Assembly (NCBI GenBank): GCA_048213135.1
Contig: PS015419.1
Coordinates: forward strand, 42,198-106,197
From: Reclinomonas americana ATCC 50394
Lineage: Eukaryota
DNA length: 64,000 nt
Reading direction: 5' to 3'
A model generated the notes under the pieces. It saw only the letters and a program-made list of their open reading frames with translations. It was not told where the DNA came from and did no database searches. The position numbers and the translations under genes are program-made. Of this stretch, positions 1-64,000 are shown in pieces; within the stretch, counting starts at the first letter, position 1, and each line of letters opens with the position of its first letter.

Positions 1-184
1 GACGTGAGGTCAACATGAATCCTCAACTTCTCCATTGCACCCCTCTCTCCCTCTCTCCCTCTCTCTCCTCTGTCATTGTGAATGATGCACGGCCCTCTGC
101 AACCTCTCACACGCCCTTTCCTCTCCCCGCGGCCTTGCAACAATGACGTGAGGTCAACATGAATCCTCACTCCTCCAACGCACT
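1..184. repeat. Imperfect tandem duplication, ~144-bp period
   Basis: gacgtgaggtcaacatgaatcctca occurs at 1 and at 145, with similar continuation (ctcc...gcac). Confidence 0.85.
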
Positions 185-188
185 TCTG

Positions 189-1977
189 TCAAACACTTTC
201 TTCTGTTTCACTATTCAACTCCTCCACTGCACCGCTCCTAACAATCACCTGCCGTGAAGTACAACTGCACAACTCTTCACATCTCTCACCCCCATGCATT
301 TCATAACGATCCGTCTGCACCACTCTCCTCATTCTCCTTTCACGCCCTTCCCCTTCTCCCTTTACCCCCCGCCCCCCTTTCCTCACCGGCACCACCTCGT
401 AATGCGTGCAGCTGGCACCCTTCTCCCGCCCCTGCACCACCTTGAAACTGGGTGGGGAGTCGCGATCTTGCACCAAATTCACCCCCGTCATGCTATCCTG
501 CGACGACTTGGAGTCGAAAAAGTGCGAGTCGAAGAACTTCCTGCGCTGCGCATCCACGCCGATGCGTTCGTTGAGGAACTGACAGAACACGTGCCGCGAA
601 ATGTCGGCGTCGAGCGGGAAACCCTTTTTCCAGTCGGGCCCTCCGCCGTCCCACCGGTATGCATCGAGGGCGTCCATTTCCGCCAGCTCGCCAATGCGCC
701 TCACAATGTACTGGCGCCGCTCCACGGCGACCTTGACCTCCTCGCCGGGGTTCGGCATGAGGTACTGCTCGAGTTGTAGGCGAGTCTCCATCATGTTGCG
801 GTCGACGATCTGCCGGTACTGTGCGTACCTCTCTTGCTGCGCATTGACAACAAGACGTCAGCAGACGACTCGCACACAAAAAGAAAGAAACAGAGTCTTA
901 CAAAACCTCCAGCAACTCCTTCCACGTAAACGGCTGACTGACGGACGAGACCACAGACAGTGGTGTGCGATAATCAAAATTAACATCCACGCCCTCCATG
1001 CCGGAGCGTACAATAAACTCGGCCACCGCCTGCAGCACACACCCACTTTCGTGAACAAAACACACCAACGGTGCATGCAGTATGTCTCTTTCCCGGCTTC
1101 ACCACGCACCCTGCGATTAGCCTCCATGTCGCGCCGCAACCTCTTGAACAGGTACGAGAGCCAGCGCCGCATATTGTCGGTCCAGCGCTCCAACTGGTGC
1201 GGACGAATGCCCAAGTCCAGCACCTTTGCGAGCGTACACGAATACAATGTCAGCCGCAACCACCACACACCACTGCCCTCACCACCCAATCACCTTGCGA
1301 ATATTAGTGTTCGACGTGGCCTTGTGGCCGACGGCGGCGCGATACGAGGACGCATCCTCGGACGACGGGCCACCCTCGGTCCAGTGCGCGGCATACGTGG
1401 TGTCGTCGGTCATTGCACTGCGATCGGTGCGACGCTGCACGATCTTGCTCCACGAACCCGTGTCGTACCAGTCCTCGCCGAATGGACTGATGGGCGACCG
1501 CGGCGCACTCAGCGATCCGCCACCGGTGCCGCCCAGACTCGTACGCATCGGCGACGAGATGGGCGATCGCGTGCTCAATCCCGGACTGCCGAAACCGAAT
1601 GCACCCGATCGTGGTGGCGTGCGCGGTGAGCCACCAAAGCTGCCACGCAGAGCGGCGGGCATCGACGGCGACTGGTCCTCGTAGAACAGCTGGCGAAAGT
1701 CGGGACGCGGCTGCGGCGACGCCAAGAACTCGGCGGCCGCCGTTCTCGCGCCACCGCCACCGCCGCCCAAGACTGGCGCACTCGGCGACGCCGCCATTGG
1801 TGTCTCCTTTTCCACCAGCGCGGGGGTGCGGACACGGAGCTCTGCGGGTGAAGAGGAAGGGAGGGAGGAGAGAGAGAGGGTCAGTAAGTTCATTCTCACT
1901 CAACAGCCAGAGTAACAGAGAGCAAGACGAGGAATCGCTGCCCTCACTCACTCGCTCTGTCACTCGTCATGCAATCA

Positions 1978-2054
<77 letters not shown>

Positions 2055-2571
2055 GTACGACGACCGTCCGTCCTTCTTCTTCTCTACTCTCTCTCTCTNN
2101 NNNNNNNNNNNNNNNNNNGTGAGAGAGAGAGAAGGAAGAGGTAGAGAGAGAGAGAGAGGGAGGGAGAGAAAGGAAAGAGGAAGAGAGAGAGAGAGAGAGA
2201 GAGAAGGGAATGGGAGGCAGAGAAGGGAAAGAGGGAGCGAGAGAGTGTGTGTGTGCGTGAGAGAGAGAGAGAGAAAGAAGAATCCAGAATGCAATGCACT
2301 CACCAAGCACAAAGTCAGCATGTGGCATTCCCTCGCGCCACGCATCCATCATCGTTCTACACACAGAGATGAGTGATTTGTGTGTGTGTGACTGCAAGTG
2401 TGCGTGTGTGACTTGAGAGAGAGCGCGCAACTGGAACGACTGTGTCCACGTGCAACACTTCCACAACACTGCGAGACTCAGTGCAAACTTGCCCATCCAT
2501 CGCCCCTGCGCCAACTCAGCGCGCACTCGTCGATGCTCTGCATATTGCTCGACGAGTCGTGGAGCATGCAT
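189..2571 (-). CDS. TMEM209: TMEM209/NET31-like nuclear envelope protein (multi-exon; 3' end uncertain)
   Basis: Hydrophobic N-terminal exons, a Ser/Pro-rich linker, then QLERWTDNMRRWLS and LEQYL...RQYIVRRIGELA...YRWDGGG...DADISRHVFCQFL, which resemble the TMEM209 conserved C-terminal region. GT-AG introns join the exons. Confidence 0.65.
1981..2053. repeat. (GA)n microsatellite, intronic
   Basis: Perfect AG run seen directly. Confidence 0.98.
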
Positions 2572-2703
2572 CCTTCACACTCCCACCCTCACTCAAAAAA
2601 AAAACGAACTTGCATGACAGACAAGCAGGACATCTTCGTTGCCTTCCGTGACCCTTCCGTGGACGGAGAAAGATGTACACTTGCAAACTCAGCGCCCCTG
2701 TGC

Positions 2704-4914
2704 TCACTGGGAGTTCGGCAGCACCACCAGCCGCATAAACCGCTCAATGGACTGGTCGTTGCGCAGTACTTGGGCCTTGATCGAGGCGATCTTCGCCGCC
2801 TGGTCCTTGATCTGCTGCTCCAACTCGTGCAGCTTGGTGGTCAGCGGCAGCAGCGTGTCGCGTGTCTTCACGTTTTGCTCCTCCAGGCGCGACGACTGCT
2901 TGTCCGACTCCTTTCTCCACACGTCGAGCTCGCGGTTCATCGCCTCCATGTCCTCCTGCAGGTACTCCAAGCTCTTGCCTAGTGGATTGGCGGCCGCGCA
3001 CAGCCGCTGAATGGACGAGCGCAGTCCGTCGACCTCCTTTTGCACAGCTCCCTTGTCGATCGACGGCACATTGTGCTTGTTGTCACGTCGGTCGGCAAAT
3101 TTCTACAACACGCAAAGATGAGCCCTTTGCTTTCTCTCTGCACTCTGCGTGTGGGTTGTTTCTTCCTCCAACGCAACTCCATAATTCGAGTCGCTGCCGA
3201 GCTTCGCTTCCTCCTCATTCTCAAACCCGTGTCCCTGGTGCGAGTCCACGACAATCACTCCATCCTCGTCGTCGTGCCCGCCCTTGTCCTCCACAATCAA
3301 GCCCTTGACGGTGGCGGCCGGTGCAGCTGGTGCATCCGCAGCCGACGAGCCCGACGCATTGCGTGCCGAGCGCTCGTTGGTGGCCACGGGCGGTGGTCGA
3401 CGACCGGCGGTCTGCGGACGTGCACCACGCCGTGACGACGCAGGTCGATTCTGGCCGCTGTCGGGTCGTCCCGAGTTGCTGTCGGGTCGTGAGCGGCTGC
3501 CAGGTCGCAAGCCACTGCGCATAGGGGGAAAAGTGAGTGACTTGACGCGTTCTCGTCAACCCATTTCTCTGCATAAGCGTACCTTGTTGAACCGGACCGA
3601 CTGCCCGCCGCANNNNNNNNNNNNNNNNNNNNNNNNNNNNNNNNNNNNNNNNNNNNNNNNNNNNNNNNNNNNNNNNNNNNNNNNNNNNNNNNNNNNNNNN
3701 NNNNNNNNNNNNNNNNNNNNNNNNNNNNNNNNNNNNNNNNNNNNNNNNNNNNNNNNNNNNNNNNNNNNNNNNNNNNNNNNNNNNNNNNNNNNNNNNNNNN
3801 NNNNNNNNNNNNNNNNNNNNNNNNNNNNNNNNNNNNNNNNNNNNNNNNNNNNNNNNNNNNNNNNNNNNNNNNNNNNNNNNNNNNNNNNNNNNNNNNNNNN
3901 NNNNNNNNNNNNNNNNNNNNNNNNNNNNNNNNNNNNNNNNNNNNNNNNNNNNNNNNNNNNNNNNNNNNNNNNNNNNNNNNNNNNNNNNNNNNNNNNNNNN
4001 NNNNNNNNNNNNNNNNNNNNNNNNNNNNNNNNNNNNNNNNNNNNNNNNNNNNNNNNNNNNNNNNNNNNNNNNNNNNNNNNNNNNNNNNNNNNNNNNNNNN
4101 NNNNNNNNNNNNNNNNNNNNNNNNNNNNNNNNNNNNNNNNNNNNNNNNNNNNNNNNNNNNNNNNNNNNNNNNNNNNNNNNNNNNNNNNNNNNNNNNNNNN
4201 NNNNNNNNNNNNNNNNNNNNNNNNNNNNNNNNNNNNNNNNNNNNNNNNNNNNNNNNNNNNNNNNNNNNNNNNNNNNNNNNNNNNNNNNNNNNNNNNNNNN
4301 NNNNNNNNNNNNNNNNNNNNNNNNNNNNNNNNNNNNNNNNNNNNNNNNNNNNNNNNNNNNNNNNNNNNNNNNNNNNNNNNNNNNNNNNNNNNNNNNNNNN
4401 NNNNNNNNNNNNNNNNNNNNNNNNNNNNNNNNNNNNNNNNNNNNNNNNNNNNNNNNNNNNNNNNNNNNNNNNNNNNNNNNNNNNNNNNNNNNNNNNNNNN
4501 NNNNNNNNNNNNNNNNNNNNNNNNNNNNNNNNNNNNNNNNNNNNNNNNNNNNNNNNNNNNNNNNNNNNNNNNNNNNNNNNACCTTCTCCAAAGCCTGTTG
4601 ACTCACGCACTGCAGTGAAGATGTCGTGCAGGAAGCGGAAAGGTGGCTTGCGCAAGTTCTTCTCTCCAAGCTGTGACGCACACACAAAGACAAGTCAGGC
4701 CACACACACACTCTCACACATCTCTTTGTGTGTGAGTGTATGCGTCTCACCTTGGGCTTGGCAAACAGCGGCTGCAACACGTCGACTGTGTGTGTGTGTG
4801 TTGCACTTTCATGTCAACTGCCAATCACATTTGTTGTGTGTCACACACTTACTCTCACTCACCTGTCTCCTGCCAGTTCTCTCCTCCCTCCTCGCCTCCT
4901 TCGTCCTCAGCCAT
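2704..4914 (-). CDS. IFT54: Intraflagellar transport protein 54 (TRAF3IP1/MIP-T3), spans an assembly gap
   Basis: N-terminal [10 protein letters not shown] / [21 protein letters not shown] and C-terminal coiled coil [25 protein letters not shown] are IFT54 signatures. Confidence 0.92.
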
Positions 4915-5307
4915 GATGTGTGTGTTGAGTGTGAGAGAGTGGCGGTCTCGAAAAAGGGTAAAGTGTCGGGTTGAGGGCAACGGAATGAAAGTGTGCGCGG
5001 CATTTTTGGAAATTTTGTAACGGCCAGCTGCCTGAGCGGAAACCCTTCTCCTTACCTCTATCAAAGCTGAGGCAAGTTCTACCTCTATAATCCTAATAGT
5101 CTATTCATTCTTCTCTACGGCAGTGGAATAGCTGCTGCTGGTTGATGATGGAAATTTGAAACAAGCATCATCACTTGGTGTTTGTTTTTTGTTGAATAGT
5201 TTGACATGTAAGCATATGGTAGGAGGAGGAGAAGGGGGAAGGGTGAAGAGAGGGAAAGCAGAGACGAGAGAGGGGGAAAACAAAAAAACAAAAGGCAGTC
5301 AAGTGCG

Positions 5308-8300
5308 TTATCGGTTCGAGGTGCCGAAACGACTGTGGAAATCCTCCGTAATGTCGCCGGCATACACGGCGTCCAGCTGCCGCGTTCTGCAAATGCAAGT
5401 GTGGATGAGAAGCAGGAGGAGGAGAAGAGAAGGAGAACAAGCACTCTGTGGCTTGCGGCGTGAAGAAAAAAGCACTCGGTAGCTTGTGTCGCGAAAAAGA
5501 AGAAGCACTCTGTTGTGACGCGGTATTGTTCTCCTCTTTCTCTTCCTCGTCACTGTTCTCCTTCTTCTGCGTTTTCTCTCATTCTCATTCATTGTGGTCC
5601 AAGCACTGCGTGAAAAAGGAGCACTCTGTAGCTTGTGTCGTGAAAAAGAAGAAGCACTGTCTAGAGTCTACATTGTTCTCCTCTTTTCTTTCTCCTCACT
5701 GTTCTCCTTCTTCTGCGTTTTCTCACTCTCATTCTCCTCCTCCTCTCCTCATCCTTCTCCGCCTCAACCTTCTCCCTCTTTCTCCCTTCACCTCCTTCTC
5801 CTCTTCCTTCTTCTCCTCCTTCTCAGCCTTCGCATCCTTCTCATCCTTCCCCACCTCCTTCCTCTCTTCCTTCTCCTCCCTTCTCCTCCCCCTCCCCCTT
5901 CCCTCCCTTCTCCACTGTCTTCTCCCTTTCCTGCACCACTCACCGCGACTTGTTCTCCGACGCCTGCGCAAGGTGAATGTCACGCAAACGGGCGGCCTCG
6001 GCGGCGCGCTGTCGCTGCACTTCGCGCTCCATGCGCAGAGCCGTCTTGCGCTGTGCCTCCATTTGCGCAGCCCAGGCGGCCTCCTGCGCCTTCTCGCGCT
6101 CGCGACGCAGACGCAACTCCTCCATCTGCGACACCTGCGTTCTTGCAATCTCCTCCTTCTGGTCCGGTCGCAGACCCTTGAAGTGGTCCGGGCGGAAGCT
6201 GTGCACGAATGCAAATCCCAACCCCACCGTCAGCGTCTGTGGTCAAGGGAGACAGGAGGAGTGTCTGCCTACGACTGACCGGTTGGGATCAAACGCATGC
6301 AGCGTGGCCTCCAATGGCTCATTCAGCAAGTCACTGCTCAGGTGATTCTCCACCTCCTCGTAGTCGGCCGCCTGCTGCTGCTGCATCTCCTGACGCTCAC
6401 GCTCCTGTCGCTCGTGCGCCATTGCAAGGTTGTGATCGCGTACTGCCGTGTGCAACTCGCGACGCNNNNNNNNNNNNNNNNNNNNNNNNNNNNNNNNNNN
6501 NNNNNNNNNNNNNNNNNNNNNNNNNNNNNNNNNNNNNNNNNNNNNNNNNNNNNNNNNNNNNNNNNNNNNNNNNNNNNNNNNNNNNNNNNNNNNNNNNNNN
6601 NNNNNNNNNNNNNNNNNNNNNNNNNNNNNNNNNNNNNNNNNNNNNNNNNNNNNNNNNNNNNNNNNNNNNNNNNNNNNNNNNNNNNNNNNNNNNNNNNNNN
6701 NNNNNNNNNNNNNNNNNNNNNNNNNNNNNNNNNNNNNNNNNNNNNNNNNNNNNNNNNNNNNNNNNNNNNNNNNNNNNNNNNNNNNNNNNNNNNNNNNNNN
6801 NNNNNNNNNNNNNNNNNNNNNNNNNNNNNNNNNNNNNNNNNNNNNNNNNNNNNNNNNNNNNNNNNNNNNNNNNNNNNNNNNNNNNNNNNNNNNNNNNNNN
6901 NNNNNNNNNNNNNNNNNNNNNNNNNNNNNNNNNNNNNNNNNNNNNNNNNNNNNNNNNNNNNNNNNNNNNNNNNNNNNNNNNNNNNNNNNNNNNNNNNNNN
7001 NNNNNNNNNNNNNNNNNNNNNNNNNNNNNNNNNNNNNNNNNNNNNNNNNNNNNNNNNNNNNNNNNNNNNNNNNNNNNNNNNNNNNNNNNNNNNNNNNNNN
7101 NNNNNNNNNNNNNNNNNNNNNNNNNNNNNNNNNNNNNNNNNNNNNNNNNNNNNNNNNNNNNNNNNNNNNNNNNNNNNNNNNNNNNNNNNNNNNNNNNNNN
7201 NNNNNNNNNNNNNNNNNNNNNNNNNNNNNNNNNNNNNNNNNNNNNGCCTCGTGCACAGCCTGCTCGGTGCGCGACGCCAAAAAGTTCAGCTCCTCCTGGT
7301 GCTCCTGGAACGCTCTGTGCTCCCCCACAGTGAGAAGGTGTGGCACAAGAGAGAGAGAGGAGGGGTGCATGCACGCAGTACCTCTCCTCCGCCGACTGCT
7401 GTGCCTTGCGTGCGGCCGTCTGCGCCATTTGCTGCGCCACCCACGTCTGCATCTGCTTCTGCTGCATCGCCCTGCGCTCTGCCGCCTCCAAGTCCTCGCC
7501 TGCACACAATCAGCACCAAACGCACCAAAAGAGACGACGATCGAGCACCACCACCACTCACCGTCAAACTTTTGCAGTCCCGACACCGACAAGCGTGGGT
7601 CGTCGTCGCTGGTGCGCCCAGGCAAGTCCTTCTTCAGTGCCTCCGGGTCATTCAGGTCCCACTCTCGTCGCTGCTCTGGTCGCTGGAAGGTCTGGCGGAA
7701 GTCGTCGTCGGCCTTGGCCATNNNNNNNNNNNNNNNNNNNNAGCTCTGTGTGCAGAGAGAAGAAGTGAGAAGGAGAGGGGGGAGAGAGGAGGACGAGGAG
7801 GAGGAGGAGGAGCAGGTGAAGGAAGAGGAGGAGGAGGAGAGGAGGAGGAGAAGTGAGGAGGAGGAGGAGGAGGAGGAGGAGGAGAACAAGGAGGAGAACA
7901 AGAGGAGGAGAACAAGAGGAGGACCTGAAGGAGGAGAAGATGAAGAAGAAGAGGAAGAAGAAGGAGAACAAGAGGAGGAGAAGGAGAGAGGAGAGAGTGC
8001 AATGAGTCACAACAACATGCCTGCGCTCACGGGCGACCACAGTGGCCATGTGCTGCGCCAACTGATCGTGGTACAATCGCTGCTCGTCAATCATGGCGTC
8101 GCGAGCTCGCTCAGCCTCCTCTTGCGCCTTGCGCTCGGCCGCCTGCTGCTCCAACGATGCCGTATCAACCTACTCCACATATGAGTCACGGGCGTTGTGG
8201 CACACTCTCTTCTCACACAGACACACGCACCCCGAGCAATCGCGTGCGCGGATCAAGAATGCGCTCTTTGCGTGCATCATCCGCCTGCTGGCGACGCGAG

Positions 8301-8429
8301 CGAGCCAGTGACTCCTTCTCCTCCTGTGACAACTTGCCTGCTCACACACACACACACTAGTCACACACACGCACTCTCATACACACACACACAGCACACA
8401 AGCAAGCGCAAACCTTCTTGACGGAACAT
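5308..8429 (-). CDS. RIB43A: RIB43A-like axonemal protofilament ribbon protein, multi-exon
   Basis: RKERILDPRTRLLG, RREWDLNDPEALKKDLPGRTSDDDPRLSVSGLQKFDGEDL, RPDHFKG and terminal FGTSNR* match the RIB43A/RIBC family. ATG at 8429 gives MFRQEGKLSQEEK after splicing. Confidence 0.9.
5440..5735. repeat. Nested tandem repeat in the last RIB43A intron
   Basis: agcact...gcttgtgtcg(c/t)gaaaaagaagaag subunits (~30 bp) inside a ~150-bp duplicated block ending ttctgcgttttctc...ctcattc. Confidence 0.8.
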
Positions 8430-8470
8430 CGAAAAAAAAACAACGGGCGTTGGTGGACAGATGCGCCACG

Positions 8471-10917
8471 TCACGCATGTGCAAATTCGTTCATTGTCCT
8501 CCACGTGTTGCGCGCGCGCTTTCTCCCGATTCGAATGCGCGGCAATGGGAAACCCGCATCGTCAGCGCTTCCTGATGAGCTGCTGATGCCGCCGCCTGAT
8601 GACCTGCGCGACCCGGCCTCTGCCTCGCCCAAGCACGCAGAAGGCGGCGAGGTGGCGCCTCCTCCAGCCGNNNNNNNNNNNNNNNNNNNNNNNNNNNNNN
8701 NNNNNNNNNNNNNNNNNNNNNNNNNNNNNNNNNNNNNNNNNNNNNNNNNNNNNNNNNNNNNNNNNNNNNNNNNNNNNNNNNNNNNNNNNNNNNNNNNNNN
8801 NNNNNNNNNNNNNNNNNNNNNNNNNNNNNNNNNNNNNNNNNNNNNNNNNNNNNNNNNNNNNNNNNNNNNNNNNNNNNNNNNNNNNNNNNNNNNNNNNNNN
8901 NNNNNNNNNNNNNNNNNNNNNNNNNNNNNNNNNNNNNNCCACCGCCGCCACCACCACCACCACCAGCGCCGGTGAGGGAGCGAGCCAGCGCAAAGCGGCT
9001 GCGAGCGCCGTTGGTGGGGCTGGCCGAGTGCGAGGAGCCAGTTGGCGATGGGTGGCGGGCACTCAACGGCGAGTGCGGCGCCGGCGAGCGGACGGCCAGC
9101 TCCCCGTGCTTGGTTCGCGGACTCACCGGGAGCTCGCTGGCGACGCTCGATGCACGCGGCACGGTCATGAATCCAGCGTCGCCGCTACTGCCACTGCCAC
9201 CACCACCTAGGGAGCGGGGAGGTGAGAGGAGATCGCAAAGTAGGTGGGGGCAGCTATACATATTCTAGTTACCTCCTCGGCTTCGGCGAATGGCGGCCGC
9301 CAAGGCTGGAGTAATCGGTCGCACCGGTGTTGTGATTTGGGTGGCGGCGGCCGGCTGTGCGCCGGGAGTGGCGCGACGGAACATGCTGCGGAAGCCGCTG
9401 GCTGGGGACATGGGGGGCGCGGTGCCGCTGATTGAGTGGTCACTGCCGCTCGACATGGACGCCGTCCCGCTGCTGTGGCGATGCGAGGATGGAGCGGAGG
9501 GGGTGGTGGTGGTGGCGGCGGCGGCGGCGGCAGATGCGCGGAGGCGGTCGTATGACGAGCGCAGGTCGTCGAGCTCACTGGGGAAAGACGAGAGGGTTAA
9601 GGAGAGAGGGATAGCAAGTGTGCCTGCTGGTTCTTGCTCTTTGTCTCTTTGTTCTCTTTCTTTTTCTTTTCTCACAGGTGAGGGACAGGTAAGCACGTGC
9701 ACGATTGCTGGTTCTTGTTCTTCTTCTCAGCGATTTTCGATGTTTTTTCTACTCCTCTGCGATTCACTCCTGTTTGCTAATCGTAAAAAGGGACAGGTAA
9801 CTGCAGTTCTCTCCTGTTTTCATCTCTGCGACTTTGCTTCTCTCCTCTCTCGTCTCTTCTCTTCTCTTCGAATGGACAGGCAAGTCCTGGCTGTTCATGC
9901 ACTTGCCGGCTATCCGACTGTCGTTTCCACTCTGTGTTTCTGCCTCCTCTCCTCTCGTGTGCTTTAGCACACTCTGGCTGCCCGACTCGGAAAATCTGTT
10001 TCTCTGCTCTTCGCCAAGTCGTGCTCATTGTGGCTTCGTTTTCGACTCAAGTAACTCTCATTCTTCTTCCTATCTGCCCTTTCTATGAGAGTGAGAACCG
10101 AGCCTGGCGTCATACCGACACAGTCGCTGGTCCTGTTGTCAACTCGGCGACATTCCTTCCCCTTACGCTATCACATCTTCTCGTCTCTCCTCTCCATCTC
10201 TCTTCTCTGCGCTCTGCTCTGGTACTGGTTCTTTTTGTTCGTCTCGACGACCTCCCTTCTCTCTTCTCCATCCCCCTCCCTTCCCCTTCGTCATCTCTTC
10301 AGGCACATACCGGCGCAGTCGCTGGTTTTCCTTTTTCGACTCGGCCACTTCGTGCTGCAGGGCGACACACTGCGTGCGCTCGCGGTCCGCCACGCGCGAC
10401 AGCACTTGCAAGGAGAGACGATCGTTGCCCATTTGGAACTGTGCTGTGAGTCAGTGCGCTGTGGACAAGTGCGGTCGACGAGGCGTGGAATGTACCCGCA
10501 AAACGGGAACAATACGCTCCAGTGTCTCCAGCGGATCGCCAAAGAGCTCACGTAGGCTCTCCTGCGCCGCATCCTGGAGGAGAGGGAGAAGAAGAAGGGT
10601 GAGGATTGCACGAGCGTCTGAGAGAGGGAGAGAGGTTGCATGAAAAGACCGATGACAGAATGACAGTGTCACAGTCGGTGCGACAGGCCGCACAGGAGCG
10701 AGTGAGTGATGCATCACGGCGCAGGCACTGGTCGCACACAAAGTGGCCACAGCTAGTCACTGCAGAGGAGGCGCTGGCTATATCGCGACCGCATGCGCCG
10801 CTGTGAGCGCAATTGAAGTCAGTGGTGGTGGAATACTGGTCGACGGAAAATACGGAGCAGTGTAGTGTGTGGCGCGAACCACTTGGGCACAAAGGCAGCG
10901 ACTTCGGCGAATTGCAT
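8471..10917 (-). CDS. RNF212/Zip3-like RING finger protein with coiled coil and disordered Ser/Pro-rich tail
   Basis: N-terminal C..C...TSCGHFVCDQC...CAACRTDCDTVIL followed by LRELFGDPLETLERIVPVLR/FQ, a coiled coil and a low-complexity tail, matching RNF212/ZHP-3 architecture. Start codon and the frame after the gap are inferred. Confidence 0.6.
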
Positions 10918-11490
10918 GGTGTGGGGGGAGGTGGTGAAGGTGGTGAGGATAGGGCGCCTTGGGGGACGGAGACGGTGGTCGGAGGGCGAGTTGTCTGCGC
11001 TCCTGCGCGACCGGGAAGCGAAAATGAAATTCGTGCAGGACGCACTCTTTCATACTTTGCCTATATGACAGGAGACGGGACTTGATGACACTTCCCCCTA
11101 CAAATGATAAACGTGAACTCAGCTTCCCATGTATCCGAAGTATGTTGTGGCACCGAATTGCAAACTTTGTAGTCAATTTTGCAGTATTCCGTCTCATTTG
11201 AGCTTCTAGGCTGGTCACTTTCCTGGTTCTGGGAGCTCGTCTTCGCCGATCTACGGCCTTGGCCCTGTTTCCCGTTGCAGCCGCGCAGCTCATGCTGCAA
11301 CAAACCGAAGTCTTGATCGCGAACGACGTCGCATTCATCCGCAGCCGCCTTTCCAACTTTGATTACTCTCGGAACATTAGAGGCAAAGTACTCGTCTCCA
11401 GCTGACTAACCTGCTGCTGAGGCAGCTCGATCATGCGCAGTTGTCTCCATGAACTTCACGGTCAATCCGAACAACCGAACCAACAATCAA

Positions 11491-14400
11491 ATGCTGGCGA
11501 CCGCGCTCCTCACCCTCCTCGGCCTCGTGCTCCTTCTCATCGTCTGGAAGGTGCGCTGTGTGTGTGACTGACCACCATGCATCCCTCCCACCCACCCACT
11601 CATCACATGCACACACCCACACACACACAGTTGATTCCAGTGTTTCTCACAAGTTGGCGTCTTCGCCACTTGCCCTCCCCTCCCGGTCACTGGCTCAAGG
11701 GCCACTCGTCCCTCCTCCGACTCCGTTGCGCACCCTCCATCCTCCACACACACACGCACACACTCTCTCACGCACACACATGCAGAACGCCATGAGAACT
11801 TCCGCGATCTGCAACGCAATGGCTTCCCCGACCTCGCTCTCCTCCGCATTGTCACCGTCCACGCGGTCGCTCTCTTCTCCCCACAAGCTGTGCACGAGGT
11901 TCTCAAGGACTACACCAAGTACCACAAGAGCAAGGCATTCTGGTGCGTTTTATTTAATGCCTGTCATGCATGCACTGACTGATCACTCTTTCCCGCAACC
12001 AAAGGGTTCTGCTGCGCCAGTTTGCCCCCAAGGCCCTCTTGCTCAACGAGGACAGCGAGTGGTTGCACACACGGTGCGTGCATGCAGTCGGATCTCGGAG
12101 ATGAGCGCTGACTGATGATCATGACACGTGTGTTGTCATGCAGGAAACTGTTGAACCCCGCCTTCTCCGATGTCAAGGTCTCCCTTCCCGCCCCTATGTC
12201 GACCAGTTCCTTGTCGACTCGCCTCTCATTCACCTCTCTCCCATGCAGCTGGGCGACCTGTTCTCGCACATCAAGGCCTGCGTCGACGAGCTCGTTGGCC
12301 AAATCCGTCGCCGACCGTCGGAGATCATTGTCGCAGAAGACAGTGCGTCCCCGCCACTCACCGCCCCAGTGTCTTGTGTCTGCTTGGTGCCCATGATATT
12401 CCTGTGTCGGCAGAGATGGCCGACTTTACGTACGAGGTCATCATGCGCTCCACGTTCTCCGAAGAGTCGCCCATTGGTGAGTTTTCTGTTCAACTATTTG
12501 TGACAAGTCGCTCGTTCTCACTCCCCCCTCTGCAGGCGGCAACCCCATCAAGGGCGCTCTCGACAGTGTGTTGCGTTTGCCGTTGAGCATCCTCCATGTG
12601 CTCGTTTGCCGATGGCTCATATACTTCCCTGTGCAGGATCAAGGAGTTGAGGCCTTTGTGGTGCCTTGGTGTTGCGGTCCAGTTGATTGATGCTCATCTC
12701 ACCGCACAGGTTCGAGTACCGCTTCCAGTCCCTGATTCCGTTCTGGAGGCTCATTGAGACTGAGCGCGACAGGTGCGAACGCGCCATACGCTCTTCTCAT
12801 TCTCAACTCTGTAATTCTCTTCACTCTTGCTCTCCTCCTTGTCTCTCGTCACTCTCTCTGTCTCTCTTCACTCTTTTTACCTCTCGTGGGCACCTTCGCT
12901 GCATCCCGTCCTCTCTCTCCCTCCCTTTTCCACTCTCTTCCCTTTCCCTCTCCCTTTCTTCACTGATTCGGTTTTCACTCCTGCTCTCCTTGTCCTTCAT
13001 TCTCCGTGTGCATCTTTGCTGCATCTGTTTCTCTCCTCTCTCTCTTTCTTCACTCGCTCTCTCTTTCTATCCATCTTTCTCACTCTTCACCAAACTTCTC
13101 TCTATTACTGTTTCTCTTATTCTCTCCTTCATTATTCTCCCTCGGCATTTCGTAACTCTTGCTCGCCATGTCTCTCTTCCCTCTCTTTTCCCCCTGTCGT
13201 GGGCACCTTCGCTGCATCTTTCTCTCTCTTTTATTATTTCTCCCTCTGTCTCCCACTATTCACTCTCGTTTTCCCTCGCTCTCCATATCTCTCTTCCCTC
13301 TCTGTTCCAACTTCGTGGGCGCATTCGCTGCACTTCTCTTTCTTCCTTCTTTCTTTCTCCGTCTCGCTCTCTCCACTCTCGTTTTCCCTCACTCTCTTCC
13401 TTCTCTGTTCCCCCTCTTGTGGGCACATTCGCTGCACCTCTCTTTCTTTCCTTCATTCTTTCTCCGTCTCGCTCACTCCACTCTCGTTTTCCCTCATGTT
13501 CTCCTTGCCTCCTTTTACGCCTTCCCTCTCCTTTCTGCCTCTTTTTTTCTCACTCTCTCTCTTCTCCCTTCTCCCTCTTCACTCCTTCCCTTTCTCCCCC
13601 TCTCCCTCTCCATCTCACTCTTCTCCCTTCTCCCTCTCAGGGAATACAAGCGACAAACCAAGATGGCCGCCGAGTACTTTGACGAGCGCATCACTCGCCG
13701 CCTCAAGGAGGACGCCAACCACCGCGCCGGGCGCACCACCGATCTGCTGGATTTCATTCTGGCCACGCACGACGAACTGCAGGAGGGAGTGTCACTGGAC
13801 TGGGTATGTCTTCTTTGCGATGCATGCATGCGTGCCGCACACGTCTCACTCCACAGCGCAGATCCGCGACCAAGTGTTCATCTTTGTGCTGGCCGGCCAG
13901 GATACCACGGCGGCGGCGCTGTCGTGGGCCCTCTACAATCTCGCCTCTCGTCCGGCCATCATGGCCAAGGTGCGTTCCGCGTTGGTGATGGATGCGTGCC
14001 GGTCACGCCTCCTTACACTTTCGGTTGACTGCTGCAGGTGCGAGCGGAGGTTGACGCCGTGTATGGCTCGCGGGATGCGCTCGCCTACGAGGATCTCAGC
14101 AAGATGACGTACCTCGACGCGTTCATTCACGAGAGTTGAGTCTGCCGTCCTTCATACCTTGCAAGAGACGCTGACGCACGCATGCACAACAGACATGCGA
14201 CGCTATCCACCGGCGCACGCATTCAATCGCCAAACCACGGTCGACTCGGAGCTGTGTGGCTACAAGATTCCGGCCAACACCACGCTCCTGATCGCCGCCT
14301 ACACCATTCTCAATCTCGAAGAGTACTGGGGACCCGATGTACTTGAATTCCGCCCCGAGTTGCGCACACCGCGCAGCGCACAATACTACAGTATTGCCGT

Positions 14401-14796
14401 GGCCTTGGACTGAAAATCTTGTGTGCAGACGGTGGCTGGACGAGTCGGGCTCGATGAAGTACCTGCCGCTGATGTACAGCCTCATTTTCTCGCATGGCCC
14501 GCGTGTGTGCATTGGTTCGTCGTCCACCTGCAACGAGATATGAACAGCCGCAGCTCACGTGTGCGATTCGGTGTGCAGGTGCGCGCTTCTCCCTGGCCGA
14601 GCAGCGGCTCTTCCTCGCCACGTACGTCGCTCTGTCGTCGCCATTGTCACCACACTCGCCTGAAAAACGCTCCCGCAGACTCGTGCACGAATTCGACATT
14701 ATCGACGAGAACAAGACACCGCCCGTGGCCACTCCAAAATTCACACTGCGCAGCCAAGACGGCATCCGCGTCTCGTTCCGCCCGCGTCGCCGTTGA
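11491..14796 (+). CDS. Cytochrome P450 (clan 3/4-like), more than a dozen exons
   Basis: N-terminal anchor MLATALLTLLGLVLLLIVWK, RKLLNPAF, I-helix FVLAGQDTTA, ExxR (ENMR), PERW, heme motif FSHGPRVCIG. All checked junctions are GT-AG. Confidence 0.95.
12773..13640 (+). repeat. Expanded CT-rich P450 intron containing minisatellite units
   Basis: gtgggc(a/g)c(c/a)ttcgctgca recurs at ~12886, 13199, 13315 and 13419, with a degenerate copy at ~13007. Confidence 0.85.
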
Positions 14797-14845
14797 CAGC
14801 AACACAATGCAAATATAGCGTCCTTATTTCCATTCATAAAAATGA

Positions 14846-16094
14846 TTACAGCAATGTACACGGTCGTTTCTTGTGGCCTGTGGTCTCCGGGGGCGCCTCG
14901 GTCTTTCGAATCATGCTGTGAAGTGGGAGGTCAGCATCGGAGAAAGACCAATCCCATGTTGTTCGTCACTCACCGCACAATCTCCGCAAACACCTCCTCC
15001 ACGTTCTGGCCGGTGAGGGCACTCGTCTCAAAGTACGGAGCATTGATCTTCGCGGCGTATTCGCGACCCTGCACTCTCACAACGGATGGTGAGCTGCCGA
15101 CAGACGCACAAATGCTGCGCGATTTCGTCACACCTTTTCCTCCGAAATGAGTCGCTCGCCGAGATCCTATCAAACAACAGTGAGAACACACAAACACGCA
15201 GCAAGTGGATTGATCTGAAGACACGTACGCAACGACTTTGTTGGCCACCAACACGACGCGCGGCTGCGGTTCGTCGAGTGCGTTGACCAGCATTTCGTGG
15301 AACCTCTCCAACTCAGCGAATCCGTACTGCAACCACCGCCCATCAGCAACGAGGAGGAAACGAGAGCGAGAAACACGGCAGACAAACCTGATCATTCACC
15401 GCGTACACGAATATGTAGCCTGGTCGAAGCCATGTGAGAACATTACACAACTTGAATGCGAAGGCAGAAGCCTATTCCTCTAACCTTGTCGGTTCTTGAC
15501 CCAGTGCGGGAACTGCAGCATACGAGGTGAGCGCCATGTGCACACACACAAGTGCCACGCAGTGGCATGAACTCACCAGACTGATAAATGCATCCTGGCC
15601 TGCCGTGTCGAGAATGTCGAGCCTGCACACGCGATTGTCGATCGACACTTGCTTGTGGTGCACATCCTCGACTGCACAGAGGGAGACACACGAACAAGTG
15701 AGCCGCGCCACACGCGCCACACACCGACTCCGGCAATCATAATCAACAAACGCACACGAACCCGTCGGATCGTACTGCGCAGCGGCCACCGTGAGCACCA
15801 GCGCACAAACTAAAAAACGGACGCTCACGACACACACACCTCCTCAACAAACAACTTGCGCACATATCGCAACGTCAATGCCGACTTGCCGACACCACCA
15901 CTGCCCCACGCAAAACCCTGTCAGAGCGCACATCATGCACCACCACACAAAGCGCATCACCGCACCTGCCCAACACCTGCACAACAGACACACAGAGTAA
16001 GTCTATGACATACAGAAAGCAGCTTGTGATCGCCAGACACAACACACACCGTCAGCCTGTACTCCCGGACTGCTCTCGGAGCATCATCACTCAT
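14846..16094 (-). CDS. Ras/Rap-family small GTPase with CAAX box (possible Gly-rich N-terminal extension to ~16277)
   Basis: Spliced product REYRLT|VLGS|GGVGKSALT...FVEE|YDPT|VED...DTAGQ...VANK...ETSAL, ending KKRPCTLL*. Confidence 0.93.
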
Positions 16095-17144
16095 TGTCAG
16101 CCACTCATCACCACGAGAAGCACACACAAGCACATGCACGCAACATCCAGCACCACCCTTGCTTCCACTCGCCCCAGCACCACCGCCACCACCACCACTG
16201 CCACTCGCCGCACTCGCACCCGACGCACTCGCCTCCCCACCACCACCACCACCGCCACTGCCACCGCCACCGCGCATAAACTCCTCACCTGTCATCATAT
16301 AAGCCAAAGACACAAGAGAGACAAAGAGAGACACACACGCTCTCTCTCTCACACACACACACACATCCCACACNNNNNNNNNNNNNNNNNNNNNNNNNNN
16401 NNNNNNNNNNNNNNNNNNNNNNNNNNNNNNNNNNNNNNNNNNNNNNNNNNNNNNNNNNNNNNNNNNNNNNNNNNNNNNNNNNNNNNNNNNNNNNNNNNNN
16501 NNNNNNNNNNNNNNNNNNNNNNNNNNNNNNNNNNNNNNNNNNNNNNNNNNNNNNNNNNNNNNNNNNNNNNNNNNNNNNNNNNNNNNNNNNNNNNNNNNNN
16601 NNNNNNNNNNNNNNNNNNNNNNNNNNNNNNNNNNNNNNNNNNNNNNNNNNNNNNNNNNNNNNNNNNNNNNNNNNNNNNNNNNNNNNNNNNNNNNNNNNNN
16701 NNNNNNNNNNNNNNNNNNNNNNNNNNNNNNNNNNNNNNNNNNNNNNNNNNNNNNNNNNNNNNNNNNNNNNNNNNNNNNNNNNNNNNNNNNNNNNNNNNNN
16801 NNNNNNNNNNNNNNNNNNNNNNNNNNNNNNNNNNNNNNNNNNNNNNNNNNNNNNNNNNNNNNNNNNNNNNNNNNNNNNNNNNNNNNNNNNNNNNNNNNNN
16901 NNNNNNNNNNNNNNNNNNNNNNNNNNNNNNNNNNNNNNNNNNNNNNNNNNNNNNNNNNNNNNNNNNNNNNNNNNNNNNNNNNNNNNNNNNNNNNNNNNNN
17001 NNNNNNNNNNNNNNNNNNNNNNNNNNNNNNNNNNNNNNNNNNNNNNNNNNNNNNNNNNNNNNNNNNNNNNNNNNNNNNNNNNNNNNNNNNNNNNNNNNNN
17101 NNNNNNNNNNNNNNNNNNNNAAGCGACGACGTATGCCCCTTTGC

Positions 17145-20100
17145 TTACTTTCGGGGCTTGCGGCACACGGAGCACCCTGCAGGGGACGTGCATCATTGAG
17201 TTTTTTTCGTTCATCGTGCACACAAGTGTGGCATGACAGACGCAACCGAGGCAGTATTCTTGGCCATTCGGGGCATGCTGTGTGTGTGGCTGTGTGGTGA
17301 GCACATCGACAATGACCACAACGACGATTACGGCAACACACGACAAACCGCCACGCCCAGCGGGCACTCCTCCACGCCAGGGCACTGTGGGAGTCAATAC
17401 CATGAGTCGGCGGACGGGATCACAACTTGCGAGGAGTGGTGGCGGACGCAACATCGTAGACCTTGTCGTCGAGAATGTTGTGGCAACGCTCGCAGAAATC
17501 TACACGACGCGATGAAAGTGAGTCACGCATGTTTTGCACAGGGGAGGCATGCAGACGGACGCAACGGCTGTTGACAGAATGTGGAAGGGTGAGAGGAACA
17601 ACACACACGCGAGGGTCAGCAGACAATTCACAGGGAATGCAGATGGTACAAGAGATAGCACGCACGTCTGTGCAAATGAAAAAGCAAAGGTGAGCAACTG
17701 TCAGCACACTCATCCCCCAAACAAATGCACTCAACTGTCTGCAGCATGGTGGTGGCAACAATGACAAAAGAGAGCAACAACACGTGAGATTACCACTCAA
17801 AGCACAATGCACACAACAAGCAGCAAGAGAGCGCACCCCGAAGCAGAACCACACTGCGAGGGGAACAACCATCACGTTAGCGTACCCTTCTTACGTAGAA
17901 ACAGAGAAGACAAGACAAACCGGCAACGCTGCAGCAGAATCTGTTCAAAAACACACAGTAAATCACAATGTACTGCAACGGCAACGCGAGAATGCAACAG
18001 CAACGCAACTTGCACTGTGGGGGTGGCGAGAAAAGGAAACAGAAGGCGCACAGAAAGGTGAACACAGCAGAATAGACAAACACAACATGCTGACATGGCA
18101 GGCGGACCTTGAATTGCACTGCACGTACATTCTCTCCGTCAGTACACTACCACACACGACGATAATGCCAGCACACAATCGTACACACACACGCACCGAA
18201 ATCCTTTCCGTGGATCTTGCAGTTGCCAGCGTCGCCTGCGACGCAGCTGCTGCACACCAGTTCACTCTCGTCAAAGCTCGCCGCTCCCGCAGCGCCACAC
18301 ACACGCTCGCCACCAAAGTACGGCTCGCGGCACTTGTGGCACTTGTAAAAGTTGTAGCTGCCGCAAGCGGGTGAGTGACGCCACGCAGGAAGAAGAAGAG
18401 GAGTAAAATGAACAGTGCACACCGATGGAGCGCGAAACCGAGCGGATCGTTAAAGTATTGTGACATGGGGTTGCCGAGCTCCTCACAATCCTCCAGTCCA
18501 TCAGCCGCCAACTGCTGCAGTGCCTTGTTCTATCGTGACGAGAGCAAATGCACTGAGTCTCTCCGTCCATGAATACACATACACGAAACACTGGATTGCG
18601 CACCTTGACATTCTCAAACAGCGCTCGCACCGGCGCCAACTCCTCGGTAAGCATCGGGTGATCCAGGTCGGCCTTGCACAGAGAGCACTTGGAGAACGAG
18701 AAACTGATCGCCGGACCTACAAACCCGTGACCTCTCTTGTCAGAACAGCTGACAAACAACTCCATCCTCAAAGTACAAACTCATCACCGTTCCACTTGGA
18801 GGCCACCTGCATGGAAACGCAGTCCTTGTGGAACACATGTCCGCAAGTCAGCCGAATGCTTGGCGCACACCGCAGCGGCTCGGCGTAGCAGATGCTGCAG
18901 TAGTCGTCTTGATCCTGCGGGGGAAATAGCAGCGGATCAGTCTCTCTCACCCGCACTGTGTTTGTCATTTTCTCCCATTTCATAGCCTGCCATTCTGTCA
19001 TTTTCTCACACATGGATTCCCAAACACTCGCAGACACCTCGTACTCCCAAACTGTACTGTGTGCGCAAATGTGCATTCTTTCTCTCTGCTGACAGCAACA
19101 CTCTCATACACGTCACAATAAGCGTCTTACTCGTACTCTTCTGCCTCTCAATCTCTTGTGCGCATACGTGCATGAACATGCGTCTCTCTCTCTCTCTCTC
19201 TGCATTCGTATGTCATTGTCTCCCCTATGTAAATTACTGGCTGCAACTGTCTCTCTCTATTCTCTCTCGCTCTCTCTGTNNNNNNNNNNNNNNNNNNNNN
19301 NNNNNNNNNNNNNNNNNNNNNNNNNNNNNNNNNNNNNNNNNNNNNNNNNNNNNNNNNNNNNNNNNNNNNNNNNNNNNNNNNNNNNNNNNNNNNNNNNNNN
19401 NNNNNNNNNNNNNNNNNNNNNNNNNNNNNNNNNNNNNNNNNNNNNNNNNNNNNNNNNNNNNNNNNNNNNNNNNNNNNNNNNNNNNNNNNNNNNNNNNNNN
19501 NNNNNNNNNNNNNNNNNNNNNNNNNNNNNNNNNNNNNNNNNNNNNNNNNNNNNNNNNNNNNNNNNNNNNNNNNNNNNNNNNNNNNNNNNNNNNNNNNNNN
19601 NNNNNNNNNNNNNNNNNNNNNNNNNNNNNNNNNNNNNNNNNNNNNNNNNNNNNNNNNNNNNNNNNNNNNNNNNNNNNNNNNNNNNNNNNNNNNNNNNNNN
19701 NNNNNNNNNNNNNNNNNNNNNNNNNNNNNNNNNNNNNNNNNNNNNNNNNNNNNNNNNNNNNNNNNNNNNNNNNNNNNNNNNNNNNNNNNNNNNNNNNNNN
19801 NNNNNNNNNNNNNNNNNNNNNNNNNNNNNNNNNNNNNNNNNNNNNNNNNNNNNNNNNNNNNNNNNNNNNNNNNNNNNNNNNNNNNNNNNNNNNNNNNNNN
19901 NNNNNNNNNNNNNNNNNNNNNNNNNNNNNNNNNGAGTGGCAGGGCCTGCGGCGCTGGCCGAACCCGCGGCGCTGGCCGCTTGCAGACGCCGAGTGAGGCG
20001 CTCGCGGAGCGACGATGGCAACCCTGCAGGCAGAGTGAGACTCCACAAGTAACGCAGCAAGTTTTCCATTTTCCCTTCAAGAACGCAACCAGGCAACATG

Positions 20101-23100
20101 AGTCCACTGAGGCCGGCCCACAATGCCGGGGACGACTCGGGCGAGGCTTCGACCGGCGAAGCGTCGCACAAGACGGGAACTGCCGACAACGCGGCCATCA
20201 TAAAGTCGACAAAGGCGTCGGCCCAAATCTCCGAACGACCGAGAATGTCGACAAGCAGGCGGGCAATCTGCAGATGGGGGGAAAATTAAGCAGCTGTTCT
20301 CTCTTCCCCCCTCCCTACTTGCTCACCTCCTGCACAATGTCACGCGGAATGGCGGCTGTCATGCACAGCGAGGCTGCACTGCGCAGCATTGTGCATCTGT
20401 GATAACACGGTGAGCGTCGAGGGATACGGCAATCACAACCAAAAAAACAACAAGGCGACGGACCGCGAGCCCGACGACAACGGTCGCTGGTCACGAATTT
20501 CGCACACGACTGCTCGCGCCATGGACAGCAGGAAGAACTCCATCACGGTGGAGGCATCGACTGTGACCATCGAAGAGGTGACTCACATGACGACGGGGCA
20601 GCAGCATCAGCAGCACTTTGCGACACAAACTCACCAGCGTCACGCGCCGACGGAGGGTACAGCGAGCGCAGCGCCTTCACCACGTCGTGGGGCGAGCTCC
20701 ACAGCATCGCTCGTCGCAGCACATTCAGCGTGCTGCGCTGCACACGCGCGGTGTTGCTGCCGACCAGCGTCTCCAGCAGCGTCTGAATGCTCAAGGCCTG
20801 CGGCAGCAGCTTCTTGCCAGCGGCAGTGGCGCTCAACAGCTGCAGCACGCTGACGAGCTGGAACAGTGACGAGTCATCGCTCTCCAGCAGTGGTTGCAGT
20901 TGCAGTGCACTGTACACACGCAGATGGGAAGGAGGGTGTCAACCATCACAAGTGTAGCAGCCAGCGACGCGGGGAGGAACTCGCAACTGCAAATCGTCGG
21001 CAACGTTCGACAGCGCATCACTCTCGTCGTTCAACACAATGCCCTTGGTGGCCATGGCCGCACGACGCGCTTCCTGCATCCATTGTGAGCACACGTGTTA
21101 TCCCACTGCCTGTCTCGCAAGCGACGAACCTGCGCCTTGATACGCATGCGCACGAAATTCTCTTGCTCCAGCAGCGAGTACGCCGCACTGTCCTTGTACT
21201 GCGAGGCGCGCATCTGTTCGTACGAGACGTGGATCGGGAAGCCCGACTCGTCACCAAGCTGAACGGCCCACTCAAAGTACTGCTCGTTCACAGAGTCCTC
21301 CATGAGACCCTCGCGGATGCACAGCTGGAATCCCTGGTCCAGCGCCGACAACACGGTCGGGTACACGTCCTCCAGTGAGACGGCCGACGCATCTATACGA
21401 TTGATACACGATGGGTAAGTTGGCAAATTTAGTGAGTCGTACGCACAAACACAAAGAGAGAGGGGAAGAGAGGGAGAGAGAAGAGAAGGGAAGAGAGGGG
21501 AAGAGAGAGAGAGAGAGCAACATAATCACTAACATACACAGAAGGAGAGAGAGAGGAAAGAGAAGTGAAAAGAGGGCAAGAGAGAAACACAGAGAAAGAG
21601 AGCGCGCAATGCATTCACAGAAAGAGACTGAAAGGCGCACACACAGAGAGAGAAGAGAAGAGAAGCAGAGAGAGAGAGGGCAAGGCATTCACAAACAGAG
21701 ACTGCAAGATACAAACACGCACGCATACTATCCTTCCCTCTCTCTTTTTCTTTCTCTCATTTAAACGCACACTCAGTCCCTCTCTCTCACACACACATCT
21801 CTCATTTAAACGCACACTGTCCCTCCTCTCTCACACACACGCACATACACCATCTCTCCTTCTCCTTCTCCCGCCACTTCCCTTTCTCTCTCCCTTTCCC
21901 CTCTCTCACTCTCTCACTCTCTGCTCTCTCTCCCTCTCCCCCTTTCCCTTTCTCTCCCTCTCAATCTCTCCCTCTCCCTGCTCCCTCTCCCTCTCTCCCC
22001 TTTCCTTCTCTCCTCCCTCTCCCTCTCTCCCCTTTCCCTCTCTCCTCACTCTCCCTCTCTCTTCCATCTCACCAGCCGGGCCACGTTCTGCGGCGTACTT
22101 CTGCTTGGCGTAGTGAATAACTTGCGGGATGGTAAAGGCCGACATGGGATTCACGTTGTGATCGAGCGCGCCAAACTTGCGCAGCACACTTCAGCAGCGA
22201 AAGAAAAAAAGACAAAGCCATGTTAGAATGTGACGACTCGTTTTCCACGCGATCAATCAGCATCGCAACTAGTGAATCATATACGGCGGGAAGCCGCGAG
22301 TCACAATACGAGCCACGGCATCACCAATGTCGGCGGCCAGGACCTGCGGCGCAAAAATCAGTTCNNNNNNNNNNNNNNNNNNNNNNNNNNNNNNNNNNNN
22401 NNNNNNNNNNNNNNNNNNNNNNNNNNNNNNNNNNNNNNNNNNNNNNNNNNNNNNNNNNNNNNNNNNNNNNNNNNNNNNNNNNNNNNNNNNNNNNNNNNNN
22501 NNNNNNNNNNNNNNNNNNNNNNNNNNNNNNNNNNNNNNNNNNNNNNNNNNNNNNNNNNNNNNNNNNNNNNNNNNNNNNNNNNNNNNNNNNNNNNNNNNNN
22601 NNNNNNNNNNNNNNNNNNNNNNNNNNNNNNNNNNNNNNNNNNNNNNNNNNNNNNNNNNNNNNNNNNNNNNNNNNNNNNNNNNNNNNNNNNNNNNNNNNNN
22701 NNNNNNNNNNNNNNNNNNNNNNNNNNNNNNNNNNNNNNNNNNNNNNNNNNNNNNNNNNNNNNNNNNNNNNNNNNNNNNNNNNNNNNNNNNNNNNNNNNNN
22801 NNNNNNNNNNNNNNNNNNNNNNNNNNNNNNNNNNNNNNNNNNNNNNNNNNNNNNNNNNNNNNNNNNNNNNNNNNNNNNNNNNNNNNNNNNNNNNNNNNNN
22901 NNNNNNNNNNNNNNNNNNNNNNNNNNNNNNNNNNNNNNNNNNNNNNNNNNNNNNNNNNNCTCAAAAAAAAAAAAAAGACGACCGACAAGCACGCACCATG
23001 CTTGCGAGCCAGTTCCAGACGAGCACGTGCCTGTCGCATGGGGCGTGAGGGAGCATTACCAGCACACAAAGCAAGACATTGCTCACGACTCACCCGCTTC

Positions 23101-26100
23101 TCGTTGCCGTTGTAGCGCTGCAGCGCAAAGCGCACATCGGCGGCTGAACAGAACTCAAAGTCCTGATGCATGGCCTCCACTCGCTTGCCGAGCTGTGCCT
23201 CCGCGCTCTGCGACACAACTGGCGTTACACGGCGCTGGTCGTCGTGCTTCACACAAAGAGCGCACAGCCTCTCACCAAGTTGATGCTCGTCTCCACCTTG
23301 CCCGACGCTTCGTCGACAACCACCACACCGTGTACCTTGTCGCGCAACTGCTTGAGGACGAGTTCGAACACCAGCCGCTGCGTCGCACGTGCGCGACGTG
23401 CGCGTGTAGAGCTGCGTTCCGCAAACTGATCACGCTCTGCGCCGCCCCAATTTTTTCTTAGCCACGTTTCGATCTGCCATGCGTGGCATGTAGACGATAC
23501 GCACCGTGCGCCGGACTCGCGTGATGATCGGCCTTGTCCAGGAATTCGTCCTCGCTGGGCATCGCAGCGAGAAGCACCTCCAGATCGTGCAGTGACACAG
23601 AGCCACCCGACTGCTTCAGCAGGCGGCTGACCAAGAAGGTGAACACGTCAAAGGCACCAGCGCGAATTTCCCTGTGCGACGCACGGTGAGCAGAAAACAC
23701 ACACATTGGCAAATATATCTCTTGCCCTCCCGCACACAAAACTGGCGCTCGCGATCGCTGATAGGACGAAGTTGTACCGTGGTACGCTTCATGCGCAGCA
23801 CGGCCACCTGGCGCACGGCCACACTGTTGCTGTAGTAACGGGAACTACCATGGACGATGTACTCCACGGGGGCCTCGGTGACCTCCCGATCTGCAGGATA
23901 CGCTGGCAGCGGAACGCGCAGCCAGCCGTCGGCCGTGTGCCCGCAGATCAATTGGCGCGTGCTCTCTGCATGCTTGCAGTACGAGTTGTGCAGGTTCTGT
24001 GCACACACGTGAGTGAGTCGACAAGCAACAGAGCCATTCACCGCGCAAGCACGCAACATACGGCTCATCGGCAGCAGCCGAAAACAGCATGGCAATCTCC
24101 ACCGCATCCTTCTGGATGACCGGCTTCAGCTGGAACGTGATGCCCGTGCTTATGTTTTGTACAAGCGTGCTAGTGGACGGCTGCGACACAATCGGGTGTG
24201 AAATACGGGACAGAATATGAGAAGAGACACAGAGACATCAGCAAGCACGCAACATCCTTGTCGAACAAGAACTCGGCATTCTCGATCGCCGCCCCGGCGC
24301 TATTCACCTCGTACTCTTCGCCGTGCTTCGCAAAGAATGTCGAGCCGAGAATGGCCTCGGCAGTGACGGCCTGCGGACCTTCCGGCGACAACGGCAGGCT
24401 CATGAGCACGTGGAGTGCGGGGAGCACACCGGAGCGATTGAAAATGTCGTAGTCGCGTGCACGCAGTGGCATGCGCAGCAGCGACAGGGCCAGCATGCTC
24501 AGCGAATGCGACAGGGCTTGGGTGGACTGGAGCGCATCCGCCGTCGCCGTCAACACTCGTCCAAATTGCGTCTCGCAAGTCTCCGCAACATCCACACAGC
24601 AGCTGCTCAGATCAGACAAGAAGTGCTTGCACAGCGACTCCTCTGCACACAAAAGAGTCAGTGAATCCACGAATACATCGGCAAAATTCGCTCCCCAACA
24701 TGCACGCACCAGCATTTGCGGCGGTAAACTTGGCCGACAACGCACTCGACAACTGGAACAGGGCGTCGTGGAACACCTCCGCATCGTGCGACGCGTCGGT
24801 GAGTACGGCAGCAAAAATGGAGAGAGCCTGCGCACGGCTGGCTCCGCGCTCCAGGCGGCGCAGCAGACCCGGCAACATGCGCTGAACCATCAACGGCACA
24901 CACGCAACCAGGCAGTCACGAACGTCTTCCAGCGTGGCCTTCGCACCCTTGGACACAGCGTGGTTGATGATCTTGGCAAACGGGTGCAGCTCAGCGCGAA
25001 GAGCCTCATCGCGCGCCTGCCGCGCCTCCTCTTCCTCCCGCGCGGCGGCAGCCGCACGCTCTTCAGCATCCTCTCGGCCACCAGCAGCAGCACCACCCCG
25101 GCCACGGCCACGGCCACCAGCACCACGCGCTGCAGCACGCTGCCGGCGACCCTCCCGTGCACNNNNNNNNNNNNNNNNNNNNNNNNNNNNNNNNNNNNNN
25201 NNNNNNNNNNNNNNNNNNNNNNNNNNNNNNNNNNNNNNNNNNNNNNNNNNNNNNNNNNNNNNNNNNNNNNNNNNNNNNNNNNNNNNNNNNNNNNNNNNNN
25301 NNNNNNNNNNNNNNNNNNNNNNNNNNNNNNNNNNNNNNNNNNNNNNNNNNNNNNNNNNNNNNNNNNNNNNNNNNNNNNNNNNNNNNNNNNNNNNNNNNNN
25401 NNNNNNNNNNNNNNNNNNNNNNNNNNNNNNNNNNNNNNNNNNNNNNNNNNNNNNNNNNNNNNNNNNNNNNNNNNNNNNNNNNNNNNNNNNNNNNNNNNNN
25501 NNNNNNNNNNNNNNNNNNNNNNNNNNNNNNNNNNNNNNNNNNNNNNNNNNNNNNNNNNNNNNNNNNNNNNNNNNNNNNNNNNNNNNNNNNNNNNNNNNNN
25601 NNNNNNNNNNNNNNNNNNNNNNNNNNNNNNNNNNNNNNNNNNNNNNNNNNNNNNNNNNNNNNNNNNNNNNNNNNNNNNNNNNNNNNNNNNNNNNNNNNNN
25701 NNNNNNNNNNNNNNNNNNNNNNNNNNNNNNNNNNNNNNNNNNNNNNNNNNNNNNNNNNNNNNNNNNNNNNNNNNNNNNNNNNNNNNNNNNNNNNNNNNNN
25801 NNNNNNNNNNNNNNNNNNNNNNNNNNNNNNNNNNNNNNNNNNNNNNNNNNNNNNNNNNNNNNNNNNNNNNNNNNNNNNNNNNNNNNNNNNNNNNNNNNNN
25901 NNNNNNNNNNNNNNNNNNNNNNNNNNNNNNNNNNNNNNNNNNNNNNNNNNNNNNNNNNNNNNNNNNNNNNNNNNNNNNNNNNNNNNNNNNNNNNNNNNNN
26001 NNNNNNTTCCTCCACCTCGACTAGACCCGGCAGCTCTCCAAGCAGCTCCGCCGCCGACAACTCTTCCGCCTCATCACTCGGCGCGGCCTCGTCCACGTCG

Positions 26101-29100
26101 GATTCCGCCTCTGCTGCCACCTCCTTGGGCTGCGGGAAAAGGTCATCGCGCTCATCACCAAACAGACCACGTCTCCAGAAATCGACACCGTAAATCGGCG
26201 TCGACAGGTACACCAGCAGCGCACTCATGAACTTGTGCACGTCGCGAGCGAGTTCCGCAATCGCCACCGGATTCAGACCCGGGCGTGCACGGCCGTCTGT
26301 TCACGCAAAGCAAGTCAGCTGCCTGCGCGGTGAAAGGGGGCGACAAAGAAGCAGCAGAGAAAAATCGGGTACGGAACCGCCAGAGAGCTGGCTGAGCGTG
26401 CGACCCAAGAACTCGCCACCATCGACGGCACGCGCCGCCGGTGTCTCATGGGAACGCGAGCGAGTGAGAAGCACCTCGGCAGTGGCGGCTGCCGGGGAAC
26501 GCAGGCCAGGAGTGCGGGGCTGGAACACATCAGCGCCCGTGAACTGCACCTGCGGCGTGGCGGGACTCTTCAGGTCCCAACCGCCACCGTACACGAGGCC
26601 TTCGTGCGGGTTCATGCCCGACAGGCGTTCTCCGTGATCGAACATGGCGGCGACTTCGTCTGCTTGCGTTGTGAGCAGCGGCACCTCTCCGAGCATCATC
26701 ATTGTGACACGACGCAACTCTCGTCCTTGCCCGGCCACGCCATGAACAGCGATGCCAGGTTCAGCTTGAGCAGCACACGAATGCAAATCTCCGTCACCAC
26801 GCCGGCATAGGCGGCGGCCACTTCCGACGCTGCGCACGGCGTGAGAGGAGGTGGCGGGGAAGGGCGACACACACACACACACACACACCCTCGCCAGATG
26901 CGTCCTCCTTCTTGAAAAAGGCGTTGGCACGACGAAGCACCCAGCTTCGCAGACGCTGTGCGCTGCGGCGTTGCAGTGCCAGGGACACGGCAGTGCGCGC
27001 CACGGCAGTCGGCAGCGCCGCGACATCACCCTGCGCCTCGACCAGCTGGAACTCGCGCGACAGCAACTCCAGCGCGTGCGACAGGCAGCGACCGCCCGGG
27101 TACAACTTCAGCGACACGGCAAAGGCCGTGCGCGACACGTCGTCGAGAATGCGCTCGGTTGACGACGGAAGCGCGTGCATCGGCTCCTCCGGAGCCTCCT
27201 GTGCAGCACCACCGGCCGGCCCAGCAGCAGCAGCGGAGGCGGCGGCAAATGGATTCTGCGCACACGATGGTGTGAGACATGAGCAATACGAGTGTGTGCG
27301 TGCGTGCTGACGAGAACGCAACCGACGCAGAGGCACCCGCGGACACAGACGGCGACAAAAAGGCCGGAGTCGCCGGCACATTGGTGTCCTCCACTTGCAC
27401 CAAGTCCAGCAGGTGCAAGAGGCGAGCACCGTCGGATTCGCCAGCGCGTACCGAGCCCGGCATGCACTGCACGCAGAGATCGCGTGAGCCGGGAGCGCAT
27501 CTCGTCAACATGCACATGAACACAGGATGGTACTCACCAGATCGGTGAACAGATCACGCTCCGCCGACTTGAGGTTGCTGCCAATGGGAAGCTGCAGCGG
27601 TTTTTATAAGTGCATGTGTCGAACCTCTACCAATGACCAGCCGAGTGACTCACCTGACGCTCGACCACCGCGTCGACGCACAGATCAAAGAATGACACCT
27701 CACTCGGCACATCAGACGCCGACACAAGGCCAGTGCCGCGCAGCACGTCAAAGTCGATGCCACCCTGCATGAGGTCCGTGTCGAGCATGCGCTGGTACTG
27801 CGTCTCCACCGGCAGCAGCGACGGACCGTGGAAGAGCTGCAAACAGCGCTGTCAGCCACACAAAAAAAAAACTCACAATCATTAGAAACGAGATGCGCAC
27901 CCGTCTCGCAAGCACCACCGACGTGTGTGCCGTGCTGCTGTGCAGGCGGGAGATCACGGTCTCGCCAGAGGCCGGCAAGTAGCCGGTGACAGCAACTCGG
28001 AAACCCCAGCGCGACTCGGGAGTGTCGCCCACGCCGTGCTCGGCGCCCGGAGCCACCGTAAAGTTGACGTAGACGGTGTCGCCCGGGATGATGAGACTGC
28101 GGTCCAGCAGGTCGATGCTGCCGAAACCAGCCGCGCGACCGCCACAGTACGTCTGGTGCATGGGCGTGCAGTACGCGCGCATCGGATCGGCGGCCTCACC
28201 GCTGGCCGGTCGCGGCGCCGGGGCGCTGAATTCGAGCGTGTCGCCGAGCGCAGCCGTGCATGTGCGCGGATCCAACTGCAGGCGCAGGAACTGTGCGCCG
28301 GGAATGCTGACCTCGAACGACTTGCAGTAGACGGCAGGGTACGGGTGCGGCGACTCGACCACCACCGTGCGCTCTTGCGCCGTCTGTGCTGGCACTGCGC
28401 GGCTCGACTCGCCACCACCGCTGCTGCTGCCGCTCGACACGAATTCGCGCACCACCGGCTGCAACACTGCCAGCGCGTGACGAATCTCGTGAATGGTCGC
28501 CAAAAACGTGGTCAGCTCGTGTCGTTGTGCGGCGCTGTGCATGCTCGGAAAATAAGCACACTTGCGCCACGTAGGCAACGAGGTCTGTGTGTGCACGCAA
28601 CAAGGCTTCCACCGGGTCCGCGTCGGTCACACCAGCGTCCTTGTCGGTGCGCTCCATCTCCGCAAACACCGCCAGCACCAGCGGGAGCGCCTTGCTGAGC
28701 AGTGCCGACGACTCGGTGTACGCCAAAATGCGCGCAATCGGCAGCTGACCCGCCTGGAAGAGATCCACCACGCGACGCAGCAGCGACGCACAGAGGCGTG
28801 CCAGCGTGTAGCACGCCGCATGTGCCTCCGTACGGTGCTCCTTCGACTTGACGCCACAAATGTGAGGAACAATCATCATCATTACGCAAGTGTCGCGCAC
28901 CACCGCCCACGTACCTCGGAGTAGCCCTGCAGAATGACGCGCGCCACACGCAGCGCCAAGCCCATCTCCACATTCTCCAGCACGGTGGCACGCATGTCGA
29001 GCCGCGCCGCAATGACCGCATCATGCAACGAGGCCACCTCCGCCGCCAAATCCTGCAGGCTCATGCCCACCCAGTCGATGCGCACGAGCGGGGTGTCGCG

Positions 29101-29535
29101 GTTACGGCGATGCTTGTTCTCGTGGCGGTCGCGATTCTGCGACTTGCTGTAGCCGCGGTAGCACGGCGGGTACCGGCACATGTAGCGACTCGGAGGCTCC
29201 AGCGAGCCCGACGCCGCCGCCAGCAGCCTGCTGCACGCCTCACGCACCGCAAAGCCGCGCATGTCATCCTCCGCAGACAGACGCGACACGTACGCATTGT
29301 CAACCACTCGACGTGTCTCATACGCTGCGCAGATGATGATGATGAGCCTTGATTTGGATGCATGCATGCACACACACAATGCACTCTCTGTGTGTGTGTT
29401 TCTCTCACCGCTCAGTGGGCGCAGAGGGTTTATGGGGTGCGGAGCAAGAAGCTCCGCGTACTGGCGGCGTTGCTCGTCGGTGACATGCAGCGGAATATCT
29501 AGCAATTGCGACAACACCTCTGTCAACGACGCCAT
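17145..29535 (-). CDS. MYCBP2: Giant MYCBP2/Highwire/RPM-1-like RING-Cys-relay E3 ubiquitin ligase (spans three gaps; 5' end approximate)
   Basis: C-terminal RING CSICYAEPL...[68 protein letters not shown]. An upstream ESPHPY...LDPRTCTA...WGF module at ~28000-28370 resembles a domain in MYCBP2. The C-terminal call is strong; continuity of the whole span is inferred. Confidence 0.8.
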
Positions 29536-29698
29536 GACACCTTACACACACACGCACACAGAGAGAGAAGCAGGAGAGAGAAAGCACACACACACACACA
29601 AAGGGGGGGAAGCGCGGTGGCGTGTGCGTGCCGATAAAAGTGAAAGTGTGTGAGTGGGGGGAGTTGTGACGCGAGAGGACATGTCGACTTCGTTGTGT

Positions 29699-31976
29699 TC
29701 ATTTTTGGAAGGGGTTGTGCTCCACCAGGTCCTCTTGTACGGCCTTGAGTTCGTGGTCGATCTCTCGGGCGTTGCGGTCGACCCACATCCAGATTTCCGT
29801 GACACGGCTGCGGTTTTGCTTGTGGTCGCGGTCGACCAGGCGGCGTCGCAATGCCTGGAAATTCTCCTCTTCTTGCTTGGCCAGCGAGTCATCCTGTACG
29901 GAGAGATGTTGAGAATGCGTGTGTTGGCTGGCCAGCTTTCCCCCTTGTACGCACCTTGTTGCTCAGCAACGAAAGGCGCGCGTCGTGGGCCACCTTGAGA
30001 AGTGTTTTCGCCACTTCCTTGTCGCGCAGCAGCTGCTCAAGGCGCGGTGAGATGCGTCTGCCATGAGTGTGACTGCGTCCGAGCTTCAACGTACCCCAAT
30101 ACCACGCTCCGACAGGCCGAGTTCCTGCAGCACCTGCTCGCCCTCCTCGGTCGACGCCTGGTCCATGCCCCACTGCAACCGCTTCTGCTGCTCCTGATAA
30201 AAGGCGTCCTCGTCGGCACGCAGATCCTCAAAGCTACGCGAGCAGTGAGCGCGCGAATGCAGACAAAGCAAGGGGGCAGGGAGCGCAACTTTCGGCGAAT
30301 CGCATCGACACACAAGTCACGCGTTTGCTCCATGACATTAATGTACTCGTCAATGACATTCTGCGCGTTGGTGGTGGCGGTGGTGAGAGACGCACCCGGG
30401 TTCATGCAAGGCACAGCCAGTGACTCACCGAGAACTGCTCGACACGGGTGACCTCCATCTCCAGCAACTTGACCGTCATGGCCTCGTTCTCCTGCTTCAG
30501 TCGAATCAGTTTGGCCTCGTCCTCGGCCGGATCCGACGTCTGCGCCTTGACCTCCATCAAGATCTGTGCCGCAAGAGGCGGGGGCGTGAGTTGATGGACA
30601 CGGTGGAGGGGCTGTTGCATCTCCCGCACCTGTTTCAGTTCGCGCTCAAACGCCTTGATCATGGCCTTGGCGGCGGTGTTCTTCTCCTCGTTGGCCGAGT
30701 TGATCACGCTCTCAAAGTCCGCCGTCTCCAACTCCTTGTCGTGGTACAAGGTAAACATTTCCTCGGCCAGCGCATGCTTGGTCTCCTCAAACTTGGCGCG
30801 GTATCTGTGTGGGTGAGTGTAAGCAGACAGTTTTCGCCTTGACACCCGCACACACTGCACACGCAACGCTTCAGTGCACTCGACAAACAGCGTCTCCAGG
30901 TCCTTGTAGCGCGGGTCGGCATCTTCGTCAAACATGTAGCGGAACAGCGTGACAATGCCCGCCATGTTGACTTTCTGTGATGTGGAATGTTGAGCACCAC
31001 ACTTGCGTCATCATCTCTCCCGCACTCCCAACGCAACTTCGTACTCGGCCTCCTCCTTGGCCACCTGCTTGGCACGCTGCCGATCCTCCTTCTCCGTCTG
31101 GTCCTGCTCCTCGAGGTTGAGCACCAGGTTGATGAAGCGATCGCGCGCCTTTTCGAACTTGGCCCCGTCCACCAGTCGGTAATCGAGGAAGCGCAGCTTT
31201 TGCAGGTGCACCAGAATAAAGGCGCTGCTGTCGGGGTCCTCGCAGAACGGATTGCCCTCCACCACCAGCAAGCGCAAGCGACGGAACCGTCGCAAGTAGG
31301 CCAACTGAACGAGAGAGAGACAGTTAGCAACACGAATGCCCCGTGTCTTGTTTCTCTTGCATACAAACCTCCTGATAGCTGGTCAGCTGATTCTTGCCGA
31401 GGGAGAGACACTCGAGCTTCTGCAACGAGTCCAAGTTCTCCACCTTCTTGATCTGATTCGAGTAGAGAATGAGGTCGGTGAGGTTGACGAGTGCCTCCAG
31501 TCCCTCAATCTTCTCAATCTTGTTGAACGACAGATCGAGCCACTCCAGCGTGGGGATGCTCGACAGCGCCTCGATCTTGGTGATCTCGTTGTTATCCAGC
31601 TGCAGCTTGCGCAGCGCGTGCAAGCCCACCAGGTTGCTGATGCGATGAATGCCACGAAACGAGAACATCAGGTGCTCAATGTCCTTGATCTCCATCTTCT
31701 CCTTCTGCTTCGCCGCCTCCTCCGCCTTGCGATCGACGCCTGCGCGGAGGGTGTCAGTGAGGCACATCACCACGGGCATGAGTGTGTGATGGATGAGCGC
31801 GCACCGAGAACAGCTGCTGCGCTGTCACCATCCGTCACCGTCGGCACAAAGATACACTTCATAATGAGGTCCTCGTCAATGACTGCGTATTGTGGTCGCG
31901 AGCCACTCCCGCCTGCGCCTCCCGCCACCACGACAGCGCCTCCACCAACGCCACTGGGCCCAGCTGCTGACGCCAT
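29699..31976 (-). CDS. DRC3: Dynein regulatory complex subunit 3 (LRRC48)
   Basis: VIDEDLIMKCI, SDS22-type LRRs (LRKLQLDNNEITKIE, WLDLSFNKIEKIEGL), LRR cap LRFLDYRLVD, helical C-terminus with NRSRVTEI. Confidence 0.88.
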
Positions 31977-32064
31977 TTGCTCTCTCTCTCGTACGATGAG
32001 GGACAATCACGGTTAAACGACCTGCGGGTGACGTCATCGATTGACGCATTGTGCGAGAGAGGAG

Positions 32065-33968
32065 ATGGACGCGGTGCTCGTCAATGTGCTGCTGCGCGTG
32101 TTTGTCGCGCTGTTCCCGCACTCTGGTGTGCTTTCCCCCCTTCTCTAACTCGCTCGTTTCTGTCCGCTCATTTGTTGAGAAAAGGTGAGGGACGGCCGCC
32201 GATGTTTGGAGACTTTGAGGCGCAGCGGCACTGGATGGAGGTGACTGTGGCACTGCCGCGGGAGCAGTGGTACGTCCACTCATTACCCGACAACGATCTG
32301 ATGTATTGGGGACTCGATTATCCGCCACTCTCCGCCTATCACAGTCTGCTCGCCGGTCACGTGTTGCGTGACACCCACCCACACACACGCACGCACAAGA
32401 CACTCACCCTCTCACATGGATGCCGACCTGCAATTCCTCTTTCATGTGTCAGCGCGGAACTGGTGGTTCCGGACTTGGTCGCCCTGCATTCCTCGCGCGG
32501 CCACGAGTCGCTCGCGGGCAAGGTCTTCATGCGAGCCTCGGCACTGATCGCCGACATTCTCGTGTACTTTGTCGCCATTCTCGCCTGCTGGCGCATCTTT
32601 CGGCATGTGCAAAAGTCTGTGGATCATGTGATTCCGCCGCGATCGGCTTCCCTATTTGCGCTGCTGGCGGCGCCGCCTCTCATCCTGGTGGACCACGGTC
32701 ACTTTCAGTACAATGCGGTGAGCCTGGGAGTGACGGCGTTGGCCTGCGCATTTGCTGCTGTGCATGCGGATGGACTGTGCGCGGTGTGCTTCACGCTGGC
32801 GATCTGCTACAAGCAAATGTCGCTGGCACACGCGCCGGCCTTTTTTGTGTACTTGCTGGCACAGTGTGCGCTGCGTGCCACGTGGAGCAAGCGGTGAGCC
32901 CTCGATCCTGTCTCCTGGGTATGCGTAAGTGGCGTTCTGATGGCGATTCAGTGTGATGCATTTTGCGTGGATTGGCGTGTGCACGTTGTCCACCATTGCT
33001 GTGTTGTGGCTGCCGCTGGCCAGCACCGCCGTGGACGTGCTGCATCGCATGTTCCCCGTCGGCCGTGGTCTCTACGAGGACAAGGTGGGGTGTAGTGTGT
33101 TGTCTGCGGAGCAGAGGCAGTGCCACTGACCGCACGTGGCAGGTGGCCAATCTGTGGTGCTCGATCGCGCCCTTCTTCAAGCTCAAGGACGTGACGCCAC
33201 TGTCCACGCAAGTGCGCGTGTGGTGAGTGACTGTTCCCACTCGGTCCACTTTCTTGCACGCTCATTACTTTTGGAACAGTCTGCTGTTCACGCTGCTGTC
33301 GATTGCGCCGCCGTGCCTGCTGCTGTGGCTCCGCCGACGGTGGCACGCCAGCGGCACGGTGCACCTTTTACGCTGCCTGATCATCAGCTCTCTCGGCTTC
33401 TTCTTGTGCGCCTTCCACATGCACGAAAAGAGCATTCTGCTGGTGGTGCTGCCGGTGACGCTGCTGCTGGCCACACCCGACTTGTCGCCCCTCGAACGCG
33501 CCATTTGCGTCTGGTTCATCACGGTGTCCACGTTCAGGTGCGTTGATGCTGTTGTGAGACCTCTTCAGCAACACTGGACTTACTCGAGCGCGCACAGCAT
33601 GTATCCGCTGCTGGAGCGTGATGGCCTCTCGGTTCCGTATGCCGTGCTGACCGTGTTGTGGACGTGGTGGCAGCGACGAGAACTCGTCTGCATTCGCTGG
33701 CTGTGTGTGGTGCGCGGTGATAAAGGGAGTGGGTTGCTTCTTTCTCTCTCATTCATTCTCCCTCTCTTCGTAACAGCTGTCGACAGTGGCCATGCTCACA
33801 CTGCACGCATGCATGGGTTTGCTGCGTGCACCGGCACGCTACCCAGACCTGTGGCCGTACTTGATCACCACGTGCTCATTCGGCCACTTTGCCCTTTTTT
33901 ACGTGTACCAACTGGTGCGCATGTACCGCGACACCGGCAGTGCCGACACCAAGGCCAAGGAACAATAA
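32065..33968 (+). CDS. ALG6: Dol-P-Glc:Man9GlcNAc2-PP-Dol alpha-1,3-glucosyltransferase
   Basis: PPMFGDFEAQRHWMEVT, YWGLDYPPLSAYHS, VDHGHFQYN, YKQM, RGLYEDKVAN, HEKSILL. Confidence 0.95.
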
Positions 33969-34090
33969 TTGAAAACACATTCTTGATAGACTCTTTATGC
34001 GACACGATCACAGAGAACAGGGAGGGAGAGAGAGAGAGAGGCATCACCAAGATGATGATGTAGAAGAGGGAACCGATCATGGACCCCCGC

Positions 34091-37000
34091 TCATGTACGG
34101 TTCTCGTCCTCTCGCACCTTGTAGATGCGTACCATCCAATGCTCTGTTGTGTACGCCTCTTCGAGGTATTCCATCTCGAATTCTTTGTGCCCGATTTCTG
34201 TACTCCGTACGCGATCCCAGCCGGTTGGTTTTCCTGTGGTGATGGAAAAACAAGTAGGTAAGCCACAATAGAACTCTACTTCCACACACAAACACGCACA
34301 CACACTCTATTGCCCTCGGCCTCTCCCGCGCTCTCTCTCTCTCTCTCTCTCGCTCGCTCGCTCGCTCGCTCTCTTTCCCTCTTCGTGACACTCACCATAT
34401 TCTGTCATGACCTCGCCGAATCGATAGTAACACATCTTGTACATCATGCTGTTGTGTAAGCGTGGCGGCGCGTCCTCGTCTACTCGATACTCGCCACGAC
34501 GACTGCGTACAGAGAGAGAGAGAGAGAGAAATACACAATGTGGCACTCAGTCACCGCGGGCCGTTGTGCATCACCTCCAAATGCACCCACACGCAACGTC
34601 ATGTAATCCGTGTCCTTGAACGACGAATCAATGGAGCCAGCGATACGAATCATCCACAAGAACTTGTTGATATCATCCGAGGCGTAGCCCGTCATGCCAC
34701 CGCACACCACCAGCACGTAGTCGACGTCGAGCGCACGCAGCACATTCAGGCCGACCTCCTCGGTGCTGGCAAACGCCTTGGCCACCGTGGCAATGTGCGT
34801 GTTGTTCCACGTGTTGTTATCGACAATGACGGTTCTGTTGGCCATACCCGATATCTGCGCGGCGATGACCGAGGATGGTGAGTTACGTGTGTGCGCGCGC
34901 GAGGGCGCAGGCCATCACCGGGGTGCCACGCAACTTGATAACCATAATCCCACCAACTCATAATCTTGGCATCGGGTGGGGTGTTGTAGCGGAGCCAGTG
35001 GTAGGCCTCACGGAAATCGTCGAAGATGATGCGGTTGCCGCGCATGCTGCGCGCCGCCATGACAATGGATGGCGACGAGTACGCCTCCGAGGTGACCCAG
35101 ATCGAGTGGCGCACGTAGAAGAAGAGCAGGAAGGTGATGAGGACGATCATGGCGATCGAGAGGAAGCGGTTCATGAACGGGCGCTCGACAGCGACGGCCT
35201 TTCTGCCCGCCGACGGGTCCACCACGTCATCGTCAGGGCCTGTACGAGGAGAGGCGAGTGAGGCGGGGAGATACAGGACAGAACTTATATCGTGGCCGCG
35301 CAGCTACGTACCAGTCTTAAAGACCCACATCAGATTGTTCATGCTCGAGGAGAGACCAATGCCAGCCAGCAAGCAGGCCACCGGAGCCAACACCAGCATC
35401 AAACGCACCATTACGCCGGCAAAGTACACACTGGTGACACCGTACAGGGCCAGGAAGAGCACGCCGTCGGTCTTTGGGTTCTCCCACGGCGTCTGGTAGC
35501 ACACGTACAGACCTGCGTGACGAAGCGCAGTCAGCGGCAATGCCAGACACCATAGATGTACACAAACGCTACGCACCAATGGGGAACAGGTACACGAGAA
35601 TGTGCAAATCAAAGAAGAACGACGCCCACGTGGTCGGCTGATGCTCGGACACGGAGGCGATAATGGGCACGTGGTCCTTGGCGTATGTCGGATCGAGCAG
35701 CGCGATGAAACGACCCGTCCAGCCCGGCGAGTCTGTGTGCACGCGTCAGTAGTGAGCAGTGAGGACATGGAGAGTGACCGTCGGGAGAAGGAAAACGCAA
35801 CAGCCAGTCAGGGCAAGAATGACAAAGAACAGCATGAACGACAGCATGAGCGCGCGGATAGTGGTGCGCGTGACACGCTCAAAGGCCTCGCTCGACAGGT
35901 GGCTGCGGAGCCAGCGCACGCCGCAGAACAGCTGCAAGCCGATGAAGGTGACCAGCGCCAGCAAGTGCTCGGAGCTCTGCACGGCCTGGAAGTTCACAAA
36001 GCGCACTTGCATGGAGAGCATCGTGCCGAGAATGTAGAACGAGGTGTAGGCCACGTAGAGACGGTTGGTGTACCGGCCGAACAGGATCATCAGGATCTGG
36101 GCGGAGAGGCAAGCGGGTGAGTCCACAATCGTCGCACGCACGCAGACGCAAATCTGTTTGAGTGTCGGCGACGCAACGACGTACAGCGGGATGAGGTTGA
36201 TGATGAAAATGTAGCCGCCCCACGCAAACACCATGTAGGCGTAGCCGAGGCAGCAGAAGGTGGACCAGAAGAGCGAGCCCGTGTTGACGGACTTGACCCA
36301 CAAGTAGAAGGTGATGTTCATCGCAAAGATCGCAATGGCTTCGTTATCGTACGAGCCGGCGACCGAGCGTGAAATGTAGCCTGCCAACAAACATGTGAGT
36401 CGCCACAGTGGAAGAGAGAGAGAGAGAGAGCGTGTACGCACCAGGCACAATGGCGAGGAAAGCGGCCGCAAACAGACCGGCCTTCTCATCGCGCACCTCC
36501 TTGCCGAAAAAGTAGGCGACCATCGACGTGTTGGCGGCGAAGACGGGTGCGAGGAACACGCACACGTTGCGCACGGACAGCGGGAAGGTGAGGAACGACA
36601 GGATGTAGTACAGGCCGGCGGCGGTCATCATCAGTCCTGCCGAGGAGAGGTGTGAGTGAGAGACAAAAGGAACAGAGTGTGCCGGAGATTCAAAACACAC
36701 CAGGGTACACGGTGCCGCCAATGATACGACCAAGCGGATACCAGCTGCGCACGACAAATGAGCACACAGGGACGAATGCACACGACACAGCGCACCACAG
36801 GAGCACAACCGACCTGGCATCGTCGAACCAGTTGTAGAACTTGTAAAAGCCCTCCTCGATGAGGAACTTGGTGGTGCGGAAGTTGAACCAGGGATCGAAC
36901 TATGCGCGGAAAGAGAGAGAACGTGTCATGCACACACGCACAACAACAGCGGCAGTGCTTGCTGGCAGAGCGAACCTCATGAATGACTGTATGCAATGCA

Positions 37001-37534
37001 CGCGCGCATGAGAATCGCAAGTCGCAAAGCAACGCATCGAGACAGACACATAGACAAACGCACCGCTCTCGTAGCGCAACACGGCAAACAGTCGCACCAT
37101 GAACGCTGCAGCGGAACAAGTGAGAAAGCGAGAGAGAGAGCGCGCACAGGCAGAGTGGACATGACCATGCCGCACTCACCCACGACGCAAATGAGACCGA
37201 GAATGAGCACTCGCAGCACGACTTCCTGCACACGCGCGCGCAAGGGAGAGAGAGAGCAAGCAAACGAGAGACCATCAGCGCCCAATGCAACGCGCACGAC
37301 GAAAGTGAGAGTAAGTGAGAAAGAGAACCTTGTGCTGATACGCATTCCATCCTGCACACACACGCATGCACACACACAGACGATCAGTGCATAGTGCATG
37401 ACACACACACGAGCAGCACACACACACACACCGTCTTCCAGGTAACCAATGATACCCTGCGACTGTTGCTGTTGTTGCTGCTGTTGCTGCGACTTGCTGG
37501 ACGAGGCCGCAACCACGCCGCCTGCTCCCTCCAT
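34091..37534 (-). CDS. STT3: Oligosaccharyltransferase catalytic subunit STT3
   Basis: [69 protein letters not shown]. Junctions checked are GT-AG. Confidence 0.97.
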
Positions 37535-37650
37535 TCACACAAAGAGGAAAGGAAACAACGCACACGCGCGACACAGAGAAGTGAGTGAGTGACAGAGAGC
37601 TCGAGACAGACACGCGGAATTTTCATATCGTGTGACGCGAACTTGGAGAC

Positions 37651-38652
37651 ATGGTGGTGCGTGTCTTATGCATACTCTGCGCCTTTGCTCTTGCTGCTGG
37701 CCATGAGCCTCTGCGCGCGCGTGTGTGTGTCGCTCTGCGTCTGTGTTTATTTTTGCGCGTGGCCATGCTGACATGTCACGCACTCTCTCTTGTTGCTCAC
37801 ACACACTCGCGCGCTCGCAGTTTGTGCTTGTCATTGGCGATCTGCACATTCCGCATCGCGCGGCCGACTTGCCTCCGACATTCAAGACAATGCTGGTCAG
37901 TGTTGCTCTCACACACACAACATGCAATTATCCGCGCGCTCACTCTTCACACACACAAGGTACCCGGCAAGATCCAGCACATTCTGTGCACCGGCAACGT
38001 GTGCACCAAGGAGGCCTTTGAGTACCTCAAGACCATTTGCTCCGACATTCACCTCGCAAGAGGCGACTTTGATGATATGTCTCTCTCTCTTCATTGTCTG
38101 TCTGCCTTCTTTCCACTCGCTCATACGCGTGTGTGTGAGCGCACAGAAGATCAGGGAGAATGTGCCAGAGTACGATGTAGTGACACTCGGCGGCTTCAAG
38201 ATTGGCCTCATTCACGGCCATCAGGTGGTGCCGTGGGGCGACAAGGAGGCACTGGCAATGTGGCAGCGCAAGCTCGATGTCGATGTGCTGGTCTCGGGGC
38301 ACACACATGAGGTGCAGAGCGTGTGTGTGTGGAGTGAGAGCAGCGGAGCAGGAAGGGGCGTTCTCATGCATCATTCTTGTCAGGTGCGTGCGTATGAGCA
38401 CGAGAAGAAGTTCTATCTGAATCCGGGATCGGCCACGGGTGCGTTCAGTGCATTGAGAAGGTTTGTTGGCGTCGTTGTTGTCGTGCGTGTGTATGTATGT
38501 AACGCTCATGGTGTGTGGGTGGCAGCGAGGCGGAGACAGTACCATCATTCATCCTCATGGACGTGCAAAATACGCAAATCGTCACGTACGTGTATCAGTT
38601 CGACAAGGAACTGGTGGTGCGCAAGAAGGTCTTCAACAAGGAGGAGGCGTAG
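37651..38652 (+). CDS. VPS29: Retromer subunit VPS29
   Basis: [62 protein letters not shown]. Confidence 0.97.
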
Positions 38653-38892
38653 GCTTGATCTCCTCGTCGCTTTTCTATGTTTTGTGTGTGTGCGTGTGTG
38701 TGTGTGTGCGGACTGGCTTCTTGCGCGTGTGCTATTGAAAAATGGAACCCTGTCTGCGTTTCTCTTGTCTTTCTTTTCTCTTTGGTTGTTGCATTGAAAA
38801 AACAGTTGAATGTCTATGCTACACACACACACGCGCGCTCTCTCGCTCTCTCTGGCACACACACGCACACAGTTTCGCTCACTTGCTGCGCC

Positions 38893-40851
38893 TCATTGCG
38901 GAACCTCGGGGTCCGAGTCATCGCTCTCCGACTCGGCCTTGCCCGACGACTCGCCCTCGTCGGCCTTGGGAGAGGCCGATGGTGGCGGTGGCAGGTACTT
39001 GCGCGCCCTCTCCTCCGCCTCCTCGCTGCCGAGCTCGCTGGGCCAGAAGGCCGCGTGGTGTCGCATCACTTCGCGGATGGTGACAGTGGTGCCCGGCTGT
39101 GCCTTCTCGCGCACGGTTTCGGCACTCAGTGGCTCCAGGGCGGCCGTCTGGTGCAACAGCTGGCGCACAGTGGCCTCGGCAGCCGCCGGAATGGCGTCCA
39201 GGTTGTATCCGCCCTCGAGTGCAACCACCACGCGACCCTGCAAGCATGCACGAGTGTGTCAGAATGCAGAAACAGCTGCTCTGTCTCTCTTGCCTTCCGC
39301 CTCAACATTCCATGCACAATACATGGCACCTGCTCACTATTCGTTGCCTTCTCCACCCCCTTCTCCCGGTGCCCCCCTCCCACTCCGCAACTTGCGCCAG
39401 AGTGAGCAGTCGGCTGGTCATGTAGGCAAAGCCATTCGGCGTCAGCTGGAACTTGCCGAGTGGATCACCTGCGGCGGCGTCGAACCCGGCGCTGACCAGC
39501 ACCAGGTCCGGATCGAAGCGCTCACACACTGGCATAATCACGCACTCGAATGCCGCAGCGTAGTCGGCGTCGCCCTTGCCGAGCTGCGTGAACGGAATGT
39601 TGATGTTGAATCCCTGGCCGGCGCCGGTGCCCGAGTCCGCAATGGCGCCGGTGCCCGGGTAGAAAAAGTCACCGTACCGATGCAGGCTCACAAACAACAC
39701 CTGTGTGTGTGTGTGATCCAATGAGAGGTGAATTCCCCCTTGTGCGACAACACAAGCCACGCAACATCGTCGCGATCCTCGAAACACTTTTCCGTGCCGT
39801 TGCCATGATGCACATCCCAGTCGATGATCGCCACACGCCGAGCCAAGCCCGAGGCGATGGCGTCCTGCGCGGCCACGGCCACATTGTTCAGCATGCAGAA
39901 TCCCTGCGCCTTGATCGGCTCGCAGTGGTGGCCGGGCGGTCGGATGATGGCAAATGCGTTGCTGTACTCGCCTTGCAGCACACGGCGGCTCAATTCCTGC
40001 GAGACACACATGTGCATGAGAGGCGGCCGGCTCTATTGCCGCCAACAAAACACCACGCACCACCACACTCCCGCACGCCAGCATGGCCGCCTGGTACGTG
40101 TTGGCGCTGTAGAACATGTCGCCGTTGACACGGAAGCCGAGATGAGCCGCCAGTCCCGACGCCAAGTCACCACTGCGACGCAGCGACGGACAAGTTGGAG
40201 TGAGAGAGGGGCTCGAAGACCGCAAGCGCCCTTTCTCACGCATTCACCAACAAGAAAGCAACAACTGTCTTGCCGATGAAGTCCAACCATCACGAAACTC
40301 TTCTTCCTCGTCAAACCACGTCGTCGACGACTGCAAGTAATCCACAATCGACGCATCGTGCACGCGCAGCACCTCCTCGCGCGTGGCCTCGCGCGCCGGC
40401 ATCCGCTGCATTTGCTCTGCGACAATAATCGCTGAGAGAGAGATTGACAGGCAGCACACTCGTTATCAATTGACGTGCGCGCACCCGTCAACCCGCACGC
40501 CCTCAGCCGCTCATGAATGCGCTCAATGCGCGCCGGGCACTCGGGATGCCGCGGTGGCCCCTGCACACTTGTGTCATGAGATTTACACAAGATAACTGAT
40601 CGATCTGTGTTTAACGCTCTCTCTGCGTGTGACCCTCCTCCTCTCCTCCAGCGCACCTGATGGAGCATCATACGCTCATCGAAGGCGTATCCAGTCGGCA
40701 ACTGCCAGGCGCGCAAGTCAACATCTTTGAGATCACGATGAAAAACGCGTGCACGTGACGATGACAAGGCACAGGCACAGGAGGAAGAGAAGGAGAAGAC
40801 ACGCAGTGGTGGTGGTGGTGGAGAGCGCGAAAGCCGTCCCCAATTGAACAT
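38893..40851 (-). CDS. Class II histone deacetylase (single HDAC6/10/Hda1-like domain; start uncertain)
   Basis: HPECPARI, RPPGHH, GFCMLNNVAVAA, DWDVHHGNGT, SAGFDAAAGDPLG, LEGGY. Confidence 0.93.
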
Positions 40852-41050
40852 TGGCACTTTGATGGAGAGAAGAACGATTGTGTTCGAAAAACCCAAACGC
40901 GCGCCGAGAGAGCAGCAGAAGGAGAAGAGAGAGACAGGAGGAAGAGGAACGATGCGTCACAGAACCTCGCTGCTCATAAGACCCGAGTTGAAGCAGAGTT
41001 GTCTGAGTGCCGATCGACTGACGTTTCCCGCTCAAATAAAAAGCACTTTC

Positions 41051-42555
41051 ATGACCGACGGACGCGCAGTTGTCGTCGACCTCGGTGCCGGCTGCATCAA
41101 GTACGGCTTCTCAGGTTTGTCACTCCATGTGCACACACACTGCATGCGTGTCCTTACGAGTGTGCGTGACATGGCGCGGCATGTCTTGTGCTTTTTTTGC
41201 AGCCTATGAGCTTCCGCGCATCATGCCACACGTGTTCCTCCGCTCCAGCGATCCCTCCACAGTGCCGTCGCTGTTTGGCGAGGCCGCAGTGGCGAGCAGT
41301 GAGGAGGAGCAGATGCAGCGGAGTCTGTGCAGAAGTGTGTGGCGCGGAGGGCGCGTCGAGGACTTTGGAGCGTTCTGTGAGCTGCTGGAGAATGTGTACA
41401 GTGCGGCTCCGGAGCGGTTGGATGTGGCGTTTGAGACGCAGGTGTGTGTGTCTCTCTGTGAGAGAGCAGCATGACATCGCAATGACGATTGTATGTCAGC
41501 CGCTGTTTTTGACTGAGTCGGAGCTGTGGGGAAAGCGATCAAAGGACTACCGAGAGGATCTCACGCAGGTGGTGTTTGAGGCGTTGGGAGTGCCGGCGTT
41601 CTACACGGCGTCGCATGGGGTCTTGTCGCTGATGGCGGTGGGGCGATCGTTGGGTGTGTCGGTGGATGTCGGCGAGGAGTCGACGAGAGTCGTGTTTGTG
41701 GAGGATGGTGCGCGTGTTTGCGCGTGTGTGCATCTGCGTGCGTTGTTGTGCTGATGTGGGGTGCAGGTATAACGCTGCCGTCGACTATTGCGGAGGTGCC
41801 GTTTGGGGGGAGACACATGACGGAGCGCTTGTTGCAGGCGGTGGGAAGGGATCAGTATTCGACTCTGCGCGGCTGGCACGCTGTCGATGCGTTGAAGAGA
41901 GAGGTTTGTCGTCGCCGCCGTTGTCTGTTGTTGCATCCGCATTGTGCTAACCTTGTCTCATTTCCACAGCAATGCTCGGTGCCACTCGATTACCTGTCGG
42001 CGTTGGAGGCCGCTGGCGACACGGCTGTCGAGTGCACCGTCGACGGCGCACCCGTGTCTGTGCGCAAGGCGGCCTGCATCGGTTGCGCCGAACCGCTCTT
42101 TAGTGCGGAATTGGCGTCGTCGGAGCTCGGCTGCAACAGTCTGGCGCAGACGATTCTCGACTCGCTGGCCACCCTCGATCAGTTCCAGCGTGCCGATCGA
42201 CTCACCGAAAAGGAAAAGGAGGTGCGTCTGTGTGTGTGCTCACCACCTTGTTTCTCACTCTGCGACACACACGTACTCATATTCGCCCGCCGCACAGCGA
42301 GACTTCCTCGCGAACATTGTGGTCTCCGGTGGCGGCTCGATGCTCGGCGGATTTGCAGAGCGGCTGCAGGTGGAGCTGGAATCGCTGGCCTCCTCCTCCA
42401 AGACGGTGCGTGTGACGGCACCAAGTGACCGGCATGTCGCCGCATGGCTCGGTGCCAGCACGTTGGTGGAGTTGCCGGTGTTCCAGTCGTCGTGGTGCGG
42501 TCGCGCAGAATACGACGAGTACGGACCACCGATTGTTAATCGCAAATGCCAATAG
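41051..42555 (+). CDS. Divergent actin-related protein
   Basis: AVVVDLGAGCIKYGFS, FEALGVPAFY, NIVVSGGGSMLGGFAERLQ, AAWLGAS, EYDEYGPPIVNRKC*. Confidence 0.92.
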
Positions 42556-42581
42556 AAAAAAGAGAGAACACTACGGATTCT

Positions 42582-43556
42582 TCATACGGCAAGTTGCTGT
42601 GGCGTGTGCACATCGTCGCCGCCAACCACCTCTCCTTCTTCGTCCGCCACCACTCCGGCAGCTAGCTCCTCCTCCAACCCAGTCAGCTCCGCCTCCGCAT
42701 AGCGGATCTCCTCCAGCACGTCGTTGATGGTGTCGATGGCCTGCGTAAGCTGCCGCCGCACCTCGCACATGGCCTGATAGCGCTCACGTGACGCCGCCGC
42801 CTCTTCCTCGTCCTCCTCCTCCTCCTCTTCTGCTGCCTCTCCGTGGTGATGATGATGGTTGTGATGGTCATCTTCGTCCGCCTCGTGTTCATGCTCGTGA
42901 TGATGATGACGCGCGGCCAGCTTGCGCGCCTTGGCCTTGTCGGCCGCCCGCCGAGCTTCATCGACGCGCGCCAGCTGATACCGCACTGTCAAGTGCAACT
43001 TGTCTCGCTCGCCCTCCTGCAGCGATCGAATCAGATCGGCCAGTGCGATGCACGACTCGCTGTCGGATAGCCGGAGTGCGGCCTCACACGAGCGAACACC
43101 AGCTGGAGGATGAAGAGAGAGTGAGAGTGAGCATGACGGAAAAGCACTGTTCTTTGTTTCCTGTGGACTCACCAGAGCACATGGCAAAGTGCTGTGTGAT
43201 GCGACTGCACATGGCCTGGAAGACACTGTCGTGCAGGTGCTCCAAGTACGATCGGAATGCGCTGTGTTGGTGTGTGAGTGAGAGAGAGACGTGCAACACA
43301 AATGATCACACACACACGCACGTGTCAAAGGCCTGATAGGTGACCACGCGACTCTCCTGGAACTGCCGCAAGCGGGCGAGAATGAGGAGAGGAGAGAGGG
43401 AGGAAGCAGCCGCCTGTGTGAACACCGCCTGTGAGTAAGAGTCACTCACATACACTCTCTCTCCCTCTCACACACAAACCTCGTCAGAGACATCAATCAG
43501 AGGCGGCAACTCTGGCAGTGCCGCCTCGGTGAGTTCATGCATGCAAGCCATGGCGT
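42582..43556 (-). CDS. REX1-B (C19orf60-like) domain protein with His/Glu-rich insert
   Basis: FQESRVVTYQAF, CSRITQHFA, LIRSLQEGERDKLHLT, AIDTINDVLEEIRY resemble the REX1-B family. Confidence 0.75.
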
Positions 43557-43723
43557 GTGGAAGGGCGAAGAACGAATGAGGAACAACACAGGCGGACAAC
43601 TCGTCGCAGGACTTTCGTTTGCTAACAAACATCATGTGGCCGTATATTACCGGCGGATAAACAAAAGGATGTGTGTGGTGGATGACAGAAGGAGAGCAAG
43701 CTCTCCGCGAGAAGGGATTTGGG

Positions 43724-46700
43724 TTATTCGCAGACGATTTCCACAGTCTTGGAGGCGGGTGGCGCTCTCCAGCCGGTGGCCATCCAGCGACACAGTTCCT
43801 GCATGTCGCGCCGACCCTCGGGCGCGTAGCGGAACCACACGTGCCTGGTGGGGGAGAGCAGAAGGGTGAGGGTGGGCGGAAGGTCATTGAGAATGGGGAG
43901 AAGAGAGAGGGCGCACGCACCACACGTGGAACACTGGTGCGAGGCGGAAGAGAATCGGAAAAATGAGCAAGAGTCAGTAGAAGACAGCATGGCAGATACT
44001 CAACTTCCTTGGAAGATCTGTGACAGAGGCGAGTCAGCAGGGATGATAGGGTGAGACAGGACTGCAGCAACACAATGGCACGTGCCTTCAGATGCGAGTT
44101 CACGCCGGCCTCCACGGCCCTCTCGTGCAGCTACAAAATAAGTGAGCACAGACAAGGGGAGAGGGGCGCCACTCACAAGAGGTTTCGCGGCTCACCATTC
44201 TTGAGTCGTCCAGGATCTGTTCGTCGCTTCCCACGTGGATGTACCTGTGACGTGCCGAAGCAATGAGACAGGAGCTTTGATGAGACACGAACTGGGGACT
44301 TGCCACGAAACATGGGAGGGAAGCCCTCGTATTTGCCGTACAGGGGCGAGTACAGCGGATTGTATCTTGAATCGTGTCCTGCATTCACAGAGTCACGCAC
44401 GTGCAGGCGGCACTCTCCCTCTGTGCCACGAAGCAACGCAACTGATCATCTCATCGATCGGATATCCTGCATGTCGCGCATAGTCAGCAAAAAGGAAGGC
44501 AAACACGGCCGGCACAGCAACAAGCTTCACGTACCGCTTGGGGAGTACAATACAGCATCTGCCGACAATCACAAGGAGGAGATGAGAAGGAGAGGAGAGT
44601 GAGAACAAGACAGCGCGCAGAGGCGGCGAACCGATATCCTTTTTCGTGACGCCAGTCTCCTTGTCGCACGAGATATCGGTCCAGGGGGCGATCAGGGCCA
44701 CGCGGCTCGGCAGTCCCAGTGGTGTATTGTCGACGTATTCGATGGAGGCCAGCGAGTCGCGTCTGCCACTCGCAGTGGGTGCCGGTGCGAAATGCGCTTC
44801 AGACAACAATGCACAAAAGAACGCAACGAACGAAGTGGCGAGTTCTCCGAGGCACTGCTATTGTTGCTGCCGATGACGTGCACCTCATGCGGGTGGCGCA
44901 GTCGCACGCGCGGATCAATGGCGTGCGATCGGCGCTTCAGTCGACGCTGTACGCGCGAGCGAGCCTCTCAGAAACATGTTGGATGTCGAGGAGGGCACAA
45001 AGTGAAGGAAATGTACCTGTATCTCGTGCATCACCAGCAGCGAGAGTCCACCGCCCGCCGAATCGCCTGCGCAACCGAGGGTTCAGCCACAGGCGCCGCC
45101 TTCATCCACTCACACGCACACATACACACCAAAGAAGACGACATTTTCGGGACGGATCTGCTTCTCGCACAACAGCCATTCGTAGCAGTCGGCGGAGAAA
45201 CGCACAATGTCGTGCAAGTACGCCTCTGCAGACGCAAAAGAGAGAGAGGGATTGGTTGGGAAAAGTCCGTCACTCCACCACACGCTGCGCCTTCACGCAC
45301 CTGGGGCGAGCGGGTACTCGACGGCAAACACCGGGAAGCCCGTTTCCTGAAAGATGAATTCATCTGCACGACGAGTGTCACGCGAGCGAACCAACAACAG
45401 CACCGACAGCAAACGACAAGCACGCAACATAGCTGGCGATACGTCTCCACCGAGCCTACAGCAGCAGGACACTCGAGTGAGCACGCACACAAACGGGAGA
45501 GAGACAAACGGAGCAGACTGGCTGTATGATGCGCAACTGAAGCCTGTTGCAATTGTTTTCGAACAGAACAGCGAGTGAGAAGAAGCACACGACAGTGGAG
45601 GTGAGGCAGGCCAAGCACGCAACAATAGGCGCCACCATGCGTGGCAAAGACCACCGTCTGATCCGGTCCGAGACGCAGCGGATCTTTGCCCGACCACACA
45701 AACTCGCCATCGACCAGTGCCGCGCCCTCATCGTCGCGAATGAGAACCTTCTCAAAGCGCACATCTACACTCACACACACAGCGTGAGAGAAGGAGAAGC
45801 ACAAGGAGCAGTGTGAGAGACTGACCGCGACTGCACGGGAAAAGCGCATCAAATCGGCGGAAAGCTCTCCGCTCCTTCTCCATGTCCTCAGGCGGAGTCT
45901 CGCGTCGCGTGCGGTTGCGGTACAGCAGTGACTTGATCGCGAGGAACTCCTCCGTGTGCTGCACTCACACAAACAAACAAACACAGACACAGACACATGA
46001 GAGAGACAGAGAGAATCAGTGACACACGTGCACGCAAGTGTGCTCACCTGGCCAACGACACCAGGCGGTCTTGTCTTGCCTGCGCGAATCTGACTGCGCT
46101 CTCTCTGTGTGCGTGTGAGTGTGTGAGGTGACATTGGTGATAATGCGCAGTCAAAAAACACACGCTCTCCACGCAACTCGCAACAGGCACACAAACACAG
46201 TGCGCACCAAGAACGCAAACAACCTGNNNNNNNNNNNNNNNNNNNNNNNNNNNNNNNNNNNNNNNNNNNNNNNNNNNNNNNNNNNNNNNNNNNNNNNNNN
46301 NNNNNNNNNNNNNNNNNNNNNNNNNNNNNNNNNNNNNNNNNNNNNNNNNNNNNNNNNNNNNNNNNNNNNNNNNNNNNNNNNNNNNNNNNNNNNNNNNNNN
46401 NNNNNNNNNNNNNNNNNNNNNNNNNNNNNNNNNNNNNNNNNNNNNNNNNNNNNNNNNNNNNNNNNNNNNNNNNNNNNNNNNNNNNNNNNNNNNNNNNNNN
46501 NNNNNNNNNNNNNNNNNNNNNNNNNNNNNNNNNNNNNNNNNNNNNNNNNNNNNNNNNNNNNNNNNNNNNNNNNNNNNNNNNNNNNNNNNNNNNNNNNNNN
46601 NNNNNNNNNNNNNNNNNNNNNNNNNNNNNNNNNNNNNNNNNNNNNNNNNNNNNNNNNNNNNNNNNNNNNNNNNNNNNNNNNNNNNNNNNNNNNNNNNNNN

Positions 46701-47390
46701 NNNNNNNNNNNNNNNNNNNNNNNNNNNNNNNNNNNNNNNNNNNNNNNNNNNNNNNNNNNNNNNNNNNNNNNNNNNNNNNNNNNNNNNNNNNNNNNNNNNN
46801 NNNNNNNNNNNNNNNNNNNNNNNNNNNNNNNNNNNNNNNNNNNNNNNNNNNNNNNNNNNNNNNNNNNNNNNNNNNNNNNNNNNNNNNNNNNNNNNNNNNN
46901 NNNNNNNNNNNNNNNNNNNNNNNNNNNNNNNNNNNNNNNNNNNNNNNNNNNNNNNNNNNNNNNNNNNNNNNNNNNNNNNNNNNNNNNNNNNNNNNNNNNN
47001 NNNNNNNNNNNNNNNNNNNNNNNNNNNNNNNNNNNNNNNNNNNNNNNNNNNNNNNNNNNNNNNNNNNNNNNNNNNNNNNNNNNNNNNNNNNNNNNNNNNN
47101 NNNNNNNNNNNNNNNNNNNNNNNNNNNNNNNNNNNNNNNNNNNNNNNNNNNNNNNNNNNNNNNNNNNNNNNNNNNNNNNNNNNNNNNNNNNNNNNTGTGT
47201 GTGAGAGAGAGAGAGTGAGTGTGAGTGTTTGTGTGAGAAAGTGTGTGTTTTGTTTGTGACAAGCACAACGCAACGACTTGCGAAAGGCGAAACACACAAT
47301 GACAAAGGCCAGTGAGGTGAGCGCAGTGGGCCAGATCCACACTGGCACCTCGCGCAGCCACTGCACCATGTCGCTCCACCAGCTCGACAT
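43724..47390 (-). CDS. Membrane-anchored alpha/beta hydrolase, hormone-sensitive-lipase (GDXG) family
   Basis: N-terminal TM segment, HGGAY, EYPLAP, spliced GDSAGGG nucleophile, IAPWTD, GSDEQILDD, HVW. Confidence 0.88.
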
Positions 47391-48033
47391 TTGTGTGTGT
47401 GTGCGAGAGTGCGCGTGCTCGGGACGTTTTGTGGTTTTTCGACAAGCGCGTCTGGAAATCATCGGAGCCTGTTGGCTAAAAACAAAAACAGAAGGCAAGG
47501 AAGGGCTAGGAGGGGCGAGCGTGGCGGCAGGGTGGTAACTCTCATAACTGTATTCGAAGAGTTGAGTCACTTCTGGTGAAACAACAAGGCAGCTTCGAAG
47601 TCGAAGAACATCGATATTCTTCGAATTCTATGTGCTGCGCTCGATTGCGAGTCCAGCGTGTTCAAGACTGGCCTTCCCGGAAGGGGTAGCTAACGTGGAG
47701 CTGCTGACAGAACGCGCAGTGGTTCAACAATCGAGCTCGACAAGCACGAAGTTCGAATTTTGGACAAGATATCGATCGCAGTGACTCGTGAGCTGCAGCC
47801 CTTTGCTCATCTCCGGAAGACAAAGTGATCACAAGGAAGAATTCTACGTCTAGCGGCACTGTTTGCCACCACCGCAGTCGGGCAGAGGACTTGCAGACTC
47901 GTTGGGCTCGAAAACGCGATTGTCCATACGCCCTCTCTCGCGCCCTTCTTCTCGACCCTCGGCTGACCATGGGCGGCTGGTAGCCATGAACGGTGGTGTA
48001 CGTGGAAAAACGAAACAGTCTTCGAAGACAAGG

Positions 48034-49682
48034 TTACGTAGACGGACTACATTCCAGTGTGACATCCGCACCGAATCGGACCGGCGCTGAATCACGTGCC
48101 CTGCTGGACCTGAGGAAATAGTTCCTTACTGCAACAGACGCAAAACCAACTCGAGAACTACCTATCTGACGAAAGAGACCCGTCGACGGGGCGAGCAAAT
48201 CAGACAGAAGAGCTGCAGTTGCCGACTCGTGTTGCGCCGGGCTGTTGTCCCCCCAGCGGCGAATTTGAAGGGCACGACGAATAGCTTGTCGAGCGTCGGC
48301 CAGTGAGATCGAGTCGCTTCGGTCAAGTGCTGCTTCCGGAACACGTCTTGGCATGCTCGCAGTGGCAGCGGATGCCTCCAGCAAACGGTGGACCAGCGCC
48401 TTGGCCCCGATGGCCTGTATCGTGATGCCACTTCCGGGAATCAGTCCCCATGGTCGTAAGCGGTGCTCCAAGTATGCGTCGACGCGCCTCACAGCGTCCT
48501 GCCTGAAAGTCAGGTCAGCTTGCAACTTGGAGATGTCAGGCCCCGCGATCGGCGGCGGAGCAGGTGGGGAAACATCCTCAGAGCGCCCCAGCTCCTGTCG
48601 CAGATGCATGAGAAGGTCCAAGTCGCCACCAACCAGATCGTAGATGGTTTCGATTTCCGAGGAGTCGAAGCTGGAGGCCAGCAGGTCACGGCATTCTTCC
48701 AGGGTCCAAGGCGGCCAGTCGAGGACGACGATGCGCGGTGAGATATCGCCAGTCCATTTCTCTGGAGCGGACGTCGTGAGTGACTCTGCCACGCGCACGC
48801 ACCCTGACAGCAACACGAAACGGAGTGCAATAAGTTGGTCCGCGCTGGTGACGACCAAGACGAAGCGCACGTGCGAAGCAAGGTCCTTGACGAAGGCGCC
48901 GAACGACGCAAGTGCCTGACGTCCCACAACAGCAGCGAACATTATAGAACCGATCACAAAAGGCAATAGATGCACAGCCTCAAACACATGCATACCTCAC
49001 GCCCCTCGAGACGATTCACGCCATCAACCACAAACACCGGCTTGTGATGCGATTGCTCTGCGAACCGCAGCGCTGCCTGACGGACCAAGTTGAACGTGCC
49101 CAGCATGCTTGGCGTCTCCGTTGACACGAAGAGATGGCGCGGAAAAGGGAATGGCGGCGTGAACGGGGTGCTGAGTACGTGCGCAAGCTTCCTCTCATCT
49201 GCATCCACCACGTCGCGTTCAATGCACGCGCACATGATGAAATGCACCATCACTGCCGCGGAGAGCGGGGGTCTTCTCACCGTCGATGCGAGCTCCGGCA
49301 GAGTCGAGAAACACCACACCGGATTGACCGGCGCAAAGCTCTTTCAGAGTGGTAGTCTTGCCACTGTACGGGTCGCCAACGACAGCGAACACCGCAGCGA
49401 ATCATCGTTGCCGAGTGGTGATGCTGGGTGGAGACAACGCACGATGCGATCCATCTCCACGGACGCTCGTCGGCACACAGGCCGCACATTGAGTGGGCGC
49501 TGCTCGGCTTCACCTCGTTAGACTTGAGTCAGCTTGCGTGCACTGCCTTCCCTCACCGGAGAGGAGAAGCCGGCGAGAAATGCGTTTGCGTGCTCCTGAT
49601 GTTGCTTGTAGAGGCCAAGCAGGCCCACACAACAGACGACTCCGACAGCAGCCACAGGCCCCCACGCTTGTTTAAACCACAT
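48034..49682 (-). CDS. TM-anchored P-loop NTPase (archaeal-ATPase/STAND-like) with an apparent 1-bp frameshift
   Basis: N-terminal hydrophobic helix, Walker A GDPYSGKT (49354-49377), Walker B-like PVFVVDG, later IYDLVGGDL. The upstream frame and the Walker A frame differ near 49392. Confidence 0.65.
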
Positions 49683-49764
49683 GGGAGCACACGAGGGAGA
49701 GGGGGAAACGGAGACGGAGGGAAACGGATGATTTACAGTGTTTGTTTGTCCTTTCGCACTCTCC

Positions 49765-50364
49765 ATGTCCTCGGCCGGCACCGAGCTATCACGCACGACC
49801 CTCCCCTGCGGCACCGAGCTGGTGGCCATGGGCGGCTCTCTCCTCGACTTCCACGGTGACGCAATCGTGAACGCGGCGAATGAGGGCGGAGTGACCGGGT
49901 TCGGCATCGACGAGATGATCAACCGCGCCGCCGGCACCGTGGACATCAAGGCCGCACGACGTGAGTTTGGTGGCATTCGCACAGGCGAGGCCAAGGTCAC
50001 GCCGAGCTTCGAGCATACGCGAGTCAAGTGGATCATTCACGCGGTGGGGCCGGTGTTGCGGGCGAATCGAGTGGGTGGCAACGTGGGGGCGGCGGAGGGC
50101 GAGGAGCTGTTGGCGCAAGCGTATCGCAGTGCGCTGGCACGTGCGCAGGAGCTGCAAGTGTGCACAATCGGGTTTTGTTTGCTGAGTGCGGGTGTGTTTC
50201 GTGGCGAGAAGCCGCTGGAGGAGGTGGTGCGGGTGGCGTTGAGGGCAATTGCGGGGGCGGCGTATGAGGGGTTGCGCGAGGCTGTGGTGTATGCGTACAC
50301 GGCGGAGGAGCAGGAGTGTTTGCGGAGGGAGATGGTGGCGATGGCGGAGGAGTTGCACTCATGA
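49765..50364 (+). CDS. Macrodomain protein (MacroD/YmdB-type ADP-ribose binding or hydrolase), intronless
   Basis: GDAIVNAANE, INRAAG, TGEAKVTPS, IIHAVGP, LSAGVF. Confidence 0.93.
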   Translation: MSSAGTELSRTTLPCGTELVAMGGSLLDFHGDAIVNAANEGGVTGFGIDEMINRAAGTVDIKAARREFGGIRTGEAKVTPSFEHTRVKWIIHAVGPVLRANRVGGNVGAAEGEELLAQAYRSALARAQELQVCTIGFCLLSAGVFRGEKPLEEVVRVALRAIAGAAYEGLREAVVYAYTAEEQECLRREMVAMAEELHS

Positions 50365-50413
50365 AACTCAGACTTGTGTTGATCACGCTGGCTAGCCGTG
50401 GATATATCGTTGC

Positions 50414-51135
50414 TCAGTGTCGTATGCCATGCATGACCTGTGAATGCTTCGTCGCCTCACTTGTCTGAGTCGGTCGGGAAGCGACAAATGGATCGACATG
50501 GATCGCAACACAGTGCCAGTCATCATGTACTTGTCTGTTCAACGCTGTAGCGTCACAGTTCGCCGAAGGCGTTGAGCTCTGCATCTCGCTTCCGATCCCT
50601 CTCCGAGAGGGATTGCAGCAGCCTGACGAGCGTGCAAAATTAAATCTCGAGGTACCAGAAGCGATGGATGTTCGGATATGCTTGATGTGCTCGGCGGCGT
50701 CTCGCATGTCTCGTATGCGCCTCTCGAGCGCATCGTGATCGTTGCGGTGATGCTTGCCCCAAGCGCTGAGGCTGCGCCGGCGAGCGGCAACAAAGTGCTC
50801 TTCGCCAATGGACTCGACAAGTTGGGCAAGTACGTCAGACAAAAGAACCTCGGCACAGTCCGTCACCGAAGCAGCAGCGGTGGGGCACCTCACGATAGTA
50901 GGCGCACCACTGGAGGTACCGTCATCCTGTGAGCGAAAGCGAGTTACTCTTTGACAAGCACATATGTAAGTGCACTTGTGTGCCTCTCACTCACTCTCTC
51001 CGCGTGTATGTCTGTGTGTCGGCACGCACGTCTGTCATCATCAGATGGGTTGACCGCAGCCGTGGCAGCTGCTTTGTGTGAGCAACACTCGCTCGGAGAC
51101 TCACGAATGCAGAGAGGCGCGCGACGCGCGCTTAC
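50414..51135 (-). CDS. Putative orphan gene, spliced
   Basis: Acceptor CACAG near 50928 opens a ~170-codon frame. Upstream GTGAGT donors lie in or near the duplicated block. No recognisable domain. Confidence 0.35.
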
Positions 51136-51820
51136 ACAGGCNNNNNNNNNNNNNNNNNNNNNNNNNNNNNNNNNNNNNNNNNNNNNNNNNNNNNNNNNNN
51201 NNNNNNNNNNNNNNNNNNNNNNNNNNNNNNNNNNNNNNNNNNNNNNNNNNNNNNNNNNNNNNNNNNNNNNNNNNNNNNNNNNNNNNNNNNNNNNNNNNNN
51301 NNNNNNNNNNNNNNNNNNNNNNNNNNNNNNNNNNNNNNNNNNNNNNNNNNNNNNNNNNNNNNNNNNNNNNNNNNNNNNNNNNNNNNNNNNNNNNNNNNNN
51401 NNNNNNNNNNNNNNNNNNNNNNNNNNNNNNNNNNNNNNNNNNNNNNNNNNNNNNNNNNNNNNNNNNNNNNNNNNNNNNNNNNNNNNNNNNNNNNNNNNNN
51501 NNNNNNNNNNNNNNNNNNNNNNNNNNNNNNNNNNNNNNNNNNNNNNNNNNNNNNNNNNNNNNNNNNNNNNNNNNNNNNNNNNNNNNNNNNNNNNNNNNNN
51601 NNNNNNNNNNNNNNNNNNNNNNNNNNNNNNNNNNNNNNNNNNNNNNNNNNNNNNNNNNNNNNNNNNNNNNNNNNNNNNNNNNNNNNNNNNNNNNNNNNNN
51701 NNNNNNNNNNNNNNNNNNNNNNNNNNNNGCAAAAAACCTACCTCACACGATCCACTTTACAGTAACTATATTGCCACGACGTTTACGACACAAGTCGTAC
51801 CAGACAGGAGAAAGAGCAAA
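51063..51820. repeat. Direct repeat copy A (interrupted by gap)
   Basis: ggcagctgctttg...ctcggagactcacgaatgcagagaggcgcgcgacgcgcgctt and acgatccactttacagtaac...acgacacaagtcgtaccagaca(g/a)gagaaagagca are shared with 56138-56327. Confidence 0.9.
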
Positions 51821-51962
51821 CAAGCACAGTTACTGATGTACAAGAAACCCTCAAGACTGGTGTCTGTGTTGATGTTTCGGGTGTAGTTGGATCAAGACAG
51901 CTGTTGCTATTTAAATGAAGTTGTCAAGCAGGTACATATCGTGGTCATAGAGAAACATATGT

Positions 51963-54900
51963 TTACACGTCATGGTGGTCCTCTGTTGCGCAGATAATTC
52001 GCTTGCCATCTGGCGTCAACGCCAGGCATGACACCGCGCCAGAACCTGCACGATGGCGTAACACCTGCTCGCCCTTATTCAGGGACCACATGCGCACAAA
52101 GCCATCATCGCAACCAGTAACAACGTGCTGGCCGTCGGGAGTCACTGCAACCGATCTCACGCTGCTGGTGTGCCCTTCCAATCGTCGCACCTCCCCGCCA
52201 CTCGCCATGGACCACACCCGTACAGTTCTGTTACTGCCGCTTACAACGTGCTGGCCGTCGGGAGTGACTGCAACCGATGTCACGCTGCCGGTGTTCCCTT
52301 CCAATCGTCGCACCTCCCCGCCACTCGCCATGGACCACACTCGTACAGTTCTGTCACTACTGCCGCTTACAACGTGCTGGCCGTCGGGAGTGACTGCAAC
52401 CGATCTCACCCAGCCGGNNNNNNNNNNNNNNNNNNNNNNNNNNNNNNNNNNNNNNNNNNNNNNNNNNNNNNNNNNNNNNNNNNNNNNNNNNNNNNNNNNN
52501 NNNNNNNNNNNNNNNNNNNNNNNNNNNNNNNNNNNNNNNNNNNNNNNNNNNNNNNNNNNNNNNNNNNNNNNNNNNNNNNNNNNNNNNNNNNNNNNNNNNN
52601 NNNNNNNNNNNNNNNNNNNNNNNNNNNNNNNNNNNNNNNNNNNNNNNNNNNNNNNNNNNNNNNNNNNNNNNNNNNNNNNNNNNNNNNNNNNNNNNNNNNN
52701 NNNNNNNNNNNNNNNNNNNNNNNNNNNNNNNNNNNNNNNNNNNNNNNNNNNNNNNNNNNNNNNNNNNNNNNNNNNNNNNNNNNNNNNNNNNNNNNNNNNN
52801 NNNNNNNNNNNNNNNNNNNNNNNNNNNNNNNNNNNNNNNNNNNNNNNNNNNNNNNNNNNNNNNNNNNNNNNNNNNNNNNNNNNNNNNNNNNNNNNNNNNN
52901 NNNNNNNNNNNNNNNNNNNNNNNNNNNNNNNNNNNNNNNNNNNNNNNNNNNNNNNNNNNNNNNNNNNNNNNNNNNNNNNNNNNNNNNNNNNNNNNNNNNN
53001 NNNNNNNNNNNNNNNNNNNNNNNNNNNNNNNNNNNNNNNNNNNNNNNNNNNNNNNNNNNNNNNNNNNNNNNNNNNNNNNNNNNNNNNNNNNNNNNNNNNN
53101 NNNNNNNNNNNNNNNNNNNNNNNNNNNNNNNNNNNNNNNNNNNNNNNNNNNNNNNNNNNNNNNNNNNNNNNNNNNNNNNNNNNNNNNNNNNNNNNNNNNN
53201 NNNNNNNNNNNNNNNNNNNNNNNNNNNNNNNNNNNNNNNNNNNNNNNNNNNNNNNNNNNNNNNNNNNNNNNNNNNNNNNNNNNNNNNNNNNNNNNNNNNN
53301 NNNNNNNNNNNNNNNNNNNNNNNNCACCAGTGACCACACGTGTACGGAATGGTCATAACGACTGCCGCTCACGACACGCTGGCCGTCGGGACTGACAGCG
53401 ACAGAGTGCATCATAGTTGCACTGTGTGCAACTACCCGTGACTGCACATCATCGCTGCTTGCCAATGACCACACACGGAGCACATGGTCGGGGACGCCAG
53501 AACGCGCAGAGGACCGACCGGAGTCCGACACAAAGATCAAAACGGTGTGCCCGTACAACCTGCGAAGATGTCGTGGTAAGTCATAAACTCTGAGCGAGAA
53601 CAATTAAATGGACAATCACACACTCAGGCGGAGTCCCAGAACGGAATGTCAGTCCGCAGGTAAACCGGGTCCCTGTTTTCCGCAAAGAAAGCGATGGCAA
53701 CGCTCGTCGATGGCGGTTGCAGACTGCCACCGCTGGAGGTATCACTGTCGCGTGACGGACCGATGTCATCCTCTATGGCCATCCAATAGTCACGCCAGTT
53801 GCTGCCGCTACGTGAGAAATGCGCACGGAACCAGCGAAACTGATCGGTGTCTCCATCATGCCATCCCAGAAGATGCAATCGCTCACGAGAACTCGGCTTC
53901 TCTGCTGAATGAGACGATGAAAAGCCACTGCTCTCACGAGCTACACCGTCACTGAACCGAAATTGCGTAGCCTGAATCACAAGCCGCAATCGTCGAAGAG
54001 ACTCGCGAAGAATGTCCTCCGACTCATGCGGTGATGTGACTGCAACAACCTCAATCGAACGACTCAAAATGGTCTCCGGTGAATCAGCTTCCGAGTCAGC
54101 TGCAACACTGTCAATTGTTGACAGCGACGGCGCCACCAAAACCTGCACAACTGCCGGCTTGTAGTCCATTGCATCAAGCAACAGCCTAATGCCACAGCGA
54201 TACAACTGGGTCACAGTGTCCGTGTCGTCCAGTTCCGTGCACAGCTCACGCGCGTATAGCAACTGTTCGCGATTACTTGGCTCGTCGACCTTGCCGATGA
54301 GGTGACAAATAAACCCAAGCACAGCTGTTCTGGAATTCACGTTCTGCGCCAGATTGCTGCCGAAGCCACTGCGATACAAGTTGACACACCGACGGCACTT
54401 GTCGATAAGGTCGCCGGTTCCGGACTCGTGCATGATGCGATCTTCTTCCACACTTATCTGCGCGTGCACACACTCATAAGCACACAGAAGGGGCGGTACA
54501 AGCAAAGATAACGAAAACCTGCTCCAAAATCATCGACTCTTTGCACAAGTCCTCGATGTCCTTCTCCGTGAAATCCAGTGAAGAAACGGCTGCGTGGTCG
54601 TCGACGCCCGCAGACACGGGTGGCACGGTACTATGCCAACTCGCCACCTCAGTGACCTCATCGGCACACACCCGATACACCAGGTGGTACATCTGCGAAT
54701 CCGGAAGGAGGGGAACATCATCGGTGGCCGAGGTGACCGCCGCCACCGCGCGATCGAGACTCATCGCACAGCCCTCTTCCGACGACAGGTACCCGATGAC
54801 GCAGAGCACTGTGTCACACAGGCTCCTCGGTAAGCTACTCAACAAACCACAACGATGCTCCAATATAGCACGCACGAATTGCTGTGTGAGAGCAGTCACT

Positions 54901-55380
54901 CTGCACGGCCACACCGCACTCGACATCGGAATCATACTCGCTGAATAGCGTCTTCAGCTTTACGACCACAGCGCTTCGCCACTCGACAAGCGTCTTTTTC
55001 GAGAAGGACGCTGGAGGTGCAAGCGGAATCGCCTTGATGCGACTGCCAAAGCCCGCCGACTCCACATCGTCGAATGCCTGTTGGTGACTGCGTCAATCAT
55101 CATCATTCTGGAGACTCAGCAGCAACAAGCAGACTCACATAGTCGACTTTTCTGTCGCTGATGTTGACGACAGCCTTCACAGACGGCGGCAGATCAGCTG
55201 GTGCAAACAGGCAGCTCTCGTCGCGAATGCCGACATCAGCAGCGTCGGAAGCACATCGTTGAACAAATTCGAGGAAACCGCGTGCGCTGAACAAGACGCG
55301 GAGCTTCGGCCAGTTGGGAATGAAAGGTTCACATATGAGGAGGTAGTGCTTGTCAGTGACCGGTATCCTCTTGGAGAACT
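51963..55380 (-). CDS. Protein with an unknown N-terminal region and a C-terminal array of near-identical WD40 repeats
   Basis: Repeats SVAVTPDGQHVVSGS(S)xRTVRVWSMASGGEVRRLEG are nearly identical at DNA level (~126-bp unit). Plausible GT-AG introns link the ORFs at 55380-55139, 55078-54938, 54900-54520 and 54457-53643 to the WD40 exon. The WD40 call is firm; the fusion is inferred. Confidence 0.7.
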
Positions 55381-55898
55381 GTGAGTGGAAGAATGATATG
55401 AGTGAATGTCGGCGATGGCCACGCACAAGAGCGCACAAGCACGCAGATAGGTGGTGTGCTCACTGGACGAACACGCCAGCGCTCACAAGACACCAAAACA
55501 CAACACTGCGAGATTCTCTCACTCGCCAGTCTCTCTCACTCGCCAGTCTCTCTCACTCGTTGTCTCTCTCTCTCTCTCNNNNNNNNNNNNNNNNNNNNNN
55601 NNNNNNNNNNNNNNNNNNNNNNNNNNNNNNNNNNNNNNNNNNNNNNNNNNNNNNNNNNNNNNNNNNNNNNNNNNNNNNNNNNNNNNNNNNNNNNNNNNNN
55701 NNNNNNNNNNNNNNNNNNNNNNNNNNNNNNNNNNNNNNNNNNNNNNNNNNNNNNNNNNNNNNNNNNNNNNNNNNNNNNNNNNNNNNNNNNNNNNNNNNNN
55801 NNNNNNNNNNNNNNNNNNNNNNNNNNNNNNNNNNNNNNNNNNNNNNNNNNNNNNNNNNNNNNNNNNNNNNNNNNNNNNNNNNNNNNNNNNNNNNNNNN

Positions 55899-55977
<79 letters not shown>

Positions 55978-56004
55978 GTTCTCTCTCTCTCTCTCTCTCT
56001 CTCT
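55899..56004. repeat. (CT)n microsatellite
   Basis: Seen directly beside the gap. Confidence 0.97.
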
Positions 56005-56137
56005 GACTTACACAAGCGACGGAACGCACACGAAACTTTTTTCTGGGTGACATAAGACGCCGAGATGAATGGAAACGTGTCAAAGTAGGCTGCCATCTGC
56101 GAGCGTGGGTTGGGACGAGCGGGCGCGCTGGATCAAG

Positions 56138-56327
56138 GGCAGCTGCTTTGCATGGGCAACAATTACTCGGAGACTCACGAATGCAGAGAGGCGCGCGACG
56201 CGCGCTTCGTGCAACAAGCAAAAATCGTCATGACTGTATACGATCCACTTTACAGTAACGTTAATAATTGCCACGGCGTCGAGTTTAACTTGACGACACA
56301 AGTCGTACCAGACAAGAGAAAGAGCAG
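56138..56327. repeat. Direct repeat copy B
   Basis: Matches 51063-51133 and 51729-51820. Confidence 0.9.
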
Positions 56328-56422
56328 CGAGTCCTCCGTCTTGCCGCTCTCGGTTACCGTCCCACAAAAACTGCGGTGAGTTGTGGAGCTCGCGCAGCGT
56401 ATTCTGTAGTTGCAGTTTCTGA

Positions 56423-58950
56423 CTACACCGACGACGATGAGCGGAGGCCGGTGAGCGATAACCTCTCCTCCAATTCCCTCTCCTGCGCGCAGTATGCCCG
56501 AAACTGCCCATCACAGTTGAGAGAGACGCAAGGGTTGCTTGTCTACAAAATCGTACTCACCGCCGGCGACTCCTTCAGGCGCAAGTACGAGTCGGTCCGC
56601 AGCTGTGCGCATGTGAGGCAGCAGACGTGAATCGAAGACCAGATCACGTGCACACGCACCTGCCTACGAACAGCCGCGACAGCCTCGTCAAACACACTGC
56701 GACACGTGAACCAGCAACCGGCAAACTCCTGCTCCTCACGTGTGAGCTGCCAGTCTAGCAATCTCCTGTCATACTTGCATCTCTCACCTCGGCTTCGTCC
56801 ACTATGCACACCGGCTGGTCGTCGCGCAGAATCATGACCCACTGCAAGAAATCGGCAATATTCGTGGCCGTCGCCAGTGCCTCCCTGGTGTCAGCCACTC
56901 GCGCGTCGTCCTCCGGAATGGGAGCGACAACGAGCCAACTGAATGCCGACTCGGTGGGGTTGTCCATTTGCTTGCGGAGCCTCTCGATCACACTGCATCG
57001 AAAATCATCTCAGCGGGTGCAACAAAGGTGGTGGCGGCCACTGTGCGCAGCACATCACACTGACCTGCCCGACACGTTGAGTTCGTGATCGCCAGAGCTG
57101 GTGAAAAAGTCGGCGTAAATCCGCAGGCACTCCTGTCGTGTGTTGGCGTCGGCGGCCGCCGGAAGCGGCACACGGGTGCCGAGGCGGATGGCGGAATACT
57201 TGAGTTGCCGGACTCGATCGAGAAACAGTAGGTTCTGCGTCGCAGGCATTAGTTTCACCAGCAGCTCGCACGCGGGGGAACACGGACTTGCACAGCGCAA
57301 ACCTCACTGCTGAACTCGCGCACAAGAAAATCGGCAAACAAGTACCGCTTCTCGTGGTGCAGCAGAATGTCGTCGAATGTGTTCGGTTTCACCGCCATCA
57401 GTGAGTCGTCGCCCAGCAGGCTCTCCGTCAGCTGATGCCGGTCGCCTACGGAGCCCAACTCAAAGCCGCTGCTGGCCGAAGTGTTCGTGACAGCTTGTTT
57501 GCTTCCGGAGAGAATTCGCAGAACTCTCCGACGCTTCCGCTCGTGGTACTCGAATCGCAAGGCGCCAATCAGCGGAATCACCAGGTTGACGAGCAACTGG
57601 GCCGAAAAAAGTCCGACGCCAGTAACCTGTGCGGCAGGAGTGCTATGTCACGTAGCCACTCTTCTGAATGAGTGTAGTAAATGCAAACAGAGGCACGCAC
57701 TTGCAAAATAATCGCAGCGGGCAAGTTGGTTGTATCCGTGCCTCCAGCCGCAGTGGCCGCGACAAACGGCACCGTGAAGAACGGCATTACCAAGGCATTC
57801 GCACGCAGCTCGTTGTTGATGGAGAAGTTGTCGTCGACGTTGCGCATCCAGTACAACAGTGGTCCGATCAGAATCAAAGACAGTGCGATCGTCGCTCCCG
57901 TCGCCAGGTTTGCTCGGTAAACCGCGACCTTGCATTCGCACCAACCCTCCGACACTGCGTAGAAGCCCTTCCCTCTCAACACCGTCAATGCCACAGTGGC
58001 CAATGTCGTGACGGAAGCCAGTGCCAACAGCAGCTCCCACATCAGCAGCCGCGTCTCGCGAAAGTGACGAGCACGTGCAAACAGTTGATGTTTCCTCTTC
58101 TGCGCTGCTGCCGTCTCCTGCGCTGGAAGCAGTGGCAGTGCGCTCTTCTTTCTTGCCTCCACGATACTCGTGACTACCTGCGAGCGTGCCATTGACGCGT
58201 TGAAGACAGTAATCAAGCGACCAGCTGTTGTCGACGGTCATCGAAGTCTATGAGTCACCTCTCGCGTTTTTTTGCACAATGGCAGATGCTCACCTCGCAG
58301 GAGCGCCGACGCCACAAGGAGTGGGACGGTAAACAGGGGAATGATGAGATCGGTCCAGCATGCTTGCATCGCGTCCACATTCATCGTCTGCAACATGAAG
58401 GCGCTGAACGGAACCCGAACATGACGGTGAATCAATCAATCAACAAACACACATGACAGGAGAGCAGAGGCAAGCAAACCAGCAGCCAACCAGGCCCGCC
58501 GTAGAGGAGACCACCTGTAGCCACGGCGATCGTCGCAGCAAGTACAGCGATCCACGAAGAAGCAAGAAAATATACACCTGTATCGGCATGATTGATGAAT
58601 GGATTGACAATGAAATGATGTGCGCCTCACTAAATGTGTGCATGTGCGTGTTTGTGCGACTCACTCCCAGGGCCACCGAAGTCACAGCAAAGAGAGCCAC
58701 GGCAGCCCATCCCGTGAAGCTGTACACGGCGATAAAAGTTGGATTCGTCTGCAGCACAGGTAACAACAAGACGCAGTTAGTCATCATCAACCACGAGCAC
58801 TCACACACACACCACCAGCACGTCGGACGCACCGCGACAGGAATTGATGCCAGAATGGATGCCTGTATGTTCTCAAAGTCGTCAATGCATCATGAGCAAT
58901 ATATGTCAATATCGCGGATTCATGCGCGCTGCGCGCTCGCGCAAGACGTA
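56423..58950 (-). CDS. 7TM-RGS protein (multi-pass membrane domain fused to a regulator of G-protein signalling domain; 5' end uncertain)
   Basis: Several hydrophobic helices, LRRSPWL and VDDNFSINNELR. RGS motifs FDDILL...LFADFLVREFSSE|NLLFL, IYADFFTSSGDHELNVS, VFDEAVAAVRRQ|LRTDSYLR, FRAY. Confidence 0.85.
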
Positions 58951-59105
58951 CCCAACAGGAGATCTGCATGCTGCAGGCGGCCCCCACCGCGGCGTCTGTG
59001 GCCGTCTTCTCCACGCAACGGCGGACACACAAACAGGGAAGGAGGACACGGGTGACCGCAACTTCACACTTTTTCTCACTCTTCATTACCATCTTCACCC
59101 CCGCC

Positions 59106-62100
59106 TCAACCCGGCGCACTCGGCTGCGACTTGCGCGGCTGCGCCACCGCAAACGCCTGCAAAAAGTCGAATCCAGACGCTGCCGCCGCCGATGTCACCG
59201 CTCCGCCCCTATTACTTGGTCGACCTTGCGCGTCCATGACCGGCGCCTCGGCCTCAGAGAACTCGAGTGAATACCCAGCACGCTGCTGCTGCTGCTGCTG
59301 CTGCTGATGCGCATGCTGCTGTAGCGACGAGCCTGAATGGCTGCTGTTGCTGCTGCCGCTGCCGCCGCCTCCATGGCCAAGCAACTGCGCTGTCCACGCC
59401 GCCGTGCCGTGGAACGACGCACCAAGCGGCGACTGGAAGTGGTCGAGCGGCGACGGCATTTGCGGCCGTGGGAGTGCATCGGGCACCGACGCCGGCGGCG
59501 ACAGGTGCACCAGCGAACCCGAGTCGGACGGCGAAATGTCGATACTGCCAACTGTGGCCGTCGACGACAGCGAGTCCGGCAGTGGGACGCGCGCCAGCGG
59601 CATTCCACGACCACTGGCGACGGCTGCTTGGGGTGGTGGCCCGCGCTTCCCTGCAGGAGGCGGAAGAGCTGCAGCACCAAACGGAGGAGCGCCGGCACCT
59701 TTCGATCTCGGGTCCTCCGGACTGGCCGAGCTGGGCGGCGACACGTGCCACGACACGGTGTTGCCGGTGCTGCTGGACTCGGCACTAGACGACCCCAGCG
59801 ACGACACCGGAGTGCGAATCGCAAGGTTGGCGGCAGCGACGTCCGTGGTGACAGGCCGCCGTGCGCCCTGCTGCTGTTGCTGCTGTTGTTGCTGCTGCTG
59901 TTGTTGTAGTTGCTGCTGCTGCTGTTGTAGTTGCTGCTGTTGCTGTTGCGCTTTTCCCTTGCGACCACCTCCCACAGTGTTGCCGGAAGCAGCCGCGGAC
60001 GCCGGCGACTCTCCTGGTGGACGAGCAATCGCACTAGGACTGGCGCCCACGGCACCGGCGCCGGTCGCATTGGGAGTCGCCGACGCCGCTGTCGCAGCGG
60101 GTGCGCCACGACCGCGACCTCCGCCACCACCACCGCCACCACCGCCACCACCACGACCGGCTGGGGCACGAGATACGGCGGGTTTCGGGGATGCCGAGCT
60201 GGCTGGCGGCGCTGGTGCAGGCGCAGCCGCCAGCGGCGGAGAGCGCGGAGGTGTGGTATGCTGCGACCGGTTGCCACGAGTCCGTTGTCGCTGCGTTCCT
60301 TGCGCACCATTGGCACTGGCTGCCGGCGCCGTCGCCGCGACGCCAGGCACCTCCGACGGTGTGCGTCGGGGTGGTCGTGCCGGCACACCGACTTGCGGTT
60401 GCGGCAGTCGACTGTGCGACGATGCACTGCGCTTCGACGCCCCTTGTTGTGGTGCTTGCTGCTGCTGCTGTTGCTGTGGCTGTGATTCCCCGGCGGCAGC
60501 GGATTCGGTTCGCCCACCCGTCCTGGTTCCACGCTGATCGGGCGATGGAACTCCTCGATTCGGCAATCGCGGTGCGACTCCGCTCGCCGTCGCACCCTCT
60601 GTGCGATCACCGCCGCCAGCCGTGCCGCCGGCCCCGGCAGCACCACGCAACAAGGCGGCAATGGTTGCGGCGCCTGCCAGCTGAATCGACGAGGGCGGAC
60701 TCGGTGTGCCGACATCGAGAAGCGCCATGTTGGTGTACGACGATGACATGCTCGGACTTGTGCCGGCGGACGACATGCTGTAGCGGTCGAGGGTGGCCGA
60801 CTCCATCGGCATGGTCGGCAGCACCGACGAGAGGGTCTTGAGCTCACCAATTTTTTCGTCAATCAATTTTTGCAGCTGCAGCAGGGTGCGCTCACGCTCC
60901 AGCACCAGCGGATCCGCTGCATCAAGCACCGGTGGTGAGCAAACACTAGATGGCGTGTGCAAAAGAAGAGTCGAGCAGGCTTACCGGTGGACGACGTCAC
61001 CGAGACGGCGGCGGCGGCGGCGGCTACCGCCGTGTCCGTGGACACGGCAGCCGCTTGTGCCTCGGCACTGAACTGATGCAACGGATTCGGCATGGACTCC
61101 ATCTGCTGTCGCTGCTCCACGAGCGACTGCTGCATGATACGCATGTTGTCGACAATGTTGCGGTGCTCCGCAATCACATCGTCCAGCGGTTGCTTCAGCA
61201 GAATCTCGGCCTCGCCCACTGCCAGGCGATAGGTGAATAAATCACACGCAGGTAACGCGCCAAAAGAAAAAAACCACGCAACAGACGTGCGAGAGCCGGT
61301 CGCACAGCGATCTCGCAAAGCTCACTGTGCCGTCCACTTGCTCCATGACGACCGCCAGGTGCGCCTCCGACTTTTCAATGTCGTAGAATGCCGCCACCGG
61401 GGAACGAATGGCCAACATGGCCGCCTTTTGCTGGCGGTCAGTGGGGATTTTGGCGAGGTAGCCGACGGCCACCACTTGCAGTTGCTCCAGCTACGACGAG
61501 AACACGTTGAGGCGCAGCAAGAAGTATGACGAGAATAAAGAAAACGGACTGACCCTCGCGGCCTCGGCCTGCAAGCACGTGGCGGCATGCAGGAGGAACT
61601 GACCGAGAGCCTGGTGCAGTGCAAGGCGGTACTCTTGCAGGCGCTCTTCCGTGAGCTCACGAACCGTCTCCTGGATGCCGGCTGCAGCGAGGAGGAGAAA
61701 TCAGTGTTGCAATAACTTGGTTTGCTGCGTGCGTTCACCACGCAACTCAAGTAGTCGCGAATGTGCTCCAGCGACTGGCCGTACGTCTCGAAACGCTTGC
61801 ATTGGTCCACGCTCTCCGTGCGTCGCTCCTGCAACACACGAACTTCGTCTTCGTACTTGGCCTCCAGATTGGCGTCCTTGCTCTGCACACGCACATCACA
61901 CAAATCAATGGCACGCGCGGACATGGACGAAGGGCCTGTGTGACGCAACATACAACTCGTCACGCTCGCGCTTAATGACCTCCTCCTCGCGTCCAATCTC
62001 CGCCAGCCGATTCAGCAACATTTCCTTTTCTCGGAAAAGCTGCGTTTCACGCTCCGTTAGCTGATCCATGCGCTCCTGCCACTCGAGCTCCTGTTCGCAG

Positions 62101-64000
62101 GAAGCACGAAGCTCGATAAGAACCTCACTAAATAAGCACAATACACGCGCGGCCACACAAACCGCCTCCTGCTTCTGCTGCTCCAAGTCGACTTCGTCCT
62201 TGTGCAAACTCTCCGCCAGCGAGAGGAACTCGGTCATCTTTTGTCGGGCGTGTTGAACCAGCTCCGTCACGTGACTTTGTGTCTGCGTTTGCGCACACAG
62301 TGAGTCGCCACATGAAGAGGGGAGACTGCAACGACAACATACATACCTTGCGAAACTCACTCGGCACGTGACTGTCGGTGACCAGAAACGCACATCGCTT
62401 CGCAATCACGGCGCACTTCTCCTCGCACACCGACACCAACTGACGCAGCGTCGGCAGCGTGTCGAATCCGCCCTGCAGCGCCAGTGTGCGTGGCGTGCTG
62501 GCGCGCCCGTCGTAGCCTACACACACACAGTCAGCAGGGACACACACACACACACACCAGATAACAGAGAGCGCATGCCACTCGCCATTCGCCGGTGTGC
62601 TGGGCGACGAGTTCGACGAGCTGGCCACCAGATCGGCGCCGCCAGCCACATGGTCGGCCAGGATCTCGACCTGTCGCAGTTGCATCAACTATGCGAGCGG
62701 AGGGTGAGCGACAACGAACGAACAAGCAACCACGCTTTCCACCACCGCGGCCAACCTTCTCGTCAATCAACGCCTCGTACGTCTGCACCGACTTGAACAG
62801 TGACACCGGGTTGGGGTCGTGATCGATCAGCACCAGCGTGGCTTGCGCCACACGGTCGACCAACGACGGATATTTCTGCATGCGCGTGGAGGAGGAGCAC
62901 ACCGGTTTCATATTGCGGATTCACAGATCACGTACATGGACAACTGACTCACCTCGGAGAGATGGAGAAACTGGCGACTGAGAAAGTCCAACCGCCGCAG
63001 CAGAGTAATATGGTCCTGTTGGCGCAGCGACGGTCAGCAATGCAAGTGAGTGAAGGTGCCTTTCCAACACACTCGTACACACACACACACCTCATCGACA
63101 CCTCTGCGACATGCAACACCACCACAGCAGTGAGGAATCATTGGGGGTCTGGTGGCAATGCAAATCGACCAACTCACCGCAGCAGGAAGCCAAAGAGTGA
63201 CTTGACCGACGACACGTCTTCGTGCGGGTACAGCAAGCACGAGCGGAAAATGTCGGCCACCGTTTCGCTCTTCATCAGCACCTGCTCGTCGCTACTGTGA
63301 GACACACGACACACAGAAGAGACATGCGGGTACTGCACGCACATCGCGGAATGTGTGCATGCGACCAGAGGCGTCAACGTATTGTGGCGCACGACTAAAC
63401 GTGCCGACACCATCGCGGCCTTCGGAGAGTTTGCGAATGAGAATGTTAAAGTACACACTCCGCACCGGCTGCGCGCCGCAAAGTCAGTCAGGAATCACCT
63501 AAACCCCGCAACAAAAGGATGGGTACGAACCGGTCGGAGGCACTCGTCGCGCGCAATTTCAAAGCACTGGTGCAACTCGTCCACCGTCTGCGCACTGTCG
63601 ATGCGGCGAATGAGCATCTCCACCAGCGACAACTCCTGCATCATGCGGACATGCATCGTCAGCAACAATACCAATGACAAAGACGCACACACACGCGTGC
63701 ATACGGGCACGCAACATCCGACGGGATGGCATCCTCCGAGTGCAGCGACTGCGTGTCGACCGCAGCCACCACAGACGACACCGACGACGACGCGGAGCCG
63801 CTCGGCGCCGACACCTTGGTTTGTGCCGGCGGCTGATGCACCTGCAAGTACGACAGCGGCGGGTCTCGAGCCGACGGCAGGCGTGCCGACACTGAGCTGT
63901 CGACGCTACTCGACAGACCACGCAGGGTGCCACCACCGCCACCATGTTCATCATCATCGTCCTCTTCGTCGTCATCCTCCTCGTAGGCTTCATCGTCGTC
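59106..64000 (-). CDS. Large multi-exon coiled-coil protein with long Gln/Ala/Ser/Pro low-complexity C-terminus (5' partial)
   Basis: Series of GT-AG bounded exons with heptad-like sequence (EQELEWQERMDQLTERE...) and a ~600-codon terminal exon with polyQ tracts. No family recognised. Confidence 0.7.
59870..59948 (-). repeat. CAG/CAA coding repeat (polyglutamine)
   Basis: tgc/tgt triplet run on + strand within ORF 59106..60962. Confidence 0.9.

Follow-up and report, generated by a model that had tools for sequence, protein, structure and literature searches.

Most of what is known about how the spliceosome settles on a cut site after the departure of U1 comes from a small number of human sites, either engineered or rare. 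A shifted (+1) register between the 5' splice site and U1 was described for atypical human 5' splice sites by Roca and Krainer in 2009, according to the summary given in Tan et al. 2016 (PMC4856993). Validated noncanonical registers together account for 1.5% of 201,541 human sites (Tan et al. 2016, PMC4856993). In the sections of the preprint by Roy and Bowser (10.1101/2022.06.08.495308) used here, Entamoeba U1 carries AACAAAC, which pairs with GUUUGU, and Mastigamoeba U1 carries ACGUAC, which pairs with GUGCGC donors. Here we present a class of donors reading GTTGCG(T) from a 64-kb window (the whole stretch of DNA that was analysed), together with an explanation in which this class and the ordinary donors share a single U1 register. 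Taken jointly with that explanation, we regard it as fairly probable that GTTGCG(T) is a genuine and abundant GT-AG spliceosomal 5' splice-site class in the organism.

The source genome is intron-rich and protist-like, with G|GTGCGT as the ordinary donor. The sample comprises the one 64-kb window and six genes, mostly ones that had been flagged by a first-pass annotation. That annotation listed 17 motifs as donors of a second class, and all 17 are present where it placed them, 14 on the minus strand and three (14135, 14359 and 32363) on the plus strand. The gene-rich minus strand carries 34 copies of GTTGCGT and the plus strand two; Markov models of order 1-4 predict 6.9-16.7 occurrences on the minus strand. 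When 7-mers are ranked by strand asymmetry, GTTGCGT is third, behind GT repeats. The inserted base must be T, the sole enriched base in GT-N-GCGT (minus/plus counts: T 34/2, A 3/1, C 4/6, G 5/7). GTTGAGT, which had been counted as part of the class, includes a genuine donor at 14135 but shows no overall enrichment (5/4). Because GTTGAGT is unenriched and GTTACGT occurs 0/2, the class is essentially GTTGCG(T) and not a uniform +1 copy of each ordinary motif.

All junctions were inferred from protein homology or statistics. The junction search was scored by homology, with GT or GC donors and AG acceptors allowed and motif information excluded. Of the 27 introns that this homology-only optimisation defined in STT3, HDAC, ALG6, DRC3, Ras and P450, 12 begin with a GTTG-type donor, which bears out the earlier claim of a recurrent, real class of 5' splice site. 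The 12 introns in these six genes start with GT, end with AG and restore frame and homology on removal, as expected of U2-type GT-AG introns. The claimed donor ranks first at 36177, 35801, 34934, 34597, 39765, 39391, 31037, 14135 and 14359.

Four of the introns lie in STT3 on the minus strand. The first (36097..36177, 81 nt, gtc|GTTGCGT) has a CAG acceptor and a CTCAC branch-like motif and scores 254.4 bits with the HMM, against 250.9 for the GC alternative. The other three were also predicted ab initio: 35733..35801 (69 nt, gct|GTTGCGT, junction score 227.3 vs 223.6), 34855..34934 (80 nt, caa|GTTGCGT, 283.0 vs 277.1) and 34503..34597 (95 nt, gac|GTTGCGT, 202.6 vs 197.1). The HDAC6-like gene, likewise on the minus strand, contributes introns at 39701..39765 (65 nt, gat|GTTGCGT, 264.6 vs 261.6) and 39238..39391 (154 nt, caa|GTTGCGG, with +7 not T, 198.2 vs 191.4). 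ALG6 on the plus strand contains a stop-free, in-frame intron of 90 nt (32363..32452, cgt|GTTGCGT); the alignment with yeast ALG6 (6snh) stops at residue 132 and restarts at 138, and excision of 32363-32452 leaves exactly 5 residues, the yeast spacing. In DRC3 (minus strand) an intron of 63 nt (30975..31037, gaa|GTTGCGT, 100.0 vs 98.1) and a probable intron of 63 nt (30805..30867, agc|GTTGCGT), which ranks first by a near-tie (41.0 vs 40.9), were both predicted ab initio as well; the donor at 30867 opens an in-frame stretch of about 19 extra residues that the orthologues lack. The Ras-like GTPase on the minus strand has an intron of 67 nt (15167..15233, gtc|GTTGCGT) with a TAG acceptor; the M-Ras alignment stops exactly at ...LVANKV, with the last codon ending at 15234, and joining GAT at 15166 restores the NKxD motif. 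P450 on the plus strand has introns of 58 nt (14135..14192, aga|GTTGAGT, 55.0 vs 44.7) and 70 nt (14359..14428, cga|GTTGCGC, 58.2 vs 50.7), whose removal restores the E-x-x-R spacing and F-R-P-E-R-W, respectively.

For the gene annotated earlier as MYCBP2-like, a RING domain is the sole domain found; PDB searches returned nothing relevant (one chance-level match to an unrelated peptide, E 0.076, and none in a second search). Reading of a frame-consistent, Cys/His-rich exon chain on the minus strand suggests probable introns at 17500..17565 (66 nt, gcc|GTTGCGT, with CTCAC and an AG tail) and 17385..17452 (68 nt, gat|GTTGCGT, with CTCAT and a CAG tail). A probable last intron, also from reading, is placed at 17177..17246 (70 nt, tcg|GTTGCGT, with G at -1), beyond which the spliced frame continues to a TAA stop codon. 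Two further minus-strand motifs of this gene are doubtful as donors: GTTGCGT at 18003..18009 lies 5 nt past an acceptor-like CCACAG, so a donor here would mean a 5-nt exon, and GTTGAGT at 17729..17735 lies 3 nt past GCTGCAG, where a donor would mean a 3-nt exon and the frame could not be fitted. Of the 17 proposed donors, 11 are firm by homology, 30867 is weaker, 17565, 17452 and 17246 are proposed from reading, and 18009 and 17735 are at most possible donors.

Statistics independent of gene models point in the same direction. A coding-to-noncoding transition was found at 19 of 33 GTTGCGT sites, compared with 18% of all GT (p=5e-7). A CTSAY branch motif followed by YAG 50-115 nt downstream occurs at 18/33 GTTGCGT sites versus 835/3988 (21%) of all GT (p=2.5e-5), with the branch motif 8-33 nt upstream of YAG, as in U2-type introns. 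A donor-neutral parser returned GTTGCGT as the top heptamer among its predicted donors (11/81); a first-order donor model recovered just 9/14 known introns. GTTG-type donors make up 27 of 154 ab initio predicted introns, which together with the 12/27 homology-defined introns puts the class at roughly 18-44% of the introns in the window and agrees with its earlier description as a major one.

Both donor classes have CAG acceptors, CTCAC-like branch motifs and lengths of 55-95 nt in common. They differ at the last exon base: in the homology set -1 is G at 14/15 ordinary and 0/12 GTTG-type donors (Fisher p=7e-7), and in the model-free set at 24/31 and 0/19 (Fisher p=2e-8). Exceptions with G at -1 amount to 4 of 36 GTTGCGT sites, including 17246, 20089 and 27322, which resemble donors. 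Ordinary introns for comparison are found in STT3 (36381..36441, minus strand, ctg|GTGCGT, 226.1 vs 184.0) and P450 (13970..14037, plus strand, aag|GTGCGT, 90.4 vs 82.2), both with G at -1. A T at +3 also occurs in the ordinary register with G at -1, namely in GTTTGT at 31368 (DRC3, 31305..31368, minus strand, gag|GTTTGT, 285.7 vs 266.1) and GTTCGT at 14515 (P450, 14515..14578, plus strand, ttg|GTTCGT, 22.9 vs 13.1), where removal restores the C-I-G haem loop. Downstream preferences of the GTTG-type class are displaced by one: +8 (G17 T9 C7 A1) mirrors +7 of GTGCGT donors (G8 T3 A3 C1), and the +7 variants GTTGCGG and GTTGCGC mirror the +6 variants GTGCGG and GTGCGC. The exon side of this class carries almost no information. 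Loss of the -1G preference and intron positions that repeat the ordinary consensus one base later are what a shifted (+1) U1 register predicts, and the label "+1 register shift" used in the first-pass annotation fits well. A is scarce at +8 and +9 (1/34 each), and an extension of the pairing to U1 positions 2 and 1 is therefore unsupported.

Within the explanation we favour, G|GTGCGT and |GTTGCGT would, with better than even probability, be one 7-mer, G-[G/T]-TGCGT, in which the first GT begins the intron. Most likely the 5' end of U1 reads G-[G/T]-T-G-C-G-T in a single register and the cut is set later; U1 as the reader, its standard or near-standard 5' end, and U6/U5 as what fixes the cut are all three inferred from the donor sequences. 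If U1 has the standard 5' end given in Tan et al. 2016 (PMC4856993), the first G of the site would lie opposite C9 and the T at the third position opposite A7, while in ...CGT the G would face C4 and the T would face A3. Under a shift, T should be the sole inserted base to show enrichment, since +3 must pair with U1 A7. The cut would fall before the first GT of the site, a choice presumably made once U1 has departed by the catalytic core, with its requirement for GU at +1/+2; with G as the second base it would come after the first G (the ordinary register), and with T one base earlier (the "+1 shifted register"). For U6, the shifted class has no obvious +5G/+6U pairing to offer in the catalytic register. 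An Rfam search of the 64-kb window detected no snRNA. A broader form of the proposal, which we advance tentatively and rate at somewhat under an even chance, is that cleavage position is uncoupled from the U1 register as the normal genome-wide mode: G-K-UGCGU would be cut at either of two adjacent phosphates according to where GU lies, with a fifth to two-fifths of introns "shifted", through a tolerant U6/catalytic core or a second U1 paralogue changed at position 8.

A true shift is favoured over a bulge because the -1G preference is lost and G+1 takes the slot of the ordinary -1G. In the bulged-U alternative, G+1 would pair with U1 C8, a U at +2 or +3 would bulge and GCGU would pair as in GUGCGU. 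Tan et al. 2016 (PMC4856993, Table 3) document 68 human sites predicted to use such a bulge +2/+3 register, of which 54 are left after curation. The bulge needs U at +2 and +3, matching the T-specificity, but -1 would stay opposite U1 C9 and G should persist there (observed 0/12 and 0/19, against 14/15 and 24/31). The "systematic bulged pairing" proposed earlier thus runs against the data, and we rate it as improbable. A dedicated or co-evolved U1 variant seems unlikely but is the strongest competitor; its position 8 might be A in place of C, or its 5' end might be complementary to GUUGCGU, and two U1 paralogues would serve the two donor types. The frequency of the class (12/27; 27/154) is too high for a tolerated weak variant, the sole difference between the two 7-mers falls opposite U1 position 8, and co-evolved U1 5' ends are described for Archamoebae in the part of the preprint drawn on here (10.1101/2022.06.08.495308). 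The same part of that source has Thecamonas and Mamiellales keeping a standard U1 despite +4C donors, however, and one U1 would suffice, as all positions except the second are common to both classes. Recognition could also be mostly independent of U1 pairing; the reader of the heptamer would then be U6/U5 or a protein, whether U1C or a factor particular to the lineage, and the heptamer's likeness to a shifted U1 site would be incidental. The most invariant positions, ordinary +5/+6 and shifted +6/+7, are partners of U6 ACAGAGA and the shifted class is nearly information-free on the exon side, but a U1 C9 effect is the simplest account of the complementary -1G pattern and the shifted class would lose its U6 pairing in the catalytic register, which makes this reading very improbable.

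Least credible is an artefact of the gene models, in which the sites would be GC-AG donors 3 bases downstream (gtt|GCGT) or UU-AG introns with the cut moved one base on, or the motif would have nothing to do with splicing and would be, for instance, the end of a repeat or a binding site. The GC alternative preserves the reading frame and scores only about 2-8 bits lower, with a tie at 30867, but it is lower at 10/10 tested junctions, and only the cut before GTT restores NKxD in Ras, F-R-P-E-R-W in P450 and the 5-residue spacing in ALG6; at 14135, where E-x-x-R is restored, the gtt|GC alternative is absent. GC-AG introns were rejected on these junction scores and broken conserved motifs. Moving both intron ends by +1 alters one mRNA base, so homology is blind to it, but the move ruins the CAG| acceptor common to ordinary introns. 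A non-splicing element fits poorly with GTTGCGT at coding-to-noncoding transitions, and the lack of similarity past +9 argues against a repeat family. An introner or transposon-derived family was rejected, with no positional consensus past +9 and the commonest shared 12-mer found 4x in 34 sites. U12-type introns were rejected as well, the intron sequences containing neither the /RTATCCTT donor nor the TCCTTAAC branch site.

If the shifted register is routine here, the organism offers a natural system with thousands of test cases, and the U1, U6, U5 and Prp8 of the lineage could be compared with standard ones. Such a system would tell whether shifted sites are the weaker ones or those more prone to alternative splicing, and how introns move between the classes, a one-base change of register also altering the reading frame. 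A gene finder whose donor matrix is tied to one register would overlook or misplace a large part of the donors in this genome.

The closest described system is the human shifted (+1) register, in which, in the account available from the sources above, the intron likewise starts with GU, the U1 contacts are displaced by one with G+1 substituting for -1G, and the U1 register does not decide where the cut falls. There it is a rare exception, whereas here it looks routine, with about 18-44% of the introns in the window and a tight consensus of its own, GUUGCGU. In the human test site (Tan et al. 2016, PMC4856993, Table 2) G+1 is followed by two mismatches, whereas +3U restores the A7 pair here. 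The bulge +2/+3 register (Roca et al. 2012; Tan et al. 2016, PMC4856993) resembles the class in having U at +2 and +3 and, after these, the normal +3..+6 consensus moved along by one position, but it keeps the exon-side -1G pairing that the GTTG-type class has lost. As among the lineage-wide atypical donors of Entamoeba (GUUUGU), Mastigamoeba (GUGCGC), Thecamonas and Mamiellales (+4C), as far as they are covered in the material cited, the ordinary class here has GC-rich +4C donors (GUGCGU), and +3U is tolerated (GUUUGU, GUUCGU); those lineages show a single register with changed bases, whereas here one recognition motif appears to have two cut positions. U12-type and GC-AG introns also form a second 5' splice-site class beside the main one, but the class described here has neither /RTATCCTT nor TCCTTAAC, carries ordinary branch and acceptor signals and is cut at GT, not GC.

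At all 17 of the donors proposed in the first-pass annotation the motif assigned to them is present, GTTGCG(T) at 15 sites and GTTGAGT at two (14135 and 17735). These GTTG-type donors (|GTTGCGT) would be cut one base earlier than ordinary donors of the form G|GTGCGT. Their further description as a major class is borne out by 12 of the 27 introns placed by homology in six genes of the window (STT3, HDAC, ALG6, DRC3, Ras and P450) and by 27 of the 154 introns of a self-trained parser. The first share (44%) is probably an upper estimate because the six genes are mostly ones flagged in that annotation, and the parser-based share of 14-18% is a rough lower estimate. For the homology set, a profile was made for each gene from its relatives, and all in-frame, stop-free pairs of a GT or GC donor with an AG acceptor near exon boundaries were scored, leaving motif information out.

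In STT3 (minus strand) ten introns were counted, leaving out the first intron. GTTGCGT donors rank top at 36177, 35801, 34934 and 34597; the other donors are GTGCGT (36441, 35576), GTGAGT (34395), GTGTGT (36700) and GTCGGT (36813), and in the remaining intron GTACGT (35311) ties with GTAGCT (35307). The HDAC donors (minus strand) are GTTGCGT at 39765, GTTGCGG at 39391, GTGCGT at 40060 and GTGCGC at 40484; a junction near 40265 was dropped from the set. The ALG6 intron (32363-32452, plus strand, 90 nt, GTTGCGT...CAG) was placed by spacing against yeast ALG6 (6snh), the alignment to which breaks at residue 132 and restarts at 138; excision of the intron leaves exactly five residues between. Profile scoring of DRC3 (minus strand) gave GTTTGT at 31368, GTTGCGT at 31037, GTGCGG at 30629 and GTGCGT at 29954, and a GTTGCGT donor at 30867 that is first but tied.

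Alignment with M-Ras stops precisely at ...LVANKV, with its last codon ending at 15234, and joining GAT across the Ras intron 15233-15167 (minus strand) restores the NKxD motif. A second Ras intron with a GTGTGA donor was read from the sequence, its ends presumably lying at 15133-15069 (minus strand), judged from its length beside that of a Ras sequence; a PDB search with one Ras ORF gave no match. The P450 profile (plus strand), built from 10 of 79 matches, these 10 being 390-570 residues long, places ordinary donors at 13804 (GTATGT) and 13970 (GTGCGT), and further donors at 14135 (GTTGAGT), 14359 (GTTGCGC) and 14515 (GTTCGT), which restore the E-x-x-R, F-R-P-E-R-W and C-I-G haem loop motifs, respectively. 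The P450 ORF 12815-14104 (plus strand, 430 codons), with weak matches only at residues ~288-427, mostly 330-420, is not one exon, since introns 13804-13861 and 13970-14037 are placed inside it.

The two classes differ at the last exon base. G at -1 is found in 14 of 15 ordinary and 0 of 12 GTTG-type donors of the homology set (p=7e-7), the fifteenth ordinary donor being the 35311/35307 tie with G or C. Among sites at coding-to-noncoding transitions, chosen without gene models, it precedes 24 of 31 GTG[AC]GT and 0 of 19 GTTGCGT (p=2e-8), and it occurs at 4 of all 36 GTTGCGT sites in the window. When G|GTGCGT and |GTTGCGT are right-aligned, the sole difference is the second base. Position +8 of the shifted class (G17 T9 C7 A1) agrees with +7 of GTGCGT donors (G8 T3 A3 C1), and the rarer endings run parallel, GTTGCGG and GTTGCGC corresponding to GTGCGG and GTGCGC. 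Against a U1 5' end of AUACΨΨACCUG, as given by Tan et al. (2016, PMC4856993), a single register would place the first G opposite C9, the T opposite A7, and the closing G and T opposite C4 and A3; the second base would then form a G:C8 pair in ordinary donors or a U-C8 mismatch in shifted ones. Such a shifted register would explain the loss of -1G as well as the tolerance of T alone at +3, because under the shift this base must pair with A7 of U1. T at +3 is not diagnostic by itself, as it also occurs in GTTTGT (31368) and GTTCGT (14515), two donors of the ordinary register that have -1G.

The systematic bulged pairing suggested in the first-pass annotation is not upheld: with one U bulged out and G+1 on C8, a preference for -1G would be retained, and none is seen in either set. 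A GC-AG reading, with donors at gtt|GCGT, would keep the reading frame; at all ten junctions where such an alternative is listed it scores lower, in some by small margins, and it would disrupt NKxD and P-E-R-W as well as the residue spacing in ALG6. UU-AG introns with both ends moved one base would change a single mRNA base and no more than one residue of the protein (none in three of four cases checked), but the CAG| acceptor that these introns have in common with ordinary ones would be lost. U12-type introns were rejected, as their donor and branch motifs are absent from the intron sequences, and likewise an introner family, as there is no consensus past +9.

Under a codon-position Markov model, for which ~7 kb of exons with Pfam or HMM support served as the training set, 19 of the 33 GTTGCGT sites on the minus strand that could be tested fall at a coding-to-noncoding transition, versus 18% of all GT (p=5e-7); the value for GTGCGT is 16%, most copies lying inside GT-rich introns. 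CTSAY followed by YAG within 50-115 nt downstream is found at 18 of 33 GTTGCGT sites versus 835 of 3988 minus-strand GT (p=2.5e-5). In a donor-neutral parser, in which every GT was weighted alike, GTTGCGT is the top donor heptamer (11 of 81 introns). In the self-trained parser GTTGCG leads the donor hexamers, followed by GTGTGT (22), GTGCGT (15), GTGAGT (13) and GTTTGT (10); its share of 18% is rough because its many GTGTGT donors are probably repeat artefacts. This parser makes donors of 24 of the 36 GTTGCGT sites, with introns mostly of 55-95 nt; its numbers are rough, since only 9 of 14 known introns were recovered exactly (5 of 14 by the donor-neutral parser) and the homology-supported GTTGCGT donors at 36177 and 15233 were missed.

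The window has 34 copies of GTTGCGT on its minus strand and two on its plus strand. On the minus strand 6.9-16.7 copies are expected under Markov models of order 1-4, with Poisson p of 1.6e-10 for an expectation of 9 and 1.3e-4 for 16.7, and in strand asymmetry it ranks third among 7-mers, behind GT repeats. A generic motif of GT, any base and GCGT is ruled out, as T alone is raised as the inserted base (minus/plus counts 34/2, versus 3/1 for A, 4/6 for C and 5/7 for G). Neither GTTGAGT (5/4) nor GTTACGT (0/2) is enriched; GTTGAGT as a second form of the class finds backing in the top homology junction at 14135 and none in the counts. Among the 34 minus-strand sites, A occurs once each at +8 and +9. 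The 12-mer GTTGCGTGCTTG is common to the sites at 45623, 45428, 24253 and 24057 (minus strand). The regions 44400-47300 and 59000-63750 (minus strand), which have no Pfam match, have six GTTGCGT sites apiece, and of the 12 in total nine are predicted donors of introns of 55-168 nt.

In the putative 'MYCBP2-like' RING-finger gene (minus strand), the probable donors at 17565, 17452 and 17246 were read as a frame-consistent, Cys/His-rich exon chain with a TAA end and introns of 66, 68 and 70 nt; comparison of its exons with the PDB gave nothing usable. At 18009 and 17735 the motif follows an acceptor-like CAG after 5 and 3 nt, respectively; these two sites may mark microexons of those lengths or may not be donors at all. 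Three GTTG-type motifs of this gene follow such CAGs by 2-5 nt (18015-18009, 17739-17735 and 17568-17565), and could reflect microexons, splicing of a nested or stepwise kind, or chance.

A branch-like motif, usually (A)CTCAC or CTGAC, lies 10-30 nt upstream of the CAG acceptor, and no marked polypyrimidine tract is seen in the intron sequences inspected (both e.g. 36381-36441, 34855-34934 and 35733-35801, minus strand). Many introns carry CT, GA or GT dinucleotide repeats. The introns 32363-32452 (plus), 30805-30867 and 30564-30629 (both minus) are stop-free and of a length divisible by three; they are therefore hidden in long ORFs (31971-32894, 30405-31007), and a naive ORF call reads through them.

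The window has a GC content of ~58% of called bases, and 7,679 of its 64,000 bases are N, in 13 runs; no Rfam match was found in the 64 kb. Pfam scans of its stop-free ORFs depict an intron-rich eukaryote with flagellar genes. The minus strand carries genes for a CytB561_N protein, IFT54/MIP-T3, RIB43A, two RING proteins, a Ras-like GTPase, DRC3, STT3, an HDAC6-like deacetylase, REX1B and a WD40 protein, and the plus strand those for P450, ALG6 and an actin-related protein. IFT54/MIP-T3 (2707-3177), RIB43A (5943-8169) and DRC3 (29700-31900) lie within 30 kb on the minus strand, and from these three ciliary/flagellar genes the organism is flagellated.

The best STT3 relatives are only ~55% identical, which points to no annotated close relative, and a JGI metagenome scan for relatives gave none above 58% identity. 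A close relative is present in public data, as the Logan-derived protein P0242 (277 aa, from a contig of 1,081 nt), which aligns to 31029-31746 (minus strand), is 93% identical over a 100-aa DRC3 LRR-exon query and ~90% in a longer tblastn alignment. P0242 yields no junctions because its gene call runs through two introns; its donor at the position of 31037 is not GTTGCG, since V-R follows the conserved EYE versus V-A in the window.

No description of a GUUGCGU donor class was found among the literature matches listed; one may be published, especially in the organism's genome paper. The matches listed for 'gttgcgt' with intron appear unrelated and, judged by the listing, are likely incidental sequence strings, and by title or abstract none of those for 'guugcg' with splice site concerns a donor motif. 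In human, Tan et al. (2016, PMC4856993) describe both a shifted and a bulge +2/+3 register; validated noncanonical registers all together make up 1.5% of 201,541 sites there, and 68 sites are predicted for bulge +2/+3. Lineage-wide atypical donors are reported, in the preprint of Roy and Bowser (10.1101/2022.06.08.495308), with a co-evolved U1 in Entamoeba and Mastigamoeba and with a standard U1 in Thecamonas and Mamiellales; as reported there, the donors of each of these follow a single register, unlike the ordinary and shifted classes found side by side here.
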